A DNA stretch of 64,000 bases from an uncultured Lentisphaerota bacterium. GTDB taxonomy: Bacteria; Verrucomicrobiota; Kiritimatiellia; CAIQIC01. Below the pieces are notes generated by a model. That model was not told the DNA's origin and ran no database searches. It worked only from the letters and a program-made list of their open reading frames with translations. How positions within the stretch are numbered: the first letter of the stretch is position 1; every line of letters begins with the position of its first letter. A program made the position numbers and the translations under genes. Location of the stretch: assembly GCA_903912445.1 (NCBI GenBank), contig CAIWHP010000110.1, forward strand, positions 15,612 to 79,611, in the 5' to 3' direction. Below are positions 1 to 64,000 of the stretch, in pieces.

Positions 1-1
1 T

Positions 2-769
2 CATCTCGGCTTCCGCGTGGTGCTGCCGGTCAATGCGGAAAGCCGGCCGGTCATCAAGCCGACGCCGGTACAGAACATCCGCGGGCAAGGCAATCAGCAA
101 GGTGGAGGCGGGAAGCGGCCGCGTCAGGGCGGCCGGTCGGAGGGCAATCAGCGCCCCGGCGGCGAGGCTCAACCATCAACCATGAACCATCAACCATCTC
201 GTGCTGGCTCGTTTGTCTTGAGCAGTCCGGCGGTGCAGGCCGATGGCGTGCTGCCGGTGGAATTCACGGGCGAGGGCGAAAGCAGCTCGCCGCCGCTGGC
301 CTGGAGCGGCGCACCCGCCGGCACGAAAAGCTACGCGCTGATCATGCACCATGTCGATCCCAAGGGCATGACCAAGTGGTATTGGACCCTGTATAACATC
401 CCAGCCGACGTCAAAAGTCTGCCGAAGAATGTGAAGGGCATCGGGACGACGGGGAGCAACAGCGTCAACCGAGATCTTGGCTATGCGCCGCCGCATTCGA
501 AGGGACCGGGCGCCAAGACCTATATCCTGACGCTCTATGCCCTCTCGACACCGCCGCAGGTCAACGCCGCGCCGGAGCAAGTCAACCGCGAGGTGTTGCT
601 CGCCGCGATCAAGGACAAGACCCTTGCCAGCGCGGAGTTGAGCGTGAACTATGCGCGGAGCGGCAACGCCTCCAATGCCGACGACGAGCGCCGCCCGGGA
701 CAAGAGCGCCCGCCGCGCGATTCCAACCGGCAAGGGAACAACCGTCCGCCCCCACCCCCAAATCAATAG
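2..769 (+). CDS. PEBP/YbhB-family (Raf kinase inhibitor-like) domain protein, 5' end outside window
   Basis: The frame is open to the window start (HLGFRVV precedes the GTG at 17). PEBP-like core: SFVLSSPAVQADGVLPVEFTGEG...YALIMHHVDP...WYWTLYNIP...GYAPPHSKGPGAKTYILTLYAL. Flanked by a Gly/Arg/Gln/Pro-rich linker and tail. Confidence 0.7.
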   Translation, partial: HLGFRVVLPVNAESRPVIKPTPVQNIRGQGNQQGGGGKRPRQGGRSEGNQRPGGEAQPSTMNHQPSRAGSFVLSSPAVQADGVLPVEFTGEGESSSPPLAWSGAPAGTKSYALIMHHVDPKGMTKWYWTLYNIPADVKSLPKNVKGIGTTGSNSVNRDLGYAPPHSKGPGAKTYILTLYALSTPPQVNAAPEQVNREVLLAAIKDKTLASAELSVNYARSGNASNADDERRPGQERPPRDSNRQGNNRPPPPPNQ

Positions 770-790
770 AATTGCAGACCAACACCAGCC

Positions 791-2539
791 ATGGAGAAAG
801 CTATGAAGACGAAAATACAAAGCGTTCGCAGATTCGCCACGAGTGCGTTGCTCACCGTGTTGGTGAGCGGCCTCACCCTGCTCGGTTCCGCACAGGAAAA
901 CCGCCCGCCGCGTCAAGGTGGCGGACAAGCCCAAGGGCGCAACCGCGATGGCGGCGGCGGGGGCGGGGGTGCGGCTGGCGAGCGGCATGAGATGCCGGAG
1001 AACAAGACGCCCACGTCGCCGAATCCGGGCCAGACGGTGGGCCTGTTCCTCAACACAGCCAAGGCGTGCCCCGGCTATACGCTGATGGCGCCGAAGCACA
1101 ACACGGTGACCTACCTGATGAACAACGCCGGGCAGGTCGTTCATTCCTGGACAAAGAGCAAATATGAACCAGGACAAACCGTTTATCTGCTGCCCAACGG
1201 CCATATGGTCCGCTCCTGTATGCTTCGGGTGCAGGGCGGCACCGGCGGCGGCGAAGGCGGACGTATCGAGGAGTATGATTGGGACGGCAACTTGGTCTGG
1301 GAGTTCGACCACGCCACGCGCGACTACCAGTTGCATCACGACATCAAGCCGCTGCCCAATGGAAACTTCCTCGCCCTGATGGTCGAGCGCAAATCCCGCG
1401 AGCAGGCGCTGGCGGCCGGCTTCGATGAGCGCATGATGCGCGACGATTATCTGGTGCCCGATGCCGTGGTTGAGATTCAGCCCATCAAGCCCAAGGGCGG
1501 CAAGATCGTCTGGGAGTGGCATGTCTGGGATCATCTGATCCAAGACTCCGACAAAGCTAAGCCCAACTACGGCGAGCCCGCGGAGCACCCGGAACGCATC
1601 TACGTCAACTGCAACGGTCGCGCGTCAGCCGCGTTCTGGAACCACATGAATTCGCTCGACTACAATGCAAAGCTCGACCAGATCGTCTTGAGCGTCCGCG
1701 GCTGCAACGAAATCTGGATCATTGACCACAGCACCACGACCCAGCAGGCGGCAGGCCGTACGGGCGGCAAGCAGGGGAAAGGCGGCGACCTCCTCTATCG
1801 CTGGGGTAATCCCGCCGCCTACAAGCGCGGCACGTTGCAGGACAAGCAACTGGTCCAGCAGCACGACGCCCTGTGGATTCCCGCTGGTTATCCCGGCGCC
1901 GGGCACATGACGATCTTCAACAACGGCTATGACCGCGGCTGGTCGAGTGTCGAGGAGATCGTCCTGCCGGTGGATGCCAGCGGCCGCTACCCGCTCCAGG
2001 CCGGCAAGACCTACGGCCCCGAGAAACCCTTCTGGCACTACGAGGCCAAGAACCGCACCGACTTCTTCTCCGCCGAAATATCGGGTGCGTGCCGGCTACC
2101 CAATGGCAACACCCTCATCTGCGGCGGCATCGTGGGCAACTTGTTCGAGGTCACGCCAGCCGGCGAGATGGTCTGGCAGTACGTCAACCCGATGGTCCGC
2201 GGCGGCATCTTGGCGCAGGGCGAGCTCCCCGGCAAAGATATGCGCGGCCATCTGTGGAATGCCGTCTTCCAGGTGAATCGCTACGCGCCCGATTATCCCG
2301 GACTCAAGGGCCGCGACCTCACCCCGAAGGGCGTGATCGAACTGCCTGCCGACCAGAAGGGCAAAACCGGCATGCATTTGATGACAGAAGCCCAACGCAC
2401 CGACAAGCCCGGCGGCGGCGGCGGTGAAGGCAATGCAGGGAAGCGCAGCGGAGGCAATCGCGGTGACCGTCCCCCGCGTGATGGCCGGCAAGGACAAGGC
2501 GGCGACCAGCGCCCGCCGCCCCCGCCGGATCAGCAATAG
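791..2539 (+). CDS. Secreted arylsulfotransferase-like (ASST family) beta-propeller protein
   Basis: N-terminal signal peptide (MKTKIQSVRRFATSALLTVLVSGLTLLGSA). ASST-like blocks: GYTLMAP...LLPNGHMV, HHDIKPLPNGN, HMNSLDYN...IVLSVRGCNEIWIIDH, LYRWGNP. Paralog of the next gene. Family assignment is from remembered consensus only. Confidence 0.6.
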   Translation: MEKAMKTKIQSVRRFATSALLTVLVSGLTLLGSAQENRPPRQGGGQAQGRNRDGGGGGGGAAGERHEMPENKTPTSPNPGQTVGLFLNTAKACPGYTLMAPKHNTVTYLMNNAGQVVHSWTKSKYEPGQTVYLLPNGHMVRSCMLRVQGGTGGGEGGRIEEYDWDGNLVWEFDHATRDYQLHHDIKPLPNGNFLALMVERKSREQALAAGFDERMMRDDYLVPDAVVEIQPIKPKGGKIVWEWHVWDHLIQDSDKAKPNYGEPAEHPERIYVNCNGRASAAFWNHMNSLDYNAKLDQIVLSVRGCNEIWIIDHSTTTQQAAGRTGGKQGKGGDLLYRWGNPAAYKRGTLQDKQLVQQHDALWIPAGYPGAGHMTIFNNGYDRGWSSVEEIVLPVDASGRYPLQAGKTYGPEKPFWHYEAKNRTDFFSAEISGACRLPNGNTLICGGIVGNLFEVTPAGEMVWQYVNPMVRGGILAQGELPGKDMRGHLWNAVFQVNRYAPDYPGLKGRDLTPKGVIELPADQKGKTGMHLMTEAQRTDKPGGGGGEGNAGKRSGGNRGDRPPRDGRQGQGGDQRPPPPPDQQ

Positions 2540-2583
2540 GATGGATCTAGTCACATGTTCGAATATTTCCATCTGACATGTAG

Positions 2584-2650
2584 GGGCGCAGTCTTGCTGC
2601 GCCCGCTCTGCGTGATCTGCAAAACAAACGGGTGCAGCAAGATTGCACCC
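2584..2650. repeat. Two REP-like GC-rich hairpins with a CAAG/CTTG loop core
   Basis: GGGCGCAG-tcttg-CTGCGCCC (2584-2604) and GGGTGCA-gcaagat-TGCACCC (2630-2650), downstream of the stop at 2539. Confidence 0.6.
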
Positions 2651-2655
2651 CTCAA

Positions 2656-2701
2656 TTCCAAGGATTGGAAAATGTTTCGTCCCTTTTCCCAGGCCTTGGA
2701 A
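2656..2701. repeat. Pair of TTCCAAGG..TTGGAA-type AT-rich palindromes
   Basis: ttccaaggattggaaaa (2656-2672) and ttttcccaggccttggaa (2684-2701). Centres are about 30 bp apart, and the pair ends 21 bp upstream of the ATG at 2722. Confidence 0.7.
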
Positions 2702-2721
2702 CAGCCCTGAAGGAGACCCCC

Positions 2722-4362
2722 ATGAAAAAGATACTGTTCACCTGTCTGCTGCTCGCCAGTGCGGCTTTTGCCTACGAGCGCTTGCAAGGCCCGACCGAAC
2801 TGCTCTTCTGCGACAAGGCAAAGGCACTGCCCGGCTATGTGCTGTTCGGCGTCGGCAGCCGGACGTTCCTGCTCGACCTCGATGGCAAGGTGGTGCACAC
2901 GTGGCCCATCGGAACCAATCCGCACCTGCTCGATAACGGGAACGTTCTCGATGCGGGCAAGGACGACCCCAGCGGCTTCTCCGGTTTCAAGGAAGTGGAC
3001 TGGGACGGCAAGCAGGTTTGGGAATATACCGAGAAGCGCGAGGGCTATGCTCCGCATCATGATTGGGTGCGCATCTTCAACAAAAAGCTGAACGCGCCGA
3101 CCACGCTCTACATCGCCAATAAGTCTATCACCGATGCGCAAGCGCTCGCCGCCGGGGCCGACCCGAAGAATGGGCCGTATGACAACGGCCAGATGGACGC
3201 GATCGTCGAGGTGGATATGCAGGGCAATGTGATTTGGGAATGGTGCTTCTTCGATCACGTGGTTCAGGATGTGGATGCCAGCAAAGCAAACTATGTGGGC
3301 CAAGGCAAAACGGTGGCGGATTATCCAGGCCGTATCAACATCAACATGCCCGGCCGGCCGCTGAAGCGCGATTGGCTGCACTGCAACTCGATGGACTACA
3401 ACCCGGAATCCGGCCACGTTGTGATCAACTCCGTGCAGGGCGAACTCTATGTGATTGATCACGACGGGACGTTTGTCGCCGGCGATGCCAAGGCCGGCAT
3501 CGCCAAGGCCGCGGGACCGGCGGGCGATTTCCTGTACCGCTTCGGCGACCCGGCCCGCTACCAGCAGGGCGATCCGCCGAAAGTGATGGAGAACTGGGAT
3601 TCGGCCACCTCCGGCCATAAGCAGATGGGCGGCGCACACGATGTGCACTGGATTCACGCGGGCCTCCCCGGCGCGGGCCACCTGATGATCTTCAACAACG
3701 GGCAATATCTCTACCAGCGCACGCCGCAGTCCTCGGCGCTCGAAATCAATCCGTTCCTCGACGAGAGCGGACGCGACACCGGCAAGTATGTGAATCCGCC
3801 CGACGCCGGCTACCGGCGCGAGATCTATGACCACGACACGCACAACCAGCCGCGGCAGATCTCCAAGCAGATCGTCTGGAGCTATCGCTCCGTGAACAGC
3901 CACGGCTTCTTCAGCCACATCGGCTCCAGCGCGCAGAGGTTACCGAACGGCGGCGTCTTCATCTGCTCCGATACCGAGGGGCATTTCTTCGAGATCACCG
4001 CGAAGGGCGAACTGGCGTGGGAATACATCAACCCCGTCACGCGCGACGGCGCGGTCAAGACGCTCGGCGATGCGCTGCCGATGGTGAACTCCGCCTTCCG
4101 CGCCTATCGCATCGCCGCCGAGCATCCCGCGCTCAAGGGCCGTGACCTGACGCCGAAGGGCACGATCACCGAGCGCGCCGAGCAGGGGGTCGACACCTAC
4201 AAGCGCCGCCCACCGGAAGACCGCACAAAAGGCAAAGAGGGCAACGACGACCGCCGCGGCAAAGGCGGTAAAGGTGGTAAAGGAGGAGGTAAAGGTGGCG
4301 GACAAGGAGGTCAACGCGGTGGCGGCGATCGAGAAGACCGCCCGCCGCGCGATGGAAAGTGA
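2722..4362 (+). CDS. Secreted arylsulfotransferase-like (ASST family) protein, tandem paralog
   Basis: The internal ATG at 2722 gives a clean signal peptide (MKKILFTCLLLASAAFA). Same conserved blocks as 791..2539 (GYVLFG, HHDW, HCNSMDYN...VVINSVQGELYVIDH, LYRFGDP). Gly/Lys/Arg-rich tail ends in DRPPRDGK. Confidence 0.6.
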   Translation: MKKILFTCLLLASAAFAYERLQGPTELLFCDKAKALPGYVLFGVGSRTFLLDLDGKVVHTWPIGTNPHLLDNGNVLDAGKDDPSGFSGFKEVDWDGKQVWEYTEKREGYAPHHDWVRIFNKKLNAPTTLYIANKSITDAQALAAGADPKNGPYDNGQMDAIVEVDMQGNVIWEWCFFDHVVQDVDASKANYVGQGKTVADYPGRININMPGRPLKRDWLHCNSMDYNPESGHVVINSVQGELYVIDHDGTFVAGDAKAGIAKAAGPAGDFLYRFGDPARYQQGDPPKVMENWDSATSGHKQMGGAHDVHWIHAGLPGAGHLMIFNNGQYLYQRTPQSSALEINPFLDESGRDTGKYVNPPDAGYRREIYDHDTHNQPRQISKQIVWSYRSVNSHGFFSHIGSSAQRLPNGGVFICSDTEGHFFEITAKGELAWEYINPVTRDGAVKTLGDALPMVNSAFRAYRIAAEHPALKGRDLTPKGTITERAEQGVDTYKRRPPEDRTKGKEGNDDRRGKGGKGGKGGGKGGGQGGQRGGGDREDRPPRDGK

Positions 4363-4378
4363 TAGAATAACCTCCGTA

Positions 4379-5779
4379 ATGACAACCACTCCCTCCCAGC
4401 AAACACGCGCACCGCTCCACCGCCGCGATTTCCTCAAGCTAGTCGGCGCCGGTGCGCTGCTGTTTCCAATGGTTGCCAGCCTGGGGCTGCCCGTCTCGCA
4501 AAGCTCGGCTGGAAAAAGCGCAGGCTCCGCTGTCCAAGGCTTGGAAAAAGTCGGTGTGCAGAAGCCGAACATCATCCTGATCCTCGCCGACGACGTTGGC
4601 CTTGGCAATCTGGGTTGCACGGGCGGGCCGTTCAAGACGCCCCACCTTGATGCGCTCGCCGCGGGCGGCCTGCGCTTTTCGACCTGCTACGCGATGCCGC
4701 AGTGTTCGCCGTCGCGCTGCGTGGTGCTGACGGGACGGTATCCCTTCCGCACCGGTCTGTTGGGCAACCATGGGTATGAATCCGTGGATCCGAAGCGCGA
4801 GGTGATGATCCCGGGCGTGATGAAGAAAGCCGGGTACGTCACCGCCAGCGTTGGCAAATGGCATGTGGGACCGCTGGGCCCCGGCGGGTGGGGCTTCGAC
4901 GAGCATTTTCTCTTCCCCGGCAGCGGCCTCTACTGGCGCGACAAGAAGCCGCAGTCGAAGTATTACCATGTCAACGGCCAGCAGCATGACCTGCCCGAGG
5001 GCCAGTATCTGCCCGATCTCATGCACGAGTTCCTTGCCGGCTTCCTCGCGAAACACAAGGAGCAGCCGTTCTTCATCTACTATCCGATGGCGCACATCCA
5101 CGGCACCATCGTCCGCACGCCCGAGAGCAAGCCCGGCGCGGACGAAAAACAACTGTATACCGACAACCTCGAATACATGGATAAGCTCGTCGGCAAGTTG
5201 ATGGCCGAACTCGACCGGCTTGGCCTGCGCGAAAAGACGCTCGTACTCTTCAGCGGCGATAACGGCACCTCGGGCGGTTACTCCAAGATGGCGACCGTCA
5301 ACGGCCGCCTCCTCAACGGTCACAAGCTCAAACTGCTCGAAGGCGGCAGCCGCGTCCCGCTGCTCTGCAACTGGCCCGGCGTCACGCCGGCGGGGAAAAC
5401 CCTCAACGACCTGGTGGACTTCAGCGACTTTCTCGCCACGTTCGCCGATCTTGGCGGCGCGCCGCTGCCGGCGGGAGTTAAATTCGATGGCCACAGCTTC
5501 GCGCCGCAACTGCGCGGCGAAAAGGGCACGCCGCGCGATTGGATTTTCGTCCAGCTCGGGGGCAAGTGGTATGTTCGCGACCAAGGCTTCAAGCTCAACG
5601 AGAGCGGCGAACTCTTCGACATGAGCGAGGCCCCCTTCGCTGAGAAGCCTGCCACCAACGCCGCCGCAAAAGCCAAACTCCAAGCCGTCCTCGCCCAACT
5701 GAATCCCGCCGCCAGCGCTCATGACAAGGCCGGCGACACGGGGCAGAAGCGCAAAGCATCAGCCGGCGACGAGGAATAG
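4379..5779 (+). CDS. Sulfatase (formylglycine-dependent) with twin-arginine signal
   Basis: Tat motif HRRDFLKLVGAG. PNIILILADDVG and the CSPSR (C-x-P-x-R) sulfatase signature in MPQCSPSRCVVLTGRYP. Confidence 0.9.
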   Translation: MTTTPSQQTRAPLHRRDFLKLVGAGALLFPMVASLGLPVSQSSAGKSAGSAVQGLEKVGVQKPNIILILADDVGLGNLGCTGGPFKTPHLDALAAGGLRFSTCYAMPQCSPSRCVVLTGRYPFRTGLLGNHGYESVDPKREVMIPGVMKKAGYVTASVGKWHVGPLGPGGWGFDEHFLFPGSGLYWRDKKPQSKYYHVNGQQHDLPEGQYLPDLMHEFLAGFLAKHKEQPFFIYYPMAHIHGTIVRTPESKPGADEKQLYTDNLEYMDKLVGKLMAELDRLGLREKTLVLFSGDNGTSGGYSKMATVNGRLLNGHKLKLLEGGSRVPLLCNWPGVTPAGKTLNDLVDFSDFLATFADLGGAPLPAGVKFDGHSFAPQLRGEKGTPRDWIFVQLGGKWYVRDQGFKLNESGELFDMSEAPFAEKPATNAAAKAKLQAVLAQLNPAASAHDKAGDTGQKRKASAGDEE

Positions 5780-5794
5780 GCGGAGGCTGAACTG

Positions 5795-6041
5795 CGCTTG
5801 CGGTGCGAGCGACCTACCTTGCACGTTGCGAGATCAAGCCTGTTGGTAGGGCGGCCACGCCGTGGCCGCCGGTCAGCATCCAACGCGTTGGAGCCCCATA
5901 GCGTCAGGTGTGGCGCAACGTCCGTCGTGAGATTCCAGCACGGCCTTGCTCGCCGACCCACTCTTCCTTACGTGCGCTGATTCCCCGGCGCTCGCGGCGC
6001 GAGCGCCCTACCTTGCACATGGTGGATTCAAGCCTGCTTGG
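5795..6041. repeat. REP-like repeat pair (hairpin plus CCTACCTTGCAC box)
   Basis: Unit gcgagcgMcctaccttgcac..g.ga.tcaagcctg.ttgg occurs at 5805-5846 and 5999-6041. Each unit is preceded by or overlaps a GC hairpin (5795-5811; perfect 9-bp stem at 5987-6007). Lies in a convergent intergenic region. Confidence 0.65.
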
Positions 6042-6115
6042 CAGTGTGAGCACACCTGCGGCGAGCATGTCGAACCGCCATGGCCGCCGCCAGACAACAA
6101 ACCCCCAGCCCACGC

Positions 6116-6134
6116 TTTCCACTGCTTGGAAAAC
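6116..6134. repeat. Single degenerate copy of the TTCCA...TTGGAA palindrome
   Basis: tttccactgcttggaaaac lies between convergent genes. Confidence 0.4.
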
Positions 6135-6220
6135 AGCCGCGGCGGCCTCCAGCCAAGCCCTGCAAGACAGGCGACCCTTGGCAGCTTCACTTAGAAACCG
6201 GATAGAGCGTAACGCCTGCG

Positions 6221-7069
6221 TTATTTCTTGAGCGCTTTGCCGACGGCCTCGCCGAGCGCTTCGCCGCGGAGACCTTTGCCGAGAATCTTGCCGTCGGGGC
6301 CGACGAGCACGGTGAAGGGGATGCCGTGAACGCCGTACTGCCCGGCGAGCTTGTTCTTCCAGCCCTGCCCGTCGAAGTACTGCGCCCACGTCAGGCCGTC
6401 GTGGCTCTTGATGAACGCATCGAGCTTCTCGCGGCTGGAATCCAGGCTGATGCCGATGATCTCAAAGCCCTGGCTGTGATATTTCTTGTAGGTCTCGATC
6501 ACGTTCGGCAATTCTTGCACGCACGGGCCGCACCACGTGGCCCAGAAATCCACGAGCACCACTTTGCCCTTGAAGGCGCCGACGGAAAGCGGCTGGCCCG
6601 CCAGGTCCTTCTCGTTGAAGTCCGGGAAAGGCAGGCCCGGTGTGAGGCTGGCTTGGATCTTTTCGGACGCCGCCTTCAGGGCCTGCTGCTTCGCGAAATT
6701 CTCCATGTACTGGGTGCCCTTGTAATCCGCCTGCATCTGCTGGAACAGTTTTCCCGCAGTCGCCTTGTCGCCAAGGACCTGATCGTAGAGCATCGCCTTC
6801 ATGTAAACCACATGCGCCATGGCGTCGGTTTTTTCGTTGGCGTGCTTGGCAATGAGCGCATCGAAGGCTTTGAAATGGTCCGCTAGATCGGCGGCGGTCA
6901 CCTTGCCCTGCCGCTCCTTGAGCTTGAGCCGGACGTCCTTCACGATGGCGGCCAGTTCGGTTTGCACCGCGCTGGGCGCCGGCCGGGCGCCATCCGTAGT
7001 TTGCGCCCGAAGAACGGCCGGCGCCAACAGGGCGACGGCGAGCAGACTGACGATCAACTTGCGTTGCAT
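6221..7069 (-). CDS. TlpA/ResA-like periplasmic thiol:disulfide oxidoreductase (thioredoxin fold)
   Basis: VVLVDFWATWCGPCVQELP (WCGPC active site). The internal start gives the signal peptide MQRKLIVSLLAVALLAPAVLRA. Confidence 0.85.
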   Translation of the reverse strand: MQRKLIVSLLAVALLAPAVLRAQTTDGARPAPSAVQTELAAIVKDVRLKLKERQGKVTAADLADHFKAFDALIAKHANEKTDAMAHVVYMKAMLYDQVLGDKATAGKLFQQMQADYKGTQYMENFAKQQALKAASEKIQASLTPGLPFPDFNEKDLAGQPLSVGAFKGKVVLVDFWATWCGPCVQELPNVIETYKKYHSQGFEIIGISLDSSREKLDAFIKSHDGLTWAQYFDGQGWKNKLAGQYGVHGIPFTVLVGPDGKILGKGLRGEALGEAVGKALKK

Positions 7070-7264
7070 GGTTGTACTCCGTGATGCCAATTTAGTTTCA
7101 CTCACGGGCCGCATCCTATGCGGTTGCACGGCCGGCGCAAAGCGTTTTGTTTTCTGCCTGCCGCCTCCTGTTCTCCAGTGTGGAAGATTAACAAATTGTC
7201 ATGAAATCAACCGTGCACCCACAGGCCGGCTGTTGTTTAATCCTCCCGCCGGAACGGAGCCATT

Positions 7265-8677
7265 ATGAAACGCTTGCTGCTGTTCGCCTTGTTCGTTGCC
7301 GCCATCGCGGGGCACGCCGCCACGCCGCAGCGCCCCAACTTCGTCTTCGTCCTCGGCGAGGGTCACGGCTGGAGCAGCACCGCGGTGCAGATGGATGACG
7401 CAACGCCAAATTCCAAGAGCACATTCGTTCGGACACCAAACCTTGAGAAGCTCGCGTTGGCCGGGATGCGCTTCGCCAACTTCTACGCGCCGTCGCCGCG
7501 CTGCACGCCGTCACGCGTCAGCCTGTTCACCGGCAAGAGCCCGGCGCAGCTCGGGATGACCTTCATCAACGAGGGCAAGAAGGACAGCGGCGCGAACCCG
7601 AATGGGCGTGTACTGACACCTTCGGCCTCGATGGAACTGGCGGCGAGCGAGACGACGATCGCGCAATTGCTCAAGCGCGCCGGCTATGCGACCGCGCACT
7701 TCGGCAAATGGCACTGCGGGCGGGCGAACCCGCGCGAGCACGGCTATGACGAGAACGACGGCGCGAACGGCAACGGCGGGCCGGACGATGCTGAGAACCC
7801 CCACCCAAAACAGCTGTTCCTCATGACCGAGCGCGGTATGGATTTCATGGCGCGACAGACCAAGGCCGGCAAACCCTTTTATCTCCAGCTCGATCACTAC
7901 GCCGCGCGCAACGGTGGCGACGCGCGCCCGGAAAGCATCGCGGCGGTGAAGAGCTGGGGCGGCCACCTGGACGAGCGCGACCTCGGCGCCGCCGCCGCGG
8001 ATTGGGATCTCGATGTCGCCTTCGGCATGGTGCTGAAGAAGCTCGACGAGCTTGGCATCGCGAACAACACGTTCGTCATCTTCACCACCGACCACGGCAC
8101 ACCCGGGAAAAATCCGCCGTTCGCTGGAGGCAAGGGCACGGTTTCCGAGGGCGGGCTGCGCGTCCCGTTCATCATCCGCGGGCCGGGCATCAAGCCGGGC
8201 GTCTGCTCACACGTGCGGATGGTCGGCGCGGACGTAGTGCCGACCATGGCCGAGTTGGCGCGCCTCACCGGGCCGCTGCCCCACGGCATCGAAGGCGGCA
8301 GCTTCGCGGGTGTGCTGGCGAACGCGGGCAGCGGCAGCGTGAAACGTCCGCGCGAAGAATTCGTCGTCCACTTCCCGCATTACGACAAGGACGAGAGCGG
8401 GCCGGCGTCGGCACTGTATCTCGGCGATCTCAAACTGATCCGCGTCTATGAAACCGGCGCGCTGCAGTTGTTCAACATCGCGAAGGACCCCGGCGAACGA
8501 CGCGACCTGGCCGCGGAGATGCCGGACAAAGTCAAAGAGCTGAACCAACGCCTGACGGACTACCTCGCCGCGGTGAAGGCCCAGATGCCGATATCCAACC
8601 CAAACTATGATCCCAGCAAGCCTCGCCCGGAGACGAAGCGCGAGGGCAAGGGACAAGGCAGGAAGAAAGTCCGATGA
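7265..8677 (+). CDS. Sulfatase (formylglycine-dependent)
   Basis: Signal peptide MKRLLLFALFVAAIAGHA. PNFVFVLGEGHG. CTPSR signature in PSPRCTPSRVSLFTGKSP. TTDHGTPG. Confidence 0.9.
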   Translation: MKRLLLFALFVAAIAGHAATPQRPNFVFVLGEGHGWSSTAVQMDDATPNSKSTFVRTPNLEKLALAGMRFANFYAPSPRCTPSRVSLFTGKSPAQLGMTFINEGKKDSGANPNGRVLTPSASMELAASETTIAQLLKRAGYATAHFGKWHCGRANPREHGYDENDGANGNGGPDDAENPHPKQLFLMTERGMDFMARQTKAGKPFYLQLDHYAARNGGDARPESIAAVKSWGGHLDERDLGAAAADWDLDVAFGMVLKKLDELGIANNTFVIFTTDHGTPGKNPPFAGGKGTVSEGGLRVPFIIRGPGIKPGVCSHVRMVGADVVPTMAELARLTGPLPHGIEGGSFAGVLANAGSGSVKRPREEFVVHFPHYDKDESGPASALYLGDLKLIRVYETGALQLFNIAKDPGERRDLAAEMPDKVKELNQRLTDYLAAVKAQMPISNPNYDPSKPRPETKREGKGQGRKKVR

Positions 8678-10083
8678 AAACGGCCTCCCAGTTAGTTCAA
8701 GCCACACTTGGGATGCTCCTGTGTATCTGCGTCGCGCTCGGCGCGCCGGAGGGCAAGCGCGGGCCTGGCAAAGGCGGCGGCAGCAAACAACCGGTACAAA
8801 ACTCGCCGTGCAACGATGTGCCGGCGCATCCGTTCGATCTCATCCTCGGCCGGCCGACGCGCGACTCCGTCACCGTGAGCGTGCTCGCCTACCAGGACAC
8901 CGAAGGCTGCATTGCGTACGGCACGCAGCCCGGCAACTACACCCAGCAAACGCCGCGGTGCCTCTTCAGGGAAGACGAGCCGGCAGAGATCGTGCTCGGC
9001 GCGCTCCGGCCCGACACGCAGTACTTTTTCCAGTTCCGCGGACGCGGCACGAACAGCGCGGAGAACACCTTCCACACCCAACGGCTGCCGGGCAGCGCGT
9101 TCACCTTCACCATCACCGCCGACCCGCATCTCGACGAGCACACGAGCCCCGCGACCTACCAGCAAACGCTCGCCAACGCGCGCGCCGATAAGCCGGACTT
9201 CCACCTCGACCTCGGCGATACGTTCATGACCGAGAAACAAGCCAACCGCGAGGCCGCGTTCAAGCAATACCTCGCGCAGCGCTATTACTTCGGCCAGCTC
9301 TGCAACTCCGCGCCGCTCTTCCTCGTGCTCGGCAATCACGACGGTGAAAATCCGCGCGGACGCGGCGACGACACCGACAGCCTTGCCGTCTGGTCGTGCC
9401 TGACGCGCAAGAAATTCTTCCCGAATCCCGTCCCCGACAAATTTTTTACCGGCAACGCGGCCAAGCACCCCGAGGCCGGCTTGTTGCAGGACTATTACGC
9501 GTGGGAATGGGGCGCTGCGCAGTTCATCGTGCTCGACCCGTTCTGGTACACGCAACGGACGCGCGGCCAGCGCGACAACTGGAAGCGCTCGCTGGGAAGC
9601 GAGCAATATCAATGGCTCAAGCGCACGCTTGAGGGCAGCCGCGCGAAGTTCAAGTTCGTCTTCATCCATCACCTCGTCGGTGGCGTTGATGAGCAAGCCC
9701 GCGGCGGCAGCGAAGCCGCGCCCTTCTTCGAGTGGGGCGGGAAAAATCTCGATGACACCGATGGCTTCAAGGAACACCGCGCCGGCTGGCCGTTGCCCAT
9801 CCACCAGCTGCTCGTACGCAACCATGTCAGCATCGTCTTCCACGGCCATGATCATCTCTACGCCAGGCAGGAGCTCGACGGCATCATTTATCAGGAGTGC
9901 CCCCAGCCCGGCGACCCCAAGGGCGTCACCCGCAGTGCCGCAGAGTACGGATACAAGAGCGGCATCCTGCTCGGCAGCTCCGGTCATCTGCGCGTCACCG
10001 TCACTCCGCAGCAGGCCACCGTCACCTATGTCCATGCCGACGGCGCCCCCGCCCACCGCTACACCCTTCCGGCCAGCCCATGA
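8674..10083 (+). CDS. Calcineurin-like metallophosphoesterase (purple acid phosphatase-like)
   Basis: ITADPHLD, LGDTFM, VLGNHDGE, FIHHLVGG and VFHGHDHLY motifs. ATGA start/stop overlap with the sulfatase. Confidence 0.8.
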   Translation: MKTASQLVQATLGMLLCICVALGAPEGKRGPGKGGGSKQPVQNSPCNDVPAHPFDLILGRPTRDSVTVSVLAYQDTEGCIAYGTQPGNYTQQTPRCLFREDEPAEIVLGALRPDTQYFFQFRGRGTNSAENTFHTQRLPGSAFTFTITADPHLDEHTSPATYQQTLANARADKPDFHLDLGDTFMTEKQANREAAFKQYLAQRYYFGQLCNSAPLFLVLGNHDGENPRGRGDDTDSLAVWSCLTRKKFFPNPVPDKFFTGNAAKHPEAGLLQDYYAWEWGAAQFIVLDPFWYTQRTRGQRDNWKRSLGSEQYQWLKRTLEGSRAKFKFVFIHHLVGGVDEQARGGSEAAPFFEWGGKNLDDTDGFKEHRAGWPLPIHQLLVRNHVSIVFHGHDHLYARQELDGIIYQECPQPGDPKGVTRSAAEYGYKSGILLGSSGHLRVTVTPQQATVTYVHADGAPAHRYTLPASP

Positions 10084-10178
10084 ACGGGTGCCCCACAACC
10101 GCCGGCTTTTACCATCCCTTTACAATTTTGCCCGCCTTGGCACATGCAATCTTTACGCAGAGCAGTTATGCTGCGGCC

Positions 10179-11468
10179 ATGAAAACGAACCTGCTCCTCG
10201 GGGCGCTGTGCGCCGGCGCAGCCTGCGTCGGCGGTGCGGCAGAACCAGCCCGCCCATTCACCGTCGTCGGCACCGGCCAGCCGAAGTGCTACGACAACGC
10301 CCGCGAGATCGCCCCGCCCCAGCCGGGCCAGCCGTTCTACGGGCAGGACGCGCAGCACCCCGGCCCGCAGCCGGCCTACAAGGACAACGGCGACGGGACC
10401 ATCAGCGACCTGAACACCGGCCTGACCTGGGTCAAGGCGCGCGGCACGAAGGTGACGTGGGACGCCGCCGTCGCCGGCGCAAAATCCTGCAAGGTCGGCG
10501 GCTTCGGCGACTGGCGGATGCCGACGATCAAGGAACTCTATTCGCTGATCAACTTCACCGGCGCCTACAATTTCCAAACGGGACCTACCGGCTCCAGACC
10601 CTATCTCGACACGAAATATTTTGAGTTCGTGTTCGGCGATGAGTCCAAGGGTGTGCGCGGTATCGACTGCCAGGACTGGACCGCAACGGAATACATCAGC
10701 ACGACGATGCACAACAACCCGACCGTGTTCGGCGTCAACTTTGCCGACGGCCGCATCAAGGGGTACCCGAAAAACGTGCAGCGCCCCGGCCCGCAGGGCG
10801 CGAGCCGCGTCGCGCACACGCTGTTAGTCCGCTATGTCCGCGGCAACCCGGCCTACGGCAAAAACGATTTCCATGACAACGGCAACGAGACGCTCACCGA
10901 CCGGGCGACCGGCCTGATGTGGCAGCAGCACGACAGCGGCAAAGGCCTCAACTGGGAGCAGGCGCTCGCCTACGCCGCCGGCCTCAATCTCGCCGGCCAC
11001 AGCGACTGGCGCCTGCCGAACGCGAAGGAACTCCAGAGCATCGCCGACTATTCACGCATCCCGGCCAGCGCGCCGCTCTTCCAGATCACCAAGCTCAGCG
11101 ACGGCGAATACCCCTTCTTCTGGAGCAGCACCACACACCTCGACGGGCCGCCTGACCGGCAGGGCGGCGCGGCGATCTACGTCGCGTTCGGCCGCGCGCT
11201 CGGCTGGATGCAACCGCGGGGCGGCGGCGGCGGGACGGCGGGTGAAGGACCTGGCCTGGGCGGGTCACGGGCCGGAGGACCGGGTCGAGGCCGACCCACC
11301 TCCGGCGGGTCCGGCAACGTCCAACTGCTCGACGTCCACGGCGCCGGCGCGCAGCGCAGCGATCCGAAGGTCGGTGACCCGCAGGATTATCCCCACGGCC
11401 GCGGCCCGCAGGGCGACGTCATCCGCATCTTCAACTTCGTCCGCTGCGTCCGCACCGCCGCGCCGTGA
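10179..11468 (+). CDS. DUF1566 (Lcl C-terminal domain-like) secreted protein
   Basis: The internal ATG gives the signal peptide MKTNLLLGALCAGAACVGG. Two DUF1566-like units: GLTWVKA...GFGDWRMPTIKELYSL and GLMWQQ...GHSDWRLPNAKELQSI. Confidence 0.6.
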   Translation: MKTNLLLGALCAGAACVGGAAEPARPFTVVGTGQPKCYDNAREIAPPQPGQPFYGQDAQHPGPQPAYKDNGDGTISDLNTGLTWVKARGTKVTWDAAVAGAKSCKVGGFGDWRMPTIKELYSLINFTGAYNFQTGPTGSRPYLDTKYFEFVFGDESKGVRGIDCQDWTATEYISTTMHNNPTVFGVNFADGRIKGYPKNVQRPGPQGASRVAHTLLVRYVRGNPAYGKNDFHDNGNETLTDRATGLMWQQHDSGKGLNWEQALAYAAGLNLAGHSDWRLPNAKELQSIADYSRIPASAPLFQITKLSDGEYPFFWSSTTHLDGPPDRQGGAAIYVAFGRALGWMQPRGGGGGTAGEGPGLGGSRAGGPGRGRPTSGGSGNVQLLDVHGAGAQRSDPKVGDPQDYPHGRGPQGDVIRIFNFVRCVRTAAP

Positions 11469-11492
11469 AACGCCCAACCGGCTGCGGCCTGC

Positions 11493-11543
11493 TTTTCCAA
11501 GGCTTGGAAAAATCCGTGCTTTCGGTTTCCAAGGCTTGGAAAA
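11493..11543. repeat. Pair of perfect TTTCCAAGGCTTGGAAA palindromes
   Basis: ttttccaaggcttggaaaaa (11493-11512) and tttccaaggcttggaaaa (11526-11543). Centres are 32 bp apart, and the pair ends 41 bp upstream of the ATG at 11584. Confidence 0.8.
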
Positions 11544-11583
11544 CCTGTTACAACGCATACCGCTTACGCACCGACAAATTGAG

Positions 11584-14500
11584 ATGAAAACCAAACCGCT
11601 GCGACTCGTCATGTGGTTCCCCCTCGCCGCCCTGTTGTTGGCGCCACCCGCACCGTTGCACGCTGCAGTTGCGCAACCCGCCACAGGCGCAACGCCCTAT
11701 CAGGGCTGGCAGCACTCGGGTTCGGTTTTCGTTCTCACCACACCGGAGGGCGCCCAGCTGCCGACCTCGGCAGCGGAGACCGATTTCCCGTTGCTGGTCC
11801 GGCTGCATAGGGATTTCTTCGACTTCAAACAGGCCCAAGCACAGGGCGACGACATCCGGTTTTCCACCAGCACCGGCGTGGCGCTGCCTTACCAGATCGA
11901 GGCCTGGGATGCGGCGCAGGGCGTGGCCAGCATCTGGGTGCGCGTCCCGACGATCAAGGGGAATGCTCGTCAGGAACTCAAGTTGTATTGGGGCAAGGCC
12001 GCTGCAGTCAGCGCATCCAGCGGGCCGTCGGTCTTCAATGCGGCAAACGGTTACGTGAGCGTCTGGCATATGAACGAGCAGGTGAAGGATGAAGTCGGCA
12101 CGCTCGACTCGAAGGACGTGGGCACAACGGCGACGGCGGGCATGGTCGGACCGGCGCGGCACTTGGCGGGTCGGCAGGGCGTTTTTGGCGGGGACAAGAT
12201 TCCCAACTATCCGGCAGGCTCGAGTTCGCACACCACGGAAGCATGGTTCCGGGCAGAGAAGCCGAACGTGACTGTTCTCGCCTGGGGCAACGAGCAGGCG
12301 CAGGGCAAGGTCGTGATGCATTATCGGAGCCCGCCTCACGTGTCCATGGATTGCTACTTTTCCGGGGCGAACGTCAAAAGCAGCAGCCCGCTCTCCGTGT
12401 CCGAATGGGTTCACGCGGTGCACACTTACCGGCAGGGGGAAACGCGGATTTACATCAACGGTGTCCTCGACGGCACCAATTCCGGCGGGACATCGCTCGC
12501 GATCAAAAGCCCGGCCAAGCTGTGGATCGGCGGCTGGTACAACCGCTACGACTTCGACGGCGACATCGATGAGGTGCGGATTTCCAGCGTCGCGCGCTCG
12601 GCCGACTGGGTGAAACTGGAATATGAAAACCAAAAACCGCTGCAAACCCTGACGGGCCCGGTGGTGCAGCCGGGGACTGCGTTTTCTGTCGCGCCGGCAC
12701 AGGCCACCGTGTTGGAGGGCCAGAGCGTGACGTTTGCCGCCGAGGCCGGGGGCGCGCAGAAGGTCTATTGGATACTCAAGCGCGACGGGCGGGAAAAACT
12801 TATCGCCGTGGATCGGTTCCGCTTCACGTTCGACGCGGGACGGGTGACCGGCGATCAGCCGGCGACGCTGCATTTCAAGGCGGTCTTTGCGAATGAAGTG
12901 AAGACGCGGGTCATCCCCATCCTCATCAAAGAAAACATCCCAGAACCGGTCTTCACCTTGAAGGCACCGGCATCATGGGACGGACGCGCAATGATCGAGG
13001 TGGTGCCGCAGGTCGCCAATACGGAGGCCATGCGGGCGAAAAACGCCGGTGAACTGAACTGCTCGTGGAACGTGGCGGATATCGCAGTGATCAAGCAGGC
13101 CGTGCCGGGGAAGCTCATCCTCCAACGTGCGCAGAACAGCGGGACGATGACGGTGACGGCGACGCTGTACAACGGCGGTCAGCCAGCCACGCAATCCGTC
13201 ACGATCAAGGTCAAAGAGCCGAAGCAGGACGCGTGGGTCACACGCACACCGGCCCAGGATGAGAAGCCGGAGGAAGGCCAGTTCTACGCCCGCAACGACA
13301 AGAACGAGGGCACGCTGTTCTATAACGGGACGCTGAACGAAGCCGCGGAATCGGTCTTCCTCAAAGTCTATGCCGACGGCAAGCTCTGCAAGAACGAAAG
13401 CCGCAAGCTGGCAGCCGACAAGGCCTATGCCTTCACGGTGAAACTCAAGCCAGGGCTGATCAAATATTCCGTGGAGTTCGGCGCCAAGACCGGCGGGCGC
13501 GAGGCGGTGCTGCACACCGTGACCAACCTCGTGTGCGGCGATGCCTATCTGATCAACGGACAATCCAACGCGTTGGCGACCGATACCCGCGAGGAAGCAC
13601 CGCCGTACAACAGCGATTGGATTCGCAGTTTCGGCAGCACGGCGAGTCATCCGCAAGGCGCGCGGTTGAAACTGTGGGGCCATGCGGTCTGGAAAAATCG
13701 CGACGGCGAGAAACTGCAGCTCGGCTACTGGGGCATGGAACTCGCCAAGCGGTTGGTGGAAAGCCAAAAGATTCCGATCTGCATCATCAACGGTGCGGTC
13801 GGCGGCACGCGCATTGATCAACACCAGCGGAATCCGTCCGACCCCGAGGACGTGACGACAATTTACGGCCGCCTGCTCTGGCGCGTGGAGCAAGCCAAAC
13901 TCACCGACGGCATCCGCGGCATCCTCTGGCACCAAGGCGAGAACGACCAAGGCGCCGACGGCCCCACCGGCGGTTACGGTTGGGAGACCTACCGGCGATA
14001 CTTCGTCGAAATGTCAGCCGCTTGGAAACAGGACTACCCGAATCTCCAGCACTACTACGTCTTCCAGATCTGGCCGAAAGCCTGTTCGATGGGCGTGAAT
14101 GGCTCCGACAACATGCTGCGCGAAGTGCAGCGCACTTTGCCAGCGCTCTATTCCCGCATGAGCGTCATGTCCACACTCGGCATCGAACCGCCCGGCGGCT
14201 GCCATTATCCGCTGACCGGCTGGGCGGAATTCGCGCGCTTGATTCAACCCCTGATCGAGCGCGACAACTACGCCAAGGTGTTCACCCTTTCCATCACGCC
14301 GCCCGATCTCAAGCGGGTCTATTACGCCAGCGCAAAGCAGAACGAGATCGTGCTGGAGTTCGACCAGCCGGTGAAAGGCGACGCTACCTTGGCGGGTGAA
14401 TTCTATCTCGATGGCGAGAAAAACAAGGTCGCCTCGTGCGTCGTCTCCGGGAATGTGGTTTTGCTCAAGCTGACGGCCCCCTCGACCGCGCAAAAGCTCA

Positions 14501-14610
14501 CCTACCTCGACAGCAAGTCGTGGAGCCAGACCCGTCTGCTCCGTGGCGAAAACGGCATCGCCGCACTCACCTTCTGCGGGGTCCCCATTCTGCCCAAGCC
14601 AGCGCTTTGA
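11584..14610 (+). CDS. Secreted DUF2341 / LamG (concanavalin-like) / sialate O-acetylesterase (SASA)-domain protein
   Basis: The internal ATG gives the signal peptide MKTKPLRLVMWFPLAALLLAPPAPLHA. DUF2341-like DFPLLVRL...DIRF...PYQIEAWD. LamG-like WVHAVHTY...IYINGVLDG...FDGDIDEVRIS. SASA-like CGDAYLINGQSNA...INGAVGGTRI...ILWHQGENDQG. Confidence 0.7.
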   Translation: MKTKPLRLVMWFPLAALLLAPPAPLHAAVAQPATGATPYQGWQHSGSVFVLTTPEGAQLPTSAAETDFPLLVRLHRDFFDFKQAQAQGDDIRFSTSTGVALPYQIEAWDAAQGVASIWVRVPTIKGNARQELKLYWGKAAAVSASSGPSVFNAANGYVSVWHMNEQVKDEVGTLDSKDVGTTATAGMVGPARHLAGRQGVFGGDKIPNYPAGSSSHTTEAWFRAEKPNVTVLAWGNEQAQGKVVMHYRSPPHVSMDCYFSGANVKSSSPLSVSEWVHAVHTYRQGETRIYINGVLDGTNSGGTSLAIKSPAKLWIGGWYNRYDFDGDIDEVRISSVARSADWVKLEYENQKPLQTLTGPVVQPGTAFSVAPAQATVLEGQSVTFAAEAGGAQKVYWILKRDGREKLIAVDRFRFTFDAGRVTGDQPATLHFKAVFANEVKTRVIPILIKENIPEPVFTLKAPASWDGRAMIEVVPQVANTEAMRAKNAGELNCSWNVADIAVIKQAVPGKLILQRAQNSGTMTVTATLYNGGQPATQSVTIKVKEPKQDAWVTRTPAQDEKPEEGQFYARNDKNEGTLFYNGTLNEAAESVFLKVYADGKLCKNESRKLAADKAYAFTVKLKPGLIKYSVEFGAKTGGREAVLHTVTNLVCGDAYLINGQSNALATDTREEAPPYNSDWIRSFGSTASHPQGARLKLWGHAVWKNRDGEKLQLGYWGMELAKRLVESQKIPICIINGAVGGTRIDQHQRNPSDPEDVTTIYGRLLWRVEQAKLTDGIRGILWHQGENDQGADGPTGGYGWETYRRYFVEMSAAWKQDYPNLQHYYVFQIWPKACSMGVNGSDNMLREVQRTLPALYSRMSVMSTLGIEPPGGCHYPLTGWAEFARLIQPLIERDNYAKVFTLSITPPDLKRVYYASAKQNEIVLEFDQPVKGDATLAGEFYLDGEKNKVASCVVSGNVVLLKLTAPSTAQKLTYLDSKSWSQTRLLRGENGIAALTFCGVPILPKPAL

Positions 14611-14663
14611 CAAGCAGGCCTGGACAGTTGTACAAACACCCACCCATCAACACAGGACCCTCC

Positions 14664-15386
14664 ATGCAGACAACCACATTGCGCCGCGCGGCGCTCCTGG
14701 CGGCCCTCGCGCTGCTGGCCGGCCTCCAACTCTTCGCGGCGAAGCCGCCGGCGACGCCACCTGACCTCACCAAGGACGGCGCGGTGGATCGCAAGCTGAC
14801 CTATAACCTCGGCTCCACGGGCATGCGCGGCTGGATCTTCACCAAGGCCGCGAATTTCTTCGAGAGCCAGCAGGGGCGGACCACGACGGCGAGCCGGCAG
14901 ATTCTCATCACCCACGTGGGCGCGGGCTCGCCTGCCGAGGGCGTGATGAAAGTGGACGATGTGATCCTCGGCGCCGGCGGCAAATTGTTCAGCGACGACG
15001 CACGCAAGTCACTCGCCCTCGCGATCACGGAGGCGGAGAAGGCGTCCAATCAAGGCCTACTGAAGCTCACGCGCTGGCGCTCTGGGAAAACCGACGAAGT
15101 GCAGCTCAAGCTGCGCATCATGGGCAGCTACAGCGCGACCGCGCCCTATGACTGTCCGAAGTCGAAGCTGATTCTCGCCGAGGCGTGCAAGGCGCTGGAG
15201 CGCGAACCGCTGAAGGAAGATTTGTGGGGCGCAATCAACGGCCTCGCGCTGATGGCGTCGGGCAAACCGGAGTACCTGCCGCGCGTGCAGGAGTTTGCGC
15301 GGAAGCTCGCGCCGACGACGCTAAAGCTGGAACTCAAGCATGGCATGGTCGTCTGGCAATGGGGTTACATCAATCTGTTCCTCTGA
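14664..15386 (+). CDS. Signal peptide + PDZ-like N-terminal fragment of a secreted protein; ends at an in-frame TGA
   Basis: MQTTTLRRAALLAALALLAGLQLFA. PDZ-like ILITHVGAGSPAEGVMKVDDVILGAGG. The stop at 15384-15386 is in frame with the next ORF. Confidence 0.5.
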   Translation: MQTTTLRRAALLAALALLAGLQLFAAKPPATPPDLTKDGAVDRKLTYNLGSTGMRGWIFTKAANFFESQQGRTTTASRQILITHVGAGSPAEGVMKVDDVILGAGGKLFSDDARKSLALAITEAEKASNQGLLKLTRWRSGKTDEVQLKLRIMGSYSATAPYDCPKSKLILAEACKALEREPLKEDLWGAINGLALMASGKPEYLPRVQEFARKLAPTTLKLELKHGMVVWQWGYINLFL

Positions 15387-15416
15387 GAGTATTATCTGCT
15401 CACCGGCGACAAGGCG

Positions 15417-17144
15417 GTGCTGCACGCGATCCACGAGTACACCATCCATCTGGCCAAGGGCCAGAGCATGTATGGCACGTTCGGGCACGGCCTTGCCGAG
15501 CTGACGCCCGAAGGTAAGCTGCACGGCTCGATCCCGCCCTACGGCCCGGTAAACGCCGCCGGCTTGATCGGTAACATTGCGATCATCATGGGGAAGAAGT
15601 GCGGTGCCGCCGACCCGGAGGTGGACGCCGCCATTGACCGCGCTTCGAAGTTCTTCGGCTACTATGTGGACAAGGGGGCGATTCCCTACGGCGAGCACCT
15701 GCCTTGGCCGAACCACGAGAACAACGGCAAGAATTCCATGACAGCCGTGCTGTTCGCGCTCCAGCCCAACCAGATCAGGCCGGCGCAGTTCTTCGCCAAG
15801 ATGGTGACGGCGTCCTACGCGAATCGCGAATACGGGCACACCGGCCAAGGCTTCAGTTATCTCTGGAGCGCGCTCGGCGCCAACGTGGGCGGGCCGGCGG
15901 CGGCCGCGGCGTTCGTGAAGGAGGCCGCGTGGCATCTCGATCTCGTGCGGCGCTGCGATGGCTCGTTCACCTATGACGGCGGCGAGCAATATGGTCCCGG
16001 CAAGACCGACGACAACACTTACTACGGTAAAAGCGGCTACTACGGCTTGAGCCCGAACGCCTGCTACGTCCTGACCTATGCGCTGCCGCTGAAGAAACTG
16101 CTGATCACCGGACGCGAGTCGAAACCAACGAACTGGCTGAGCAAGAAAGATGTGACAGAAGCTATCGCCTCCGGACGCTTCGATGTGGACTGCAAGACCA
16201 AGAGCGCGCCGGAACTCGTTGCGGCGCTCGGCGACTGGTCGCCGGTGGTGCGCAGCTGGGCGGCGGCGGCACTGGCCGCACGGCCCGAGGCGCAGAACAT
16301 GGTGCCCGCGCTGATCAAGCTGGCGGAAGGCCCCGACGCGCACGTGCGCCAGGGCGCGTGCGAGACGCTCGGCAACATCAAGCATGCGGCGGCGCTGCCG
16401 GTGCTCGTGCGCCTGCTCGTGCACGACGACCGCTGGCTGCGCGTCAAGGCGGCGGAAGCGCTCAAGAACATGGGCGACACCGCCAAGCCTGTCATCCCCG
16501 ACATGCTCAAGGCCGTCGTCAAAACCGCCGAGCCGCTCCAGCCGATCGTCTGGGCCGACCCGATCCAGCTCACGCACGGCGAGCTGGCCGCGGCGCTGTT
16601 CAAAGGTTTGCTGCGCAACTCCACCAAGGATATTGATCCGAACCTGCTCTATCCGGCGGTCCGCGCGATCTCGCGCAATGCCGACGGCATGGCGCGCGCG
16701 ACGCTGCGCGATCTGTTCGCCAACAAGCTGACCGAGGCCGATGTGCAGGCGCTCGCGCCGGACATCCTCGCCGCCGTCAAGACGCGCTGCCCCGCCGACA
16801 CGATGTTCGGCAACGAGATCCGCATGGGCGGCTTCAAGGCGCTGACGAAATATCATTTCAAGGAAGGTGTCGAGGTTGGCGTTCACTTCGCGAAGACGCA
16901 GGGCGGCCACGGCAGCGAGAACCGCACCGGGGAGATCATGAAGGAGATCGCCGCCTACGGCACAGCCGCCCGCGCCGTGGTGCCGCAGTTGCGCGAACTG
17001 ATCGCGGAGCTGAACGCGCAGTGCAAGCGCGGCGAATTCCCCGCCGGCGAACTCAACCAACGCCGCGTCACCGCCGTCGAAAACGCCATCAAGTCCATCG
17101 AGTCCGCCACCACGCAACCCCAGCTACGCACCATAGGACGGTGA
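15417..17144 (+). CDS. C-terminal continuation of the previous ORF (HEAT/PBS-lyase-like repeats)
   Basis: Same frame as 14664..15386; the ten codons between the TGA and the GTG (EYYLLTGDKA) are open. HEAT-like repeats: VRSWAAAALA...HVRQGACETLGNI...LRVKAAEALKNMG. Confidence 0.5.
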   Translation: MLHAIHEYTIHLAKGQSMYGTFGHGLAELTPEGKLHGSIPPYGPVNAAGLIGNIAIIMGKKCGAADPEVDAAIDRASKFFGYYVDKGAIPYGEHLPWPNHENNGKNSMTAVLFALQPNQIRPAQFFAKMVTASYANREYGHTGQGFSYLWSALGANVGGPAAAAAFVKEAAWHLDLVRRCDGSFTYDGGEQYGPGKTDDNTYYGKSGYYGLSPNACYVLTYALPLKKLLITGRESKPTNWLSKKDVTEAIASGRFDVDCKTKSAPELVAALGDWSPVVRSWAAAALAARPEAQNMVPALIKLAEGPDAHVRQGACETLGNIKHAAALPVLVRLLVHDDRWLRVKAAEALKNMGDTAKPVIPDMLKAVVKTAEPLQPIVWADPIQLTHGELAAALFKGLLRNSTKDIDPNLLYPAVRAISRNADGMARATLRDLFANKLTEADVQALAPDILAAVKTRCPADTMFGNEIRMGGFKALTKYHFKEGVEVGVHFAKTQGGHGSENRTGEIMKEIAAYGTAARAVVPQLRELIAELNAQCKRGEFPAGELNQRRVTAVENAIKSIESATTQPQLRTIGR

Positions 17145-17147
17145 TTC

Positions 17148-19151
17148 ATGAAAATGCTCGGCAACCTCGCAGCGGCCCTGCTGTTGTTCGGAAACGTCGC
17201 GCACGCGAAGGACGGCTTCCCGCAAGCGGGCGGCATCCCGCAGAACGTCACCGAACTTTGGGCGGGTTTCCCTGCATTCGACAAGGCCACCCCGCTGAAC
17301 GTCGAGGTGCTCAAGGCGTGGGAGCAGGATGGCGTGGTCTGCCGGCTCATCCGCTATCAGGTCGGTGTGTTCAAGGGCGCCTCGTCCAAAGTCGCCGCGT
17401 TCTACGCCTTTCCCAAGGGCGCAGAGAAACTGCCGGCGCTCTTGCAGCTGCACGGCGGCGGGCAGTCGGCCTCGCTCGACTGCGTGGTGGCCGACGCCAA
17501 GAACGGCTATGCGAGCCTCTCGCTCAACTGGGGCGGCAACCAATTGAACCTGGGCCGCTCGCAGGAAACCTACAGCGGGCCGCAGACCGACTGGGGCCAG
17601 CTTGATGCAACGCATCCGCCGCAGCGCAACAGCAAGAATCATTTCGCCGGTCCGCTCACGCCGGACGAGTTCACGCTCGACAGCGTCGAGTCGCCGCGCA
17701 ACAGCAACTGGTTCCTCGTGCTGACCGCGGCGCGGCGCGCGCTCACGTTTCTGGAGCAGCAGCCCGAAGTGGATGGCGCGCGCATCGGCGTCAGCGGCCA
17801 TTCCATGGGCGGCAAGCTGACCACCGATCTCGCGGGGATCGACCCGCGCGTGAAGGCCGCGGTGCCCTCGTGCGGCGGCGCGGGCGACATCCTGGAGAGC
17901 CAGACCGACCTGCCCGGCTGCGCCAAGAAAAACATCCCCGCCATGGAACTGGCCTGCGTCTCCGACAACGCCTACATCCCGCGCATCGCCTGCCCCGTAC
18001 TCTGGCTCTCGCCCGTCAACGACTTCCACGCGCACATTGACCACATGGCGTGGAACTGGCGCAACGTGCCCGACGACCGCGTGCGCTTCAGCATGGCCCC
18101 GCACCTGAACCACCGCCATACCGGCGAGCACGGCATCACGAAATTGCTCTGGTTCGAGCAGCACCTGAAGGGCGCGTTCACTTTCCCTCAGACGCCGCGC
18201 TTCGCGCTGAACCTCAAAACCGCCGATGGCGTCCCCACCCTCACCGTCACGCCGGACGAGTCGCGCCCGGTCAGGTGCGTGGACATCTATTACTCGGTTG
18301 ATCCGCACGAACTGACCCGCTTCTGGCGCGACGCGCCGGCGGTGAAGAGCGGCAACGCATGGCAGGCCAGCTGCCCGATCATGAGCCTCGAGCAGCCGCT
18401 GTTCGCCTACGCCAACGTCGTCTATGACACGCCGGCGCAATACCGCAACGTCGCACGCTCGCCCGGACAGGAGAACTCCGATCTGTTTGCCATCAGCTCG
18501 CGCGTCCTCTCGGCCGCGCCGGCGCAGTTGCGGGCGGCGGGCGTGAAGGCCACCGACAAGCCGGACCGGATGATTGACGACGGCGCGCGCGGCTGGCGCG
18601 ACTGGTATCGCCTGAACTGGGGCCATCCGCCGCTCTGGCACGCCTTCACGCGCAAACTGAAAGACGAAAAGTGGCGCGGCCCCGGCGGCGCAAAACTGGT
18701 GTTCGAGATCAAGTGTACGAAGGACAACACGCTCGTGGTCACCTTCAACTGCAACGCTTGGGGCGCCTGCCAGCCGGGCAAGCCCGCCGTTGATTACACG
18801 GTCGTGAAGCAACTGAAAGGCTCCGCCGACTGGCAGGCGATCACGGTGAGCCTCGGCGAACTGGCCGCCAACGATCCGAAGATCACTGCGCCGCTCGCCA
18901 ACTGGCAGACCGTCACCGAGTTCAGCATCAGCCCCAGCGGCGAAATGGTCCGCGACGGACAGAAGGTGAAAGTGAACGGCAAGGCCTGGGATGGCCCGCG
19001 CGAAATCCGCAACCTGCGCTGGGAGGGCGGCGCCTACCCGGCGCAGGCCAGCGCGGCGGCGGCGCTGAGCCGGGCGGAGCACGAGAAAGCCTTCAACGAC
19101 GCCATCAATAAATCCATCGAGCAGGAAAAGCAGGATGCCAAAAGCAAGTAA
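17148..19151 (+). CDS. Secreted alpha/beta hydrolase (acetyl-esterase/dienelactone hydrolase-like)
   Basis: Signal peptide MKMLGNLAAALLLFGNVAHA. Nucleophile elbow GVSGHSMGG. LLQLHGGGQ. Confidence 0.7.
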   Translation: MKMLGNLAAALLLFGNVAHAKDGFPQAGGIPQNVTELWAGFPAFDKATPLNVEVLKAWEQDGVVCRLIRYQVGVFKGASSKVAAFYAFPKGAEKLPALLQLHGGGQSASLDCVVADAKNGYASLSLNWGGNQLNLGRSQETYSGPQTDWGQLDATHPPQRNSKNHFAGPLTPDEFTLDSVESPRNSNWFLVLTAARRALTFLEQQPEVDGARIGVSGHSMGGKLTTDLAGIDPRVKAAVPSCGGAGDILESQTDLPGCAKKNIPAMELACVSDNAYIPRIACPVLWLSPVNDFHAHIDHMAWNWRNVPDDRVRFSMAPHLNHRHTGEHGITKLLWFEQHLKGAFTFPQTPRFALNLKTADGVPTLTVTPDESRPVRCVDIYYSVDPHELTRFWRDAPAVKSGNAWQASCPIMSLEQPLFAYANVVYDTPAQYRNVARSPGQENSDLFAISSRVLSAAPAQLRAAGVKATDKPDRMIDDGARGWRDWYRLNWGHPPLWHAFTRKLKDEKWRGPGGAKLVFEIKCTKDNTLVVTFNCNAWGACQPGKPAVDYTVVKQLKGSADWQAITVSLGELAANDPKITAPLANWQTVTEFSISPSGEMVRDGQKVKVNGKAWDGPREIRNLRWEGGAYPAQASAAAALSRAEHEKAFNDAINKSIEQEKQDAKSK

Positions 19152-19175
19152 GCTGAGCGGCTGCCCCGCCTGCCC

Positions 19176-19257
19176 TTTTCCAAGGGTTGGAACCCCCAGC
19201 CCATGATTTTTCCAAGCCTTGAAAAAAACAAGATCCGCCGTTTCCAAGCCTTGGAAA
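19176..19257. repeat. Triplet of TTCCAAG..TTGGAA palindromes at 32-bp phasing
   Basis: ttttccaagggttggaa (19176-19192), tttttccaagccttgaaaaaaa (19207-19228) and tttccaagccttggaaa (19241-19257). Copies 2 and 3 overlap the first 18 codons of the ORF starting at 19203. Confidence 0.75.
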
Positions 19258-22178
19258 CGCTCGGCAGCCTCATCGCGTTCGCAGCGGTTTCCGCGTGCGG
19301 CGGCACGGCGGAACTGAAGACCGAACGTTTCCAACTGCATTTCGGCGTTGATGGGCGGCCGGCTTCCGTGTGCACACTTCCGGGCGGAGAAGAATTGCTG
19401 GATATGAACTCGCGCCGCGCGGGCTTCTATCTCGAAGACGCCGCCCGCAAACGAACGGCCTTGAGCGCCGTGACGTTCGGCGCCGATGGACGGCTGACAG
19501 CGCGCACGGCTGACGGCAAGCAGGCTGTGACCTTCGGCGTACACACGGCCGAACGCCACCTCGCGCTGCGCATCGAAAAGCTGGCCGGCATCCCGGCGCA
19601 ACCCGGCACGTCGCTGCATTTCGAGATGAACGGGAGCGGGCGGATGCGCGCGACGGAGCTCGATTACATGACCCGCGTGCAGAACGAGTCGTATGGCGTG
19701 CGGGTGCACTGGGAGGAGCTCTGGCATCGGTCTCCGGGGGAACCGCCCGGCGGCGTCGCGCTCTTCGTGCGGCAGGATGAAGCCGATGAGGACGAGACGC
19801 TGCTGCGCATCTGGGTTGAGGAAAAACTGGCACACCCGAAGGTGCAAGGCGCATGGACGCTCGACCGGGCGCGCGCCTGGCTCGCCGACTGGCAGAAGCT
19901 GTTCGCGGACCGCAGCCAGATGATCGTGGAAGGCGCGGACCTCGCCGAACTGCGCGCCGCGCTGCCATGGGCCGAGCAGGCGCGCATCAAGGAAATCTAT
20001 CTGTTCACGCAGACGTGGCGAACGGATAACTTCTGGCCCGGCAGCCACGGCCACGTCCACGTCAACCGGAAGGTCTTCCCCAATGGCGAGGACGATCTGC
20101 GCGCCTTCTCCGAGTTGGTGCGCGCCAAAGGCATGCGCCTGAACCTCCACTACGTCAGCGGCGGCATCGGCCGTGACGACACGACGTATGTCGGCTCCAA
20201 GCCCGACCGCCGGCTCGCGGGCTGGGTGCGCGGCAGGCTGGCCAAGCCTGCGGGCGCAACCGACACGGAGCTGGCGTTCGCGCCGCCAGGAGGAGCGAGT
20301 TATCCACCTGCCCTGCCCCACTTTTTCGAGCACAACCACGTCCGCATCGAGGACGAAATCGTGCGCGTTGGTTCCTTTGAGTGCGCTTCGGACGGCTCGT
20401 GGCGGTTGAAGAACTGTCGCCGTGGCCAGTTCCTGACGACGGCTGCTGCGCACGCGGCCGGCGCAGAGGCGCAGGGCCTCGTCGTCGCCTACGGCCAGAA
20501 TTACGTCCCCGACAACGACTCGACGCTGCTCGACGAAATGGCGGGGAACTTCGCGGGCTTCATCAACCGCTGCGGCATCGCGCACACCGAATATGACGGC
20601 GCGGAAATCCACTGCTATGACGGGAACTGGGGCTACCGGAAGTTCGCAACCAAGGTTTATGAGAATGTCGATCATCCGGTGACCGCGCACGACAGCAGCG
20701 GCAGCGCGCCGCGGTGCAACTTCGAATATCGCTTCAACAGCACGAAGCATATCCTGCGCGGCACGTGCCTCTTCACGCACGGCAACTGGAGCGCGCCGGT
20801 GGAACTCGCCTCGCCCTCGCGCGTCGCCAGCACGCTGCTGGACGCGAACTTCGTTTTGAGCCAGGGCCACCTCGGCGGCGCGCTGGGATTGTGCAAGCCG
20901 GAACCGATGTTCGCCGTCTCCGACAAGACGTTAAAGACGCATGGCCTATCCGACCGCCTGAGCGAAACGCTGCTGAACTGGAAAGCCATCAGCGCGCTGC
21001 TGACCGACGAGCAACAGGCGAAGCTGGCCGCGAGTTTCGGCAAGCCCACCGGTCACATGCCGGAGCACAGTCGCCATGTGGTCTCCCGTTTCGTCCAGAC
21101 CGCACGCCAGACCGCCACCGGTTATGAGCTCGTCCCCGTCTGCGTGCTGACCCGCAAAAGCGGCGACATCCTATGGCAACAGGGACAGGAGCATGGCGCC
21201 ATCTCGCCGCGGCAGTATGTGAAGCCGGGCGAGGAGCTCACGCTGGAGAATCCCTTTGCGGCGCAGCCGGCGAAGTTCATTGTCCGTGTGCTGTGGGCCT
21301 TCGATCCGCGGGGGCGCGCCGAACCGCTGAAGAGCGCGGGCAACAAGGCCGTGCCGCAGGCACGCGCGTCCGACCTGTTCACCGCGGGGAACGCTGGCCA
21401 AGGTCGAGGCCCAAGCAACACCACGGTAAATCTGACCCTGCAACCAAGCCTCGCCGCGCTCCGCATGGCTGCCGATGCGCCGCTGAAAAACAGCGTTACC
21501 GCAGACGGTCGCGCGCTGTGCATCCACGCAGAGAACGCGGGCTCGTCAGGAACGTGGGCGGACCTGAAGCGCCTGCCGGAATGGAGCGCGCCGATGGACC
21601 TGACGGGGCGACGCGGCCTCGGCCTGCGCGTGACGGGCGACGGCAGCGGCGCGCTGCTGGTCTTCATGTTCGCGGGCCGTGACTATGTGGTGCCGATAGA
21701 TTTTGTGGGCACCCGCGACATCGAAATCCCCAACGGCGAAGTGGCGTGGGCGGCCGGCTGCTGGGGCTGGCGACCGGCAACCAAGCACGCGGACTACGCG
21801 CACCAGCGCTGGTGCCGCCTGGGCCTGGCTTATCTACCTCCCAAGACAAAAGCAGCGGTGCGCGTGGAAGGCCTCACGGCACTCGCGGAAACTCCGACGG
21901 AACTCAAAGATCCCATCATTCGTACCGGCACCGGTGCGCTGACGGTGAAGGGCGCCGTCGCCAGCGGGGAGTACCTGCAGTACGAAGGCGGCGCGACGGC
22001 GACGGTGTTCGACGAGAACTGGAATCGGCTTCGCAAGCTGCCGGTGGAGAAAAAGGCTTACGTGATGCCGTCCGGCTGGGCGCCGGTTTCCATCAGCGCC
22101 GCGGATTCACCGACGCCGCCATGGCTCGAAGTCCAGTTCATGACGGAAGGCGAAGCGTTGCTCGTGCCGGCGAAGTGA
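19203..22178 (+). CDS. Large hypothetical protein, possible lipoprotein; function unknown
   Basis: Long ORF with high-GC third positions. Lipobox-like AAVSAC after a basic N-region. Start is uncertain because the palindrome repeats lie in the first codons. No family recognised with confidence. Confidence 0.5.
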   Translation: MIFPSLEKNKIRRFQALETLGSLIAFAAVSACGGTAELKTERFQLHFGVDGRPASVCTLPGGEELLDMNSRRAGFYLEDAARKRTALSAVTFGADGRLTARTADGKQAVTFGVHTAERHLALRIEKLAGIPAQPGTSLHFEMNGSGRMRATELDYMTRVQNESYGVRVHWEELWHRSPGEPPGGVALFVRQDEADEDETLLRIWVEEKLAHPKVQGAWTLDRARAWLADWQKLFADRSQMIVEGADLAELRAALPWAEQARIKEIYLFTQTWRTDNFWPGSHGHVHVNRKVFPNGEDDLRAFSELVRAKGMRLNLHYVSGGIGRDDTTYVGSKPDRRLAGWVRGRLAKPAGATDTELAFAPPGGASYPPALPHFFEHNHVRIEDEIVRVGSFECASDGSWRLKNCRRGQFLTTAAAHAAGAEAQGLVVAYGQNYVPDNDSTLLDEMAGNFAGFINRCGIAHTEYDGAEIHCYDGNWGYRKFATKVYENVDHPVTAHDSSGSAPRCNFEYRFNSTKHILRGTCLFTHGNWSAPVELASPSRVASTLLDANFVLSQGHLGGALGLCKPEPMFAVSDKTLKTHGLSDRLSETLLNWKAISALLTDEQQAKLAASFGKPTGHMPEHSRHVVSRFVQTARQTATGYELVPVCVLTRKSGDILWQQGQEHGAISPRQYVKPGEELTLENPFAAQPAKFIVRVLWAFDPRGRAEPLKSAGNKAVPQARASDLFTAGNAGQGRGPSNTTVNLTLQPSLAALRMAADAPLKNSVTADGRALCIHAENAGSSGTWADLKRLPEWSAPMDLTGRRGLGLRVTGDGSGALLVFMFAGRDYVVPIDFVGTRDIEIPNGEVAWAAGCWGWRPATKHADYAHQRWCRLGLAYLPPKTKAAVRVEGLTALAETPTELKDPIIRTGTGALTVKGAVASGEYLQYEGGATATVFDENWNRLRKLPVEKKAYVMPSGWAPVSISAADSPTPPWLEVQFMTEGEALLVPAK

Positions 22179-22323
22179 TGCTGGTTCAACGAGGCCCACA
22201 CTGCCGCTTCGCCGACCACAAAGAGCAGGTCATCGCCCTCCTCCAGCGCGTCTGCACCATCGGCGTCGAGACGATGCAGAGCGTGCATGCCATGCCGTAA
22301 TGCGCGAGGCATGAGCTTCCCAG

Positions 22324-22532
22324 CCGTGGAGTGCGCAAGCGCGCTTGCGCCTTGTTAGGCGGAGCTTGCTCCGCCGCAGGTGAACATGCCGATTGAACCT
22401 TGGAGTGGCGCAGCAAGCTGCCACGTCGAAGGCGCAAGCAGCCGAGCCAAAGGCGAGACGGGCGGAGCCAACCTTGCGTACTCCACGGCGGAGCCTCGCG
22501 GCACGTGCAGCAACGGCGCTCACAGAGCGCCG
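22324..22532. repeat. Array of REP-like hairpins enclosed by a 16-bp inverted repeat
   Basis: ccgtggagtgcgcaag (22324-22339) versus cttgcgtactccacgg (22473-22488), 15/16 complementary. Internal palindromes: gcgcaagcgcgcttgcgc (22333-22350), ggcggag-cttg-ctccgcc (22358-22375), cggcgct-cacag-agcgccg (22514-22532). Confidence 0.6.
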
Positions 22533-22606
22533 CTACAGGAGCCGGGCTGCAGTGTTTGTGTGGTTGGGGTGCGTCGGATCGGAGACCCGGCACACCCGCC
22601 TGCCCC

Positions 22607-22653
22607 AGAAAATAAAACCGCCGGATTTTCCAAGGCCTGGAAAAATCCGGCGG
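22607..22653 (-). terminator. Rho-independent terminator of the outer-membrane protein gene, built on a copy of the palindrome
   Basis: About 15-bp stem with one bulge, ccgccggattttcca / tggaaaaatccggcgg. On the minus strand it is followed by TTTTATTTTCT. Lies 22 nt after the stop at 22675. Confidence 0.7.
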
Positions 22654-22674
22654 CAGGTCGGTCGGCGCGACAGC

Positions 22675-23244
22675 TCAGAAGTAGTAGCGCAGGCCGAGCT
22701 CGATGCGGGCGCCGGTCTTGCTCGTGGCACCGTCCCTGCGCTCGTAGAGGTCGCTGGTCGCGGCCGAGAGCAAGAGGGCGGTGGTGATGGCAAACTGGTC
22801 GGTGACGAAGAACTTCAGGCCGCCATAGACGTCGAGGTTGAGCGCGTTCTTGATGTCGCTGTCCTCCTGCGCCACGATCAGGCCGGTGTCCGGGCTGATG
22901 ATCATCGTGGTGTTCACGACCTTGGCGTGCTGGAAGGTGATCGTGGAGCCGACGAAAGGCACGACGACGGGCAGGTCGAGCTCGAAGTTATATTCCGCCT
23001 TCGGGCCGAAGCCGAACGTGGTGACGGCATCGTTGTGCTGCACATTGATGACGCCACCGACCTCGAAATAATCCATGATGAAGTAGCCGTAGCCGACGCG
23101 GAGCTGCTCGCTGACGCCCGCGGCGCTCTCGAAGTTGATGCCGCCGGCAAGGTCGAGCGACTGGGTGTCGGCGCCCAATTTCACGGCCTGGCTCTGGGTG
23201 GCCAAGCCCAAGACTGCGGCCAGCATGACAAACGATTTCTTCAT
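22675..23244 (-). CDS. Small outer-membrane beta-barrel protein (OmpW/porin-like)
   Basis: The internal ATG gives the signal peptide MKKSFVMLAAVLGLATQSQA. Alternating beta-strand pattern. C-terminal ...RIELGLRYYF with a terminal Phe. Confidence 0.6.
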   Translation of the reverse strand: MKKSFVMLAAVLGLATQSQAVKLGADTQSLDLAGGINFESAAGVSEQLRVGYGYFIMDYFEVGGVINVQHNDAVTTFGFGPKAEYNFELDLPVVVPFVGSTITFQHAKVVNTTMIISPDTGLIVAQEDSDIKNALNLDVYGGLKFFVTDQFAITTALLLSAATSDLYERRDGATSKTGARIELGLRYYF

Positions 23245-23333
23245 TTTTGGTTCTCCTGATGTAGCGGTGCTACGGCGATGTATCTCCCAAATTTCCGCGA
23301 GCAACGCAATGCAAATTTCAGCACCCGGCCGGG

Positions 23334-25025
23334 TCAGTCGTTATAGATGCGCTGCAGAATCCGGGCATCGGGTTGCAAGGCGGTGGGCAAGCCGGCGATG
23401 TCCGCGAGCGCATCCACGATCACGGCGACGCGCCGGCTGCTTTGGAGCGCAAGCTGGAGCATCCCGCGCTGCAGGTCGGGCACCTTCCCGAGGTGACCCC
23501 CGCTGAGCGTCTCGACAGCGCCGCTGATGACGGCCAAGGGCTGGCGCAGCTCCTGCACAACCTCGGCCAGCGTGGCGATGATCTCCCTGCGCGTGAACGC
23601 CTGCTTTTGGGCCACCTGCGCATCGGATGCAGCGGGCAGCGGGAGCATCGCCTTGATCTTCCCGCGCAGGGTGCCCAGCTTCTGCTCCACCCCGGCCATG
23701 GCCACATCCATGCCCGTGCCGATCTGGGACACGAGCGCCTCGACCTGCGTTTGCAGGGGCGCGGCGCTGGGCGGCGGCGTGGCCGGATTCAACAGTTCGG
23801 TCAGGCGGAGCAGCAGCAGGGTCAACGGCGGCGCGTCGCCGGCGGCGCCGCCGGCCTTGCCTCCCGCGGAGGCGCTTTTCTGCAACAGGGCGCCCCAGGC
23901 GCTGTCCGTCACTCCGCTGGCGGTCAGCTGCTGCTGCACTTTCCCCAGCGCGTCGGTGCGTTCCGGGTGGCCCTGCTGGGCCTTCAGGAAGCGGACGAGG
24001 CGTTTTTCGCTGATGGCGCTCTGTTGTCGCTTCTTCACATAATCATCGACGAGGCCCTCCCTGCGCAGGTCGCCGAGCATTTCGCCGACCGCCTCCTCGA
24101 TCGCCGGCGCGGCCGCGGCCGCGGCCTCCGCTCCGGCCACGTTCCGCAGTTTTTCGATGACTTCCTTTTCCAGCATGATCAGCGTCTGCTGGACGGCCTT
24201 CTTGCCCTGCTTGGTCTTTGCCGCAGGCGTCGCGGCCAGATGGCCATGGAGACGGCGCAGGCAACCGACAACGAGGTTGCCGAGCTGCTCGCCCCCCGCG
24301 ACCTGGGCCGTTTCGGGCCGGATATCCGCCGAACGAAGCAACAGTTCCGCCAGCCGGGAGGGTTGCGACGCCAGCGCGGCCGCCTCCGGTGAAACCGTCA
24401 GCGCCCCTCCGGCGTAGCTTTGTAGATACGCGATGATTTCGGAGCCGATCGCGGCCACCTTGGAAGGCTTTTTCGCCGGCGCCGGCAGTGCTTCGTTGGC
24501 CAGAGCTTGCTTGCGCACGACCACGTCGTCATCTGAAACCGCCTGATAGCTCAGGCGCTTCAAGTGCAGATGGGTGAAACCGTCTTGGGCGGGAGGTTGG
24601 GCGAGGGCCTTTGCGGATGCAACCGCATCGGGGGCTGTGCCAAGAATCATCATCAAGCGCTGGAACTCGTCGCGGCTGATGCCTTGGGTCAGTTCGAGGG
24701 AACTGAGCCCGAGGGCGTTCCAACGGCGCAGCAGGGTGCGCAACAGGGCGGTATTCGGCTCGACGACCTGAGCGTCGCAGAGGAGATTCTTGTGATCGGC
24801 GCCCAGCGTCACGCTGGGTTGCCGGGCCGTCATCTGGCTGAGGGCGGCAAACCCATCGTCCAAAGCCTGTTGGGTGGCTTTGTGCTGCGCGCCAAAGATG
24901 CTCAAGCTGTTGAGCACCTGGCCCAGGCGGCGCAGCAAATCCACCGCCTCTTTCCGCCCCGCTGGCGCGGACGAGTCCTCAGTGACCGCCGGCCGCAATA
25001 TGGGCTGCTCTTCGGGCATAAACAA
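23334..25025 (-). CDS. Hypothetical cytoplasmic protein with a C-terminal HisKA-like helix lacking the phospho-acceptor His
   Basis: Long ORF with Ala/Leu/Gln-rich helical sequence. The C-terminal LAEVVQELRQPLAVISGAVETL resembles the H-box (S-H-E-L-R-T-P-L) with Q in place of H. No ATPase domain. Confidence 0.5.
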   Translation of the reverse strand: MFMPEEQPILRPAVTEDSSAPAGRKEAVDLLRRLGQVLNSLSIFGAQHKATQQALDDGFAALSQMTARQPSVTLGADHKNLLCDAQVVEPNTALLRTLLRRWNALGLSSLELTQGISRDEFQRLMMILGTAPDAVASAKALAQPPAQDGFTHLHLKRLSYQAVSDDDVVVRKQALANEALPAPAKKPSKVAAIGSEIIAYLQSYAGGALTVSPEAAALASQPSRLAELLLRSADIRPETAQVAGGEQLGNLVVGCLRRLHGHLAATPAAKTKQGKKAVQQTLIMLEKEVIEKLRNVAGAEAAAAAAPAIEEAVGEMLGDLRREGLVDDYVKKRQQSAISEKRLVRFLKAQQGHPERTDALGKVQQQLTASGVTDSAWGALLQKSASAGGKAGGAAGDAPPLTLLLLRLTELLNPATPPPSAAPLQTQVEALVSQIGTGMDVAMAGVEQKLGTLRGKIKAMLPLPAASDAQVAQKQAFTRREIIATLAEVVQELRQPLAVISGAVETLSGGHLGKVPDLQRGMLQLALQSSRRVAVIVDALADIAGLPTALQPDARILQRIYND

Positions 25026-25044
25026 CCTGCACCCTACCCGCCTG

Positions 25045-26388
25045 CTAAGATGCCAGCTTTGCCGGTTTTTTCAACCAGACCAGCGCCTCAACGTGAAAGG
25101 AATGCGGAAACATATCCACCGGCTGCAGCCGTGTGACGCCGTAGCCGGCGGCGAGGAAGAGCGGCAGATCGCGCGCCAAGGTCGCCGGGTTGCACGAAAC
25201 GTAGAAGATGTGCGGGGCGCCGGCGGCGACAATTTTCTCGGTCGCCTTCGGATGCAGACCGGTGCGCGGCGGATCGATGACGATCAGGTCCGGCGCGTTG
25301 GCGAACACGGCCTCCGGGGCCTTCTCCACATCGGCGGCCAGCCACTCGATCTCCGGCAGGCTGTTGCGCTGCTGATTGCGCCGCGCAGCCTCGACGGAAG
25401 CGGGATGGGTCTCGACGGCGATGACGCGCCGGCCGGCGCGTGCCAGATGGAAGGCGATCGGCCCGGTGCCGGCATAGAGGTCGAGCGCGACGCGCGGCTG
25501 GACCTCGTCGGCCCACTGCGCCAGCAGCGCGAACATCTGCTCAGCCTGCAGCGTGTTGGTCTGGAAGAAGGTGGTCGGGCCGACCTCGAACGTCAGTCCG
25601 TTGAGCTGCTCCTCGATGGTGCCGGGGCCGCTCAGGAGCTCGACGCGCTCCAGCCGCGCAGAGTTGTGCAGCGTCGGGCTGATGCCCAGCAGCACGGTCG
25701 TCGCGAGGTCGCCGAGCACGGCGGGCAGCTCCGCGAAGGCCGGATGCGCCGTCGTCGCGGTCAGCATCACCATGCGCTGGCCGGTGCGCTTGCCCTCGCG
25801 CACGGTCACATCGCGCACCAGCCCCACCTTGCGCCGCTCATCGAACGGCGTCAGGTTCCGCGCCCGGCAGAACTCCACCAGGCGCCGGACCAGCTCCTGC
25901 GCCTGCGGCGACTGCAGACGGCATTCGGCGGCGGTGACGACCGCGTGGAAATCGCCGCGCCGGTGCATGCCGAGGACCGGCGCGTCCACCGGCCCGCCGA
26001 AGGAATAGACCATTTTGTTGCGGAAGAAATAGGGGTCGGCCATGCCGAGCACGTCGCCGATCTGGGCGGTGACCTCCGGCCAGGCGTGCAGCGCCTCCAG
26101 CAGGAAGCCGCGCTTCTGGGCAAGCTGCGTCGGGTAGTCCATGTTGAGCAGGCTGCAGCCGCCGCACGCGCCGAAGACGCCGCAGCCGGGCGCGCAGCGG
26201 TGCGGCGAGGCTTCCAATACTTCCAGCACGCGCGCAAAGGCGTAGTTGCGCTTGCGCCCCGTCAGCGCCACCCGGACGCGCTCGCCCGGCAGGGCGCCAT
26301 CCACAAAGATGACGTACCGCTCGTGGCGGGCCAGCGCCCGGCCTTCGAACACCGTCTTCTCGATCGTCACTTCCAGTTCGTTGTTCAT
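25045..26388 (-). CDS. 23S rRNA (uracil-C5)-methyltransferase, RlmD/RumA family
   Basis: TRAM-like N-terminus (FEGRALARHERYVIFVDGALPGERVRV). Fe-S Cys cluster CAPGCGVFGACGGCSL. SAM fold LDLYAGTGPIAFHLA. IDPPRTGL. YVSCNPATLARD. VDMFPHSFHVE. Confidence 0.85.
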   Translation of the reverse strand: MNNELEVTIEKTVFEGRALARHERYVIFVDGALPGERVRVALTGRKRNYAFARVLEVLEASPHRCAPGCGVFGACGGCSLLNMDYPTQLAQKRGFLLEALHAWPEVTAQIGDVLGMADPYFFRNKMVYSFGGPVDAPVLGMHRRGDFHAVVTAAECRLQSPQAQELVRRLVEFCRARNLTPFDERRKVGLVRDVTVREGKRTGQRMVMLTATTAHPAFAELPAVLGDLATTVLLGISPTLHNSARLERVELLSGPGTIEEQLNGLTFEVGPTTFFQTNTLQAEQMFALLAQWADEVQPRVALDLYAGTGPIAFHLARAGRRVIAVETHPASVEAARRNQQRNSLPEIEWLAADVEKAPEAVFANAPDLIVIDPPRTGLHPKATEKIVAAGAPHIFYVSCNPATLARDLPLFLAAGYGVTRLQPVDMFPHSFHVEALVWLKKPAKLAS

Positions 26389-26449
26389 GATTTTCAGTTT
26401 CGCGCAGAGAATACTTGCCCCGACGGCCAAAAGCGAACAAAGTCCGCGT

Positions 26450-27181
26450 ATGAAACCACCGCCGCAGCTCGATGTGCTCTTTGAGGACGAGGTCCTCCTC
26501 GCCCTGAACAAGCCCGCGGGCCTGCTTAGCGCGCCCGATCCCAGGGAAAAAGATAGCGACAGCCTGTTACAGCGGATGCAGGCCCGGAACTATGCCGACT
26601 TCCACCAGATCCACCACCTCGACAGGGACACCAGCGGCATCGTGCTCTGCGCCAAGCAGCCCGACGCGTGGAAGCGGCTGTTCGGCTGGTTCGCCAGCCC
26701 CAAGATTGTCCGGCGCTACCTCTGCCTGACACGCGGGATTCCCGCGGAGACGGCGTTCACGCTGGAGCTCCCGCTCGCGCCCAACCCCCAGCGGCACGGC
26801 CGCATGATGGTGGCCAAGCACGGCCGCACCGCGCGCGCGGTGTTCCAGATCCTGGAGATCTTCCGGAATTACGCCTTGGTCGAGGCCCGCCCCGAAACCG
26901 GCCGCCACCACCAGATCCGCGTCCTGCTCGCCTCCAAGGGCACCCCGCTGGTCGCCGACCCCTTCTATGGCGACGGCAAGCCGCTGCTGCTCTCGACGCT
27001 CAAGCGCAACTTCAAGATGCCGAGCGAAGGCGAGCGGCCGCTGATCGCCCGCGCCGCGCTGCACGCCGCCTCGCTCGAATTCCCGCACCCCGTGACCGGG
27101 GAGCCGATGAAAATCGAGGCGCCCCTCTCCAAGGACTTCGCCATCTCGCTCAAGCACCTCCGCAAATACGTCGGCCGCTGA
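26450..27181 (+). CDS. RluA-family pseudouridine synthase
   Basis: LLALNKPAGLLS, HHLDRDTSGIVLCAK, GRHHQIRVLLA, PLVADPFYG. Divergent from the methyltransferase gene. Confidence 0.85.
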   Translation: MKPPPQLDVLFEDEVLLALNKPAGLLSAPDPREKDSDSLLQRMQARNYADFHQIHHLDRDTSGIVLCAKQPDAWKRLFGWFASPKIVRRYLCLTRGIPAETAFTLELPLAPNPQRHGRMMVAKHGRTARAVFQILEIFRNYALVEARPETGRHHQIRVLLASKGTPLVADPFYGDGKPLLLSTLKRNFKMPSEGERPLIARAALHAASLEFPHPVTGEPMKIEAPLSKDFAISLKHLRKYVGR

Positions 27182-27481
27182 AGTCAGAGAGCAGAGGTCA
27201 GTAGTCAGCGGTCAGAGGTCAGCCGGCGGAAGAACTCCGCAGCCTCGAACAAACACGCACCTGTTGGAATGTTTCCGCCCCACGGACGCGCGCGCTGCCC
27301 AGAAAAGGATTCGCGTGCCTGGCGGCCTTTGCGCAAACTTTCTCCGCCGCCTGCGCAGGCTCAATGGCCCGCATGGACTTCATGGACAGCCGGTCCGTCC
27401 AGCTTATCCATTTTGTCCCTCTGCCTGCTGGCCTTGCTCAACCCGCTGCTGAGGTCACTACGCGGCTTCGCTGTTCCGTTG

Positions 27482-27561
27482 TTCCAAACCCTTGGAAAAA
27501 ACGAGCTTTCCTTTTCCAAGGTCTGGAAAAGAGGTCAGCTTGGTTTGGCGGCGGCGAAGCC
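27482..27561. repeat. Left copy of an ~80-bp direct repeat (palindrome pair plus orphan copy of the channel-gene 3' end)
   Basis: Aligns with 30847-30925 at about 70 of 79 positions by manual alignment. Ends with gtcagcttggtttggcggcggcgaagcc, which reads GFAAAKPS* on the minus strand. Confidence 0.75.
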
Positions 27562-27585
27562 CTCGGCATCGTCGGCGCCGCGCAG

Positions 27586-27876
27586 GTGAGCCCCGATCTG
27601 AGCGCCATCCAGCCGCAGTTCGATGTCTCGGTGAGCGGCACCCAGGTGAACGTTAACTGGGGCTGGCAGGGCCAGGGCCAGTTCCTCGACATGTGCGAGC
27701 TGCAAGTGGACCGCGGCCAGGGCTTCGTCCTGCTCGCCTTCGACACCACGCCCGGCTACAACGACACCACGCCCTTCCCCACCGCGCCCGCCAAGTGGAC
27801 CTACCGCGCCATCTTCCACGTCGGCGACGGCCGCGTCGGCCAGTGGAGCAACCCCGTCAGCGTCATGGTGGGTTGA
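27586..27876 (+). CDS. Small FN3/Ig-like hypothetical protein (start uncertain)
   Basis: High-GC ORF ending ...KWTYRAIFHVGDGRVGQWSNPVSVMVG. A GTG at 27586 is the first plausible start after the repeat; the ATG at 27364 would read through the repeat. Confidence 0.35.
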   Translation: MSPDLSAIQPQFDVSVSGTQVNVNWGWQGQGQFLDMCELQVDRGQGFVLLAFDTTPGYNDTTPFPTAPAKWTYRAIFHVGDGRVGQWSNPVSVMVG

Positions 27877-27895
27877 GAAGATAGGCCGTGCAATG

Positions 27896-27927
27896 CTGCG
27901 CCGCATAGTGTGTACTATGCGGCGCAG
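27896..27927 (+). terminator. Perfect 14-bp stem / 4-nt loop hairpin at the GC-content break
   Basis: ctgcgccgcatagt-gtgt-actatgcggcgcag. No U-tract follows, so terminator function is uncertain. Confidence 0.35.
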
Positions 27928-27967
27928 TAACTAAAGGATGTCGCTTAACAATAAAAGGGAACACGCA

Positions 27968-28414
27968 ATGCCAAAAACCGTAATTTTCGTCGGATCATCA
28001 CAAGAAGCGAAAACTCAGACGAAGGCTCTGACCACCGCACTGACTTCACCAACAATAGAATTCCTCCCTTGGTGGGAATGCTTTACGGCGGGACATCTTC
28101 TGCTTGATGACCTAGAGGCGGTAAGAACGAAGGCAACAGCAGCAATGTTCATTCTCACGCCTGATATCCCCGCGACCATGCGAGGGGTTTCCGTGGCACT
28201 ACCGAATCAAAACGTATTGTTTGAGGTTGGTTATTTTTTCAATGCGTTTGATCGAGCGCGAATTGCACTCGTTAAATATGGTGCGACAACAATTCCAAAA
28301 GATCTCGATGGATACACTCACATAAAAGGCAGCGATTATTTCAAACCGAGAGTTTCGACGGTAGTGGGAAAAAAGACGCGAGAAGCGTTCGACAAATGGA
28401 TTGTAAGTCTATAA
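27968..28414 (+). CDS. Stand-alone TIR-like nucleotide-binding domain protein (Cap12 / Pycsar-effector TIR-like type)
   Basis: KTVIFVGSSQEA...AAMFILTPDIPA...LPNQNVLFEVGYFFNAFDRARIALVKYG..IPKDLDGYTHI matches the remembered consensus (VFIVHG..., LLTPDD..., RQNVIFELGYFIG.LGR.RV..L, IPSD..G). The ATG at 27968 has AAGGGA 8 nt upstream; an alternative ATG lies at 27938. Low-GC codon usage. Confidence 0.6.
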   Translation: MPKTVIFVGSSQEAKTQTKALTTALTSPTIEFLPWWECFTAGHLLLDDLEAVRTKATAAMFILTPDIPATMRGVSVALPNQNVLFEVGYFFNAFDRARIALVKYGATTIPKDLDGYTHIKGSDYFKPRVSTVVGKKTREAFDKWIVSL

Positions 28415-28516
28415 CGAATCGACTGGCGCAATGGCCCGACCATGCATCAAGCTGGCGGGCCATTTTTCTGCAATCAGATCTTCGAACTGGCGGAACCATG
28501 CGGCAGGTTTGCAAGG

Positions 28517-29215
28517 TCACTTCTTTTTATAATCAGCAACAATGCCCAATTCCTGGACACGTTGAGAAGCGAGCAGTTCGAGGCGGCGCGCCTGTGTGAG
28601 CAAGGTGCGTCGTAGGCCGCGCGAAACATGCCGTTCACTTATCACTCGTGCAAGGCTGGCAATAGTTGTCGCGCGTCGCGCAAGGCGTACATCGGGATGT
28701 TTGCGCTGGTGGTAAATGGCCTTTGGAATAATGTTTTGTTTATAAGACTGTGGCAGCTGAATTTCACTTTTCGGCAACATTTCTTTCTCGTTTAGCACCG
28801 CGCCCAACGTCGACTCCCTTAGGACCTTCTGAAAAGCTGTGTATTCTGCACTGTCCAACACTGCTTTCTTTTCGCTCTTGCCCAGCCCACGGACGAGCTC
28901 ATCAAGGGGCCAAACCTCGATGAATGCTACCTCAAACGGATCAAGGACGTTCATAGCCACGGCATCGGTGCGCTGATTTGTCAGATGACGGCTAATCCGC
29001 CCACTTAATTTTTCCTTTGTTTGCCCAACATAGATGGGCTCGCCATCGTAGTCATAGAAAGCGTACACGCCATGCTGGTAACTTCCGATGCGGTTGCCCA
29101 GCGCGTCCTTAGTTGAAAAAAACTTTCGTATCTCGCCACGGATTGCTGCGATATCTTCCGGTAACCCCACGACTTTAGATTGCGCGAACAGTTCTTTTTT
29201 CTTCGGTGTCGTCAT
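28517..29215 (-). CDS. GIY-YIG family nuclease, putative type II restriction endonuclease (Eco29kI-like class)
   Basis: GVYAFYDYDGEPIYVGQT...GRISRHL...FIEVW (GIY-YIG core with Arg and Glu). Its start lies 41 nt inside the 3' end of the methyltransferase gene. Low GC. Confidence 0.7.
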   Translation of the reverse strand: MTTPKKKELFAQSKVVGLPEDIAAIRGEIRKFFSTKDALGNRIGSYQHGVYAFYDYDGEPIYVGQTKEKLSGRISRHLTNQRTDAVAMNVLDPFEVAFIEVWPLDELVRGLGKSEKKAVLDSAEYTAFQKVLRESTLGAVLNEKEMLPKSEIQLPQSYKQNIIPKAIYHQRKHPDVRLARRATTIASLARVISERHVSRGLRRTLLTQARRLELLASQRVQELGIVADYKKK

Positions 29216-30329
29216 TCGTGTATAGCTCCTTCCAAACTGGGGTCAGATAATTTTCCGCAATCCAGCGTATTACAGGAACGCAGACCGCATCTCCAAAACC
29301 AAACAGAGCCTGGTTGATCGGGACAGTGATGCGAAAATCATCGGCACCCATCAGTCTCGCACACTCCCGGGGAGTGAGAAGCCGTACTGCATAGCGGCCT
29401 TTTCCGGCCGCAAAAAGTATCTGCCGCCCGCTCCCGCCACGTGGTGTTCGCAGACATCCGGCAATGCCATCGGTCCTTAACTCTGCCATGGAGCGAGAAT
29501 ATCGAACCCGGCGAAATACTGTGCCATATGTAATTTTTTTCCCGGAAATCATTTTGTCTGCGATTTTGCGGTGGCGCTCGCTCATTTGATTTAAAAGATA
29601 CTCTGCGCGCTCTTTGCTCCACCAAAACTCTGAACTCGAAGGAAGATCTTCGAGAATGCTACGCAGGTTAATATCTTTCTTCGCAATGCCCGGCAAATTG
29701 CGAATGGACCAGCGAATAAAGGGGTTTGAGAAAATAAAATCAGCTAGCGCAGGCGGGCGACACTGGCTCCCATAAAATGCTGAAGTTTCGCCGATTTTAT
29801 TGGCCTCAGTCTTTTCCTGTTTTCCAATCAGAAAGAGACGCTGCCGACTCTGCGGCACAAACAGACCGGCATTAATAATGAAGGCATCCACCGCGTATCC
29901 AAGATCATTAAGAGCCAAACACGCATCCCGGAAGTCTTGGCCCCCATGAGAGCTCAAAAAGCCTGTAACATTTTCGAGCATGATGAGAGGCGGTTTCTTT
30001 GACCGCATTGACTTCATCGCCTTGATAAAACCCCAAAACGCACCAGAATTTTCGCCCACAAGTCCGCGCCGAGCACCAGCAAGTGATAGGTCATTGCAGG
30101 GAAACGATGCGGTCGCGAGAGCAACAGTTGGAATATCGCTAGATGTGAGCGCGTGTACGTCGCCCAAATGAAAATGAGCAGATTCGGAGCCGAAGTGCCC
30201 TTCGTACATCTTCATTTTCGACTCTTCGATGTCATTCGCCCAGACAACATTCCATCCGGCTTGCTCCAATCCCATTCGCATTAGGCCGATGCCTGCGAAA
30301 AACTCAGCCACTGTTCGCTCATTATTCAT
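29175..30329 (-). CDS. dcm: DNA (cytosine-5)-methyltransferase
   Basis: Motif I EFFAGIGL, motif IV SFPCNDLSLAG, motif VI ENV, motif VIII QSRQRLFLIG, LTPRECARLMG, motif X GDAVCVPV. Confidence 0.95.
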   Translation of the reverse strand: MNNERTVAEFFAGIGLMRMGLEQAGWNVVWANDIEESKMKMYEGHFGSESAHFHLGDVHALTSSDIPTVALATASFPCNDLSLAGARRGLVGENSGAFWGFIKAMKSMRSKKPPLIMLENVTGFLSSHGGQDFRDACLALNDLGYAVDAFIINAGLFVPQSRQRLFLIGKQEKTEANKIGETSAFYGSQCRPPALADFIFSNPFIRWSIRNLPGIAKKDINLRSILEDLPSSSEFWWSKERAEYLLNQMSERHRKIADKMISGKKITYGTVFRRVRYSRSMAELRTDGIAGCLRTPRGGSGRQILFAAGKGRYAVRLLTPRECARLMGADDFRITVPINQALFGFGDAVCVPVIRWIAENYLTPVWKELYTNDDTEEKRTVRAI

Positions 30330-30729
30330 GACTTTTCAGCGCTTTCTCAATGCGAGCAACCATCGAATTTTTGCGAACCGCATCTTCCCAAATCCTGATG
30401 ACATTCCAACCCTTTTCTCTAAGCATGCGTGAGACCAATTTGTCCCGAGCCACATTACGCGCGATCTTTCGCACCCAATAACGGCGGTTGGTGTGTGGCA
30501 TGCGACACTTTCGCGGATGGCCATGCCAGAAGATGCCATCGACAAAAATGGCCAGCCGTGCGGCAGGAAAAACGAAATCTGGTTTCCCGAAGAGCGGGTA
30601 GTTTCTGCGCCAGCCTGTCAGCCTTCTTTCACGGAAGACCCGCATCAGCCGCTGCTCCGTCGAGGCGTTTCCTTGCGATTTGATCCGCGCCATGATCCTC
30701 GACCGCTCTTTTGGGCTGCAAGTGTCCAT
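30322..30729 (-). CDS. vsr: Very short patch repair (T:G mismatch) endonuclease
   Basis: RSRIMARIKSQGNASTEQRL...GWRRNYPLFGKPDFVFPAARLAIFVDGIFWHGHP. 8-nt overlap with dcm. Confidence 0.9.
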   Translation of the reverse strand: MDTCSPKERSRIMARIKSQGNASTEQRLMRVFRERRLTGWRRNYPLFGKPDFVFPAARLAIFVDGIFWHGHPRKCRMPHTNRRYWVRKIARNVARDKLVSRMLREKGWNVIRIWEDAVRKNSMVARIEKALKSHE

Positions 30730-30846
30730 GAGGATATTTTAAGTCTTTTGGACCTTTTGACCAGCGGGGAAGCAGTGTCTCCTGCTTCATTCTTCACGAC
30801 AAGAATTGCAAGGAAAGGCTCACCGTGTGCTGTCGCCCGCGTGGAT

Positions 30847-30925
30847 TTCCAAGCCCTGGAAAAAACGGCCTTTTCTTTTCCAAGGTCTGGAAAACCCGTC
30901 AGCTTGATTTGGCGGCGGCGAAGCC
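30847..30925. repeat. Right copy of the ~80-bp direct repeat (overlaps the true 3' end of the channel gene)
   Basis: See 27482-27561. Contains GFAAAKSS* and the stop of the gene 30899..32494. Confidence 0.75.
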
Positions 30926-32494
30926 GAGGAGGCGCTTGAAGCGCTGGAGCAGGGTGTCGTGCTTGAGGGCGTTGGCCGAGGCGCCGTTCATGGCCTTGAG
31001 GCGGTCGTAGTTCTGCGCGTTCTGGGCGGCGCGGTCGGCGACGAGGCAGGCGAGCTTCTCCGGGATCTCCGGGCGCAGGCCGAGCAGGCGGGTGAAGGCT
31101 TCCGGCGAGATCTCCAGCAGTTCGGCCTCTTCCGGCACGGTCAGCGTCGCGGCGCGCGGCAGGCCGGTGACGAGGCTCAGCTCGCCGCAGAGCGCGCCGG
31201 TGGGCAGGTCGAACTCGGTCGGCGGCGTCGCGTCCTGGAACTCCACGCGTCCGTGGAGGCGGCCGCGGACGATCACGTAGCAGCTTTCGCCGGCGTCGCC
31301 CTGCCGGAAGACCGTTTCGCCGGCGGTGTAGCGGACGAAGCGCAGCAGGGGCGCGAGCTGCGTCAGGTCGCCCTCGGCCAGCAGCGGCTGGCCGGCGGCA
31401 TCCACAAACAGGTGGGCGACGAACGTGCTGCGCTGCAGTTCGCGGACGCGGCGCGCGGCTTCCGCGGGCGGCGTGGGCTGATGCTGCTGCCCGTTGACGA
31501 CGTGCATGAAATCGCACAGCAGCTTGTCGCTCATCGGGAACGGGATCTCGATGCCGTGGCGCTTGAACTGGTACCAGATGTGGCGGTTGACCTCGCCGCT
31601 GATGGGCGCACGGTTCTGATAGGCGTCGACCCAGATGCGCAGCTCATAGCCGATGCCGAAATCCTTGTAGGCGCACGGGAAGGCCCTGGGCGGAGGGTCG
31701 CGCAGGACGGCCGGCACGGCGGACGCCGCCGCGAGCAGGGCGGCGCTGACGTCGGCGGGCGCGGAGTCATAGCTGGCGTCCACAAAGAGCGAGTGGCGGC
31801 GGACGCTGTCCGGCCAGCTCATGTTGTGGATCGCGGCGGCGGCGATCATGCTGTTGGGCACGATGAGCGTGTGGCCGGCGGTGCTGCGCAGGTGCGTCTC
31901 GCGCCAGTTGGTCTGGAGGATCTCGCCCTCGGCTTCGCCCAGGCTGATCCATTCGCCGGGCCGCAGCGAGCGAGTGATGTGGATGGACATGCCGGCGAGC
32001 AGGTTGCCGAGCACGCCCTGCAGCGCGAAGCCGATGATCGCGGTGACCAGCGCGGTCGAGGTGAGCAACGGGGAGATGTTCACGCCCAAGTAGCGCAGGA
32101 CAACGAGCACGGCGGCGCCGAGCAGCAGGCCGCGGACGAGGTTGCGCAGCAGGCCCGGCAGCGGGAACGCGCGGCCGCGCAGCCGGAAGATCGCCGCGAG
32201 CAGCCCCTCGCAGAACGCGAGCACGGTGACGACCGCCCAGACGGCGAGCCAGATCTTGAGCAGCTGGTCGTTGCCGAGCGCGGAGAGCTGCGGGAGCTTG
32301 TCGGCGATCAAGCGGAGCACGCCGGCGAGCGCGAGCACGACCAGCGGCGTGGCCAGCGGCTCGAGCAGCGCGCCCAGCGGCGAGGCCATTTTCGCCGCGC
32401 GGCGGCGCAGGGGCAGGCCGACGAGCCAGCCGACGACGAGGAGGCCGGCGAGCGCGCCGATCTCGATGATGTGTTCGGTGATGCCCTTATCCAT
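30899..32494 (-). CDS. MscS-family mechanosensitive channel fused to a cyclic-nucleotide-binding domain
   Basis: TM helices, then the MscS beta domain (GNLLAGMSIHITRSLRPGEWISLG...GEILQTNWRETHLRS...LIVPNS). C-terminal cNMP-binding domain (GETVFRQGDAGESCYVIVRGRL...GELSLVTGLPRAATLTV). Internal ATG at 32494 (MDKGITEHIIEIG). Confidence 0.85.
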   Translation of the reverse strand: MDKGITEHIIEIGALAGLLVVGWLVGLPLRRRAAKMASPLGALLEPLATPLVVLALAGVLRLIADKLPQLSALGNDQLLKIWLAVWAVVTVLAFCEGLLAAIFRLRGRAFPLPGLLRNLVRGLLLGAAVLVVLRYLGVNISPLLTSTALVTAIIGFALQGVLGNLLAGMSIHITRSLRPGEWISLGEAEGEILQTNWRETHLRSTAGHTLIVPNSMIAAAAIHNMSWPDSVRRHSLFVDASYDSAPADVSAALLAAASAVPAVLRDPPPRAFPCAYKDFGIGYELRIWVDAYQNRAPISGEVNRHIWYQFKRHGIEIPFPMSDKLLCDFMHVVNGQQHQPTPPAEAARRVRELQRSTFVAHLFVDAAGQPLLAEGDLTQLAPLLRFVRYTAGETVFRQGDAGESCYVIVRGRLHGRVEFQDATPPTEFDLPTGALCGELSLVTGLPRAATLTVPEEAELLEISPEAFTRLLGLRPEIPEKLACLVADRAAQNAQNYDRLKAMNGASANALKHDTLLQRFKRLLGFAAAKSS

Positions 32495-33335
32495 TGAGTG
32501 TGACCTCCATGCCTGCCTGCGCCAGCGCCGCCCCGGACCACAGCCGCCGCGCGGCCCGCGCCACCTCGTCGAGCTGCGCATCGGGGCTCTGCGGCGCGTG
32601 GTGGGTGACCAGCAGCTCGCGCACGCCGGCCTGTTGCGCCACCTCGACATCGTCTTCCCACGCCGAGTGGCCCCAGCCTTTGAACTTGGCAATATTCGCG
32701 CGGCAAAACTGGCCATCCATTACGAGCAACTGTGCGGGCCGCGGCTGCGAGCAAAGCGCAAGGAAGTCGCGCTTCTCGGCCTCGGTGGAGCCGCGCCACT
32801 CCAGGTCCGTCGCGAAGACCACCGCCGCGCCGGTCGCCGGCTCGTCCACGCGATAGGCGTGGCAGCCTTCCGGGTGCTGCACCGCGCACCAGCGGATTTC
32901 CAGACCGTGGTGGCGGCGCACGGCGCCGGCGGCCGCGGGCAGCGTGGTGAGCTTCAGCCGCGCATGCAACTGGTCGAGCTGGATGGGCCAGAACGGCTTC
33001 GCGAGGATGCTACGCACGACCTCGCGCGGCTCGAAGGCCGCGCGGCGCGGCGCGGCGATCTCGACCGTCCAGGCTTTGTTGTAGAGCAAGGCAAACGACG
33101 GCAGGCCCATGATGTGGTCGAGGTGATAGTGCGTCATCAGGAGCAGCACCTCGGCCCCGGCCGCGCCCGCGGCCAGCCGCCCGCCGAGCGCGCGCAGGCC
33201 GGTGCCGGCATCGATGACGAGTTGCTCGCCGCCGCGGCCCTCGATCAGCACGGAAGTCGTCTCCCCGCCGTATTTCAGGAAGTCCGCCTGCGCGACCGGG
33301 CTCGTCCCGCGCACCCCGCCAAAGATGAATTTCAT
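32487..33335 (-). CDS. MBL-fold metallo-hydrolase (possible cyclic-nucleotide phosphodiesterase)
   Basis: LLLMTHYHLDHIMGL (HxHxDH). Overlaps the channel gene by 8 nt and lies 1 nt after the cyclase gene. Confidence 0.8.
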   Translation of the reverse strand: MKFIFGGVRGTSPVAQADFLKYGGETTSVLIEGRGGEQLVIDAGTGLRALGGRLAAGAAGAEVLLLMTHYHLDHIMGLPSFALLYNKAWTVEIAAPRRAAFEPREVVRSILAKPFWPIQLDQLHARLKLTTLPAAAGAVRRHHGLEIRWCAVQHPEGCHAYRVDEPATGAAVVFATDLEWRGSTEAEKRDFLALCSQPRPAQLLVMDGQFCRANIAKFKGWGHSAWEDDVEVAQQAGVRELLVTHHAPQSPDAQLDEVARAARRLWSGAALAQAGMEVTLNG

Positions 33336-33336
33336 C

Positions 33337-35454
33337 TCATTTCTCCGTCAAACTCCAAACGCCGTCCCAGGCGGCGGGCGGCGCGGCCTGCAACGCGCGG
33401 CACTGGGCGGCGTAGGCCCGGGAGGCCGGATCGTCCGGCAGCCGCTCGAACGCGGCCAGCGCCGCGGCGAAGTCGCCTGTGTAAAACTGCGCCAGCGCCT
33501 GCTCGAAGGCGGCGAAGTGCGCGGGGCGCGCCTCGCCGGCCAGACCGGCGAGCTCATAGACGCGCACCGGCGCCTTGCGCCCGACAACGCGCAGCCGGCC
33601 CAGCTCGCGGCCGATGAAGCTCCCGCCGCCCTGCTGCCAGGTGGTCTCGGAGACCATCAGGTAGGTGCCGAACGCCTTGTTCGCACCCTCGAGCCGCGAG
33701 GCGAGGTTCGCCGCGTCGCCGAGGATCGTGTAGTTGAAGCGCTCGCGCGAGCCCATGTTGCCGACGATGACCGCGCCGGTGTTGAGGCCGATGCGCGCCT
33801 TGACCACCGCGCCGGTGCGCTGCTCGAACTCCGGGCGCAGCTCCGCCAGCCGGCGCTGGCAGCGCAGCGCGGCGCGGCAGGCGCGCGCGGCGTGGTCGTC
33901 CTGCCCGAGCGGCGCATTCCAGAACGCGACGATCGCGTCGCCGATGTATTTGTCGAGGTAGCCGCCCTCCGCCTGGATGCACGCGCCCATCTCCGAGAGG
34001 TAGGCGTTGAGCAAGGCGGTCAGCGTCGGCGGATCGAGCCGCTCGGAGAAGCCGGAAAATTTCTCGATGTCGGAGAAGAAAATCGACAGTTCCCGCTTCT
34101 CGCCGCCGAGCTGGAGCTTGCCGGGGTCGGCGATGATCTGCTCGATGACCTCCGGGCCGAGGTAGTATTTGAACGCCGACTTGATGAACGCCTTCTGCCG
34201 GCCTTCCGTGGCGTAGTTGACGACGACCGCGCCGATGAGGGTCAGCGCCACGGCGACCACGCCCGGAGCGACCGGCCACCACCAGCCCGCCAGGTAGCCG
34301 GCGAACCCGAGCCCGATGGCGAGCGCGAGGAACACCACGAACCCCAGCACGGTCTGCCACGAGTTGCGGCTGAAACGCCCCGCGAAGCCGGCACCCAGCG
34401 CGAGCAGCAGGGTGGCGAGGACCGTGGCGACATCCGGCAATTCCCGCAGGAATGTCCGCGACAACAGGTTGTCGAGCGCCGTCGCGTGGACCAAGACGCC
34501 GGGATAGACCTTGCTCATGGGCGTCGGCCGCAGGTCGAGCAAGCCCGGCGCGCTGAAGCCGAAGAGGGCGTAGCAGTCCTTGAGCGCGGCCGGTTCGATG
34601 GTCGGTTTTTTGCCTTCGCGCAGCAACAACTCGGAACGGATGATCTCCCGGACGTTGAAGGTCTGATGCGTGCCCGGCGTGCCGACAAAGCGCAGGATGG
34701 CGCGGCCGCGCTTATCGATCGGGAAACGCTGACCGTCGATGGTCAGCCAGCCCGGCGCAAGGGCGAGCCGGGCCTGCGGTTGGCCGGCCAGATAGGCGGC
34801 CAGGCCGAGCGAGGGCACGACATGGCCCGCGAACTCGCGCACAAGTGTCGCATGCCGATAAACACCGTCGAAAGAGGGCACGCCGTTGACATCGGCCAGC
34901 AGGGTCGCGTTGGTGGCGACGGCGGCGATGGGAAAGCTGGCGCGCGGCGCGCTTTTCAAGGCCTTGGAAAAACGGAGGGCATCCTGGTCCACGGTTTGAA
35001 AAGCCGGCAGCTTGAGCGGTACGGCAGCAGGCCAGTTGGTATACTCACCCTGCTCCTCGCCAAGGAAGGCGGCGCCGACAAAGGGCGCGCCGCGCCGGAT
35101 GGCGTCGCCCAGCGCCTGGTCATCGTTCACGCCCCAGCCGCTCGGCTCCGTAAAGAGCACATCGAACGCGACCGCCTTCGCGCCGGCGCGCTTGCAGAAG
35201 TCGAGCACGACACCATACGCCTCGCGCGGCCAAGGCCAGGTCCAGCTGTTCTCGTTCTTGCCCCAGTCCAAGCTGGGTTGATCGAGCAGGATCACCTTGA
35301 TCTGCCCGGTGGCAGGCGAGGGTTTGGCGAGGGCTCGGACGCGTGCCAGCCAGGCGGAATTTTCCAGCCAGTGCAACTGGCCACCCAACGACAGCGCCAG
35401 CGCGACAAGCGCGCCGCCGAGGCCGAGCAACACAGCATGGAGGAGCTTTTTCAA
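33337..35454 (-). CDS. CHASE2-sensor class III adenylate/guanylate cyclase
   Basis: N-terminal signal/TM plus an extracytoplasmic CHASE2-like region and 3-4 TM helices. Cyclase core: LSIFFSDIEKFSGFSE...YLDKYIGDAIVAFWNAP...RIGLNTGAVIVGNMGS..RFNYTILGDAANLASRLEG. Confidence 0.9.
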   Translation of the reverse strand: MKKLLHAVLLGLGGALVALALSLGGQLHWLENSAWLARVRALAKPSPATGQIKVILLDQPSLDWGKNENSWTWPWPREAYGVVLDFCKRAGAKAVAFDVLFTEPSGWGVNDDQALGDAIRRGAPFVGAAFLGEEQGEYTNWPAAVPLKLPAFQTVDQDALRFSKALKSAPRASFPIAAVATNATLLADVNGVPSFDGVYRHATLVREFAGHVVPSLGLAAYLAGQPQARLALAPGWLTIDGQRFPIDKRGRAILRFVGTPGTHQTFNVREIIRSELLLREGKKPTIEPAALKDCYALFGFSAPGLLDLRPTPMSKVYPGVLVHATALDNLLSRTFLRELPDVATVLATLLLALGAGFAGRFSRNSWQTVLGFVVFLALAIGLGFAGYLAGWWWPVAPGVVAVALTLIGAVVVNYATEGRQKAFIKSAFKYYLGPEVIEQIIADPGKLQLGGEKRELSIFFSDIEKFSGFSERLDPPTLTALLNAYLSEMGACIQAEGGYLDKYIGDAIVAFWNAPLGQDDHAARACRAALRCQRRLAELRPEFEQRTGAVVKARIGLNTGAVIVGNMGSRERFNYTILGDAANLASRLEGANKAFGTYLMVSETTWQQGGGSFIGRELGRLRVVGRKAPVRVYELAGLAGEARPAHFAAFEQALAQFYTGDFAAALAAFERLPDDPASRAYAAQCRALQAAPPAAWDGVWSLTEK

Positions 35455-35642
35455 GGCAGGGTTAAGGGAGCATGATTAAGAGTTGAGGGAGGATGGTTGA
35501 GGGCCCAAGACGGCAAAGGATAAGCGATGAAAAAGAACAACACGTTACGCGCTTGTGAGCTTGCAGGCATTCCTCTTCCCTCAACCATCCACCCTCCACC
35601 TGTCTTTGTTCACCAGCCACCATCCACCATTAACCCTGTTCT

Positions 35643-36563
35643 TCAGGCCCCTGCCAGCGCCCGGGTGAAGCGCGCCTGGCGCACGGCCGGCTCCGCGAGC
35701 GGCGCGGGCGTGCCGATGGCGCTGCCGGCCTCCTGGATGCGCTTCTCCGGGTCGGGATGCGTCTTGCCGAAGCCGGCGCTGCCCGGCGGCATGTGTTGCT
35801 TCATCTGGCCGAGCATGTCGAGCAGGCCGGCGGGATTGTAGCCCACGCGCTTCATGATCTTAACGGCGGAGGCATCGGCCTGATATTCGAGCGAGCTGGC
35901 ATAGCCCTTGTTGACCAGCGAGCTGGTGACATCGCTGATGCTGCCCTCGAACGCCTTGGTGACATCGGAGAGGTTCTGGCCGCCGAGGTTCTTGCCCGCC
36001 TCGAGCGCGAGGATCGTCAGCGCGCCGGTCAGGCGGCTGCCCTTGATGGCCTTGAGGCCGTGCTGCTGCTCGACGTGGCCGACCTCGTGGGCCAGCACGG
36101 CGGCGAGCGCGTCCTCGTTCCGGCAGCAGCGGAGCAGGCCGCGCGAAACCATCACGAACCCGCCGGGCGCGCTGAACGCATTGATCTCAGGGGTGTCCAT
36201 GATGATGAAGTGGTAGCCTCCGAACGTCTCCGGCTTGTCGGAGGCGAGCGCCAGCGTCTGGCCCAGCACATTGACGTAGTGCGTGGCGGCCTCGTTGTCG
36301 TAGGGCTTGTAGCTCGTCAGGATTGTCGCGGCCACGGAACGCCCGATGTAGTACTCCTGCTCCGGCGTGATGTCTTTGAACGTCTTCTCCACCGCCTCCG
36401 CACTGCGGTTGAGGGAATCCGCCTGGTCCTTGCTGATCGTCCCCGTCGCCTGCAGCACCCCGGTCGTAACCTTCGTGATCGTCGTGCAGCCCGCCAGCAC
36501 GATCACAAATGAAAGCAACGCCGTGAAAGCCTGCCACTGGAAATTGGTAGCCGGTGACTTCAC
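35643..36563 (-). CDS. M48-family Zn metallopeptidase lipoprotein
   Basis: Lipobox VLAGC. HEVGHVEQQH (HExxH). Ends with a short TPR-less tail. Confidence 0.85.
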   Translation of the reverse strand: MKSPATNFQWQAFTALLSFVIVLAGCTTITKVTTGVLQATGTISKDQADSLNRSAEAVEKTFKDITPEQEYYIGRSVAATILTSYKPYDNEAATHYVNVLGQTLALASDKPETFGGYHFIIMDTPEINAFSAPGGFVMVSRGLLRCCRNEDALAAVLAHEVGHVEQQHGLKAIKGSRLTGALTILALEAGKNLGGQNLSDVTKAFEGSISDVTSSLVNKGYASSLEYQADASAVKIMKRVGYNPAGLLDMLGQMKQHMPPGSAGFGKTHPDPEKRIQEAGSAIGTPAPLAEPAVRQARFTRALAGA

Positions 36564-37039
36564 TTGGCACCTCCCGGCGCCGGCTTGACGTGGCCATCGT
36601 CGAGGAACTTCTGCATCTCCTGCGGTGCGATCTTGAGCTTCGCCATCCGATCCACCACGGCGAAGTTCACGGTCGGATTCTGCTTCTTGAACTCCTTCTC
36701 GACATCGGAATTGAACCCCTTGCCCGCCAGCGCCAGCTCGTCGCTGGAGGCGCCGCTGGCACCACCGGCGCCGGCGGTCAGGACGATTTTCTTCTTCGTC
36801 AGCGAGGCCGCGCTCATCCAGCCCTTCTGGCCTGCCGCGGTCTGCACCTGCATCCAGCCGTTCTGGACCGGCTGCGCCTCGACCGCAGCGCCATACGGCA
36901 GCTTGGCCACGACGGCGCCCAGAAACGACGGCGTCGCGCGCACCTGCCCGTCCTGCACCTGCACACTCATCCGCTCGGCCAGCGCCACGCCCGCGAGCGC
37001 GCAGACGCCGAGCACCGAACCCAGGATCAGTCTTCTCAT
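36560..37039 (-). CDS. Secreted bacterial SH3-domain protein
   Basis: Only the last 160 codons of the 786-aa ORF are credible: signal peptide MRRLILGSVLGVCALAGVALA, then an SH3-like segment VRATPSFLGAVVAKLPYGAAVEAQPVQNGWMQVQTAAGQKGWM. 4-nt overlap with the M48 gene. Confidence 0.6.
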   Translation of the reverse strand: MRRLILGSVLGVCALAGVALAERMSVQVQDGQVRATPSFLGAVVAKLPYGAAVEAQPVQNGWMQVQTAAGQKGWMSAASLTKKKIVLTAGAGGASGASSDELALAGKGFNSDVEKEFKKQNPTVNFAVVDRMAKLKIAPQEMQKFLDDGHVKPAPGGAK

Positions 37040-37168
37040 GGTTGCTCCCCTTAGTTGGCTGGCGGTAAGTATCACCGCACAGGCCGGAAAATCAATCCTT
37101 CTTGCGCGCCTGTAACCTTTCGCCGCACGACGGTGTATGATCAGTGCCGCCCCTGACGGACGGCCACC

Positions 37169-38611
37169 ATGAAAACTGTATTTCGGGCTTGGATGGGATT
37201 GCTGCTGACGGCCAGCCTGGCCGGCGCAGCCGACGTGCCGTGGGCGGATGCCGAGGCGCGGCTGCGCGTCGTGCTGCAGCTCGCCCGCGAGAAGAACGAC
37301 CGGTCGCTGGTGGAGCGGGTGGCCGCCGCCCAGCGCGAGGTGCGGCGGCGGACGGCCGCAGCCGAGGAAACGGTGCGGGCGCTGGAGCGCGCGGTCGGCG
37401 TCGATCCCGGCGGCTGGAGCATGCACGGGCTGAAGATTTTCCGGCCGACGCCGGAGCTCCAAGCCCGGCGCGACACCCTTAACCGCGCGCTGGCCGCAGC
37501 GATGACCAACGATGCCGGCGCGGTGCAGGCGGCCTGTGCCGGGTTGCGCGCGGCGCTCGGCGAGCAGGCCGGCCTGCCCGATGCGCGGCGCGCGGGCGAG
37601 CGGGCCCTGCCCCACCCCCTCAGCCAGGCCGACGCGGTGCAGCTCTTCCTGGGCGCGCTGGCGTCCGAACCGAAAGGCGTGCGCGAGATCTGCGCGGGAC
37701 GCACGGTCGGCCACAACATGCTGCGCTTCTATGCCGACATCCTCCAGGGCGCCTGCGAAGCGCGGCCCGCCGTGCAAGCCGTCCACCCGGAGCAACTGCC
37801 GGAGCTGGACCGGCTGATCGCCGGGGCGTGCGGCATCCTGCTGCGCCATCAGCAGCCGGACGGTCTGTTTCCTTTCCCCGACCTGCGCGGCCAGAACCTC
37901 CGCTTCGGCGAGATGATCGCCCACCAGGTGGCCAGCCGCCCGGACGCCGTCAAGGATGGCTGGCTGGTACTGGCGGATCCCGACGGCGGCACCCAGTTCG
38001 ACACCGGCGTCTGCGGCAGCGCGCTGCTGGCGGCCGGCGCGGCCTTCCGGCGCGCGGACTGGACGGCGGCCGGGCTGCGCGCCGCCGACTGGGCCCTCGC
38101 CCAGCGCTGTGTGCCCAATTTCAACTACAATGCTTTTTCGGTCGGCCTGCTGGCGCACGCGTTCCAGGCCACCGGCGACACGCGCTACCTGGCGGGCGCC
38201 ATCCACAAAGCCGAAGTCGGGGTCCTGCCGGGCCAGGCGCCGAACGGCCGCTGGCTCGACCCGCACAACGCGCGCACGGTCTATCACCTCATCATCCTGC
38301 GCGCCCTGCACGACCTCTGGGCCGCGCTGCCGGCGGAGCGGGAGACCGAACGGGCCGCCATCGCACTTGCCGCAGGCAAGGCCGCCGGCGCGCTGCTGGA
38401 CGAGTTCGCAACGGCAGGCGTCACCACCAGCGCGCTGCGCGAGCTGCAGCGGCAGGCCGCCTTGCATCCGCGAGCCGACACCCGCCTGCCCGCGCTGCTC
38501 GAGCTCAACCGCGCCGTGATCCAGCAGAAATGCCGGCGCGACGGGCGCTTCAAGCTTGGCGTGGCGCTCACGGAACTGGCGGCGCTGACCGCCCCGCCCG
38601 CCGCGCGCTGA
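37169..38611 (+). CDS. Secreted hypothetical protein, alpha/alpha-toroid-like repeats
   Basis: Signal peptide MKTVFRAWMGLLLTASLAGA. Helical repeat sequence. No confident family. Confidence 0.5.
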   Translation: MKTVFRAWMGLLLTASLAGAADVPWADAEARLRVVLQLAREKNDRSLVERVAAAQREVRRRTAAAEETVRALERAVGVDPGGWSMHGLKIFRPTPELQARRDTLNRALAAAMTNDAGAVQAACAGLRAALGEQAGLPDARRAGERALPHPLSQADAVQLFLGALASEPKGVREICAGRTVGHNMLRFYADILQGACEARPAVQAVHPEQLPELDRLIAGACGILLRHQQPDGLFPFPDLRGQNLRFGEMIAHQVASRPDAVKDGWLVLADPDGGTQFDTGVCGSALLAAGAAFRRADWTAAGLRAADWALAQRCVPNFNYNAFSVGLLAHAFQATGDTRYLAGAIHKAEVGVLPGQAPNGRWLDPHNARTVYHLIILRALHDLWAALPAERETERAAIALAAGKAAGALLDEFATAGVTTSALRELQRQAALHPRADTRLPALLELNRAVIQQKCRRDGRFKLGVALTELAALTAPPAAR

Positions 38612-38864
38612 AGCCGCTTTGCATAAACCGCGCCCGGCGTCCGGCGCCCGCCCAGCGCGCCAAGGGCGGTTCCACCTCCAACTTTTTTCCGCAAATTCAA
38701 AAAACAACGTTGCTTTTTTTCGAGGTCCGGAAAATAAGTAGCGGTACCGGGTGCGGCAACCTGTCCGGGTGCACGGGTCCGCTTCTGCCGCGGAGCGGCG
38801 AATAAATCTGCGTGCGAGAAAAAATAAAGTTTCGAATGCAACGTTCTCACAAGCGAGGTAAGCC

Positions 38865-40715
38865 GTGTTGAATAAAATGATGACAGCTGCGGTGGTCGGA
38901 ACAGCGCTGGCGAGTCTCACCGCCGGCGCCGGTTGGTTTGGCCTGGGGGCGCCGCGTTACCTCTCGCCAACCCTCGTGGTCCCTTCCGGCGAAAAGAATG
39001 CCGTCTTCGTCACGGAGTTCGGCGCCAGCCGGATCGTCGAAACGGATATCGTCGCCGGCAAAGAGCGGCGCGTCATCAAGACCGCCTTGCCGCCGACCGG
39101 CCTGGCGTGCGATGCCCAGCACCAGCTCCTCTTCGTGACCACCGATGGGCCGGACGGCCAGGTGCTCGCCTTCGAGCTCGCCTCCGGCCGCCAGGCCTTC
39201 GCGCTCGCCGCCGGCCATACGCCGATGGCGCCCGTGCCCACCGCCGACGGCAAGACGCTGTTCGTCTGCTATCGCTTCAACAACGTGGTCGCCGTCTTCG
39301 ATCTCGCCGCCCGGAAGGAAAGCGCCCGGATCGCCGTGCCGCACGAGCCGGTCGCCGCCGCGCTGACGCCGGACGGCCGCCTGCTGGCGGTGGCCAACCA
39401 TCTGCCGGCCGCGCCGGCGAGCGGCGACTATGTGGCGGCGCAGGTCACCCTGATCGACCCGGCCACCAGGACCGTCGTCGCCAATGTCACGCTCCCCAAC
39501 GGCTCGACCAGCCTGCGCGGGCTCTGCATCTCGCCCGACGGGCGCTTTGCCTACGTCACCCACACGCTGGGCCGCTATCAATTGCCGACGACGCAGCTGG
39601 AGCGCGGCTGGATGAACACCGCCGGCCTGTCCATCATTGACCTGGCCGCCCGCAAGCTGCTGACGACGGTGCTGCTCGACGACGTGGACCTGGGCGCCGC
39701 AAACCCGTGGGGCATCGCGGTCACCGCCGACGGCCGCTGGCTCGCGGTAGCGCACTCCGGCACACACGAGGTCAGCGTGATCGACCGCGCCGGCATGCAT
39801 ACCAAGCTCGACGCGATCGCGGCGGGCAAGAAGGTCTCCAACGTCTCCAACACCTTGGAGGATGTGCCGAACGACCTCAGCTTCCTCGTGGACCTGCGGC
39901 GGCGGATCAAGCTCGCCGGCAACGGCCCGCGCGGGCTGGCGATCCTCGGCAACGACGCCGTGACGGCCCAATATTTCTCCGACGACCTCGCGGTGGTGGC
40001 GCTCGACCCGGCGGTGCCCCACCCCGCCCGCAGCGTGACCCTCGGCCCGCGCGCCGCGCTCTCCACGGAGCGCAAAGGCGAAAAGTATTTCCATGATGCG
40101 CACTTCTGCTTCCAGCAATGGCAGAGCTGTGCGAGCTGCCATCCCGACAGCCGCGCCGACGGACTCAACTGGGACCTGCTGAACGACGGCATCGGCAACC
40201 CGAAGAACACCAAGAACATGCTGCTGACCCACACGACGCCGCCCTCGATGAGTCTCGGGGTCCGCGAGGGGGCCGAGGCCGCGGTGCGCGCCGGCCTCAA
40301 GTTCATCCAGTTCGCCGTGCGGCCGGAAGAGGACTCACAGGCGATGGACGAATACCTCAAATCCATGACACCGGTGCCCAGCCCGTTCCTCGTCAACGGC
40401 AAGCTCAGCCCGGCGGCGAAGCGCGGCGAAAAGGTCTTCAAGCAGGCGGGTTGCAGCACCTGCCACCCCGCGCCGCTGTTCACCAATTTGCAGGAGTATG
40501 ACCTCGGCCTCGCCAAGGGCATGGACGCGGGCAAGCCGTACGATACGCCGACACTCATCGAGTGCTGGCGCACCGCACCCTATCTCTACGACGGCCGCGC
40601 TTATACGATGAAGGAAGTGCTGACCACTTGTAATCCCAACGACAAACATGGCGTCACATCCAAGCTGGCGCCCGCAGAGTTGGACGACCTCATCGCCTAC
40701 ATACTTTCCCTATGA
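38865..40715 (+). CDS. Beta-propeller (YVTN/lactonase-like repeats) fused to a di-haem cytochrome c peroxidase-like domain
   Basis: Repeated LF(V/A)..... propeller strands. Two CxxCH haem motifs (CASCHPD, CSTCHPA). Confidence 0.7.
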   Translation: MLNKMMTAAVVGTALASLTAGAGWFGLGAPRYLSPTLVVPSGEKNAVFVTEFGASRIVETDIVAGKERRVIKTALPPTGLACDAQHQLLFVTTDGPDGQVLAFELASGRQAFALAAGHTPMAPVPTADGKTLFVCYRFNNVVAVFDLAARKESARIAVPHEPVAAALTPDGRLLAVANHLPAAPASGDYVAAQVTLIDPATRTVVANVTLPNGSTSLRGLCISPDGRFAYVTHTLGRYQLPTTQLERGWMNTAGLSIIDLAARKLLTTVLLDDVDLGAANPWGIAVTADGRWLAVAHSGTHEVSVIDRAGMHTKLDAIAAGKKVSNVSNTLEDVPNDLSFLVDLRRRIKLAGNGPRGLAILGNDAVTAQYFSDDLAVVALDPAVPHPARSVTLGPRAALSTERKGEKYFHDAHFCFQQWQSCASCHPDSRADGLNWDLLNDGIGNPKNTKNMLLTHTTPPSMSLGVREGAEAAVRAGLKFIQFAVRPEEDSQAMDEYLKSMTPVPSPFLVNGKLSPAAKRGEKVFKQAGCSTCHPAPLFTNLQEYDLGLAKGMDAGKPYDTPTLIECWRTAPYLYDGRAYTMKEVLTTCNPNDKHGVTSKLAPAELDDLIAYILSL

Positions 40716-41851
40716 AAATCACCCGACAACACTCTGCAACCGGCGACGTTGTGACGCTCGAGCGCGGCGCGCTGCGCGAACGCTACATCACCGGGCGCCA
40801 CAGCGGCGCCAACGCGCTCGCCATCTTCAACGACTTCCCGCCGGCCTCCGGCAACATCGCCATGCAGCTCGTCTTCGGCGGCTGCGGGTTCCACGACGCC
40901 GCGCGCGCCAAGATGGCCGGCGCGGGCTGGCCGCTGCTCTGGGTCCAGGGCGACGTCTGTTCCGGCTCGCACGTGGCGGGCCTGCAGGCCTTCGTGCTCG
41001 ATGGCATCCCCGTCCAGCGCATCCACCTGGAAAACGGCGTGGTCGGCACCATGTGGTCCGATGACGATGCCGACTACTGCCTGCTCGCCGGGATCCTGCC
41101 CCTCGATGTGAAGGCCGACCGCTACCAGCAGACGCGCGAGTGCTTCGAGCGCATCGAGGCGGGCGTGAAAAAGGCCGGGATGGATTTCAGCCACGTTGTC
41201 CGGACGTGGTTCTTCCTCGACCACCTGCTGGACTGGTACGACGTGTTCAACAAGGCCCGCACCACCTTCTTCAACGAACGCGGGGTGTTCGAGCACCTGG
41301 TCCCCGCCAGCACCGGCATCGGCGCGGGCAACCCGGCCGGCGCCGCCCTCTCCTGCGGTGCCCTCGCGATCCGGCCGAAGCAGGGCCAGGTCAGCATTGA
41401 GGAAGTCTGCTCGCCCCTGCAGTGCCCGGCCACCGCCTACCGCAGCTCCTTCGCCCGCGCCGTCGAGATCGGCTATCCCGACCGCCGCCAGCTGATCATC
41501 TCCGGCACCGCCAGCATCGCGCCCGAAGGCGAGACCCTGTACGAAGGCGATGTGGTCAAGCAGATCCACCTGACCTTGGACGTGATCGAGGCGATCCTCA
41601 AATCGCGCGGCATGGACTGGCCGGACACCGTCCGCGCCGTCGGCTACTTCCACGACATCACCGAACTGCCCCAGTTCAACGAGTGCCTGCGCGCCCGCGG
41701 CATCGCCCAGTTCCCCATGGCCCCGGCGCACGCCACGGTCTGCCGGCACGACCTGCTCTTCGAGATGGAGCTCGACGCCATCGTGCCCGCAGATAAGCAA
41801 ACTTCCTGTCGGCCCTGTTCTTGCGGGGCAAAGCAACCGTTGGCCGTGTAA
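40712..41851 (+). CDS. RidA/YjgF-fold protein, FkbO/Hyg5 chorismatase-like
   Basis: VVRTWFFLDHLLDWYDVFNKARTTFF and the C-terminal RidA-like LIISGTASIAPEGETLYEGDVVKQIHLTLDVIEAIL. ATGA overlap with the upstream gene. Confidence 0.45.
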   Translation: MKITRQHSATGDVVTLERGALRERYITGRHSGANALAIFNDFPPASGNIAMQLVFGGCGFHDAARAKMAGAGWPLLWVQGDVCSGSHVAGLQAFVLDGIPVQRIHLENGVVGTMWSDDDADYCLLAGILPLDVKADRYQQTRECFERIEAGVKKAGMDFSHVVRTWFFLDHLLDWYDVFNKARTTFFNERGVFEHLVPASTGIGAGNPAGAALSCGALAIRPKQGQVSIEEVCSPLQCPATAYRSSFARAVEIGYPDRRQLIISGTASIAPEGETLYEGDVVKQIHLTLDVIEAILKSRGMDWPDTVRAVGYFHDITELPQFNECLRARGIAQFPMAPAHATVCRHDLLFEMELDAIVPADKQTSCRPCSCGAKQPLAV

Positions 41852-42019
41852 CAGCAGCTCTGTCGTTTATGCGCGGGCAGGGTTGCTATCCGGACCACAT
41901 CCGTCTGCCACGGTGCAGCCGGGCTCGTTGATCCCGGCCGAACCCCACCCGCTGGCGCCGGGACCGGCGCCCCGGCCACAGCGAAGCGAGCCATACAACG
42001 GGAAACTGGCGCGTTGACA

Positions 42020-42070
42020 TTTTCCAAGGATTGGAAAAAAGTGCCTGCGGCTTTTCCAACCCTTGGGAAA
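42020..42070. repeat. Pair of TTCCAA...TTGGAA palindromes
   Basis: ttttccaaggattggaaaaaa (42020-42040) and ttttccaacccttgggaaa (42052-42070). Centres are about 32 bp apart, and the pair ends 17 bp upstream of the ATG at 42087. Confidence 0.75.
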
Positions 42071-42086
42071 CCCTTTGGAGCAATAC

Positions 42087-43010
42087 ATGACGATGCGAGG
42101 ACTGTGGCTGCTGGCGGCGCTGGCCGCGACGTGGGTGCGCGCGGAAACCAACGACGTGCTCCAGCTCTGGCCCGGCATCGCACCCGGTGCAGAGAAATGG
42201 GCGCAGCAGCAGTTCGCCGACGAAAGCCTCGTCCGCCCCACCCTGACGCTGTTCCTGCCGCCGAAAGAAAAAGCCAACGGGGCGGCGGTTTTGATTCTGC
42301 CCGGCGGCGGCTATGCGAACTGCATGTTCACCTACGAGGGCTACGACATCGCCCGCTGGTTCAACGAGCGCGGCATCGCCGGCTTCGTGCTGCGCTATCG
42401 CCGCCCGGTCATGGGCCAGAAGCGCCTCTATGACCACACCATCCCCGCGCTCGATGCCCGCCGCGCGCTGCGCCTGATCCGCCACCGCGCCGCCGAGTGG
42501 GGCGTCCAGCCGCAGCAGGTCGGCGTCATCGGCTTCTCCGCCGGAGGGCATCTGGCCGGCACGCTCGACGTGCATTTCGACGCCGCCCCCCGGGCCGCCA
42601 ACGCCGACCCGGTCGAAGCGGAAAACGCGCGCCCGGACTTCGCCGTGCTCGTCTATGCGGTGCTCAACATGAACGACGAGGCGATCATGCACGCGGGCTC
42701 GAAGAAAAACCTGCTGGGCGAGGCCGCCGCCGACCCGCAGCTCTCCGCCTATTATTCCTGCGAGCAGCAGGTGACGAGCAACACGCCGCCGACCTTCCTC
42801 GTCACCGCCGCCGACGACCCGACGGTCAAGGCGGAGAACAGCATCCGCATGTACCAGGCGCTGAAGAAGAACCATGTGCCGGCGGAGCTGCACATCTTTG
42901 AAAAAGGCGGGCACGGCTTCGGGATGAGGAATCCCGGCAAGACCGTGACGCAACAGTGGCCGGGCCAGCTCGAAGCCTGGCTGCGCGACCACAGCTTCAT
43001 GGCCAAGTGA
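42087..43010 (+). CDS. Secreted alpha/beta-hydrolase esterase
   Basis: Signal peptide MTMRGLWLLAALAATWVRA. LILPGGGY oxyanion region. GFSAGGHLA nucleophile elbow. Confidence 0.7.
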   Translation: MTMRGLWLLAALAATWVRAETNDVLQLWPGIAPGAEKWAQQQFADESLVRPTLTLFLPPKEKANGAAVLILPGGGYANCMFTYEGYDIARWFNERGIAGFVLRYRRPVMGQKRLYDHTIPALDARRALRLIRHRAAEWGVQPQQVGVIGFSAGGHLAGTLDVHFDAAPRAANADPVEAENARPDFAVLVYAVLNMNDEAIMHAGSKKNLLGEAAADPQLSAYYSCEQQVTSNTPPTFLVTAADDPTVKAENSIRMYQALKKNHVPAELHIFEKGGHGFGMRNPGKTVTQQWPGQLEAWLRDHSFMAK

Positions 43011-43040
43011 TCCCAACCTGAAAAGAGACAAGGAACGAAT

Positions 43041-44459
43041 ATGAATACCAAACAAAAGCTGTTGTGCGGCCTGCTGCCCGCCGCCCTGTTCGCGGCGCCG
43101 GCCGCGGACCTGCCCACGCCCGCCGGCTTCGAGTTCAGCTCCGGCGTGCCTGCGCTGGACCAGGCCTATCAGAAGGCGCGGCAGACCATCGCCGGCGACG
43201 TCAAGGATGGCGACTTCCTCGCGGGCGAGAACTGGGCGCAGGTCTGGACGCGCGACACCTCCTACTCGGTGGACATGGCGTGCGCCCTCCTCCACCCCGA
43301 TGTCTCCAAGAAGACACTGCTCGGCCTGCGCGAGGAGGTCACGGGCGTCGGCGAATGCTGGTATCAGGACAAGTGCGGCCACTTCGCCGGCTGGCCGAAC
43401 CTGACCGACGCCATCGTCGGCGCGACGGGCGCGTGGTCGCTCTATCTCGTCACCGGCGACCGCGAGCTGCTGCGGCCGGTCTATGCGCGGACGGTCAACA
43501 GCCTCAAGCGCGCCGAGCGCGATGCGTTCTTCAAGGAGGTCGGCCTGTTCGGCGGCTGCTCCACCTTCATGGAATCCAACAGCGGCTATCCGAAGGCCTA
43601 CGCGATGAAGGGGCCGATGATCGCCAAGACCAAGGCCCTGAGCACGAACCTGCTCTACTACCGCGGCTACCTCGTCGCCGCACGCCTCGCGCAACTGCTC
43701 GGCGAGGACGCCGCGCCGTGGCAGGCCAAGGCCGACGCGCTCAAGGCCGCGATCAACCAGCGGCTCTGGCTGCCGAAGCAGGGCTACTACGCCTACTACC
43801 TTGATGCCGCAGGCCAGCTGGAGGAGCGCATGGAAGGCTGCGGCGAAGCGTTCGCGATCCTCTACGGCGTGGCCGACGCGGAAAAGGCGCAGAGCATCCT
43901 GAAGAAAACCCCAACCGCGCCGTGCGGCTTCCCGTGTCTCTGGCCGCAGTTCCCGGAATGGATCAACATCAAGGAGAAGAAACACACGGCGGAGTACTAT
44001 CACAACGGCATGATCTGGCCTTTCGTGCAGGGCTACTGGGCGTGGGCCGCCAGCCAGATGAAGGATGTCGCGGTCTTCGGCCGCGAGCTGGAGGCGCTGG
44101 TCAAGCTCTCGCAGAAAGCGACCACGTTCATGGAATTCTATTTCCCGGAGAACGGCGAGCCCGGCGGCTCGCCGCGCCAGCTCTGGAGCGCCTCGGGCTT
44201 CCTCTCGATGATCTACCACGGCCTGTTCGGGATGGACTTTGTCGAGAAGGGGATCAACTTCGCGCCCGTCGTGCCCGCACACCTCGACAAGCTCACGCTC
44301 GCCAATGTCAAGTATCGCGGCAGCGTCCTCGCCATCGAAGTCACCGGCCACGGCACCCAACTCGCCAGCTTTGAACTCGACGGCAAGGCCGCCCAGGCGT
44401 TTTTCCCCGCCGACCTGACCGGCCCGCACCAGATCAAAATCCGGATGGCCGCGCCCTGA
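43041..44459 (+). CDS. Glycoside hydrolase, (alpha/alpha)6-barrel, GDE_C/amylo-alpha-1,6-glucosidase-like
   Basis: Signal peptide. NWAQVWTRDTSYS and YYHNGMIWPFVQGYWAWAA blocks, typical of this fold. Confidence 0.55.
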   Translation: MNTKQKLLCGLLPAALFAAPAADLPTPAGFEFSSGVPALDQAYQKARQTIAGDVKDGDFLAGENWAQVWTRDTSYSVDMACALLHPDVSKKTLLGLREEVTGVGECWYQDKCGHFAGWPNLTDAIVGATGAWSLYLVTGDRELLRPVYARTVNSLKRAERDAFFKEVGLFGGCSTFMESNSGYPKAYAMKGPMIAKTKALSTNLLYYRGYLVAARLAQLLGEDAAPWQAKADALKAAINQRLWLPKQGYYAYYLDAAGQLEERMEGCGEAFAILYGVADAEKAQSILKKTPTAPCGFPCLWPQFPEWINIKEKKHTAEYYHNGMIWPFVQGYWAWAASQMKDVAVFGRELEALVKLSQKATTFMEFYFPENGEPGGSPRQLWSASGFLSMIYHGLFGMDFVEKGINFAPVVPAHLDKLTLANVKYRGSVLAIEVTGHGTQLASFELDGKAAQAFFPADLTGPHQIKIRMAAP

Positions 44460-44586
44460 GCGCGCTGCGACCCGCGCCGGTAAAAGAAATTGCACCGCAC
44501 AAAAGCGACCTTTTAACGGCCCGCCTAAAATGGTTGATTTTTCCGTTGCGTTTCCGCGGCGCGGGAGTAAAGTGCCCCTGCTCCGT

Positions 44587-44661
44587 GCGGGAGTAATTCA
44601 GTGGTAGAATGTCAGCTTCCCAAGCTGAACGTCGTGGGTTCGACTCCCATCTCCCGCTCCA
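44587..44661 (+). tRNA. tRNA-Gly (anticodon CCC), CCA encoded
   Basis: Acceptor stem GCGGGAG/CTCCCGC. D-arm AGTGGTAGA. Anticodon stem TCAGC/GCTGA with loop TTCCCAA. T-arm GGGTTCGACTCCC. 3' TCCA. Confidence 0.95.
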
Positions 44662-45313
44662 CTTTTCATTGCACAAGATTGCATTTCACCCTTTGTTTTC
44701 AATGGTTTTCGTGCGCCTAGGCATTCGACCCCCAAACCAGGCAATGGTGTGCAATGTGTGGCCCCTCTCAGGCACGTCGCGAGAGAAGCGGTGACTGGGC
44801 GAGCAGGTCCGGGGAAACCTTCCAGGGCGGGATGCGTGCGAGGCCGGGGTAAGCCTCGATGGGGTCGGCATGCGGCGCCCGGGCGAATATTGGCCAGGCC
44901 GCCGGAGCGCGCGAATTAATTTTTACTCACGATAGAGTACGTACCGGGGCGGGCCACAGCGCCCGGTACGCCGCCTGGGTGCTCCGGCGGCACCGCTATC
45001 GAGCAGCACGCGATCTTCTACAAACGCCCGATGCCTTTCAAGGGAGGCCCACCGCTCAAGCTGTCATTAATTATGCCGCAACGCGCCCATGATGACGTCC
45101 ACTGTAGACAACTTGACAATGGCGTGCACCTCGCGAAAATGCTCCCATGTTTTCTTGTAACGGACCGGTGGCCGGCGAGCGCCACAGTTCCATTGGATAT
45201 GCTGCTTCACATCCAGTTACTGCACTGATCTGTGAGCCTGGCCAGTGGGGCCCTTCAGGCCACCACCGGCTGCGGCTGGCAGCAACAGGGACCCCGCGCG
45301 GGGGCGCTTGAAC

Positions 45314-46006
45314 ATGTCGGATGGATGGAGGACGCGGCTGAGCGCGGCTTGGGCAGCCAAGCCGCGCCAGTTGGTTTGGTACGGTGTCGCTTTTCTAGGA
45401 ATGACGGTGCTGACCGCCTTGGACACTTGGGCCGGTATCGATCGTTGGTGCAGAGCGTTGGCCGATACGCTCTCCTTTTATGCGGTCGATGTGCTCGGCT
45501 CCGTGCTGTCCTATTTGGGCAATATGGAAGTCACCGGCCTCATCGCCCTGCTACTGGCGGTGCGGTGGGGCCGCCAGTACGGATGGCGCGGGGGCTTAGC
45601 GCCCCTGCTGCTGTTTGCCGGAGTAGCCGTCGAGATCGTCCTGAAATACACCCTGTGCCATCCACCCCCGCCACACCTTGTTTTTCAAACACGGTGGCAG
45701 TTGCCTTTCGCCTGGAACCTGTCCCACGCCTTGCCGGAGAGCGCCTGGCTGCCGTATGCCTTCCCGAGTGGCCATCTGCTGCGCACTACGTTCCTGGTCA
45801 GCCTCAGCGTGGACCAGTTTGGACAGCGGTACCGGCTGGCGGGAGCAGGGCTGATCATCATCATGGCCTGCACCCGCGTATATATGAACGAGCATTGGCT
45901 CAGTGATGTCATCGGCGGTTATCTGCTCGGACTCACCACGGCTGCCGCGGCGATCGCGATCCGCAGGGGGCCTGCGGTACACGCCGCGGAGGGCGCAGCA
46001 AACTGA
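45314..46006 (+). CDS. PAP2-superfamily membrane phosphatase
   Basis: Multiple TM helices. FPSGH and MNEHWLSDVIGG (PSGH ... SRxxxxxHxxxD-type motif). Confidence 0.7.
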   Translation: MSDGWRTRLSAAWAAKPRQLVWYGVAFLGMTVLTALDTWAGIDRWCRALADTLSFYAVDVLGSVLSYLGNMEVTGLIALLLAVRWGRQYGWRGGLAPLLLFAGVAVEIVLKYTLCHPPPPHLVFQTRWQLPFAWNLSHALPESAWLPYAFPSGHLLRTTFLVSLSVDQFGQRYRLAGAGLIIIMACTRVYMNEHWLSDVIGGYLLGLTTAAAAIAIRRGPAVHAAEGAAN

Positions 46007-46309
46007 GTCCCGCGACAGCAGAGCCTGCGGACCTGGACCTGTTCCGCCCAAACGCAACACCCGTTGGGCGCGCCCTGCACGCGGATGCTCCGCAAGAGCC
46101 GGAACGCCTCCGCCCAGGCCGCGGCCAGAAAAGCCCATCCCGCGCCGGGCTGACCTGCCGGCCCGCACCTACTTGTTTGCGAGTATTTTTCCCTCTGGTG
46201 AAAACACCCCACCACCACCACCCTTGCGCTCCTCGATAGGAGCGCCCCACCGGGACAGAGCAAAGCTGTTTAGGAGGGCAAGCGCTTCGCTCGTAAACGG
46301 AACCTGGCG

Positions 46310-46984
46310 ATGCTGAGGATGAAACGAACGGTGATGGCAACCTTATCGGTGACAGCCCTGCTTGCTGCAGGAGCACTGCTGTTGGCCTGGACCGCCGTGC
46401 GGGCCGACTATGCGATGCACGCCGACATGCTTCAGCGGACCCGTCGGGCGGCACAGCGGGTGGATCTGCAGCTTCTCCAGGTGTTCCTGAGCACGCCTAC
46501 GGACTTGGCTTCGCCAGCCTGCCAGCTGCTCAAGCAACAGCTCGCCACGCTCCGTGCCAGCATTCCACATTGCCGCTCCGGCCAACTCGTGGGCCGCCAG
46601 GCCAATGGCGCGCTGATTTCCATCGGTGAAACGCGTCCGGCCGACCTCGCTGCCGGGGCTCAGACCGGCAGGCCTATCGACAAAAGCCTGCGTCGTGTGC
46701 TTGTCACCGGGGAGGCGGAGACCGCAGGGCCCCTCACCGATTCGAGCGGCAGCTTCGTCAGCGGCGCGGTACTGCTTTCCACCAAGGGCGCCGGCAACGT
46801 CACCGCCGTGTTGTGCATGGAACTGGAAACCCAGGCCCAAAACTGGAAGGGAGCCTGCCGGGCGAGCCTGCCGGCGGGGGTAAGCCTTGTGCTGCTGCTC
46901 GCCACGCTCTGCGCCCTGCTGATTGCCCGGCGGGAGACAGAACCGCTCCGGCCAGTGTTGTGGCGGCACAACCGCCCCTGGTGA
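46310..46984 (+). CDS. Two-TM periplasmic sensor-like module without any output domain (probable gene remnant)
   Basis: TM1 ATLSVTALLAAGALLLAW, about 150 aa extracytoplasmic, TM2 VSLVLLLATLCALLIA, then a stop about 20 codons later. Confidence 0.35.
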   Translation: MLRMKRTVMATLSVTALLAAGALLLAWTAVRADYAMHADMLQRTRRAAQRVDLQLLQVFLSTPTDLASPACQLLKQQLATLRASIPHCRSGQLVGRQANGALISIGETRPADLAAGAQTGRPIDKSLRRVLVTGEAETAGPLTDSSGSFVSGAVLLSTKGAGNVTAVLCMELETQAQNWKGACRASLPAGVSLVLLLATLCALLIARRETEPLRPVLWRHNRPW

Positions 46985-47183
46985 GCGAATGGTGCCCTTC
47001 GCGCATAGCGGTTCTTCGGAGCAGTGTCGTCCTTCCCAACTGAAAACGAACAGGAACCGAGGTGGCTTCCGGCGGAATGATAAGACTACAGGCAGCGGCC
47101 CTGCCCGCGCGAGGAGATGAACGTTTCTTTCGCCGTGGCACGGGCAGCCTGCCCGAGAAGAGCACCATCGCTGGCAACCCAGG

Positions 47184-47846
47184 CTAGAGCGGCTCAGCGA
47201 CGCTATGCGCAGTTGCGCAACTCCAAGGTGGTGCCGACGGCGCCAAGCAAGCGATGCGTGAGCCGTCAGCACGGCGCACAGGCAGCGTGTCGCCACAAAC
47301 TCGCGCAGGGATCCGCTGCTGTGCCCATTGCACGTAGTGAGCGCGCTGGGCCGCACCCGGCAATTCCTGCTCAAGCTTTTCGAAAGCCACCGCGAGGGCC
47401 GTCTGGTCGAAGCTGTCCACGAGGCTGAAAGCCGTTCGGATGAAGCGATCTTCCTTCAGCATATGCTCTTGCGTCAGCGCGATGTAGTCCGAGAGATAGC
47501 CGGCCACACGCGTGCTGGCGCCCGGCTGATCAGCCGCATTCAGCCAACATGACGCTTCCATCATTCCGGTCAAGAGGGCGAGACGGCCATGTTCAGCCAA
47601 CAAGCCCCTCATGGGCGCAGTGATGGAGGCGCACCCCTTGCGCTGCAGACAACGGAACAACTCGAATTCCCTAGGCAGATGATAACGGCTGACGAACTGT
47701 CCGCAGAACCCGATGAGTTCGGGACTGACCGGCTGGACGGCCGCACCCGGTTGCGCCATGCTCGGGATACACGAATGCGCCACCGTGAGCACTTTCGCGA
47801 CCAGGCGATGTTCACTTTCCAATATTTCGAAGATGTCAAAGGCCAT
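47184..47846 (-). CDS. Hemerythrin/HHE-like cation-binding domain protein (tentative)
   Basis: FEILESEHRLVAKVL, LLAEHGRL, LTQEHMLKEDRF: spaced His/Glu helices. Confidence 0.4.
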   Translation of the reverse strand: MAFDIFEILESEHRLVAKVLTVAHSCIPSMAQPGAAVQPVSPELIGFCGQFVSRYHLPREFELFRCLQRKGCASITAPMRGLLAEHGRLALLTGMMEASCWLNAADQPGASTRVAGYLSDYIALTQEHMLKEDRFIRTAFSLVDSFDQTALAVAFEKLEQELPGAAQRAHYVQWAQQRIPARVCGDTLPVRRADGSRIACLAPSAPPWSCATAHSVAEPL

Positions 47847-48046
47847 AAGTTCCGCTCAATCACCGCTGTATTCCGCTGCTGCGATATCAGAGCCTGCACC
47901 GGCCACAGATCAACGCAACAGAATGCCCACCCGTGTGCCCTCCACGAACTAATAAGGGCAGCATCAAGGCTTAGCCCGATCAGTTCAAAACATTTTATTA
48001 CTCACAATCCAGTACAGCGGTCGGAACGATGGGTGCCAACCAGCGA

Positions 48047-48426
48047 TCAGTTCAGCGTGCCTGCGACCGAGAGCGGGGGAGCCCAGACTCCATGCCGCGC
48101 AAGACCGCGCGCCCACTCCACTGACAGGCGTGCTCCGGTCCAAAAAAAAGAGGCGCTCCCCCTCATGGGAGAGCGCCTCGCAGCCCCGCCTACGCAGCAG
48201 GCTGGCTGGACGTTCCTGGAAACCAGCTTGTTCATTTCGAACATGCTGACCATTTTCCGTTGAAGACAACCAGCAGAGCTTCACCCGCAGTGATCCGGAT
48301 CTTCGCCTTCAGATCCTGCAGCTTGTTCTTCTTGATATAGCCCAGAGCTTGGAGTGAGTTCCGTGCGGGCAACGGCGTCGCGCCGACCACCTCAGCGAGC
48401 TTCTCGTTGGGTTGGCCCAGCCTCAT
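48047..48426 (-). pseudogene. SWIB/MDM2-domain protein gene disrupted by frameshift(s)
   Basis: ORF1 reads ...KLAEVVGATPLP...YIKKNKLQD...VVFNGK. The rest of the domain (VSMFEMNKLVSRNV) is in another frame, offset by one base at an A4 run. ORF2 then reads through a terminator hairpin. Confidence 0.55.
48142..48179 (-). terminator. Rho-independent terminator downstream of the SWIB gene
   Basis: 12-bp GC stem with one bulge, gaggcgctcccc / gggagagcgcctc, followed on the minus strand by T8. Confidence 0.75.
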
Positions 48427-48646
48427 GAAGGCTGGTTTGGGCGCGCGTTTAGGGCTGCCCCAAAGCCCGGAAGCGGTCGGAGGTAAAAAGCTGGCTAGCG
48501 CGACCCGCGCAATTTATACTGCTAAACAGCAAGTTGACCAGCGACAGCCCATGCTGCAGTGGCCCCGTCAGGCCGGTGCAGGCTGGTGGCGGACCGAGGT
48601 CTTTAGCGGAGTCCCTAGCTGAAATGTGCGGATAAAGGTCGAAAAA

Positions 48647-49177
48647 ATGATCGCTCAAGTGGATGGGCGTTACATGAACTGGAACGTATTACATGTCCGG
48701 CCGCGATGTGAGAAGAAAATGGCGGAATACTGCACGCTGCACCAGATTCCGACCTATCTGCCCATGAGGCAGGAGACGAAGGTCTACCAGCGGCGGAAGG
48801 TGATCGTCAGCAAACCGTTGTTCCCCGGCTATGTTTTCGCCGATTTCCCCCCGACCGAGCGGTTGCTCGTCCAGGAGAGCCGCAAACTCGTGCGCCGCAT
48901 CGAAGTACCGGATCAGGTCAGTTTTGCAAACGAGCTTGAGCAAGTGCGCAAGGCGCTGCTGGTGGATGCCACCCTCGGGGCTACGCCCGAGCTTGTGACG
49001 GGCCAGCCGGTGCGCATCATTTCGGGGCCGTTCCAAGGGTTGGAAGGCGTTGTGTCGTCCGTGCAGGGCATGACTCGGGTGGTACTCAACGTGGACATGA
49101 TCGGCCAGAGCGTGCGGTTGGAGGCCGAGCCCCATATGCTGGAGCCGCGCGAACCGCCCGCGCCCCGCCCAAACTGA
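48647..49177 (+). CDS. NusG paralog (RfaH/UpxY/LoaP-like specialised antiterminator)
   Basis: NGN: WNVLHVRPRCEKKMAEY...IPTYLPM......RRKVIVSKPLFPGYVFA. KOW: GQPVRIISGPFQGLEGVV. Alternative starts at 48626 (GTG) and 48674 (ATG). Confidence 0.75.
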   Translation: MIAQVDGRYMNWNVLHVRPRCEKKMAEYCTLHQIPTYLPMRQETKVYQRRKVIVSKPLFPGYVFADFPPTERLLVQESRKLVRRIEVPDQVSFANELEQVRKALLVDATLGATPELVTGQPVRIISGPFQGLEGVVSSVQGMTRVVLNVDMIGQSVRLEAEPHMLEPREPPAPRPN

Positions 49178-49263
49178 GGCCCGGCAGCGTCCAAGGAACT
49201 CCGGCGCTCGTGTGGTGAGTTTTTCGCGCCAGGCAGGGTCAGCAGACCTGTCCGTTCTTTTCG

Positions 49264-49659
49264 CTACACCTGTGCGGCCCGCTCACCGTGCGGCGGCTCG
49301 TAGGTCTTCAACCCCGCCAGCAAGTCTGGAATTTTGCCGATGTCCCGGGCTTTATTGAGAAAAGCGTGGGCACCGGTCGCGCGGGCGCGACGCTCGTACT
49401 GCGCGTGGGGATAGTTGGTCAGCACCACCACCACTGTGGGACTCCGCTCCTGGTGCATCACCTTGAGCACATCCAAGCCATTCCCGTCAGGCAGTTGCAG
49501 ATCCAAGAGCAACACATCGGGCTTGAATTTCCTCAGGGCCAGAAACCCCGCCGCCACGGATTCCGCCTGGCCGACGACTTCAACGCCGGCGATGGCCTCC
49601 AGCAAGGTCACCAAGCGGATGCGGATGAGTGCCGAATCATCAATAATAAGAACTTTCAT
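49264..49659 (-). CDS. Stand-alone response-regulator receiver (CheY-like)
   Basis: MKVLIIDDSALIR...PDVLLLDLQLPDGNG...VVVLTNYPH...GAHAFLNK. No output domain. ATGA overlap with the kinase gene. Confidence 0.9.
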   Translation of the reverse strand: MKVLIIDDSALIRIRLVTLLEAIAGVEVVGQAESVAAGFLALRKFKPDVLLLDLQLPDGNGLDVLKVMHQERSPTVVVVLTNYPHAQYERRARATGAHAFLNKARDIGKIPDLLAGLKTYEPPHGERAAQV

Positions 49660-50948
49660 TCACCCCCCAAGGGGGACGAATCCGAGCCCGTGATGCTCAC
49701 CGGTCCGGAAGGCGACGAACTGGTGCCGGAGGCGGTGGTGGGGCCCTCAAAGCCGGGGGAGTTTTCCCCGTGCACAGAGGTCACCACCCGCTGGACCAAG
49801 GGCATACGCACTTGCACGGCAGTGCCGTGGCCGGGTTTACTCTGGATGTTTACAGTCCCTTGGAAACCGATGGCGCGCTCGCGCATGCTGAGCAACCCGA
49901 GCGCTTCGGACACCGGGCAGGCTTCCGGCGTGAAGCCCCGGCCATTGTCCTGCACATCCATCTCCAGTTCCCCATCGGTGATCACCAGCTTGATCATCAC
50001 CTGCGTGGCCTGGGCGTGCCGGACGACGTTGGTCAACGCCTCCTGCAAGATCCGGAACAGGGCTAATGCGTCGTCCCGCTCCAGCACCAGGTCTTCAGCG
50101 GGTATCGACAGGGCACACTTCAAACCGGTGCGTCGCTCGCAATCCTCCACCTGCCACTCGATGGCCGCCAGCAGACCCAGATCGTCCAGCATGCCCGGCC
50201 GCAGCGAGGCGCAGATCGCCTGCGTCATCTCGGTCAGCTGTTCGACCAACGGCATCATGGCAACAATTTTATCCCGCATCTCCGCCCCCAAACCGGGTTG
50301 GACCGGCTGCAACTTGCGGTCCAGCCAACTCAGATCGATCTGCAGGGCGGTCAGTTTCTGCCCGAATTCATCGTGCAACTCGCGGGCGAGGGCTTTGCGC
50401 TCCTCTTCGCGTACGACCTGCAGATGGGCCGCCAAGGCGTGCAAGTTTACCGCGGCCTGATTCAACTCCGCCGTCCGCACCCTGACCCGACGCTCCAGAT
50501 CTTCCTGGGTGCGTTCGCGTTCCTTTATTAGCAAGATGCGTTCCATATCCCGCGCCTTGGCCGCGGCCGCCCGACTGATGGTCTCCAGGACCGCCTGCGG
50601 TTCGAAGGGCTTCACCAGATAGTCGAAGATGCGCAGGCTGATCGACTGCCGTGCCGAAGCGAAGTTGGGCTCGCCCGTCATCAGGATCACCCGCACATCG
50701 GGCCGCCAGTCATGGATATGCCGCGCCACATCCAACCCGTTGCCGGTCCCCAGCAGGATATCGAGCAGTGCCACATCCAGCGGATACCGCTCCACGCAGC
50801 GTATCGCCTCATCGGTATCGGCCGCTTCGATCACCTCATGTCCGGCGTCTTTGAGCAGAGCGCCGAGGATGGTCCGAATACTCTTTTCGTCATCCAGCAA
50901 CAAGATTACAGCCATAAGATCACCATAGCCAGTAACGTGGCTGACCAC
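49656..50948 (-). CDS. Hybrid sensor kinase: N-terminal receiver + HisKA_3 (NarX/DegS-type) + HATPase_c
   Basis: REC: AVILLLDDEKSIR...LDVALLDILLGTGNG...VILMTG...DYLVKPF. H-box: LARELHDEFGQKLTAL. ATPase: LQEALTNVVRHAQA, DNGRGF, GLLSMRERA, GHGTAV. Start may be the ATG at 50915. Confidence 0.9.
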   Translation of the reverse strand: MVSHVTGYGDLMAVILLLDDEKSIRTILGALLKDAGHEVIEAADTDEAIRCVERYPLDVALLDILLGTGNGLDVARHIHDWRPDVRVILMTGEPNFASARQSISLRIFDYLVKPFEPQAVLETISRAAAAKARDMERILLIKERERTQEDLERRVRVRTAELNQAAVNLHALAAHLQVVREEERKALARELHDEFGQKLTALQIDLSWLDRKLQPVQPGLGAEMRDKIVAMMPLVEQLTEMTQAICASLRPGMLDDLGLLAAIEWQVEDCERRTGLKCALSIPAEDLVLERDDALALFRILQEALTNVVRHAQATQVMIKLVITDGELEMDVQDNGRGFTPEACPVSEALGLLSMRERAIGFQGTVNIQSKPGHGTAVQVRMPLVQRVVTSVHGENSPGFEGPTTASGTSSSPSGPVSITGSDSSPLGGE

Positions 50949-51055
50949 CCCGTCCCAAGGAGTGTACCCCTTTCCCGTGTAATTGATATATGTTCATTTC
51001 GGCACGCCCACGGTCACAGGGAGACCTTGCGCCGGAGTTCCACAGCAGCACAAGC

Positions 51056-53269
51056 TCACGAGGCCACCTGCGTCACCGTCCCGTGTCCCCCCGCCATCAA
51101 CGCCCGCAACAGGTCGGAGATCTTGGCGAAATCCCTGGCCTTGTTGAGAAACGCATACGCGCCCGCGGCTTGGGCCCGCTTTTCATACTGGGGGTGCGGG
51201 TAGCTGGTGAAGACGATGACGGCCGTCGGGAGATGCTCGCTTTGGATCAGGCGGAGGACATTCAGTCCATTGCCGTCCGGGAGCCGCAGGTCCAACGTCA
51301 TCGCGTCGGGCTTGAGCTGCCGCAGGGCGCTGATCGCTTGCTCCGCCGTTTCCGCCTGGCCGACAATTTCGATGCCCTCCAGTTGCTGCAGTTGGGTCAC
51401 CAGGCGTTCGCGGATCAAGGCCGAATCATCCACGATCAGCACCCGCGCGCCTTTCTTGCCCGGCTGCCGCCGCTGGTTCACCAACAGGGTCGGTTCGTTG
51501 AACAGCGCCGGATCAGCGCCGGTACCGTCCGGGGGCTGTCTCCCCGCCAGCTGTGCTTGCAGGCTGTCGATCTTGGCCCACAGTTCGGCCTGGTTGCCGG
51601 CGCGGGTCATGGTCCCGAGTTCCGACAACCAAGCGGCCACTATATCGTGCGGGATCGGATGTTGCTGCGCCACCGACAGTCCGGCCTTGCGCTCGGTCAT
51701 GGGCGCCTGCTGCACATCGTACTCCCCCGCCCCGCCCCACAGATCGGCGGGCACATTCGGCGCCGTCACAACCCGGGCCAGTGTCTGGGCGCACAGCGCC
51801 ATCAACCGGGTGCGCTCCTCGTCCGGGAGGCTGTGGATGGAAAAAAGTATGACCCCGATGTCGTGTTGCTTGACCAGGGCCGGGATGTGGTCGCACTTCC
51901 CGAGCACCTTCACGCCGGCGATGCGCGTATTCGTTTTATTGAGATCATCATCAACAAAACCCGCGACGCGGAACGCCTTGCTGACCCGGCCGCTCCGCAG
52001 CCATAAGGCCATGACCTGACCGCACTCGCCGGCGCCCACGATCAGCACCCGTTCCTGCCCCAGACATGCCACGTCACGCCCCCTGATCCAGCGGCGGGCC
52101 AGGGTCTGGACGAGCCGGTTGCGATAGCGCACCGCCACAAAGCCGCCAAAGGCGATGGCTGCCGCCGTGAAGATCAACGGCGGCGGCAGCAACGGCTGCG
52201 GACCAAACCAGAAACCATTGGCCATCACCGCCGTCGCGGTCGTCACCAACAGGGCCGGGATCAGATCGAGCGCTTCCGTAAAACTGGCCCGCGACCAGGC
52301 CGTTGAATTCACCCCGATCATGACGCCCATCACGCTGTTCAACAAGGCCGCCCCGACGGCAATCCACACGGCGTGCCACAATCCCACATTTAGGACCACA
52401 AACGAGCGCCAGACCAGGCCCGTCACCGCCATGGAGAGCAGCATGACGACCGTATCGATCATGAACCAACTGGCGAAGCGCCGCATGAACAATTCAAAGG
52501 GCCCCAGGAAGAGGTTTTCTTCGCCCGGATTGGCCCGCAGACGGATCGGGAGGACCAGCAGGGTCCAGAAGAGCGTGTCCACGTCCATCAGCAGCGAGTG
52601 ATGCCGCACGTAGAGCTGGTCCAGCCGCAACTTGCTGGGCATGATCGAACCCATGTACAAGTCCATCAGCTTGCCCGACGTGAACAGTTTCTCTTCATCC
52701 CGGAAGAGCACGGAAGCCGGGCTGGTGATACCGGGGCGTACCGACAGGATCTCTTGCCGGACTTCCGGCGGCATGGCCTCGGCCAATTGCGCATCCTCGG
52801 GGCGCGGTCCCACAAAGCTCATGTCGCCGATCAACACATTCCACAACTGGGGCAGCTCGTTGAGTTTGGTGTCGCGCAGGCGGCGTCCAAGCGGCGTCAT
52901 GCGCTGGTCGTCATGCGCGGTGACGCGCGGCCCCGCATAACTTTCCGGACTTTCATACATGGTCCGGAACTTCAGGATGCCGAACACCTTCCCGCCCTTG
53001 CCCATGCGCGGCCCCCGGTAGAACACCGGACCGGGTGAATCCCGCTTGATCCGGATGGCGATGAGCAGGAAAAACGGCGCCAGCAGGACGAGCAACACCA
53101 CCGCGAGACAGACATCCAGCCCCCGCTTGACCGGGGTACCAATCCACGCATAGGGCCGCGGGCCTACCCGGGCCGCCGGGGCATCATGCTCCGATACCCG
53201 CATTTCCTGGTTCGTGAAAACCTTCAGGATGCGTGACCGCTGCTTGTGACTGGCAAATATGGTCGACAT
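51056..53269 (-). CDS. Polyprenyl-phosphate sugar-phosphate transferase (Bac_transf/PglC-like) + polytopic TM/Rossmann-like module + C-terminal receiver domain
   Basis: PGT core: KRGLDVCLAVVLLVLLAPFFLLIAIRIKRDSPGPVFYRGPRMGKGGKVFGILKFRTM...DDQRMTPLGRRLRDTKLNELPQLWNVLIGDMSFVGPRP. Then about 5 TM helices and VLIVGAGECGQ. C-terminus: VLIVDDSALIR...DAMTLDLRLPDGNG...FTSYPH...GAYAFLNK. The ATG at 53269 was chosen because the longer ORF overlaps the upstream gene. Confidence 0.85.
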   Translation of the reverse strand: MSTIFASHKQRSRILKVFTNQEMRVSEHDAPAARVGPRPYAWIGTPVKRGLDVCLAVVLLVLLAPFFLLIAIRIKRDSPGPVFYRGPRMGKGGKVFGILKFRTMYESPESYAGPRVTAHDDQRMTPLGRRLRDTKLNELPQLWNVLIGDMSFVGPRPEDAQLAEAMPPEVRQEILSVRPGITSPASVLFRDEEKLFTSGKLMDLYMGSIMPSKLRLDQLYVRHHSLLMDVDTLFWTLLVLPIRLRANPGEENLFLGPFELFMRRFASWFMIDTVVMLLSMAVTGLVWRSFVVLNVGLWHAVWIAVGAALLNSVMGVMIGVNSTAWSRASFTEALDLIPALLVTTATAVMANGFWFGPQPLLPPPLIFTAAAIAFGGFVAVRYRNRLVQTLARRWIRGRDVACLGQERVLIVGAGECGQVMALWLRSGRVSKAFRVAGFVDDDLNKTNTRIAGVKVLGKCDHIPALVKQHDIGVILFSIHSLPDEERTRLMALCAQTLARVVTAPNVPADLWGGAGEYDVQQAPMTERKAGLSVAQQHPIPHDIVAAWLSELGTMTRAGNQAELWAKIDSLQAQLAGRQPPDGTGADPALFNEPTLLVNQRRQPGKKGARVLIVDDSALIRERLVTQLQQLEGIEIVGQAETAEQAISALRQLKPDAMTLDLRLPDGNGLNVLRLIQSEHLPTAVIVFTSYPHPQYEKRAQAAGAYAFLNKARDFAKISDLLRALMAGGHGTVTQVAS

Positions 53270-53291
53270 GCTTAGCTCTCCCGTGCACGGT

Positions 53292-54467
53292 TCACGTGGA
53301 CGGCCCTTCTGCTTTCTGACCAGCTCCGCACGCCTCCAAGGCCCGACCCAGCACACGGCAGACCCGCTGGACTTCGTCCGGCGACATCGACGGGAAAAAC
53401 GGCAGGGTGAGTTCGCGGGTGGCGATATCTTCGGTCTGTTCCAAGGATACCCGCTCAGCGGCCGGAACGGCGCTGAACTGATGAGCGGGCGGATAATGGA
53501 TGCTGGACTGGATGCCTTCGTCCCGGAGCGCCTCCATGATGGCCTGGCGCCGCACGCCCCGCGGGAGGATGACCGGCATGATATGAAAGCCCACCCCCTC
53601 CACACCCCGGGCGGAGGCATCCGCGAAGGGCACCTGGAGCGGCAACCCCTGCAGACCGTCCACGTACTGCCGCCGCACCGCGCCACGGCGCGCCAGAAAC
53701 CCGTCCAGCTTGCCGAGTTGCGCCAGGGCCAGGCTGGCCCGGATCTCGTCGATCCTGAAATTCCAGCCCGTTTCGACGCAGTCATAGGACCAAGCGTGCC
53801 CTTCGTGCCGGTCGAGCGTCATGGCCGTCATCCCGTGGGAACGCAGCAGGCGCAGCTTGCGGGCGATGCTTGCATGATTGGTGACCACCAGCCCGCCCTC
53901 GCCGCAGGTCATGTTCTTGTTGGAGAAGAAACTGAAACAGCCGCAGGCGCCGAACGTGCCCAGCACCCGGCCCTCAAGCTGCGAAAAGAGCGCGTGTGCA
54001 CAGTCCTCAATGACAGCCACATGGTGCTTCGTGGCCAAGGCCATCAAGGCGCACATGTCCACCGGGAAGCCAGCATAGTGGACGGCCACAATCGCCTTGG
54101 TGCGCGGTGATATTTTCCGCTCCACATCCCGGACGTCCAAGGTCAGATCATGCGCGCCCACGATGTCACAGAACACGACCTTGGCCCCGCAGTAACGCGC
54201 CGCGTTGGCCGAGGCCACGAAGGTCAGGGCTGGCACGATCACTTCATCGCCCGGCCCCACCCCGTTGGCGAGCAGGGCCAGATGCAGCGCCGCCGTGCAG
54301 TTGGTCACGGCGATGGCCTCGCCCGCGCCGGTGCGCCGGCGGAAAGTATCCTCGAGTTCCGCGGTGATGGGCCCCATCGTCAGCCACTGCTGGCGCAACG
54401 GCCGCTGCACGGCCTCAAGTTCGTCCGGACCGAACTCGGGCTTGAAGAGTGGAATGGTCCAGTTCAT
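53292..54467 (-). CDS. DegT/DnrJ/EryC1/StrS-family sugar aminotransferase
   Basis: AIAVTNCTAALHLAL, VIVPALTFVASANA, AVHYAGFPVDM, FSFFSNKNMTCGEGG (PLP Lys). Confidence 0.9.
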   Translation of the reverse strand: MNWTIPLFKPEFGPDELEAVQRPLRQQWLTMGPITAELEDTFRRRTGAGEAIAVTNCTAALHLALLANGVGPGDEVIVPALTFVASANAARYCGAKVVFCDIVGAHDLTLDVRDVERKISPRTKAIVAVHYAGFPVDMCALMALATKHHVAVIEDCAHALFSQLEGRVLGTFGACGCFSFFSNKNMTCGEGGLVVTNHASIARKLRLLRSHGMTAMTLDRHEGHAWSYDCVETGWNFRIDEIRASLALAQLGKLDGFLARRGAVRRQYVDGLQGLPLQVPFADASARGVEGVGFHIMPVILPRGVRRQAIMEALRDEGIQSSIHYPPAHQFSAVPAAERVSLEQTEDIATRELTLPFFPSMSPDEVQRVCRVLGRALEACGAGQKAEGPST

Positions 54468-55241
54468 CTAGGCGAATCTCATGGGGTTGTTCTGGACGAT
54501 CGTCTGCGCCTTGGCATAGTCATCCGGGCGGCCGATATCCAGCCAGAAGCCGTCATGGCAATACGTCCCGACCTTCTCCCCGGAGTGGAGCAGCGTCTGC
54601 ACCAAATCGGGGAAATCGAGGTGTTGTCCGGGTGCAATGTGCTGGAGCACGCGGGCCTCGTACACATAGATCCCCATGCTGACGGTATAGGCGTGCACCG
54701 GTTTCTCGCGATAAGCCGTGACCGTGCCCTCGCCATCGGTGTCGATGATGCCAAGGTCGATCCGCTCCTCGCGTTTATAGGTCCCGATGGTCAAGGCGGC
54801 GCCGGAACGCTTGTGGGCGGCGAGCAGCAGGACCAGATCCACATCCGTGAGCAGGTCGCCATTCATCGCCAGGAATGTACCGGTCAAGCCCGGTACGCAG
54901 GCGAGGGAGCCGGCGGTGCCCGTCGGCGCCACCTCCTCAATGAAGTCGATTTTCAATCTCCGGTTCAATTCGGCATGCTGGCCGATGTAGGCCCGGATCA
55001 AGCTGGACAGGTGGCCCAACGCCAAGGTCACCCGGCAGCAGCCGGCATTGGCCAGCTGCGAAAGCAGGATATCCAGGATCGGCCGGTCGCCCAGCGGCAT
55101 CAGCGGCTTGGGAAAACAGACCGTGAACGGTTGCAACCTGACGCCCCGGCCCCCGGCCAGGATCACCGCCGGTATCAGGGACATGTCGCACGCGATGGAG
55201 GCGCGCGCTACTGGCGGAGTTGTTGTCAGCTGCATGATCAT
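54468..55241 (-). CDS. Sugar-1-phosphate nucleotidyltransferase
   Basis: AVILAGGRGVRLQPFTVCFPKPLMPLGDRPILD. Start may be the internal ATG at 55184. Confidence 0.85.
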   Translation of the reverse strand: MIMQLTTTPPVARASIACDMSLIPAVILAGGRGVRLQPFTVCFPKPLMPLGDRPILDILLSQLANAGCCRVTLALGHLSSLIRAYIGQHAELNRRLKIDFIEEVAPTGTAGSLACVPGLTGTFLAMNGDLLTDVDLVLLLAAHKRSGAALTIGTYKREERIDLGIIDTDGEGTVTAYREKPVHAYTVSMGIYVYEARVLQHIAPGQHLDFPDLVQTLLHSGEKVGTYCHDGFWLDIGRPDDYAKAQTIVQNNPMRFA

Positions 55242-55265
55242 GATGTTAAAAGTGCTGCGTGTTTC

Positions 55266-56261
55266 CTACACCGCATAGCGCGCTGCGTCGTAAAGTTCGG
55301 GGTGCTTCGCGATAAATTCCGCGGTCGCCCGGATACCATCTTCGAGCGCCGTCAAGGGTTCCCAGCCCAAGAGCCGCTGCGCCTTGGCGGGGTCGGCCTG
55401 CAAATGGACGACCTCGCTGTTCGCGGGCCGCACCCGGGCCGGATCTTCGCGGATCACCGCTTCCCGGCCCGTAACCTTCAGGCAGAGTTGCGCCAGTTCG
55501 CCGACACTCACGGCGCTGTTGGTGCCCAGATGGATGACTTGGCCTTCGATCCCTGGGGTTTCCAGCGCGAGGCGGAACCCGCGCGCCGTATCCTTCACAA
55601 ACACGAGATCCCGCTTCGGCGCCAGGCTCCCCAGGTGCAATTCCTGCGCACCCACGAGCAGTTGCGCCAAGATGGCCGGCAGCACAGCGCGCGCCGACTG
55701 GCGCGGACCGTAGGTGTTGAATGGACGCAGGGTGACCAGCGGAAGCCCGAAGGCTCTGAAATAACTTTCCCCGAGCTTGTCGCCGCCGATCTTGGAGGCG
55801 CTATAGGGCGACTGCGCGGACAGCGGATGCTCCTCGTCAATCGGCACCCGTTGGGCGCTGCCGTAGACTTCGCTGGTGGAGGTAATGACCACGCGCGCCG
55901 TGTCATTGGCCCGCGCCGCTTCCAAGATGTTGAGCACCCCCACGACGTTGGTCTCGATGTAAGACTGGGGGGCCGCGTAGGAGTAAGGGATGCCGATCAG
56001 GGCGGCGAGATGGAGGACCGCATCGCACCCTTGGACGAGCGACCGCATGAACACGCCGTCCCGGACGTCGCCGAAGACGATTTCCAGGCCGGCCTTGAGC
56101 CGGTCATCCAGCCACGCAAGGTGGCCCGTGCGCGACCCGCCGTTGTAGTGCACCAAGGCTCGCACCTCATAGCCCGCGGCCAGCAGCTCCTCGACCACAT
56201 GGCTGCCGATGAAGCCGCCGGCTCCAGTGACGAGGACCTTGTTCGTGACTTCAGGTTTCAT
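55266..56261 (-). CDS. NAD-dependent sugar epimerase/dehydratase (extended SDR)
   Basis: VLVTGAGGFIGSHVVEELL (GxxGxxG). YSASK catalytic motif. Confidence 0.9.
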   Translation of the reverse strand: MKPEVTNKVLVTGAGGFIGSHVVEELLAAGYEVRALVHYNGGSRTGHLAWLDDRLKAGLEIVFGDVRDGVFMRSLVQGCDAVLHLAALIGIPYSYAAPQSYIETNVVGVLNILEAARANDTARVVITSTSEVYGSAQRVPIDEEHPLSAQSPYSASKIGGDKLGESYFRAFGLPLVTLRPFNTYGPRQSARAVLPAILAQLLVGAQELHLGSLAPKRDLVFVKDTARGFRLALETPGIEGQVIHLGTNSAVSVGELAQLCLKVTGREAVIREDPARVRPANSEVVHLQADPAKAQRLLGWEPLTALEDGIRATAEFIAKHPELYDAARYAV

Positions 56262-56389
56262 AGTTCGACGGCCATTCGCGCCTTTCCTGCCACGGCCTGC
56301 ACCCTTACTGAACTACCACGGAGGCAGTTTAGGTCGCAGCGGGGAGGATGGACAGCGGGCCGTTTGTGATACGCGTGTAACGGTTCGAA

Positions 56390-57337
56390 CTACACGACCA
56401 AGAGGCTGGCCCGTTGCAGGGCGAGGGCTTCCGGCCACGACTGCTCCGCCAAGGGCTTGCGGCCTTCCAGCCAGAGCCGGACCAGCCCCTCGGCCTTGGC
56501 TAGCGCCGGGCGATCCGGGAAGTGCTCGTGGAGGCGCAGGAGGATGCGATGACTCGTCGCATTGAAGAGCGGTGCGACCCACGAATGGAAAGCGACACGC
56601 TGCCGCACCGGACGGGCGATATAGCCCATGCGGAACTTATATTCATCGACGCTCCCCGGTGCGTCGAGCGAGTGCAGGCCATAGAAGACCTCGGTGATCA
56701 ACGGGCGCGACAGGGCCGCCTGCGTCACAACGAACGACAGTGCGTTGTTGACGCCAAGCCGCATGCAAGCCGTGCGGCTTTGCTGATAGAGTATGCAGAA
56801 ATATTCGTCACAGGTGACGGCGATCAGGGAGCCGCACAGCAGTCCACTCGCGGCGTCGCGCGCGCCCCAACACTCCACGCCCGGCAGGCCTTCCGTGCTC
56901 AGGCAAAGTTGTTCCCACCAAGGTCTGCTCTCCGCGCGGATGCGTCCTTGCCGCTCCAGCGTTTCAGCTCGAACCGCCCAGCCCTCGGCCGCGAGATGCG
57001 CTGGTGTGATCGGCTCGACCCGAAAAGCACTGAGCCCTTTGCGCACGTCGTAGCGCGCCTTGCCGGACAGTTGTTCCAGGCTATAGGTTTTGTTGGCACA
57101 CACGACATGGTAACTGATCGCTCCCTCGCACGCTTCCGTAGATACTGAGAAGCGCACGCCGATCGCACGAAGCTCCCGAAGCACTGCGTGAAGTTCCCGC
57201 GGATCGAGGGCGAGCATGCGGTGGTAGGGAAAGGCTTGAAAAATGCGCGGGGCCAATTCCACCCAATAGCTGCCTGCGACTTGTTGCACACGCCGCCCTT
57301 GGCGCTGCAGCCACTCCGCCATGACCTCTGCATTCAT
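56390..57337 (-). CDS. FemAB/GNAT-like acyl- or aminoacyl-transferase (tentative)
   Basis: SGKARYDVRKGLSAFRVE and later NNALSFVV...EYKFRMGY resemble FemAB-type/BioF2-like acetyltransferases. Weak call. Confidence 0.35.
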   Translation of the reverse strand: MNAEVMAEWLQRQGRRVQQVAGSYWVELAPRIFQAFPYHRMLALDPRELHAVLRELRAIGVRFSVSTEACEGAISYHVVCANKTYSLEQLSGKARYDVRKGLSAFRVEPITPAHLAAEGWAVRAETLERQGRIRAESRPWWEQLCLSTEGLPGVECWGARDAASGLLCGSLIAVTCDEYFCILYQQSRTACMRLGVNNALSFVVTQAALSRPLITEVFYGLHSLDAPGSVDEYKFRMGYIARPVRQRVAFHSWVAPLFNATSHRILLRLHEHFPDRPALAKAEGLVRLWLEGRKPLAEQSWPEALALQRASLLVV

Positions 57338-57388
57338 CTTGATCTCTCTTCTTCGCAGTCCGTGCCGTACGCCACCCTCATCCGACGA

Positions 57389-58552
57389 TCACGGCCTCAA
57401 AGACGCCCGCACCCGTCCGCAGATCAGCCGCGCCTCTTCCAACGACAAACCGTGATACGTGGGCAGCCCCAGCAGGTGCCGCGAGGCATGGTCTGCGTGG
57501 GGAGTTGTGGGGACGCCATAACTCTCCCCGCAGGAATAGCGATACGTCCAACTTAGATCCACGCCCTGTCGCAGGAGAAAGCGGTAGCAGGCTTCCTTGC
57601 GTTCCACAAAAACCGGGAACTGCAGCCAGGCCGGCTCGGCGTCCGCCGGGACGGCGCACAGGCCAAGGCCAGCGCAGCCGGCCAGTTCCGCAGAGTAAAG
57701 CCGAGCCAATTCACGACGCGACGTCATGCTCTCAGAAAGGTCTACCAACTGCCTGGCGGCCAGCGCGGCAACAAAACCAGAACAGCTTGAAAACACAGGC
57801 GTCGGCAGGCCCGGCGCGGGGACGTTCTTCTGGTGCAGGGCAAACCTGTGCAACATGGAACCTAGTCTGCGGAGGACCGCATAGCTGCCCCGGTGCAGGG
57901 CCACCTGCCAGGCGCACGCTCTGGCGAAGTCCACCAGATTGCCCAAGGGGTTTACGTGGTGTACACGAAGGGCGGCGACCCGCTCAGCCAAGGTGTCATC
58001 ATGCAACACCAATACACCGCAGCGGCCGGCCGGCGTCACCTTGGTGAGGCCGAAGCTGAACACCGCCGCGTCGCCGAACGTGCCAACAGGTTGCCGAGCA
58101 TAGCGGGCTCCCAGAGCGGCCGCCGCGTCCTCCAGGATGAGGAGACCCTTGCTGCGGCAAAGCTCCAGGATCGGTCGGATATCGGACGGGATGCCGAATT
58201 GGTGCGTCAACAGGACAACGCGCGTATCCGGCGTAAGACTCGCCTCCAACGTTTCGCGGGACATATTCACGGAGCCGGAGCCAATGTCAACGAGCACAGG
58301 GTTCCAGCCGGCGCGGGTCACAGCTTCAGGAACGGCGATGCAGGTATAGGCGGGCACGGCCACGTCACCCCCGCCGCCCACCGCACGCAGGAAGCACTCG
58401 AGGGCACTTCGTCCGGAGGGGAAGAGGAACGCATGCCGCGAACCAAGCAGGGAAAGGATGCTTTGGCGCAGGCGCGATGGACCATGGCGGACGCCGCAGG
58501 CGGCCTCCATGATTCCTGAAAAGCCAGGGACCTTGCCGTACTTGGCGATCAT
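57389..58552 (-). CDS. DegT-like PLP-dependent aminotransferase
   Basis: HAFLFPSGRSALECFLRAVG, VAVPAYTCIAVPEAV, AVFSFGLTKVTPAG. Confidence 0.75.
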   Translation of the reverse strand: MIAKYGKVPGFSGIMEAACGVRHGPSRLRQSILSLLGSRHAFLFPSGRSALECFLRAVGGGGDVAVPAYTCIAVPEAVTRAGWNPVLVDIGSGSVNMSRETLEASLTPDTRVVLLTHQFGIPSDIRPILELCRSKGLLILEDAAAALGARYARQPVGTFGDAAVFSFGLTKVTPAGRCGVLVLHDDTLAERVAALRVHHVNPLGNLVDFARACAWQVALHRGSYAVLRRLGSMLHRFALHQKNVPAPGLPTPVFSSCSGFVAALAARQLVDLSESMTSRRELARLYSAELAGCAGLGLCAVPADAEPAWLQFPVFVERKEACYRFLLRQGVDLSWTYRYSCGESYGVPTTPHADHASRHLLGLPTYHGLSLEEARLICGRVRASLRP

Positions 58553-59820
58553 GCCCTACCCTTTTCGCATCCGATCGACTCAACATAGGCGGTCATCTCG
58601 CCATACACCTTGTCGGCCACAAACCGCTCCTCGAAGAGTTGCCGGGAGCGTAACCCCATGGCCGTCCGTTGATCCGGGTGGTCGGCCAGGTCGCACAGGA
58701 TGGAGGCCAGGCGGTCATCGTCGCCGCACTCGTAACTGGTGCCGGTGCGACGGGCCGCGAGCAATTCGCAGAGCACGCCGCGCGACGGGCTGGAGATGAC
58801 GGGCAAGCCGGCGCTGAAGTATTCGATGGCCTTGTTATTGATCGAGGCCAGAAAGTCGAAGCGATCCGGCAAAGGATCCAGGCCGGCCATCGAACGGCGC
58901 ATGAGCACGTACATTTGAGCAGCGTCCACCCAGCCCGTCCAGAGCACCTGATCGAGGTCGCGTGTCTGCGCGCGGTACTCCGCGAGCCGGTCACCGGTCC
59001 CGCACATCACAAACCGTATCGGCCGGCCCATGTCCCGGAGCCGCCGGGCGGCCCGAATCACGGTCGTCAGGTCGAGTTGGTGCCCGATGCCACCCAGAAA
59101 ACATACGGTCCGACTAGCTTCGGCGGCTGTGACGGCACGCGTATCCCAGAAGGCTTCAGCCTCACGCAACGCCTGTTCCGAGGGCGGGCCATCAGCGTAG
59201 CCGAAAGGGAAGCTTCGATCCCGCAGTGTCTTCACCCGCCCGCCGCGCCGGAGCGCCCACTCGACGAAGGCCTCGGTCATGCCTGTGGTCGCGCTTGCGT
59301 GGGCACAAGTCCAGCGCGCCATCCAGAACCATGGGCTCAACACGACGCGCAGCAGCGGCCGCAGATACGCCGGCACGTGGTCCATGAAGATGTCCGGCCA
59401 CATGTCCTTGACGTCCAAGATCACGGGCACATGGCGAGCCAAGCCATACCTTACCGCCGCGAAACTCAATTCGACGCTGGGGAAGCCGCTCAGGATGATG
59501 TCCGGTTGTTCCAGCCGCGCGCTGTGGTGCCTGAACCTGAACGCCACCAGGACGTAGTCCAGCAAGCGTTTCAAGGAGAGATTGCGGGCGTAGCCACACC
59601 CGCGCAGGGGCTGGATCAGCAGACCCGGGCTCACCACGAGCGGTTCCTCGGTCTCGACCACATAGCGCTTCTGGTAGTGGTCGAACGCCGAAGCCCACCA
59701 GGTCACCTCGTGCCCCGCCGCCGCCAGCCGCCGGGCCAGGATGCCGATCCGCCGCAACCGGCAAGCACGGTTGTCGCCCACCGGCAGAGATTCGCCCACC
59801 TCTAACAGCCATACTTTCAT
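58549..59820 (-). CDS. Glycosyltransferase, GT-B fold (GT4-like)
   Basis: Start MKVWLLEVGE with an ATGA overlap to the upstream gene. C-terminal INNKAIEYFSAGLPVISS is equivalent to the E(x7)E region. Confidence 0.75.
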   Translation of the reverse strand: MKVWLLEVGESLPVGDNRACRLRRIGILARRLAAAGHEVTWWASAFDHYQKRYVVETEEPLVVSPGLLIQPLRGCGYARNLSLKRLLDYVLVAFRFRHHSARLEQPDIILSGFPSVELSFAAVRYGLARHVPVILDVKDMWPDIFMDHVPAYLRPLLRVVLSPWFWMARWTCAHASATTGMTEAFVEWALRRGGRVKTLRDRSFPFGYADGPPSEQALREAEAFWDTRAVTAAEASRTVCFLGGIGHQLDLTTVIRAARRLRDMGRPIRFVMCGTGDRLAEYRAQTRDLDQVLWTGWVDAAQMYVLMRRSMAGLDPLPDRFDFLASINNKAIEYFSAGLPVISSPSRGVLCELLAARRTGTSYECGDDDRLASILCDLADHPDQRTAMGLRSRQLFEERFVADKVYGEMTAYVESIGCEKGRA

Positions 59821-60986
59821 GGGAGTACCCCTGACAGGTCGGCGCCTAACTCGGCACACATGCCGACCGTCCGTTCGAACCAAGTCCACCCGTCCCTTTG
59901 CTCAATCAGGGTCTCGGGGTGGAAGAGCAGCGATACGCACCCGCCCACTTCACGGGTTTGCTGCAGAACCGAGTGCAATTCCGCCAGTCGCGCAGCGGGC
60001 TCGCCGTCGCACAGGACGGTGTCCATGAACACGAGCGGCACCAACCGGAGGCTGGAGGTTCGGTGGTTCAAAAGATCGTAGGCCCGGTGCACATGGGCAC
60101 AACCGGTGCGAAACCCGACACGGGTACGGAAGCCCATGCTGAAATCATATTCGAGGCCCGCCGCCTCCATTTGGGCGGGGAGCCGTTCGGGGTCGAAGCG
60201 CAGGTAGTGGTTCCGGTGCGCACGAAGGGCGCAACCCAGAACCTGCTCGACCCGCTGCTTCTCTTCCGCATACGTGTTCCGCTCGCGCGCGTAGAAACTG
60301 CCATGCAGACCTATCGACATCCCCGCCTGCTGGACAAGCCGGACGATCTCCCGCGATGCGCGCCACCGGATATCCGTGCGGGTCGCGTACCGGCCCCTCC
60401 CGTACGGTCCCGCCATCATGAAATAGCACGCCCCCACGCCGTGTGCTTGCTCGTACTCCAACAGACGTTCCACATTCCGCACCAGTGCACGAGGCGAGCA
60501 GGTATCACGCAGCCCGAGGCAGGCCGAACGCCGCAGTCCGCCGGCTTTCAAGAACGAGTTCAGCAGGGCGGTCGGCTCGAACCCGGTCGTCCGGTCCACG
60601 TCGTGAGTCATAATCACCCGGAACCCGCCTGGGGCACCTGCCTTCCCCGCACGTTGAACGAGCGCCTGCGCGCGACGGTCAATCCACGGGACAGAAATAT
60701 CCCAAGCAAGCGCCCTCTCATCAAATCGTCCCAAGGCCTCTTTCCAGCCGGTCTGAAGTTCCCGTACAAGGCTGGCACTGTCGAAGATTGCGTCCAGTTC
60801 CGCTTGTGAAACCAGCGAATGCGCGCCAGTGGAAAGTCCCCCGGCCGGGAAACTGGAAGGCACCGGCCCCTGCCCAGCCGCCCCGAGCACTGCCACGCGG
60901 TCCAGGAGGAGGTCGGCCGCGTGGGAGCGGCGGGCGGAAAGCTGTTCGTTTTCAGTCATGTGCGATCTACTGGTGTTGCGCTCCAA
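59817..60986 (-). CDS. Polysaccharide deacetylase-like (CE4-like) protein (tentative)
   Basis: VIMTHDVDRTTG and later LHGSFY / HRNHYLRF metal-site-like motifs. Confidence 0.45.
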   Translation of the reverse strand: MERNTSRSHMTENEQLSARRSHAADLLLDRVAVLGAAGQGPVPSSFPAGGLSTGAHSLVSQAELDAIFDSASLVRELQTGWKEALGRFDERALAWDISVPWIDRRAQALVQRAGKAGAPGGFRVIMTHDVDRTTGFEPTALLNSFLKAGGLRRSACLGLRDTCSPRALVRNVERLLEYEQAHGVGACYFMMAGPYGRGRYATRTDIRWRASREIVRLVQQAGMSIGLHGSFYARERNTYAEEKQRVEQVLGCALRAHRNHYLRFDPERLPAQMEAAGLEYDFSMGFRTRVGFRTGCAHVHRAYDLLNHRTSSLRLVPLVFMDTVLCDGEPAARLAELHSVLQQTREVGGCVSLLFHPETLIEQRDGWTWFERTVGMCAELGADLSGVLP

Positions 60987-60989
60987 AAC

Positions 60990-62123
60990 TCAGGTGCGGA
61001 CTGTTTTCAGCGCGCGTAACAACCGGTCCCGCTGAGCTTCGCGGGAAAACAGGGGCTTGCCTGTAGCGTGCGCCTCCAGCCCGCGCACGGTGCGCGGGTT
61101 GATGCGGCCATCCGCGATAGCCTCGAAGAGTTCCTCGACGCGATCACTTTCGTAGAAGCAGCACTGGTCCACCAGCGAGGCGTCCACCCGGAAATCGCGC
61201 GATGAAGCGCACGCCTTCCCAAAGCCCTTGATGAGCGTTGAGGCCCCGGTGATCTTATACCGGTTGTAGACCGCGCAGTCGCGCACGGTGGCATCGATGA
61301 GGAACAGAACGATATCAACCTTGTGGAGTACACGGAAGAGCTCCTCAAAAGTCACATACGCATCGTAATATTGCACGACCGGATCGAGGTGATGATCCCG
61401 GATGAAGCTCCGGTAGTCCTCGGGCAGTTCGCCGACCAGGTGCAAAACGAAACCGGGAGGCCGGTCACCAGGCGACCATGCTGCAAGACTATTGAGCAAA
61501 CCCGCATAATTACGACGGTGTCCGCCGGCGGACCCAAAGACGGCCAGGTGCAAGGCGGGGTCGGCTGCCGGCTGCGCGGGAAGGTCCGTCGCCCTGGCGG
61601 ACTCGAACGCGCTGAACGAAATTGGCAATACATACTCTAGCGAACGGTATTCGGGATGATGTCCGGTCACGTAGCCGTGCACTTCCTCCGAGATGACCAG
61701 GTTCAGATCAAACGCGTCATAGATCAGCCGCATGCCGGGCTTGAGGAAGTACTGAAAGTTGTGGATGAGCTGCGCCTTCGGAACCCCTCTGAAGAAAGCC
61801 GCAATGAGCAACAGGTCGGGCAGTTCATAGGTCGAGTTGAAAATAACTAATTCGGGCCTGATGCCCTCCACAAGACGCCGGATCTGGCGGTACTTGCCTG
61901 GCATGCACAGCAAGCGCCTCCACCGGGGAGCCCGCTGGTTCCAGTCAAGCGGTATCGCGGTGTACAGGTGCCGGGTGCGCCGCAGCAAATCCACGTCCAA
62001 CAGGGACTGAGGGGCGATCACGTGGACCTCGTAGTCCTCGTGCAACAGGTCGATCAGAGGCAACAGCACTTCCTCATGGCTGTGACAGGGCTCCACCAGA
62101 CAGATAGCGGGTCTCCTGTTCAT
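60990..62123 (-). CDS. Hypothetical protein of the polysaccharide locus (possible GT-B-like transferase)
   Basis: Coding-quality ORF. ATGA overlap with the FkbM gene when started at 62123. No confident motif. Confidence 0.3.
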   Translation of the reverse strand: MNRRPAICLVEPCHSHEEVLLPLIDLLHEDYEVHVIAPQSLLDVDLLRRTRHLYTAIPLDWNQRAPRWRRLLCMPGKYRQIRRLVEGIRPELVIFNSTYELPDLLLIAAFFRGVPKAQLIHNFQYFLKPGMRLIYDAFDLNLVISEEVHGYVTGHHPEYRSLEYVLPISFSAFESARATDLPAQPAADPALHLAVFGSAGGHRRNYAGLLNSLAAWSPGDRPPGFVLHLVGELPEDYRSFIRDHHLDPVVQYYDAYVTFEELFRVLHKVDIVLFLIDATVRDCAVYNRYKITGASTLIKGFGKACASSRDFRVDASLVDQCCFYESDRVEELFEAIADGRINPRTVRGLEAHATGKPLFSREAQRDRLLRALKTVRT

Positions 62124-62971
62124 GAAAGGGCACACTCGCGATCGCCCGCCGCTGGCCTCGCTTTTTCCACAGGCACAGGTGCGGGGCGTGTCAAACCACG
62201 CTTATTCAGGAAGGCCAAGTGCTCTTCCATCAGAAAGAAATAGTCCGACGCCTGTTCCCTAGCCACGCGCGGGCGCACCTGATGCTCCTCCCAGACGTAC
62301 GCGCAGTAGCCCGTTTCCGTCAATATTTTGAACAGTTCGGCGGCCGCAGCAAGAGGATTGTCAGGGTCACCATTCACCTCGATCAAGAGCGCAGGCCGGT
62401 CACGACGCAGTGAGACCAGCGCGCCTTGAATACACGGCCACTCGTGCCCTTCGACATCGATCTTGATGAAACTAACCCGCTGCGTCTGACCTGCCAGGAG
62501 CGAGTCGATGCGGCGCGTTGCGACCCACACCTTCCGCCCCCCCCCCGTGCCGCCCAGGCAAGGACGATAATAATTTTCCACCCCGGACTCGTACGTGGGA
62601 ATCGACAGTTCCGCGCGACCATCACGGTCGGATAATGCGCACCGCACGATCGATACATTGTCGAGGTGAAGGGCCCGTCTTACATATTCAAGGATCGCGA
62701 TATTCCGAGGCAACGGCTCGACGGAGAGGACCTTTCCCGCCGGCCCGACCAGACCGCTGAGGAACTTGGCGTACATGCCGATGTTGCCACCGACATCCAG
62801 GACGCAATCGCCAGGCGCGACCAAATGCGCGATGATCGAGAAGTAGTCCTCGCTCGCCTCGGTCACGGCGGTCACGCAAGCCAAATAGTGGTGCCGGGTC
62901 ATCAGAACCTGGAGCGGCTCGGGCAGCACTTTGATGATAAAACGCTTGAGGCTGTTTGGTATAGTAGTCAC
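62120..62971 (-). CDS. FkbM-family SAM-dependent methyltransferase
   Basis: CVLDVGGNIGMYAKFLS, VSFIKIDVEGHEW. Confidence 0.7.
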   Translation of the reverse strand: MTTIPNSLKRFIIKVLPEPLQVLMTRHHYLACVTAVTEASEDYFSIIAHLVAPGDCVLDVGGNIGMYAKFLSGLVGPAGKVLSVEPLPRNIAILEYVRRALHLDNVSIVRCALSDRDGRAELSIPTYESGVENYYRPCLGGTGGGRKVWVATRRIDSLLAGQTQRVSFIKIDVEGHEWPCIQGALVSLRRDRPALLIEVNGDPDNPLAAAAELFKILTETGYCAYVWEEHQVRPRVAREQASDYFFLMEEHLAFLNKRGLTRPAPVPVEKARPAAGDRECALS

Positions 62972-63058
62972 AAGTGGCTAATGTTGGCTGACGTTTGATG
63001 CAACAGAACTTCTCCCGGTCAATTGCGCTTACTCCTGCCCTCGCCAGGCGGATGTGGA

Positions 63059-64000
63059 CTAGTTGCCCTGACGCCTTCGGATTCGTTCGGACATGAATTC
63101 GAGGATACGGCGCGCCCGCCGGTCGGCGTCGAAATTAACGGACCACTGCAAGGCCGCATGCGCCATCCGTTCCCGAAGAACCAAATTATCGCGCAGGCAG
63201 ATCACGGCTTGACGGATGGCTCCCATATCAAGCGGGTCCGTACGGATAGAAACATCCGGGTTCAAGATCTCGTCGTTGAACGCCCCGGTCGAACTGATGA
63301 CGGGGAGCCCGCAGGCCAAGGCTTCGATGATCGCATTACAACACCCTTCGTCCATCGTCGGCAGCACAAAGGCATCACACCCCGAAAGGATCTCCGGCAC
63401 CTGTGCGTGTGCCAACGCGCGGCAGAAGACCACATTCCCTCCGCGGGGAACAGGCACACCCGCGCCCACAAAGACACCACCCACCCCCGGCAAGCCGTCG
63501 AGGGCCTGGCAAATCCGCTCCTGCCCCTTGCGGTGCTCGAAACTACCCACGCAGGCAACCAGAAACCGGTCGTTCGGCAACCCCCACTTATGGCGCATCT
63601 GTGCGCGGTCCTTGGGAAAGAAGACCCGCCGGTTCACGGCATTGGGGAACACGCCCACCTGGTCGCCACCGAACCCGAAATCCCGCGCCAGCAGAGCCGC
63701 CACATGGGCCGAGTTCGCAATGAAGCCCGTAGCGGGGGCCAATGCGCAGCGGGCCCGCTCCACGCCAACATACTCGGCCGTGTCCAGAGTACGATTCCCT
63801 GATATTTCGCCTGCCGCAGGGAATGCGGGCAGGCCGAACTCCTGACCCAAGCGGACAACGCAGGCCCCGGAGGGATACAGGAAATGCCCGTAGAGCACCT
63901 CCACCCTTCTCAACTTGCGTGCCAGCACGGACCGCACCGCCCGCCGGTGCAATAAACAGGTCAGGTCAAACGTATTCCAGATTCCAATTCGTTTGGAAGA
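63059..64000 (-). CDS. Glycosyltransferase family 4 (GT-B), 5' end outside window
   Basis: The frame stays open from 63952 to the window edge. FVLPTMDEGCCNAIIEALACGLPVISS. VFPNAVN. Confidence 0.8.
   Translation of the reverse strand, partial: SSKRIGIWNTFDLTCLLHRRAVRSVLARKLRRVEVLYGHFLYPSGACVVRLGQEFGLPAFPAAGEISGNRTLDTAEYVGVERARCALAPATGFIANSAHVAALLARDFGFGGDQVGVFPNAVNRRVFFPKDRAQMRHKWGLPNDRFLVACVGSFEHRKGQERICQALDGLPGVGGVFVGAGVPVPRGGNVVFCRALAHAQVPEILSGCDAFVLPTMDEGCCNAIIEALACGLPVISSTGAFNDEILNPDVSIRTDPLDMGAIRQAVICLRDNLVLRERMAHAALQWSVNFDADRRARRILEFMSERIRRRQGN

Follow-up and report, generated by a model that had tools for sequence, protein, structure and literature searches.

A helically phased palindrome family at gene boundaries of Kiritimatiellae-like genomes and its possible reading by a dimeric DNA-binding protein

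Gene boundaries in the window (the whole stretch of 64,000 nucleotides analysed here) and in related genomes carry a 19-bp AT-rich perfect palindrome, consensus TTTTCCAAG-S-CTTGGAAAA, which stands singly or in arrays of two to five copies set apart by multiples of the DNA helical repeat. Sequence and spacing of the copies are conserved but the spacers are not, the arms show no structural covariation, and arrays inside genes are conserved across genera. Judging from comparison of sequences, we tentatively favour the explanation that the palindromes are double-stranded sites for an oligomerising dimeric protein and form a gene-boundary or architectural element rather than a pathway operator. The host of the window is an uncultured lake bacterium of the class Kiritimatiellae with a genome of 63% GC.

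In the window, TTCCAA-N3-TTGGAA with at most one mismatch has 16 matches where 0.10 are expected, a count attained in 0 of 100 shuffles, and the N4 variant has four where 0.08 are expected, so that the AT-rich palindrome family picked out by eye in an earlier, sequence-only reading is real. The half-site by itself is not enriched (1 versus 1.4 expected). The "about 18 copies" of that reading become 17 good copies plus two decayed ones (4464 and 38716) between 2656 and 42069, against ~0.1 expected (Table 1); its coordinates were accurate to about 2 nt, TT flank included, with the copies at 4532 and 34954 omitted, and the centre-to-centre spacing it gave as 30-32 bp measures 30.5-32 bp. In the logos, information reaches nearly 2 bits per position in the arms and about 0 in the spacers. 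The best-conserved bases are TTCCA-N5-TGGAA, with a symmetric T4...A4 extension and the centre A-G-S-C-T, and none of the six frames of the palindrome contains a stop codon.

Table 1 Palindrome copies (core coordinates) and associated features, in positions of the window
Feature	Coordinates	Strand	Copies	Context
Doublet	2656..2701		2656-2670, perfect arms; 2686-2701, N4 variant, 1 mismatch	ASST-1 stop 2539 on one side, ASST-2 ATG 2722 on the other
Degenerate and good copy	4464..4546		4464-4478, 2 mismatches; 4532-4546, 1 mismatch, encodes VQGLEK	Within a sulfatase gene with Tat motif RRDFLK (ATG 4379); signal-peptide region and just past it
Single copy	6117..6131		1 mismatch	Convergent pair: sulfatase (ends 5779) and minus-strand thioredoxin-like gene (ends 6221)
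Doublet	11495..11541		11495-11509 and 11527-11541, both perfect, 32 bp apart	26 bp past Lcl_C gene stop (11468); 42 bp ahead of LamG/SASA protein ATG (11584)
Triplet	19178..19256		19178-19192, 19210-19224, 19242-19256; spacings 32 and 32 bp	Begins 26 bp past AXE1-like gene stop (19151)
Canonical intrinsic terminator	22617..22654	-	15-pair stem and T-run; apex is copy 22628-22642	Serves the gene in the next line
OMP-like gene	22675..23304	-		Served by terminator 22617..22654
Doublet	27482..27528		27482-27497 and 27514-27528	Within left copy of 80-bp direct repeat (27482-27561)
Doublet	30847..30892		30847-30861 and 30878-30892	Within right copy of 80-bp repeat (30846-30925); 6 bp beyond stop (30899) of minus-strand mscS-cNMP gene
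Single N4-variant copy	34954..34969		1 mismatch; encodes FSKALK	Within minus-strand CHASE2-cyclase gene
Decayed copy TTTTCGAGGTCCGGAAAA	38716..38734		L087 orthologue is the perfect TTTTCCAAGGTTTGGAAAA	Gap 38611-38865
Doublet	42022..42069		42022-42036 and 42054-42069, 32 bp apart	RidA/chorismatase-like gene (ends 41851) on one side, esterase ATG 42087 on the other
Isolated copy, family membership uncertain	49031..49045		Perfect arms, without T/A flanks; written in rare A/T-ending codons	In KOW motif (GPFQGLEG) of NusG-like gene

Scanning 185,579 species genomes for the exact 17-mer gave matches mostly from a few Kiritimatiellae-like MAGs; the palindrome is a dispersed, lineage-specific, high-copy family of such genomes, which by rough extrapolation from its density in the window would reach many hundreds of copies per genome. 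We found 175 arrays in ~0.62 Mb, spread over many separate loci of one to five units. Pooled array density, inflated in absolute terms because the loci were picked for containing a perfect 17-mer, and based on home-made gene calls (GC3 plus a codon model) by which some context classes may be wrong, is 1.97 per kb in co-directional gaps, 1.99 in convergent gaps and 1.23 in divergent gaps, which hold 17 arrays; in coding DNA it falls roughly 25-40 times below the intergenic value. Of 71 co-directional gaps, 27 have an array that begins 1-12 bp past the stop codon, and arrays often take up the whole gap, from stop to stop or from stop to ribosome-binding site. In convergent and divergent regions alike, gaps are as long as those free of arrays once the array length has been subtracted. 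Arrays flank or lie inside tpiA, opp, hydF, thiD, pabB and other housekeeping genes.

This distribution bears on the interpretation first offered, that the arrays are operators of one dimeric transcription factor governing a regulon of secreted glycan-degrading enzymes. Four arrays in the window indeed precede signal-peptide genes by 17-42 bp (ASST-2, LamG/SASA, the gene at 19203 and the esterase-GH pair), and cooperative regulators typically have doublets spaced at about 32 bp. The distances to start codons, given earlier as 17-41 bp, measure 20, 42 and 17 nt, and copies 2 and 3 of the triplet do overlap the first ATG (19203), as had been noticed, and a possible N-terminus of the next gene, whose candidate starts are ATG 19203 and TTG 19251. 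However, each of the four arrays also lies directly 3' of another gene, and other copies in the window are placed where two genes converge or within coding DNA. The single copies at 6117 and 22628, described earlier as downstream of genes, are between convergent genes, and those at 4464/4532 and 34954 are in coding sequence. The pairs at 27482 and 30847, previously listed among the intergenic arrays, precede no gene; both follow the minus-strand mscS-cNMP gene on its 3' side. They represent a single 80-bp stretch present twice with 86% identity, a direct repeat that is present because a low-GC island, which the copies flank, was inserted there. Were the island absent, the 30847 doublet would fall between convergent genes. 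Since arrays in other genomes stand at unrelated housekeeping genes with equal density in all gap classes, abut stop codons and, by the rough estimate above, would comprise many hundreds of copies per genome, the supposed bias toward 5' regions, secreted enzymes or a glycan regulon disappears, and a regulon of this kind is the least probable explanation that we considered. A pathway-specific operator set was rejected on the same ground, the sites occurring also at 3' regions and beside functionally unlinked genes.

The cooperative dimeric regulator of the sequence-only reading, once stripped of its regulon, fares better. Among 202 short centre-to-centre gaps, from 104 loci of other genomes, 158 measure 31-32 bp, with minor peaks near 20-21 and 41-43 bp, and in other lineages the array period is 21 bp or 41-43 bp. 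All these periods are multiples of about 10.5 bp, 31-32 bp being three helical turns. The spacers have a fixed length (12-13 bp) and unrelated sequences, also where they are adjacent within one array; no near-identical spacers exist among 94 doublets of one genome, in which the best identity was 11 of 12-13 positions (three pairs). Because their centres are three turns apart, bound dimers would lie on one face of the helix, a placement that would allow them to oligomerise or to wrap the DNA in the manner of nucleoid-associated proteins, those of the Lrp type among them. Some lineages use two or four turns in place of three. The arrays are distinct from CRISPR, in which repeats measure 23-50 bp and spacers 26-72 bp, with cas genes, at one or a few loci; here the repeats are 19 bp, the spacers 12-13 bp and the loci many.

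Conservation in place suggests that both the sequence and the spacing of the palindromes are under selection. In orthologous gaps the palindromes remain perfect and the spacers are unalignable. Copy number varies: the ASST-1/ASST-2 gap holds two copies in the window versus four in its L027 orthologue, and the gap at 42022..42069 two versus one in L087, wedged between stop codon and ribosome-binding site. The degenerate copy suspected near 38716-38734 is confirmed: its orthologue in a related genome is perfect, and the window copy has decayed. Decayed copies and unequal copy numbers indicate that many individual sites are dispensable. Such dispensability is also what is expected of selfish repeats.

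Where no gap exists, some arrays are accommodated in coding sequence at places that tolerate them. In the gene of an oppB-like permease, two or three perfect copies, 31-32 bp apart, recur at one position (nt ~377-455) across different genera. Translated in three different frames, they give FPxxGK, FSKxWK and FQxLE(K), and at least two of these frame signatures occur in 36 of 120 permease homologues. The first copy (pal1) has been re-created in another register (31 versus 32 bp) with no indel in the protein, and a doublet in the NamZ gene leaves protein length unchanged relative to PDB homologues. Coding copies of this kind, which arise in certain frames where the protein is tolerant and bring no indels, have a parallel in the uptake sequences found in coding regions. 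If a naturally competent lineage had accumulated a DNA uptake sequence by biased uptake and recombination (molecular drive), like the USS and DUS of Pasteurellaceae and Neisseria, the extreme, lineage-specific over-representation would also be accounted for; a palindrome would moreover function in both orientations. We nevertheless regard this origin as very unlikely. USS and DUS are common in genes, whereas coding DNA is depleted here; uptake sequences are not known to form phased arrays, which here reach five copies; and at three permease loci the perfect in-gene triplet comprises the only copies within 14-21 kb.

A selfish mobile palindrome of the REP/REPIN type, with the doublet as the replicative unit of a RAYT-like Y1 transposase and copies piling up where tolerated, is a more serious contender, if still an unlikely one. 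It is consistent with a high-copy, largely extragenic family with doublets at fixed spacing, with the decayed copies and unequal copy numbers, with the freedom from stop codons, and with the gap lengths, which look as if arrays were added DNA. In addition, a single 18-20-bp hairpin with a folding energy of -24 to -27 kcal/mol is predicted for the doublet. Such a substrate would depend on pairing, however, and neither the arms of a palindrome nor the two palindromes or centres of a doublet covary (77 of 145 complementary versus 72.6 expected). The logos show no GTAG or CGTC head at the palindrome ends, and the 94 doublets include no identical or near-identical pair. Nor would such an element explain the 21, 31.5 and 42 bp periods, the re-creation of pal1 without a protein indel, or perfect in-gene arrays at one position across genera, some with no other copies nearby. 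Target-site duplications were not found either, flanking direct repeats of 4-8 nt being no commoner than in controls; a MITE, which the sequence-only reading had named as a possible identity, was ruled out on this result. As for its suggestion of a dispersed repeat, the distribution is close to REP-like, but the preferred spacing is kept.

The same reading had offered RNA hairpin pairs in 5' leaders as an alternative, and a role at the RNA level might also take the form of 3'-UTR or intercistronic hairpins acting as terminators, exonuclease-blocking 3'-end stabilisers or RNase III sites, like REP in the E. coli malEFG operon. Positions just past stop codons and many filled convergent gaps would suit such a role, as would the strong predicted array folds (z-scores -2.4 to -4.3), the scarcity of canonical intrinsic terminators in the window and the in-gene array early in oppB, just past the binding-protein gene. 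The stem noticed at 22626 is a canonical terminator with copy 22628 at its apex, although it serves the minus-strand gene. Yet arm conservation comes without compensatory changes, double changes at paired positions occurring at the rate expected under independence; in the transcribed orientation, G·U-compatible and A·C changes number 39 versus 40; no stem extension by the flanks or GC clamp was seen; the 10 nt that follow arrays are 16% T, which is no U-tract; and Rfam holds no family matching them. Arrays also occur in divergent gaps, and spacing by multiples of the B-DNA repeat has no RNA rationale. Hairpins in 5' leaders are accordingly unsupported, and an RNA-level role in general seems improbable to us. 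An intrinsic terminator was rejected as the general identity, the stem being AT-rich and unextended and lacking a U-tract, with 22617-22654 as the sole exception.

Taken together, we propose that a symmetric (dimeric), abundant putative protein most likely reads the sites as double-stranded DNA, where it may act as an orientation-independent roadblock, a transcriptional or topological insulator, or a topoisomerase recruiter. It is possible, though doubtful, that Kiritimatiellae possess a dedicated architectural DNA-binding system whose sites punctuate gene boundaries as orientation-independent protein-mediated terminators or insulators or as topoisomerase docking sites, replacing the scarce intrinsic terminators, with selection for the sites overriding codon usage and shaping peptides (FQGLEK, FSKxWK, FPxxGK) in conserved genes such as oppB. 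If a protein does read the arrays, they would represent genome-wide bacterial "punctuation" by a sequence-specific, helically phased nucleoprotein complex, distinct from RNA hairpin terminators and RAYT-mobilised REPs, and would clearly exemplify a non-coding signal in DNA that has imposed itself on protein sequence for long periods of evolution. The motif is a gene-boundary marker in Kiritimatiellae MAGs, accounts for spurious ORFs and odd peptides (FQGLE, FSKAWK, FPRLGK) in their annotations, and offers a bait for an abundant DNA-binding protein of uncultured, ecologically important degraders of sulfated polysaccharides.

Several known systems share features with the element. REPINs, reportedly described by Bertels and Rainey in 2011 as REP doublets mobilised by RAYT transposases, likewise have a sharply preferred doublet spacing, their doublet can form one long hairpin, and singlets here could be decayed doublets; unlike REPINs, the family has no near-identical copies sharing a spacer and no pairing constraint between palindromes, and it includes arrays of three to five copies and in-gene arrays conserved across genera. 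Palindromic repeats in frame inside protein-coding genes are also known from Rickettsia palindromic elements (RPE), which insert about 100-150 bp and add segments to the encoded peptide, and from cyanobacterial HIP1, an 8-mer kept at the nucleotide level across orthologues, with a function that is unsettled. The NamZ doublet differs from RPE in bringing no length change, and the phased arrays differ from HIP1, which is spread evenly through coding DNA without such arrays. With USS and DUS the element shares over-representation but not its coding depletion and phased arrays. NrdR boxes and NtrC-type tandem sites are cooperatively bound pairs of palindromic boxes ~31-32 bp (three turns) apart, as here, but are promoter-proximal and belong to small regulons, whereas the present sites extend over the whole genome whatever the orientation of the genes.

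In E. coli, Lrp controls opp, and as a global, nucleoid-associated regulator it is a possible parallel. Lrp/AsnC sites are clustered 13-15 bp palindromes, bound cooperatively, with adjacent sites two or three helical turns apart, dimers on one face and the DNA wrapped (PMC2995911), and the arrays have the same kind of clustering and spacing. However, Lrp sites are degenerate with an AT-rich centre (minor-groove contact), while those described here are near-perfect with a G/C centre (AGSCT), far more numerous, and found where genes end or converge instead of at promoters. No protein resembling Lrp could be linked to them: tblastn with E. coli Lrp and HU gave no match in ~0.96 Mb of related sequence, a sample uninformative for whole genomes. 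Enterobacterial REP/BIME, which are bound by gyrase, IHF and Pol I, are also high-copy short palindromes of mostly non-coding DNA, frequent just past stop codons of co-directional and convergent genes and regularly clustered, with proposed roles in topology, termination and mRNA stability. REP is an imperfect 20-40-nt palindrome with a conserved GTAG or CGTC tetranucleotide at one end (PMC3733652), whereas the present element, AT-rich although the genome has 63% GC, is a perfect 19-mer without such a head. It has fixed-length unrelated spacers, helical-phase spacing and arrays conserved in coding sequence, and shows no stem covariation of the kind that maintenance of a structure would leave. 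In function, it may be the counterpart of enterobacterial REP/BIME.

Motif scanning of the window (GC ~63%) recovered 16 copies of TTCCAA-N3-TTGGAA with at most one mismatch, against 0.10 expected and a count that none of 100 shuffles reached, together with four copies of the N4 variant against 0.08 expected. The half-site by itself was not enriched. Including its flanks, the consensus reads TTTTCCAAG-S-CTTGGAAAA. There are 17 good copies within 2656-42069 and degenerate ones at 4464 and 38716, and the centres lie 30.5-32 bp apart in the doublets and the triplet. The scan confirmed the coordinates, the copy number (~18) and the spacing (30-32 bp) proposed by the sequence-only reading; two copies within genes had been overlooked (4532 and 34954).

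Palindrome arrays of the window and the low-GC island with its flanking repeat (window positions)
Feature	Position	Context
Doublet	2656/2686	ASST-1 / ASST-2 gap, co-directional, plus strand
Doublet	11495/11527	Lcl_C / LamG-SASA gap, co-directional, plus strand
Triplet	19178/19210/19242	AXE1-like / 19203 gene gap, co-directional, plus strand
Doublet	27482/27514	
Doublet	30847/30878	
Doublet	42022/42054	RidA-like / esterase gap, co-directional, plus strand
Copies	6117, 22628	convergent-gene gaps
Copies	4464, 4532	within sulfatase CDS (ATG 4379, Tat motif)
Copy	34954	within CHASE2-cyclase gene
80-bp direct repeat	27482-27561 and 30846-30925	flanks island
Low-GC (~50%) island	27562-30846	TIR, GIY-YIG, C5-methyltransferase, Vsr
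TIR-domain protein	27938-28414	
GIY-YIG nuclease	28517-29215	
C5 cytosine methyltransferase	29175-30329	
Vsr mismatch endonuclease	30322-30729	

According to our home-made gene calls, based on third-position GC content (GC3) and Pfam, four arrays of the window separate co-directional plus-strand genes, so that each is downstream of one gene and upstream of another. The copy at 22628 lies at the apex of the canonical terminator that serves the minus-strand gene 22675-23304, and arrays are absent from the polysaccharide-synthesis cluster at 49-64 kb. This ~14-kb cluster (49264-63952, opposite strand) also adjoins a NusG paralogue (48626-49177; NusG N-terminal domain plus KOW) with two-component genes as neighbours, whose KOW motif GPFQGLEG is encoded in rare codons by a perfect-arm palindrome copy. 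The sulfatase (4379-5779) starts only 17 nt past the ASST-2 stop and carries the twin-arginine signal HRRDFLK; one of its palindromes lies inside the signal peptide's hydrophobic core, the second just beyond the peptide. Adjoining the doublet in the ASST-1/ASST-2 gap, two GC-rich hairpins (2590-2655) make a longer inverted repeat, GGGGCGCAGTCTTGCTGCGCCC ... GGGTGCAGCAAGATTGCACCCC; the orthologous gap of a related genome (L027) lacks this segment and has two additional palindromes instead. The few strong canonical intrinsic terminators of the window include those at 45342-45367 and 48150-48179 (minus strand), the latter with a GC-rich stem of 13 pairs and a T8 run behind it, inside a 780-bp stretch free of gene calls (47846-48626) where a small gene or RNA may have gone unannotated. 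The Pfam family DUF6288 is spread over two neighbouring ORFs (profile 1-170 in 14436-15386 and 183-402 in 15417-17144, the second continuing into HEAT repeats), which may be due to a frameshift or interruption of the gene, to a sequencing error or to a true split.

The pairs at 27482 and 30847 are one array seen twice, as both lie within a direct repeat, 86% identical, that includes the final codons of a minus-strand mscS-cNMP gene plus the doublet. The doublet sat between convergent genes prior to insertion of the enclosed segment, which resembles an island for restriction-modification or defence and in which no integrase was seen. Directly after the RluD-like stop, a 21-bp unit, AGTCAGAGAGCAGAGGTCAG, occurs twice in tandem (27182-27222).

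An exact scan for TTTCCAAGGCTTGGAAA in one genome per species (185,579 species) returned at least 104 stretches. The matches listed come mainly from a few MAGs carrying the labels Lentisphaerae, Verrucomicrobia or Pontiellaceae, one of which, CAISWQ01, shares synteny with the window (~82% identity); protein homologues place the group in Kiritimatiellae. The organism of the window comes from lake water. Also among the matches listed, 158 of 202 centre-to-centre gaps below 200 bp measure 31 or 32 bp, with minor peaks at 20-21 and 41-43 bp, and array sizes run from 64 singles, 82 doublets and 21 triplets to 10 quadruplets and two quintuplets. Other lineages use a 21-bp or 41-43-bp period with identical arms and a free central triplet. 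Positions 1-370 of one related locus (L078), at a contig end downstream of a response-regulator gene, hold 9-10 tandem units of 41-43 bp with a palindrome in each and conserved spacers; in contrast to the arrays of the window's lineage, these units form a true tandem repeat. A centromere or iteron reading of that 9 x 41-bp array was rejected, its neighbours being ordinary chromosomal genes (response regulator, DUF3500, YmdB, XseA). In 2.9 million viral contigs we found just nine isolated single matches, a chance-level number, and no arrays, and we rejected a phage association.

Distribution statistics were compiled with home-made gene calls over 0.62 Mb; since these loci had been selected for a perfect 17-mer, only relative densities are meaningful, and they amount to 1.97 arrays per kb in co-directional, 1.99 in convergent and 1.23 in divergent gaps, with coding DNA ~25-40 times below intergenic DNA. 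Arrays occupy 24 of 41 convergent, 17 of 48 divergent and 71 of 267 co-directional gaps. Many convergent gaps consist of the array alone, and gap minus array length is 72 bp where an array is present versus 72.5 bp in array-free convergent gaps (divergent, 235 versus 220 bp). In 27 of the 71 co-directional gaps no more than 12 bp separate the stop codon from the start of the array, and array ends cluster 15-21 bp ahead of the next start, so that arrays abut the ribosome-binding site. We detected no bias towards 5' regions or any functional class, density being similar in co-directional and convergent gaps and the contexts mixed; loci anchored on a permease gene, an unbiased check, gave the same mixture. 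The operator of a glycan-utilisation regulon, raised by the sequence-only reading, is therefore hardly credible. That the copies serve as uptake sequences also seems very improbable for a motif depleted in coding DNA and set in phased arrays.

We then considered whether the palindrome acts as a duplex site or as a folded strand. A doublet can be folded into a single long hairpin (predicted -24 to -27 kcal/mol). Among 312 copies, however, the arms showed no compensation, with double changes at the independence expectation at every pair, and in gene-oriented copies G·U-compatible changes were as frequent as A·C changes (39 versus 40). There was no covariation between the two palindromes of a doublet or their centres, no extension of the stem by the flanks and no T-run downstream of the arrays; an Rfam search of the window returned a single tRNA. 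A role at RNA 3' ends thus appears improbable. No RNA run contained the window or the related L027 locus, and three metatranscriptomes of the same study yielded only a few stray fragments. CsrA-type GGA hairpins were ruled out because the arms rather than the loop are conserved. Sigma-54 and sigma-70 promoter readings of the doublet, judged by eye, also failed: the GG/GC spacing varies among copies, the -10 element would coincide with TTCCAA, and a sigma-70 scan gave no match at the arrays. Information content is near maximal in the arms TTCCA/TGGAA and about zero in the 12-13-nt spacers. Taken together, the absence of covariation, the conserved arms and periods in multiples of the B-DNA turn point to two half-sites recognised in duplex DNA by a putative symmetric protein, with neighbouring dimers predicted to share one helix face.

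Several doublets lie in genuine coding sequences, with the GC3 signature of coding DNA on both sides (Pfam-supported). Two other apparent doublets, in an HrpB-like helicase (L073) and a dihydroorotate-dehydrogenase-like gene (L024), were set aside as native motifs that resemble the palindrome by chance. In NamZ the doublet stands in place of a native segment, and the length is the same as in two PDB homologues. The most compelling example is an oppB-like permease, where the copies (nt ~377-455) fall in the periplasmic-loop domain. One clade carries two copies 32 bp apart (FQGLEK...FSKxWK) and another three copies 31 bp apart (FPxxGK...FSKxWKK...FQxLEK), FPxxGK, FSKxWK and FQxLEK being the three reading frames of a single palindrome; at least two of these signatures, at fixed offsets of +10/+11 residues, occur in 36 of 120 homologues. 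In six loci from different genera (GC 56-64%; for L092, 63-64% as deduced from the genome group it belongs to), the arms are perfect or near-perfect and use A/T-ending codons despite a gene GC3 of 0.68-0.86, and three of the six have no palindromes beyond the permease copies within 14-21 kb. In Kiritimatiella glycovorans the palindrome was absent across the 21 kb examined. The register of the first copy differs between the two clades while the protein has no indel, indicating that the site was re-made and not simply inherited. The in-gene permease arrays are thus best read as products of nucleotide-level selection acting in place. Within the in-gene triplets (L108 10377-10453, L105 3569-3645, L107 10380-10456) the central triplet is homogeneous per genome, being TGA/TGA/TCA in L108 and different in the others, and either concerted evolution or a preference of the putative binding protein that varies by lineage may lie behind this. 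Some permease homologues (P0002, P0006, P0007 and P0009) carry additional low-complexity insertions, such as repeated LAGPSTP / LRAGPSTT, exactly between the two palindromes, and this segment seems to be a hotspot of length change.

Orthologous gaps keep perfect palindromes but in unequal number (two in the window versus four in L027; two versus one in L087), with spacers that cannot be aligned, and at 38716 the window has a decayed orthologue of a copy that is perfect in L087. No spacer was shared between any two of 94 doublets of one genome, neighbouring spacers were unrelated, and no target-site duplications were found at the arrays. The arrays are thus old, with palindrome and spacing maintained; their gain and loss are slow, and we saw no sign of recent copy-and-paste. 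In location and clustering the palindromes resemble REP/BIME elements, but the family lacks a GTAG or CGTC head, its structure does not covary and its copies include no near-identical ones, and we regard REPIN-like selfish DNA as unlikely.

Motif, phasing, distribution and the pattern of selection are established; from them we infer, as a tentative proposal, that the arrays are duplex targets of a putative dimeric protein, which would assemble cooperatively along sites three turns apart. Arrays so bound might mark gene boundaries whatever their orientation, as a roadblock, an insulator or a means of topology control, a role akin to that proposed for REP/BIME elements. We did not find the family described in the literature searched: the motif and its generalised forms appear in no paper, no link of Kiritimatiellae to such repeats emerged, and the phylum is missing from a survey of REP elements. 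In a search for the putative binding protein, neither E. coli Lrp nor HupA gave a tblastn match in 0.96 Mb of related sequence. In Lrp-type clusters, palindromic sites are placed two or three turns apart and the DNA is wrapped (PMC2995911). The palindrome arrays match this site geometry, although they differ in their G/C centre and near-perfect sites.

What the first reader, a model, noticed from the sequence alone, without database searches (positions are those of the whole stretch)
27482..30925. Low-GC 3.4-kb insertion bracketed by ~80-bp direct repeats that duplicate the 3' end of the MscS/cNMP channel gene
Segments 27482-27561 and 30847-30925 align at about 70 of 79 positions (manual alignment). 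Both contain a palindrome pair followed by GTCAGCTTG.TTTGGCGGCGGCGAAGCC.

The right copy holds the last eight codons plus stop of the channel gene (GFAAAKSS*, minus strand). The left copy is an orphan duplicate (GFAAAKPS*) with no gene attached. Homology stops exactly after GAAGCC on both sides.

Between the repeats lie a small high-GC ORF, a perfect 14-bp hairpin at the composition break (27896-27927), and about 2.8 kb of visibly AT-richer DNA with four defence-type genes. No integrase or transposase is present.

This is the signature of site-specific insertion into the 3' end of a gene with att-like duplication. With no recombinase, it is either mobilised in trans or fossilised. The shared central GGTCT in the second palindrome distinguishes these two copies from all other palindrome loci in the window.
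Basis: partly seen in the sequence, partly recalled or inferred. Interest (0 to 1): 0.75.

Follow-up and report, generated by a model that had tools for sequence, protein, structure and literature searches.

The report
Restriction-modification islet with duplicated target
A 3.3-kb piece of foreign DNA carrying a restriction-modification operon and a TIR gene sits just after an ion-channel gene, flanked by two copies of that gene's last few codons; it looks like the already described recombinase-free "insertion with long target duplication" of restriction-modification genes, so it is a tidy example of a known kind, not a new type of mobile element.

Summary
27482-27561 and 30846-30925 are a direct repeat (69/80 gapless). 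The right copy carries the last 8 codons and stop of the MscS/cNMP channel gene. The left copy is an orphan.

About 30 nt of each copy is the first palindrome (plus spacer) of a generic dispersed palindrome doublet (REP-like, 8 loci in the window). Only the last 52 nt (48/52 identical) are specific to this pair.

Between the repeats lie a 5'-truncated, host-like gene fragment, a strong hairpin, and 2.9 kb of compositionally foreign DNA (GC 0.50 against 0.64). The foreign DNA holds a standalone TIR gene and a vsr / C5-methyltransferase / GIY-YIG nuclease operon. That operon is about 80% identical in protein across many phyla.

The nearest available relatives (83-84% channel identity) keep the same synteny. 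They have only 259-666 bp between the pseudouridine synthase gene and the channel gene.

No recombinase lies in the insert or within 12 kb. The left repeat meets the truncated gene inside a 9-nt overlap (GGCGAAGCC). That points to illegitimate or homology-driven recombination, not an evolved att site.

Best fit: restriction-modification "insertion with long target duplication" (Nobusato 2000; Furuta 2010). Verdict: new member of a known kind, modest interest.

The parts
26471..27181 (+). Left flanking host gene: RluA-type pseudouridine synthase.
   Evidence: PF00849, E 1.5e-27. 89% nt identity to L009, and syntenic with the P0196 contig. GC3 0.92.
27182..27481 (.). Non-coding spacer U between RluA and the left repeat. 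It takes the place of the RluA-to-small-membrane-gene spacer of relatives.
   Evidence: Only its first ~55 nt are alignable to L009/L005 (92% over 26 nt). No family X N-terminus is encoded here.
27482..27561 (+). Left direct repeat (DR-L). It consists of a REP-like palindrome doublet (27482-27530) plus an orphan copy of the channel gene's stop codon and last 8 codons (27534-27561; reads GFAAAKPS* on the minus strand).
   Evidence: The KPS* ending matches the real channel C-terminus of relative L004/L017 (GFAAQKPS*).
27553..27876 (+). X': 5'-truncated fragment of a small conserved hypothetical gene family of Verrucomicrobiota, with host-like codon usage. Its first 9 nt overlap DR-L.
   Evidence: 74 homologues of 57-174 aa, most of those annotated being from Chthoniobacterales or Verrucomicrobiota MAGs. 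The family HMM aligns positions 43-151 of 152, starting at nt 27553. The N-terminal 42 positions are found nowhere in the window. GC3 0.943.
27894..27929 (+). GC-rich hairpin at the composition break, just after the X' stop codon. It has no T-tract. It probably belongs to the X' fragment as a terminator-like element.
   Evidence: -31.7 kcal/mol, z -5.3, 0 of 200 shuffles as stable. Not reported by the terminator scan because it lacks a T-run.
27968..28414 (+). Standalone TIR-domain gene (CAP12/Pycsar-type TIR), low GC.
   Evidence: PF10137, E 1.4e-18. PADLOC TIR effector models, E 1e-16. The 147-aa module covers the whole protein, and homologues exist both standalone (150-195 aa) and fused. 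GC3 0.42.
28517..29215 (-). GIY-YIG nuclease, the putative restriction endonuclease of the cassette.
   Evidence: PF01541, E 2e-7. It overlaps the methyltransferase gene by 41 nt, and the same pairing is seen in L010-L014. The AlphaFold model matches only the UvrC GIY-YIG domain, weakly. The restriction role is inferred, not shown.
29175..30329 (-). C5 cytosine DNA methyltransferase.
   Evidence: PF00145, E 3.5e-50. PADLOC MTase_II, E 3e-119. TIGR00675 dcm.
30322..30729 (-). Vsr very-short-patch repair endonuclease, first gene of the vsr-M-R operon.
   Evidence: PF03852. TIGR00632, 102.9 bits, above the cutoff. An intact vsr occupies the same position in L013.
30736..30763 (-). Sigma-70-like promoter candidate for the vsr-M-R operon, inside the AT-rich right end of the insert.
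   Evidence: TGGTCA-16-TAAAAT, 9 of 12. A consensus match only.
30829..30844 (-). GC-rich 16-nt scrap between the AT-rich islet and DR-R. It matches an X-family gene in antisense. Unexplained; possibly junction filler.
   Evidence: 16/16 match to the L023 X gene, E 0.004. No 16-mer match in 2076 host segments or 20000 shuffles. Relaxed matches to this GC-rich motif are common, so the weight is low.
30846..30925 (+). Right direct repeat (DR-R): REP-like doublet plus the functional 3' end of the channel gene (GFAAAKSS*).
   Evidence: Relatives L002, L019 and L020 also have such palindromes downstream of the channel gene.
30899..32494 (-). Right flanking host gene: MscS-type mechanosensitive channel with a C-terminal cNMP-binding domain. 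It remains intact.
   Evidence: PF00924, PF21082 and PF00027. Orthologues of 528-534 aa at 77-84% identity.

Best explanation
This is a horizontally acquired defence islet. It holds a widely travelling three-gene type II restriction-modification operon (vsr, C5 methyltransferase, GIY-YIG nuclease, with its own promoter) and a standalone TIR gene. It dragged along a 324-nt fragment of a verrucomicrobial-type gene (X') with its hairpin.

The islet entered the chromosome at the 3' end of the MscS/cNMP channel gene without any dedicated recombinase. The joining duplicated the target, meaning the last 27 nt of the channel gene plus the adjacent REP-like palindrome(s). One copy stays attached to the gene and keeps it intact. 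The other copy is left as an orphan on the far side of the insert.

The left junction formed inside a 9-nt microhomology (GGCGAAGCC) between the channel gene's end and gene X. Two routes give this product.
(a) Insertion of a linear fragment by illegitimate or microhomology-mediated joining at staggered positions on two sister copies of the target. This is the 'insertion with long target duplication' described for restriction-modification genes.
(b) A circle that already carried the R|X' junction, then integrated by homologous (Campbell-type) recombination within the ~50-80-nt homology. Such a circle could form by microhomology recombination in a donor where the islet already lay next to the channel gene.

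Shown: the repeat and its specific part; the foreign composition; the gene content; absence of the islet at the orthologous locus of relatives; absence of recombinase genes; the truncation of X' and the 9-nt overlap.

Inferred: the order of events; the enzymes involved (host recombination/repair, possibly stimulated by restriction breaks); the restriction activity of the GIY-YIG protein.

Once in place, the direct repeats allow RecA-mediated loss or amplification of the islet.
For: - The repeat is real and pair-specific over 52 nt (48/52). Its coding tail is unique in the window.
- The tail is native channel sequence. Relative L004/L017 ends ...GGCTTCGCCGCGCAGAAACCAAGCTGA (GFAAQKPS*) with no palindromes after it.
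- The islet is foreign: GC 0.50 against 0.639 +/- 0.035, GC3 0.42-0.60 against 0.88-0.95, tetranucleotide z 3.7.
- The site is empty in relatives with conserved synteny (cyclase, MBL, channel | 71-aa gene | RluA | TRAM methyltransferase). Only 259 bp (P0196 contig; L017) or 666 bp (L009) separate the channel and RluA genes.
- No integrase, transposase or Y1 transposase was found in the insert or among the ORFs scanned within about 12 kb. No tRNA or Rfam RNA lies at the ends.
- X' starts at HMM position 43 of 152, at nt 27553, so it overlaps the repeat's last 9 nt. The homologue in L023 encodes the same spot as GGCGAAGCG.
- The vsr-M-R unit is a self-contained, highly mobile cassette. Of 7146 detected homologues, the 120 best are 74-84% identical in protein and come from many phyla. 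At ~68% nt identity its borders fall exactly at the vsr start and the nuclease stop. It is found bare in L013 and as cargo of an integrase island in L010.
- Furuta et al. 2010 define this class as follows: R and M genes in the insert, insert under 20 kb, repeat over 30 bp, no mobility genes. They note that the repeats often span a start or stop codon, leaving the target gene intact (PMC2853133).
Against: - No conspecific genome with an empty site was found. The nearest relatives are only 83-84% identical in the channel protein.
- Those relatives carry a small membrane-protein gene at the site that the window lacks. They also lack the palindrome doublet in the exact form. The event was therefore not a clean insertion, and the single-copy target cannot be shown directly.
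- The two repeat copies differ at 4 of 52 specific positions and about 11 of 80 overall. That is more than in the published cases (44/46 to 47/47). Either the event is old or the copies were never identical.
- The first ~30 nt of the repeat (the first palindrome and spacer of a multi-copy element) are not pair-specific.
- A second, antisense X-like 16-mer at the right junction is not explained by the simple model.
- The restriction activity of the GIY-YIG protein is not established: there is no PDB sequence match, and only a weak fold match to UvrC.
- Only 64 kb of the genome could be searched for further copies of the repeat.
Confidence: 0.55

Rival explanations
1. Site-specific integration. 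The insert is a small integrative element, or the decayed stump of a larger island. Its attP copied the channel gene's 3' end, and it was integrated by a tyrosine or serine recombinase encoded elsewhere or since deleted. DR-L and DR-R are then attL and attR.
For: The repeats sit at the 3' end of a gene and restore it, the classic geometry of integrase islands. The same vsr-M-R cassette is cargo of an integrase island flanked by a 74-nt tRNA-derived repeat in L010. The sharp inner border of homology after GAAGCC is compatible with the edge of an attP.
Against: No recombinase lies in the 3.3-kb insert or among the ORFs scanned within about 12 kb. The supposed attP would abut a truncated host-type gene, with a 9-nt overlap typical of an accidental junction. 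Part of the 'att' is a generic REP doublet. No other locus fetched carries the 52-nt sequence.
Confidence: 0.18
2. Two-step, in-situ history. The low-GC islet was inserted between pre-existing sequences. DR-L arose separately, for example by a local duplication, by gene conversion, or by a tandem duplication between the GGCGAAGCC microhomologies followed by a REP-to-REP deletion. That deletion would also have removed the small membrane-protein gene and the 5' part of X. On this view the repeats do not mark the ends of one insertion event.
For: The tail and second palindrome are much better conserved (48/52) than the first palindrome and spacer. That fits a hybrid REP doublet produced by REP-to-REP recombination. 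The small membrane gene is missing. REP arrays and different neighbouring genes downstream of the channel gene in L001, L002, L019 and L020 show that this spot is a rearrangement hot-spot. X' has perfectly host-like codon usage. Furuta et al. list 'chance insertions between repeated sequences' as a separate class.
Against: It needs more events than a single insertion with target duplication. No 5' part of X or second copy of the islet is left in the window. The difference in divergence between the parts of the repeat rests on few positions.
Confidence: 0.17
3. REP/RAYT-type mobilisation. The two palindrome doublets in direct orientation act as hairpin ends that a REP-associated Y1 transposase encoded elsewhere recognises. 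The segment between them then moves as a single-stranded 'peel and paste' unit.
For: The doublets fold as single hairpins. They are a dispersed family with a fixed ~32-nt spacing. They flank the insert in the same orientation.
Against: No Y1 transposase was found among the window ORFs scanned. The duplicated coding tail and the truncated X' lie inside the supposed element and are not explained. IS200/IS605-type transposition makes no target duplication (established knowledge of that family). Other REP doublets in the window flank nothing foreign (composition).
Confidence: 0.05
4. Assembly artefact. A low-GC contig from another organism was stitched into this contig at shared repeats.
For: The source appears to be a metagenome-type contig of 83 kb. 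In other metagenomes the islet is seen only on ~1-kb contigs.
Against: The two repeat copies are diverged, with the longest shared exact run about 20 nt, so a graph collapse would neither join there nor create two different copies. The junctions carry unique sequence on both sides.
Confidence: 0.03

Closest known systems
Insertion of restriction-modification genes with long target duplication (Nobusato et al. 2000, Gene 259:99; Furuta, Abe & Kobayashi 2010, NAR 38:2428, PMC2853133)
   Same: R and M genes lie in a short insert (3.3 kb) with no mobility gene. The insert is flanked by direct repeats longer than 30 bp that copy the target. The repeat spans the stop codon of the target gene and so leaves it intact. 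The insert is foreign in composition, and the site is empty in related genomes.
   Different: The repeats are less alike (48/52 in the specific part, 69/80 overall) than the published cases (44/46 to 47/47). The first ~30 nt of the repeat belong to a multi-copy REP-like element. The insert also carries a truncated host-type gene fragment joined at a 9-nt microhomology, and a TIR gene. The empty-site genomes are from other species, not the same species. The lineage is a PVC-group bacterium (relatives are labelled Lentisphaerae, Kiritimatiellaeota or Verrucomicrobia), which does not appear among the taxa named in the passages of that survey I read.
Integrase-type genomic islands / integrative elements with att duplication at the 3' end of a gene (tRNA-type islands)
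   Same: The direct repeats duplicate a gene's 3' end and restore the gene. The cargo is defence genes. The same cassette is cargo of such an island in L010.
   Different: There is no recombinase gene. The inner edge of the repeat is an accidental-looking junction with a truncated gene. The target is a protein-coding gene plus a REP doublet, not a tRNA.
Eco29kI-type type II R-M systems (GIY-YIG endonuclease plus C5 methyltransferase) and dcm-vsr modules (own knowledge of the families; not tested beyond domain level)
   Same: A GIY-YIG nuclease gene overlaps a C5 methyltransferase gene. A Vsr gene in the same operon would repair T:G mismatches arising from 5mC deamination.
   Different: The nuclease has no detectable sequence match to any solved structure, Eco29kI and Hpy188I included. 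Its fold matches only the UvrC GIY-YIG core, weakly. Its specificity is unknown.
REP / REPIN elements (repetitive extragenic palindromes in doublets)
   Same: The palindromes are short, dispersed and intergenic. They occur in doublets of fixed spacing that fold into one hairpin, and they are shared with related genomes.
   Different: Here they are only part of the duplicated target. No RAYT gene is seen in the window. Their sequence (TTTCCAAGGCCTTGGAAA) is lineage-specific.

Membership tests
[quoted passage not shown] 2010) | The insert contains both an R and an M gene homologue. | tested here: met
   The C5 methyltransferase is unambiguous. The R gene is a GIY-YIG nuclease overlapping it, and the pairing is conserved in L010-L014. 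Its restriction function is inferred.
[quoted passage not shown] 2010) | The inserted sequence is shorter than 20 kb. | tested here: met
   3284 nt lie between the repeats (27562-30845).
[quoted passage not shown] 2010) | The flanking direct repeat is longer than 30 bp. | tested here: met
   80 nt at 86% identity. The pair-specific part is 52 nt at 92%.
[quoted passage not shown] 2010) | No mobility-related genes lie in or next to the insert. | tested here: met
   Pfam scans of all insert genes and of the flanking ORFs scanned within about 12 kb found no integrase, transposase or resolvase.
[quoted passage not shown] 2010) | Both repeats align with one single-copy sequence at an empty site in a related genome. 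| tested here: inconclusive
   Syntenic relatives lack the insert. L004/L017 carry the 27-nt coding tail once. However, they are other species (83-84% aa identity), lack the palindrome doublet, and have an extra small gene. No conspecific genome was found.
[quoted passage not shown] 2010) | The repeat is not a multi-copy element of the genome. | tested here: inconclusive
   The tail and the GGTCT palindrome occur only at the two copies within the 64-kb window. The first palindrome and spacer belong to a REP-like family. The rest of the genome is not available.
Integrase-mediated genomic island | A site-specific recombinase gene lies within or at the edge of the element. | tested here: not met
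   None lies in 27482-30925 or among the flanking ORFs scanned.
Integrase-mediated genomic island | attL and attR direct repeats lie exactly at the borders of the foreign DNA. | tested here: inconclusive
   The repeats are present. However, 324 nt of host-like gene fragment plus a hairpin lie between DR-L and the low-GC DNA.
Integrase-mediated genomic island | Excision to a circle, or the same element at the same att site in other genomes. | not testable with these tools
   No reads are available. No other fetched locus has the repeat. The identical pieces found in two other metagenomes are only ~1 kb long.
Type II R-M operon with Vsr | A C5 methyltransferase, a cognate endonuclease and a Vsr gene are co-oriented and overlapping. 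| tested here: met
   vsr and M overlap by 8 nt; M and the nuclease overlap by 41 nt. The same three-gene unit occurs in L013.
CBASS Cap12 / Pycsar TIR effector | A TIR domain is fused to a nucleotide-sensor domain and sits next to a cyclase. | tested here: not met
   Only the TIR module is present (148 aa). The NCBIfam Cap12 score of 29.5 bits is far below the cutoff of 450. There is no CD-NTase or PycC in the insert. Standalone homologues exist.
REP/REPIN elements | Short palindromes, dispersed and intergenic, in doublets able to form one hairpin; a RAYT gene in the genome. | tested here: inconclusive
   The palindrome family, the fixed spacing and the hairpin are shown. No RAYT gene was seen among the window ORFs scanned, and the rest of the genome is unavailable.

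The most novel reading that the evidence does not exclude
The islet may be a recombinase-free, homology-guided mini-element. It would carry its own copy of a 'handle': the channel gene's last codons plus a REP hairpin. It would loop out as a circle through the direct repeats. It would then re-enter any related genome at the same gene end, by host RecA or by a REP-associated transposase acting on the hairpins. REP-type repeats next to conserved gene ends would then serve as landing pads for defence cassettes in this lineage. The X-family scraps at both junctions would be scars of earlier cycles.
Probability: 0.08. Interest if true: 0.6.

Novelty: new member of a known kind. Interest (0 to 1): 0.3.

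Why it matters
It adds a well-resolved case, from a poorly studied PVC-group freshwater lineage, to the small catalogue of restriction-modification units that enter genomes with a long target duplication and without any recombinase.

The junction detail is the useful part. A truncated bystander gene is fused to the duplicated target inside a 9-nt microhomology. This gives a concrete hint that microhomology-mediated joining, or a circle followed by homologous recombination, underlies a mechanism that is still experimentally unproven.

It also shows that a cassette about 80% identical in protein across phyla can move either bare or as cargo of integrase islands. For annotation, the practical lesson is that direct repeats at a gene's 3' end around a defence islet do not by themselves imply an att site.

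Tried and rejected
- **5' part of gene X upstream of DR-L.** A MAFFT alignment suggested the 5' part of X might survive upstream of DR-L, which would place the repeat inside an intact gene. An N-terminal HMM found nothing there or anywhere else in the window. Smith-Waterman scores were matched by 130 of 300 shuffles. Rejected.
- **Exact-protein look-ups.** Look-ups for the methyltransferase, RluA and X' found no record. The nuclease was found only on two ~1-kb contigs. No conspecific empty or filled site could be obtained.
- **Closer relatives.** The protein search confirmed that nothing closer exists in the database.
- **Long flanking repeats at other cassette copies.** None in L013 or L014. 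L010 has a tRNA-type repeat plus an integrase.
- **Nuclease identity.** No PDB sequence match. Foldseek gave only a weak match to the UvrC GIY-YIG domain. An Eco29kI-type assignment could not be confirmed.
- **RNA genes at the borders.** No Rfam family and no tRNA.
- **Hairpin as an integron attC site.** The order of the GTT and AAC boxes is wrong on both strands (read directly). Rejected.
- **Small membrane gene of relatives.** It is not anywhere in the window.
- **Context of X homologues (L022, L023).** It gave no hint of mobility.
- **Viral contigs.** They hold only 46-55% identical full-length relatives of the nuclease.

Full report
**1. Observation**

The region was read directly.
- The repeat finder reports 27482-27561 and 30846-30925 as the only 80-nt direct pair in the 64-kb window, 86% identical without gaps.
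- In the alignment, identity starts at the first palindrome and stops exactly after GAAGCC in both copies.
- The 28-nt tail GTCAGCTTGGTTTGGCGGCGGCGAAGCC, with up to 3 mismatches, occurs only at these two places (0.00 expected).
- The right copy overlaps the end of ORF 30899-32716(-), which ends LLGFAAAKSS*. The left copy reads GFAAAKPS* on the minus strand with nothing upstream.
- The palindrome TTTTCCAAGGNCTGGAAAA is a dispersed family (13 matches against 0.02 expected). The GGTCT-centred form is confined to the two copies.

The palindromes occur as doublets of about 32-nt spacing at eight loci in the window. Across the doublet, the two copies are 80% alike, against 61-79% for unrelated doublets. 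The pair-specific repeat is the second palindrome plus the tail: 27510-27561 vs 30874-30925, 48 of 52 identical.

**2. What lies between the repeats**

Pfam, PADLOC and NCBIfam identify four genes:
- a TIR-domain protein (27968-28414, +);
- a GIY-YIG nuclease (28517-29215, -);
- a C5 cytosine methyltransferase (29175-30329, -);
- Vsr (30322-30729, -).

The last three overlap one another and form an operon, with a promoter-like site just upstream. This DNA is foreign by composition. GC is 0.50 against a window mean of 0.639 (sd 0.035). GC3 is 0.42-0.60 against 0.88-0.95 in flanking genes. These are the three most deviant tetranucleotide windows.

The "small high-GC ORF" is not a small gene.
- Its 74 homologues, of 57-174 aa, are hypothetical proteins, most of the annotated ones from Chthoniobacterales or Verrucomicrobiota MAGs.
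- A family HMM aligns only positions 43-151 of 152, beginning at nt 27553.
- The conserved N-terminal part (RFRALVKQIK...YN..IG) is not encoded upstream of the repeat or anywhere else in the window.
- Its GC3 (0.943) equals that of the channel gene.

It is followed by a very stable hairpin (-31.7 kcal/mol, z -5.3), after which the composition drops. The insert is thus a 324-nt fragment of a host-type gene (X') with its hairpin, followed by 2.9 kb of truly foreign DNA.

**3. The junction**

Homology to the channel gene's end runs to 27561. Homology to family X starts at 27553 by HMM and at 27552 by blastn to the L022 homologue. The shared 9 nt, GGCGAAGCC, encode G-E-A. G and A are conserved in the family, and the L023 homologue has GGCGAAGCG at the same place. 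A junction lying inside a short overlap between two unrelated sequences is what microhomology-mediated, illegitimate recombination produces. It is not what an evolved attachment site looks like.

At the other junction, a 16-nt GC-rich scrap (30829-30844) matches an X-family gene perfectly in antisense (E 0.004). No such 16-mer occurs in 2076 host segments or 20000 shuffles. However, relaxed matches to this GC-rich motif are common. I leave it as unexplained.

**4. Comparison with relatives**

No conspecific genome is available. The closest channel proteins are 83-84% identical.
- The P0196 contig has the window's gene order: CHASE2 cyclase, MBL-fold protein, channel, then RluA and a TRAM methyltransferase. 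Only a 71-aa membrane-protein gene lies between the channel and RluA, 259 bp in all (sequence from L017 and L004).
- L009/L005 has the same arrangement with 666 bp between the two genes. RluA is 89% and the channel 85-87% identical in DNA.
- None of these has the R-M genes, the TIR gene or X.
- L004/L017 end the channel gene with GGCTTCGCCGCGCAGAAACCAAGCTGA (GFAAQKPS*) and have no palindromes. The repeat's tail is therefore native channel sequence, and the orphan copy keeps the KPS ending.
- Other relatives (L002, L019, L020) carry arrays of the same palindromes downstream of the stop codon and different neighbours. L001 also has a different neighbour. This spot is a rearrangement hot-spot.
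- The small membrane gene is nowhere in the window, so the event was not a perfectly clean insertion.

**5. The cassette elsewhere**

- The nuclease has 7146 detectable homologues. The 120 best are 74-84% identical and come from Nitrospirae, Desulfobacteraceae, Kiritimatiellaeota, Sumerlaeota, Elusimicrobia and others.
- In L010-L014 it always overlaps the methyltransferase gene.
- DNA similarity (~68%) to L013 ends exactly at the vsr start and the nuclease stop, and L013 has an intact vsr. The travelling unit is therefore vsr-M-R. The TIR gene is not part of it.
- In L010 the unit is cargo of an integrase island with a tRNA-derived 74-nt repeat. In L013 and L014 it has no flanking repeats.
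- Relatives of 47-53% identity sit on plasmids next to dcm. Relatives of 46-55% identity are found in viral contigs.
- Two other metagenomes hold pieces 100% identical to 28346-29484.
- The TIR module is complete, and homologues occur both standalone and fused.
- The nuclease has no PDB sequence match. Its model (pLDDT 71) matches only the UvrC GIY-YIG domain, weakly. Its role as the restriction enzyme is therefore an inference from context.

**6. Mechanism**

No recombinase gene lies in the insert or among the ORFs scanned within about 12 kb. No tRNA or known RNA lies at the borders.

The anatomy matches the class defined by Kobayashi's group. That class has R and M genes in an insert under 20 kb, flanked by a target duplication over 30 bp, with no mobility genes. 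The repeat often spans a start or stop codon, so the target gene survives (PMC2853133). Those authors suggest that double-strand breakage is involved, and that such repeats allow amplification. They state that release and reinfection are unproven.

For this locus I propose one of two routes:
- a linear fragment joined at staggered points of two target copies; or
- a circle carrying the R|X' microhomology junction that integrated by homologous recombination within the 50-80-nt homology.

Both give the observed product and I cannot separate them. Confidence in this recombinase-free reading is about 0.55.

**7. Rivals**

- A trans-acting or lost integrase (0.18) is compatible with the geometry. 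It has no positive evidence and does not explain the junction.
- A multi-step in-situ history (0.17) would have the orphan copy arise separately, for instance by tandem duplication at the microhomology followed by a REP-to-REP deletion. It would explain the missing membrane gene and the poorer conservation of the first palindrome, but it needs more events.
- Mobilisation by a REP-associated transposase (0.05) and assembly artefact (0.03) are unlikely, for the reasons given under each rival.

**8. Verdict**

The locus is a new member of a known kind: R-M insertion with long target duplication. It has two instructive details, a microhomology junction with a truncated bystander gene and a REP-like doublet as part of the duplicated target.

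Interest is modest (0.3). The main limits are the lack of conspecific genomes, of the rest of this genome, and of reads.

Noticed in passing
window 2656, 4500, 11495, 19209, 27482, 30847, 34954, 42022 (doublet starts); also L002 11590-11710, L019 about 2920-3040, L020 about 7730-7790: A lineage-specific REP/REPIN-like family. It consists of two 16-19-nt palindromes (consensus TTTCCAAGGCCTTGGAAA) about 32 nt apart that fold together into one hairpin. They are intergenic, occur about once per 8 kb, and are shared with related genomes. No RAYT gene was seen in the window.
   Followed up: partly
window 30829-30844: A GC-rich 16-mer between the AT-rich islet and the right repeat is a perfect antisense match to an X-family gene (L023). 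Both junctions of the insert therefore carry X-family sequence, in opposite orientations. It may be junction filler or chance.
   Followed up: partly
window 27464-27471 and 27554-27561: The left repeat is itself bracketed by an 8-nt inverted repeat, GGCTTCGC / GCGAAGCC. Its significance was not evaluated.
   Followed up: no
window 27531-27533 vs 30895-30897: Three consecutive mismatches (GAG vs CCC) lie exactly between the second palindrome and the channel stop codon, inside an otherwise 48/52 identical stretch. This may mark an internal recombination or conversion boundary.
   Followed up: no
window 27364-27876: An ORF stays open from an ATG in the spacer, through the whole left repeat, in frame into X' (170 aa). 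The truncated fragment could therefore still be translated as a fusion. The database gene call starts at GTG 27588 (96 aa).
   Followed up: partly
window 30899-35454 (minus strand); L017, L020, L021: A conserved host operon: CHASE2-sensor adenylate/guanylate cyclase, an MBL-fold protein (faint Anti-Pycsar Apyc1 Pfam hits in relatives), and an MscS channel with a cNMP-binding domain. It appears to be a cyclic-nucleotide signalling module. By coincidence it sits next to a Pycsar/CBASS-type TIR gene.
   Followed up: partly
L004 2945-3160, L009 249-479, L017 5384-5599: A conserved 71-75-aa membrane-protein gene lies between RluA and the channel gene in relatives. It is absent from the whole window, so it was lost or replaced in this lineage.
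   Followed up: yes
window 27182-27222; L009 about 714-766: A 21-nt tandem pair (AGTCAG...GGTCAG, two copies) lies immediately after the RluA stop codon. It is partly conserved in the relative L009.
   Followed up: no
L010 291-7900: In a Kiritimatiellaeota MAG the same vsr-M-R cassette is cargo of an island with a tyrosine integrase, bounded by a 74-nt repeat containing tRNA-like sequence. The cassette therefore uses several vehicles.
   Followed up: partly
L015, L016 (ENA ERZ18650074, ERZ27313463) = window 28346-29484: Two other metagenome assemblies contain ~1-kb contigs 100% identical to the methyltransferase-nuclease-TIR junction of the islet. The same islet, and probably the same organism, occurs in other samples.
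   Followed up: partly
window 44587-44661: The only tRNA gene in the window, tRNA-Gly(CCC). It is unrelated to the islet.
   Followed up: no

Follow-up and report, generated by a model that had tools for sequence, protein, structure and literature searches.

What can a TIR-domain protein do when it is encoded on its own, beside a restriction-modification operon and with neither a sensor nor a cyclase to control it? This question is raised by a gene from an uncultured Lentisphaerota bacterium (assembly GCA_903912445.1), located in a stretch of 64,000 nucleotides of contig CAIWHP010000110.1 that is referred to here as the window. The initial annotation, made from the sequence alone, took the gene product for a lone TIR-like domain of the Cap12/Pycsar-effector type bearing a putative catalytic Glu, and considered two readings: a minimal single-gene NADase or nucleotide-processing defence, and a functional pairing with the adjacent restriction-modification (R-M) operon.

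An intact gene for a TIR-only protein

The stand-alone TIR-domain gene spans positions 27968..28414 of the forward strand, stop codon included, and is an intact open reading frame for 148 amino acids. The frame is open to 28414 from either 27938 or 27968. Translation probably begins at the ATG of 27968, since the homologues are nearly all 148 aa long and begin with MPK, and since a Shine-Dalgarno-like AAGGGA lies 7-12 nt 5' of this codon, while the alternative ATG, at 27938, lies directly against its purine run. From the length of 148-158 aa initially given, the lower value is therefore retained as the likely one, the upper one corresponding to the less likely start at 27938. A sigma-70 scan found no promoter for the gene.

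PF10137 (CAP12-PCTIR_TIR) is the sole Pfam family in this protein, which aligns to positions 2-116 of the 119 of the profile with an E-value of 1.4e-18 and 67.5 bits, the curated cutoff being 24.7 bits. This match and the SfSTING-like fold described below bear out the assignment made initially. The four sequence blocks on which that assignment was built are all found in the protein, and PNQNVLFE, which overlaps one of them, is invariant across the family. Besides the catalytic Glu86 and the trans-acting Asp112, the protein carries the subfamily signature P79-N80-Q81-N82. The Pfam search returned no PF05014 at E <= 1 and no PF08937, the ThsB-type TIR, and ThsB models are likewise absent among the PADLOC matches of the protein.

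Fold and NAD+ pocket

The AF2 model of the protein (pLDDT 88) has as its top Foldseek match the TIR domain of SfSTING (7UN8), with a TM-score of 0.74, an rmsd of 2.5 A, 29% identity and an E-value of 6.6e-07. The family profile searched against the PDB leads to the same structures, with Cap12 7UN8 at 3e-16 and PycTIR 8JSJ at 5e-5. The model also includes a CC-loop beta-hairpin at residues 67-78, which is made of strands 67-71 and 74-78, follows betaC, precedes the catalytic helix and is typical of the Cap12/Pycsar TIR clade (PMC9402430; bioRxiv 10.64898/2026.04.30.722052). A placement in a housekeeping family, which the initial annotation had named as the outcome that would speak against its reading, does not apply: PF05014 is absent, and the structures of DNPH1 and NDT are matched far more weakly than that of SfSTING, with Foldseek E-values of 1.4e-2 and 1.9e-2, respectively. 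A housekeeping enzyme of the NDT or LOG type was rejected on Pfam and fold evidence.

In SfSTING, the NAD+ pocket is formed by F6, S10, W33, F37, L47, R78, N80, E84 and, in trans, D110 (PMC9402430). Eight of these nine residues are kept in the window protein, where F6, W33, F37, L47, S10, N80, E84 and D110 correspond to F7, W35, F39, L49, S11, N82, E86 and D112, all of them invariant in the subfamily alignment save F39 (F in 17 sequences, I in 2). The exception is the phosphate-contacting R78, replaced by Asn (N80 in the window protein) in 24 of 25 subfamily representatives and mostly conserved as Arg in the sensor-fused relatives, so that NAD+ is possibly not the substrate of this subfamily, or not the sole one.

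A solitary family under selection

The relatives of the window protein make up a stand-alone TIR family that is real, selected and solitary. It comprises 26 representative clusters at E <= 1e-30 from many phyla, with a uniform length of about 148 aa and 30 invariant residues in the family alignment, and the dN/dS of about 0.1-0.15 among the relatives of the window gene denotes purifying selection. A truncated Cap12 or PycTIR pseudogene is ruled out by these same features. Fusion partners of the longer relatives were also explored as a clue to function and discarded: all ten relatives tested match PF10137, no confident additional domain was found in them, a sub-threshold winged-helix match being present in P0014 alone, and the rest look like over-called N-termini or carry unannotated tails.

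Homologues were collected in 127 loci, equivalent to 71 non-redundant groups, of which 45 offered 1.5 kb or more of downstream sequence, and their neighbours were clustered over 68 non-redundant loci. No conserved partner gene was found, every neighbour cluster being present in at most 11 of the 68 and nothing recurring beyond family-level synteny. The family is distributed patchily across phyla, and the GC content is clearly foreign in about a quarter of the loci. The copies of Steroidobacteraceae and Chloroflexia are chromosomal, syntenic and of host GC, and they are encoded amid housekeeping genes such as those for the nucleoside:H+ symporter PF03825 (divergent, in several loci), an F420/NADP oxidoreductase, a methyltransferase and GFA. 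Many of the neighbours in the pooled scans are housekeeping genes too. No family member was found in the phage and IMG/VR collections, and the family is essentially absent from the plasmid collection, with one weak match at 29% identity; carriage of the family by phages or plasmids was rejected on these searches.

Mobile copies, for their part, have defence systems of diverse kinds as neighbours (R-M of Types I and II, CBASS and others), other copies being chromosomal and syntenic as described. In L014/L073, a Type I HsdR is encoded 75 nt upstream of the TIR homologue. In L072/L074, a CBASS consisting of a CD-NTase and a 2TM protein follows 90 nt downstream, forming with the TIR gene a three-gene low-GC islet. 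This is the sole homologue lineage beside a CD-NTase, and that CBASS owns its 2TM effector; the CD-NTase was recognised in concatenated neighbour sequences, single PDB searches of candidate neighbours having failed to reveal it. The L005 group encodes a 754-aa N6/N4 methylase downstream. Further neighbours include an HNH-headed giant protein, a DolB-like ATPase with AbiEi, and a pair of TPR-S and ThsB-TIR, and matches to PDC-S31, PDC-S39, PDC-S45, RT-SLATT, NsnA and Type IIG R-M were obtained near homologues. Altogether, a strong defence-model match lies within 2-3 genes in just roughly one fifth to one quarter of the independent loci, as a raw fraction.

A foreign islet between conserved host genes

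The window copy belongs to a four-gene low-GC islet (about 50% GC, against about 65%), together with the genes for Vsr, Dcm and GIY-YIG proteins. GC3 reaches 0.42 in the TIR gene and 0.50-0.60 in the R-M genes, compared with 0.75-0.92 in the host genes. The variable region that houses the islet extends over 27183..30894, as delimited by blastn of L138 against the window, the gene maps of relatives and the GC/GC3 profile, and is bounded by conserved host genes, a pseudouridine synthase on the left and an MscS/cNMP channel on the right. At this site, a relative with flanks 83-85% identical has a 254-nt stretch that contains an unrelated 71-aa ORF. Given the GC3 of 0.42 against about 0.8-0.9 in the host and the empty site in relatives, the TIR gene is of foreign origin and was horizontally transferred.

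On the strand opposite to the TIR gene, the three R-M genes converge on it across a spacer of exactly 102 nt (28415..28516), as the initial annotation had stated. The nearest encodes a GIY-YIG nuclease (28517..29215, minus strand; PF01541, 31.5 bits), which had no sequence match in the PDB and would be the restriction endonuclease in this Type II R-M system. Its gene overlaps by 41 nt that for the M subunit, a C5-cytosine DNA methyltransferase of the Dcm type (29175..30329, minus strand; PF00145 at 3.5e-50; TIGR00675; PADLOC MTase_II at 3.3e-119). This is followed by Vsr (30322..30729, minus strand; PF03852; TIGR00632 with 102.9 bits, cutoff 97.85), a very-short-patch repair endonuclease that accompanies the m5C methylase. 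More than 7,000 homologues of the GIY-YIG protein were found, many of them about 80% identical, and Dcm is always adjacent in the contexts read.

The spacer holds no partner ORF, no Rfam family and no tandem repeat, and an RNA antitoxin or small-ORF partner was rejected since no Rfam match, relevant tandem repeat or plausible ORF lies beside the TIR gene. Upstream, a hairpin with a perfect 16-bp stem and a 4-nt loop (27894..27929, plus strand; inverted repeat I10; RNA fold -41.5 kcal/mol, z -4.8) is placed between the stop codon of a host-like ORF at 27876 and the TIR start, where high GC switches to low GC. It probably serves either to end transcription of the upstream ORF or as an operator; that it travels with the TIR gene is ruled out, as it is unique within the window and absent from 138 loci. 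An 80-nt direct repeat (left copy D1, 27482..27561; right copy, 30846..30925, at the right edge of the variable region; both on the plus strand and 86% identical) was considered as a pair of att sites and rejected, because it contains the genome-wide element TTTTCCAAGGyyTGGAAAA, with 13 matches in the window against 0.02 expected.

The islet has no CD-NTase, cyclase, STING, SAVED or ThsA-like gene, in agreement with the initial annotation. A CHASE2 protein with a class III cyclase domain is encoded outside it (33337..35454), about 5 kb from the TIR gene. This cyclase is a native host gene unrelated to the TIR gene: the cyclase-MBL-channel cluster to which it belongs has a GC3 of 0.88-0.92 and is conserved, with 81-86% identity, in three or more related genomes that have neither a TIR-like gene nor the islet.

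Possible functions of the TIR protein

We propose that the window gene, as a horizontally acquired, sensor-less TIR of the Cap12/Pycsar clade, is a putative abortive-infection defence complete in one gene or, failing that, a conditional toxin, a proposal to which we give roughly even chances. Among the explanations of the locus, a minimal NADase defence encoded by one gene has the best support and is put forward as a prediction. Under normal conditions, the TIR protein would be held inactive as a monomer or dimer. Upon infection, a phage component or a higher protein concentration would bring about TIR-TIR packing, so that the active site around Glu86 of one subunit would be completed by Asp112 of the adjacent one, and the infected cell would cease to grow as the resulting assembly hydrolyses NAD+. 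What we infer for this protein is therefore its NADase activity, its activation by oligomerisation, a phage trigger and a defence phenotype. In favour of the proposal count the fold and the conserved pocket, the selected and solitary family, the foreign origin, the defence systems beside mobile copies, and the precedents of TirC and of the E. coli TIR-only systems discussed below. Against it count the Asn in place of the phosphate-contacting Arg, the stable chromosomal copies in view of the toxicity of TirC, the modest share of loci with a defence-model match, the absence of the family from the phage, IMG/VR and, essentially, plasmid collections, and the negative sigma-70 scan.

A role outside immunity is unlikely. 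The protein would then be a housekeeping or regulatory enzyme processing nucleotides or NAD, for instance an N-glycosidase whose substrate is some nucleotide different from NAD+, and the window copy would merely have been transferred. The stable, syntenic, host-GC copies of Steroidobacteraceae and Chloroflexia, with their housekeeping surroundings, would fit such a role equally well as a tightly restrained defence, and the frequency of housekeeping genes among the pooled neighbours, the subfamily-wide change to Asn at the phosphate-binding position and the TIR fold common to NDT and DNPH1, seen in weak Foldseek matches, are consistent with it. However, the adjacency to a nucleoside transporter is limited to one bacterial family, and may therefore be inherited synteny, and the sequence and structure searches favour SfSTING over PF05014 enzymes. 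Moreover, the trans Asp and the full nicotinamide-stacking set are conserved as in immune NADases, and the patchy, partly foreign-GC distribution and the recurrence of the TIR gene beside bona fide defence systems also speak against a housekeeping function.

We regard as quite unlikely that the PN[QL]N subfamily of 148 aa is a distinct, uncharacterised class of TIR enzymes with another substrate or product, or else a portable add-on suicide module. In the first version, the loss of the phosphate-contacting Arg would account for the different substrate or product, and trigger sensing and auto-inhibition would both take place inside the single TIR domain. In the second, the module could back up whichever defence adjoins it: the R-M system here, and Type I R-M, CBASS and others elsewhere.

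It is quite improbable that the gene benefits the carrier element instead of the host, be it by counteracting defence or as a toxin for addiction or exclusion. Close homologues in conjugative or integrative-element surroundings would suit this possibility, those of L010 being encoded with a TrwB coupling protein, ArdC and AbiEi, those of L005-L009 and of the P0005 contig with RadC, an IS200-type transposase and a large N6/N4 methylase of the orphan type, and that of L003 with an IS91 remnant, as would the location of the window copy in an integration hotspot. Yet defence genes are commonly borne by mobile elements as well, so a mobile context does not discriminate between both options, and no antitoxin-like partner, RNA or repeat is conserved. 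The absence of the family from the phage, IMG/VR and, essentially, plasmid collections, together with the many chromosomal, vertically inherited copies, points away from a benefit to the element. To our knowledge, no TIR-domain anti-defence protein has been described, which counts against this reading too.

Signalling in the manner of Thoeris, where the TIR protein would turn NAD into a second messenger that acts on an effector from another locus, is very unlikely. ThsB proteins that are TIR-only or nearly so do make signals, and one homologue adjoins the pair of TPR-S and ThsB_TIR mentioned above. Nevertheless, the window protein matches PF10137 instead of PF08937 of ThsB, the PF10137 TIRs characterised so far are NAD+-depleting effectors, and no effector of the ThsA, SLOG or Macro type is conserved nearby in any locus, whereas the signalling TIR systems of a systematic survey have adjacent effectors (bioRxiv 10.64898/2025.12.03.692087).

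The second reading of the initial annotation, the pairing with the R-M operon, is not supported by the comparison of loci, and we consider it highly unlikely that the TIR protein is an abortive back-up firing when restriction fails, or is otherwise regulated by Vsr-Dcm-GIY-YIG. Both units lie 102 nt apart inside one small low-GC islet, and the TIR gene of other lineages adjoins the Type I HsdR, the 754-aa N6/N4 methylase or Type IIG and Type I matches. However, no GIY-YIG, Dcm or Vsr homologue occurs in any of the 127 TIR loci (71 non-redundant groups), nor does a TIR-like gene occur in the four independent Dcm-GIY-YIG contexts of the same R-M family, leaving a functional pairing unsupported in both directions. 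The convergent arrangement implies that the genes are not co-transcribed, their GC3 values are unequal (0.42 against 0.50-0.60), and neighbour systems that vary by lineage are what defence-island clustering, instead of specific coupling, leads one to expect. The Vsr-Dcm-GIY-YIG genes are an independent, self-sufficient Type II R-M system that shares an integration hotspot, or defence islet, with the TIR gene and is not its partner. For annotation purposes, the TIR/R-M adjacency is here coincidental.

Lastly, a split Pycsar in which the product of the CHASE2 cyclase would activate the TIR in trans and the MscS-type channel would contribute the cNMP-binding domain is extremely improbable and was rejected: the three genes lie within 7.5 kb, the cyclase matches PADLOC PycC at 8.6e-32, and PycTIR/TIR-effector models are matched by the cNMP domain of the channel (31-146) and by the TIR protein (150-274), but the PycC match is confined to the generic catalytic domain, the cyclase cluster has host GC3 and is conserved in relatives lacking a TIR-like gene, no class III cyclase or cNMP-binding domain was found within 10 kb of the homologues in the 127 loci, and the TIR protein has no ligand-sensing domain and is separated from the cluster by the R-M module. 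Native CHASE2/class III cyclases and cNMP-gated MscS channels give partial PycC and PycTIR matches, which can be misread as Pycsar near a TIR gene.

Comparison with known systems

The best match of the window protein in both sequence and structure is the TIR domain of SfSTING (Cap12, from CBASS), with which it shares the fold, the CC-loop beta-hairpin, the Glu, the nicotinamide-stacking set, the Ser, the Asn and the trans Asp. Contrary to Cap12 proteins, which have a STING or SAVED sensor and are encoded in an operon with a CD-NTase, it has neither sensor, ending after the helix that follows the TIR core, and no CD-NTase match was found among the 46 proteins of the window. The NCBIfam equivalog models for Cap12, which have a cutoff of 450, give the protein 29 and 20 bits, and the Arg at position 78 of SfSTING is Asn in the window subfamily. 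PycTIR (8JSJ) belongs to the same Pfam family, and positions 150-259 of the 288 of the PADLOC PycTIR model match the window protein at 4e-12. However, PycTIR has an N-terminal cNMP-binding domain and an adjacent PycC, and the window protein has neither (no cNMP_binding match in Pfam). The resemblance to NDT and DNPH1 (PF05014) is limited to a distantly related Rossmann-like fold in which the catalytic Glu is similarly placed (Foldseek E of about 1e-2). Thoeris ThsB combines a PF08937 TIR with an adjacent ThsA-like effector; the window protein has no PF08937 match, and its gene has neither an adjacent ThsA-like gene nor a conserved effector neighbour.

The PADLOC single-gene candidate PDC-S35, which includes a related TIR, is matched by the window TIR over the C-terminal part of its models (best at 1.3e-09); the match is partial, as these models span 231-278 positions and include an N-terminal region missing from the window protein. 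A literature search on PDC-S35 found no publication.

Among proteins without a sensor, TirC from Dictyostelium is a TIR-only member of the PF10137 clade that spontaneously forms oligomers and filaments and is a potent toxic NADase (bioRxiv 10.64898/2026.04.30.722052). It resembles the window protein in its clade, its lack of a sensor domain and its conserved catalytic Glu, and differs from it in being eukaryotic and restrained by an N-terminal membrane helix, an extension that the bacterial 148-aa family does not have. TirC sets the precedent of constitutive toxicity in a TIR from this clade that has no sensor, and yet many bacterial copies are stably inherited. If active, the window protein would be a bacterial counterpart to TirC and about the smallest conceivable Cap12-type immune module, and it would illustrate how a TIR NADase can be controlled without the ligand-binding sensor normally needed for polymerisation. 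The PN[QL]N motif, in any case, marks the sensor-less subfamily and is useful for annotation.

[quoted passage not shown] Stand-alone TIRs were also recognised in a systematic survey, where they were set aside as likely NAD+ depleters (bioRxiv 10.64898/2025.12.03.692087). The view that the architecture is undescribed must hence be corrected for the single-gene reading. [quoted passage not shown]

A sensor-less TIR protein of the Cap12/Pycsar clade

The TIR-like gene is a real ORF, lying within a 158-aa frame at 27938..28414 on the forward strand, in which an internal ATG gives a 148-aa protein (27968..28414). Position 27968 is taken as the start because nearly all homologs are 148 aa long with the N-terminus MPK..., and because an AAGGGA motif is found upstream of it at the proper spacing. 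The sole Pfam family in the protein is PF10137, the CAP12/Pycsar effector TIR domain (67.5 bits against a cutoff of 24.7 bits), in agreement with the TIR-only domain content described in the initial annotation, whose quoted sequence blocks are also present; the stretch PNQNVLFE is invariant across the family. The PADLOC models of CBASS TIR effectors, of the Pycsar effector PycTIR and of the candidate PDC-S35 match the protein through their TIR portions only, and the NCBIfam Cap12 equivalogs give 29 bits, below their 450-bit cutoff. Existing database labels for family proteins read TIR-domain or predicted nucleotide-binding.

AlphaFold2 models the protein with confidence (pLDDT 88, pTM 0.84), and the best Foldseek match of the model is the TIR domain of SfSTING, the TIR-STING effector of Cap12 type (PDB 7UN8; E 6.6e-07, TM 0.74, rmsd 2.5 A, 29% identity), followed by other TIR-STING structures and then generic TIRs; DNPH1 and nucleoside deoxyribosyltransferase reach only E ~1e-2. 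Searched against the PDB, the family profile finds Cap12 (3e-16) and PycTIR (5e-5), and the beta-hairpin formed by residues 67-78 of the model corresponds to the CC-loop insertion typical of the Cap12/Pycsar clade. In SfSTING, the nicotinamide is stacked by F6, W33, F37 and L47, the phosphate and ribose are touched by S10, R78 and N80, E84 is the catalytic residue, and D110 is supplied by the dimer mate, so that the site is complete only upon TIR packing (PMC9402430). F6, W33, F37, L47 and S10 map to F7, W35, F39, L49 and S11 of the window protein, and R78, N80, E84 and D110 to N80, N82, E86 and D112, all of them invariant in the subfamily alignment except F39 (F in 17 sequences, I in 2). The protein is a sensor-less TIR of the Cap12/Pycsar clade in which the catalytic Glu, the nicotinamide pocket and the trans-acting Asp are intact.

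The only real difference in the pocket is the replacement of SfSTING R78 by Asn in this subfamily. The resulting 'PN[QL]N' motif (residues 79-82, 28202-28213 on the forward strand), found in 24 of the 25 subfamily representatives aligned and in almost all of the 127 homolog loci, stands where the Cap12-like sensor-fused relatives and PycTIR mostly have 'PRxN', and on this alignment it is a simple sequence marker of the sensor-less subfamily. As the motif lacks the Arg contacting the NAD+ phosphodiester in SfSTING, substrate handling may be altered.

Distribution and genomic setting of the family

Among 1.8 billion representatives, a profile search returned 26 clusters at E <= 1e-30, below which scores fall into Cap12-like proteins of ~310 aa, and the longer close relatives carry no confident additional domain. 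One homolog (P0014 / L003, 4164-4943; 63% identity) is extended at its C-terminus by 110 aa, where a winged helix is matched below threshold (HTH_IclR, 6e-4); no other candidate for a natural fusion was seen in the subfamily. The 35 reference-genome loci come from Verrucomicrobiota, Gammaproteobacteria (many of them Steroidobacteraceae), Chloroflexota, Actinomycetota, Acidobacteriota, Planctomycetota and NC10, with 80 further loci from metagenomes; the phage collection and IMG/VR contain no members, and plasmids virtually none. Pairs with measurable dS give a dN/dS of 0.11-0.15, so the gene is under selection as a functional unit and is no remnant.

When ORFs were called around the 71 non-redundant members and their neighbours clustered, no conserved partner emerged: the commonest neighbour cluster is present in at most 11 of 68 loci, and the recurrent clusters reflect synteny within Steroidobacteraceae or Chloroflexia. 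In about a quarter of the loci, the GC content of the TIR-like gene is clearly below that of its flanks, and genes of defence systems or mobile elements frequently lie next to it. In a Microbacteriaceae MAG (L014, 6504-10447; also L073), a Type I HsdR of 1,141 aa (PADLOC 7e-151) lies 75 nt upstream on the same strand. In a single lineage (L072, 4151-6125, identical in L074), a homolog with 49% identity precedes by 90 nt a complete Type I CBASS on the same strand, consisting of a CD-NTase and an overlapping 2TM effector; the GC3 of this three-gene low-GC islet is 0.54/0.70/0.55 against 0.90 in host genes, and the arrangement could be an operon or mere neighbourhood. On low-GC, Bacteroidota-like contigs (L005, 27-2804; L006, L008, L009, L053, L056; P0005), a 754-aa N6/N4 DNA methylase follows 67 nt downstream, a pair preserved in two settings, with either RadC and a 79-aa ORF or an IS200-type transposase upstream. 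Other loci bring an HNH-headed 2,110-aa protein (L015), a DolB-like ATPase with TrwB, ArdC and AbiEi (L010), a TPR-S + ThsB-TIR pair (P0012), and strong matches to PDC-S31, PDC-S39, PDC-S45, RT-SLATT, NsnA and Type IIG/Type I R-M. That the gene is repeatedly found beside different restriction or modification types is predicted by defence-island clustering, and this variety supports a general defence role, not a specific coupling.

The copies of Steroidobacteraceae (L016, L022, L024, L026, L028-L040, L043) and Chloroflexia (L020, L023, L037) are syntenic, have host GC and lie among housekeeping genes (nucleoside:H+ symporter, F420/NADP oxidoreductase, methyltransferase, GFA, DUF218), several of the Steroidobacteraceae copies being divergent from the nucleoside:H+ symporter (PF03825). 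Such settings hint that these copies serve a stable function, possibly outside immunity.

Proposed activation mechanism

Cap12 and Pycsar TIRs become NADases upon oligomerisation (PMC9402430), and TirC, a TIR-only amoeba protein of the same clade, forms large complexes on its own, hydrolyses NAD+ potently and poisons both bacterial and yeast cells (bioRxiv 10.64898/2026.04.30.722052). The window protein would be kept inactive until a phage component, or its own concentration, drives its packing, upon which it would hydrolyse NAD+ and abort the infection. We give this single-gene abortive NADase about an even chance of being correct. Its main rival, a non-immune role in nucleotide processing, is suggested by the copies at syntenic chromosomal positions and by the replacement of R78 with Asn, but appears less likely.

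The islet and the R-M module

Downstream of the TIR-like gene, and convergent to it, the reverse strand encodes a GIY-YIG nuclease (28517..29215), a Dcm methylase (29175..30329), whose gene overlaps that of the nuclease by 41 nt, and Vsr (30322..30729), the third gene of the R-M module. The gap between the TIR-like and nuclease genes is exactly 102 nt, as first annotated. The functional pairing proposed for the two units finds no support in either direction: homologs of the window's GIY-YIG, Dcm or Vsr occur in 0 of the 127 TIR-family loci (for 45 of the 71 non-redundant groups, 1.5 kb or more is available downstream), and the four independent GIY-YIG contexts that were read all hold Dcm, with or without Vsr, and never a TIR-like gene. 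The convergent orientation of the two units also speaks against it. The pairing is therefore unique to the window. The nuclease family itself is widespread and unusually well conserved, with more than 7,000 matches, many ~80% identical across phyla (Nitrospirae, Kiritimatiellaeota, Sumerlaeota, Elusimicrobia and others), yet the window nuclease was matched by neither a PADLOC restriction-enzyme model nor a PDB sequence. The TIR-like gene and the R-M module are best read as two independent modules in one hotspot.

The TIR-like gene reached this genome by horizontal transfer. Together with the R-M module it makes up a four-gene islet of low GC (~50% against ~65% elsewhere), with GC3 values of 0.42, 0.54, 0.50 and 0.60 against 0.75-0.92 in host genes. 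The bordering host channel gene has orthologs 81-84% identical in Verrucomicrobia/Kiritimatiellaeota-type MAGs, and in one relative the gene order is still M48 peptidase, CHASE2 cyclase, MBL, channel, small ORF, pseudouridine synthase and RlmD-type methyltransferase, with a 71-aa ORF 32 nt after the channel gene and no islet at the site. In the nucleotide alignment, window 27183-30894 stands in place of 254 nt of that relative, which makes the islet site a variable hotspot.

A short tandem repeat at 27182-27222 (GTCAGAG x 5.7, or a 21-nt unit x 2) begins exactly at this synteny break (27183). Upstream of the islet, an ORF of host GC at 27364-27876 on the forward strand (170 aa in one source, 96 aa in another) has no Pfam match and no homology to the relative's 71-aa ORF at the same site, and its 5' part overlaps a dispersed, partly palindromic repeat, TTTTCCAAGGyyTGGAAAA. 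This repeat is matched 13 times in the window, where chance predicts 0.02 (listed positions 2685, 11493, 11525, 19208, 22626, 27512, 30845, 30876, 34953, 38716, 42020 and 42052) and may represent a REP-like element or serve as a substrate for recombination. Its 80-nt versions, 86% identical, bracket the islet-bearing variable region; as they contain this genome-wide element, they were rejected as attachment sites. Exactly at the high-GC/low-GC boundary upstream of the TIR-like gene lies a hairpin (27894-27929) with a perfect 16-bp stem and a 4-nt loop (surrounding 106 nt, -41.5 kcal/mol, z -4.8). It has no U-tract, no second copy in the window and none in the retrieved homolog loci, and could act as a terminator or operator, or be the scar of an insertion.

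The host cyclase cluster

The window-wide PADLOC scan gave an unexpected match to the Pycsar cyclase PycC (8.6e-32), confined to the catalytic domain of a 705-aa CHASE2 + class III nucleotide cyclase (33337..35454, reverse strand). The same strand encodes an MBL-fold protein (32487..33335) and an MscS-type channel with a cNMP-binding domain (30899..32716; its true start probably gives ~531 aa). The PycTIR model matches the channel in its cNMP-binding part only and the islet protein in its TIR part only. This resemblance to a Pycsar system in pieces is coincidental, since this cluster (30899-35454) has host GC3 and is kept, at 81-86% identity, in related genomes without the TIR-like gene, the TIR-like protein has no ligand-binding domain, and no class III cyclase or cNMP-binding domain lies within 10 kb of other family members. 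Such partial matches of native cyclases and channels represent a false-positive risk in Pycsar calling near TIR genes.

Comparison with known TIR systems

The suggestion that the architecture is undescribed does not stand, as the literature already contains both TIR-only defences encoded by one gene and sensor-less TIRs from this clade. [quoted passage not shown] The new elements are the definition of a conserved 'PN[QL]N' subfamily of 148 aa, its division into mobile copies in defence islets and copies stably kept in the chromosome, and the findings that speak against a pairing with the R-M module.
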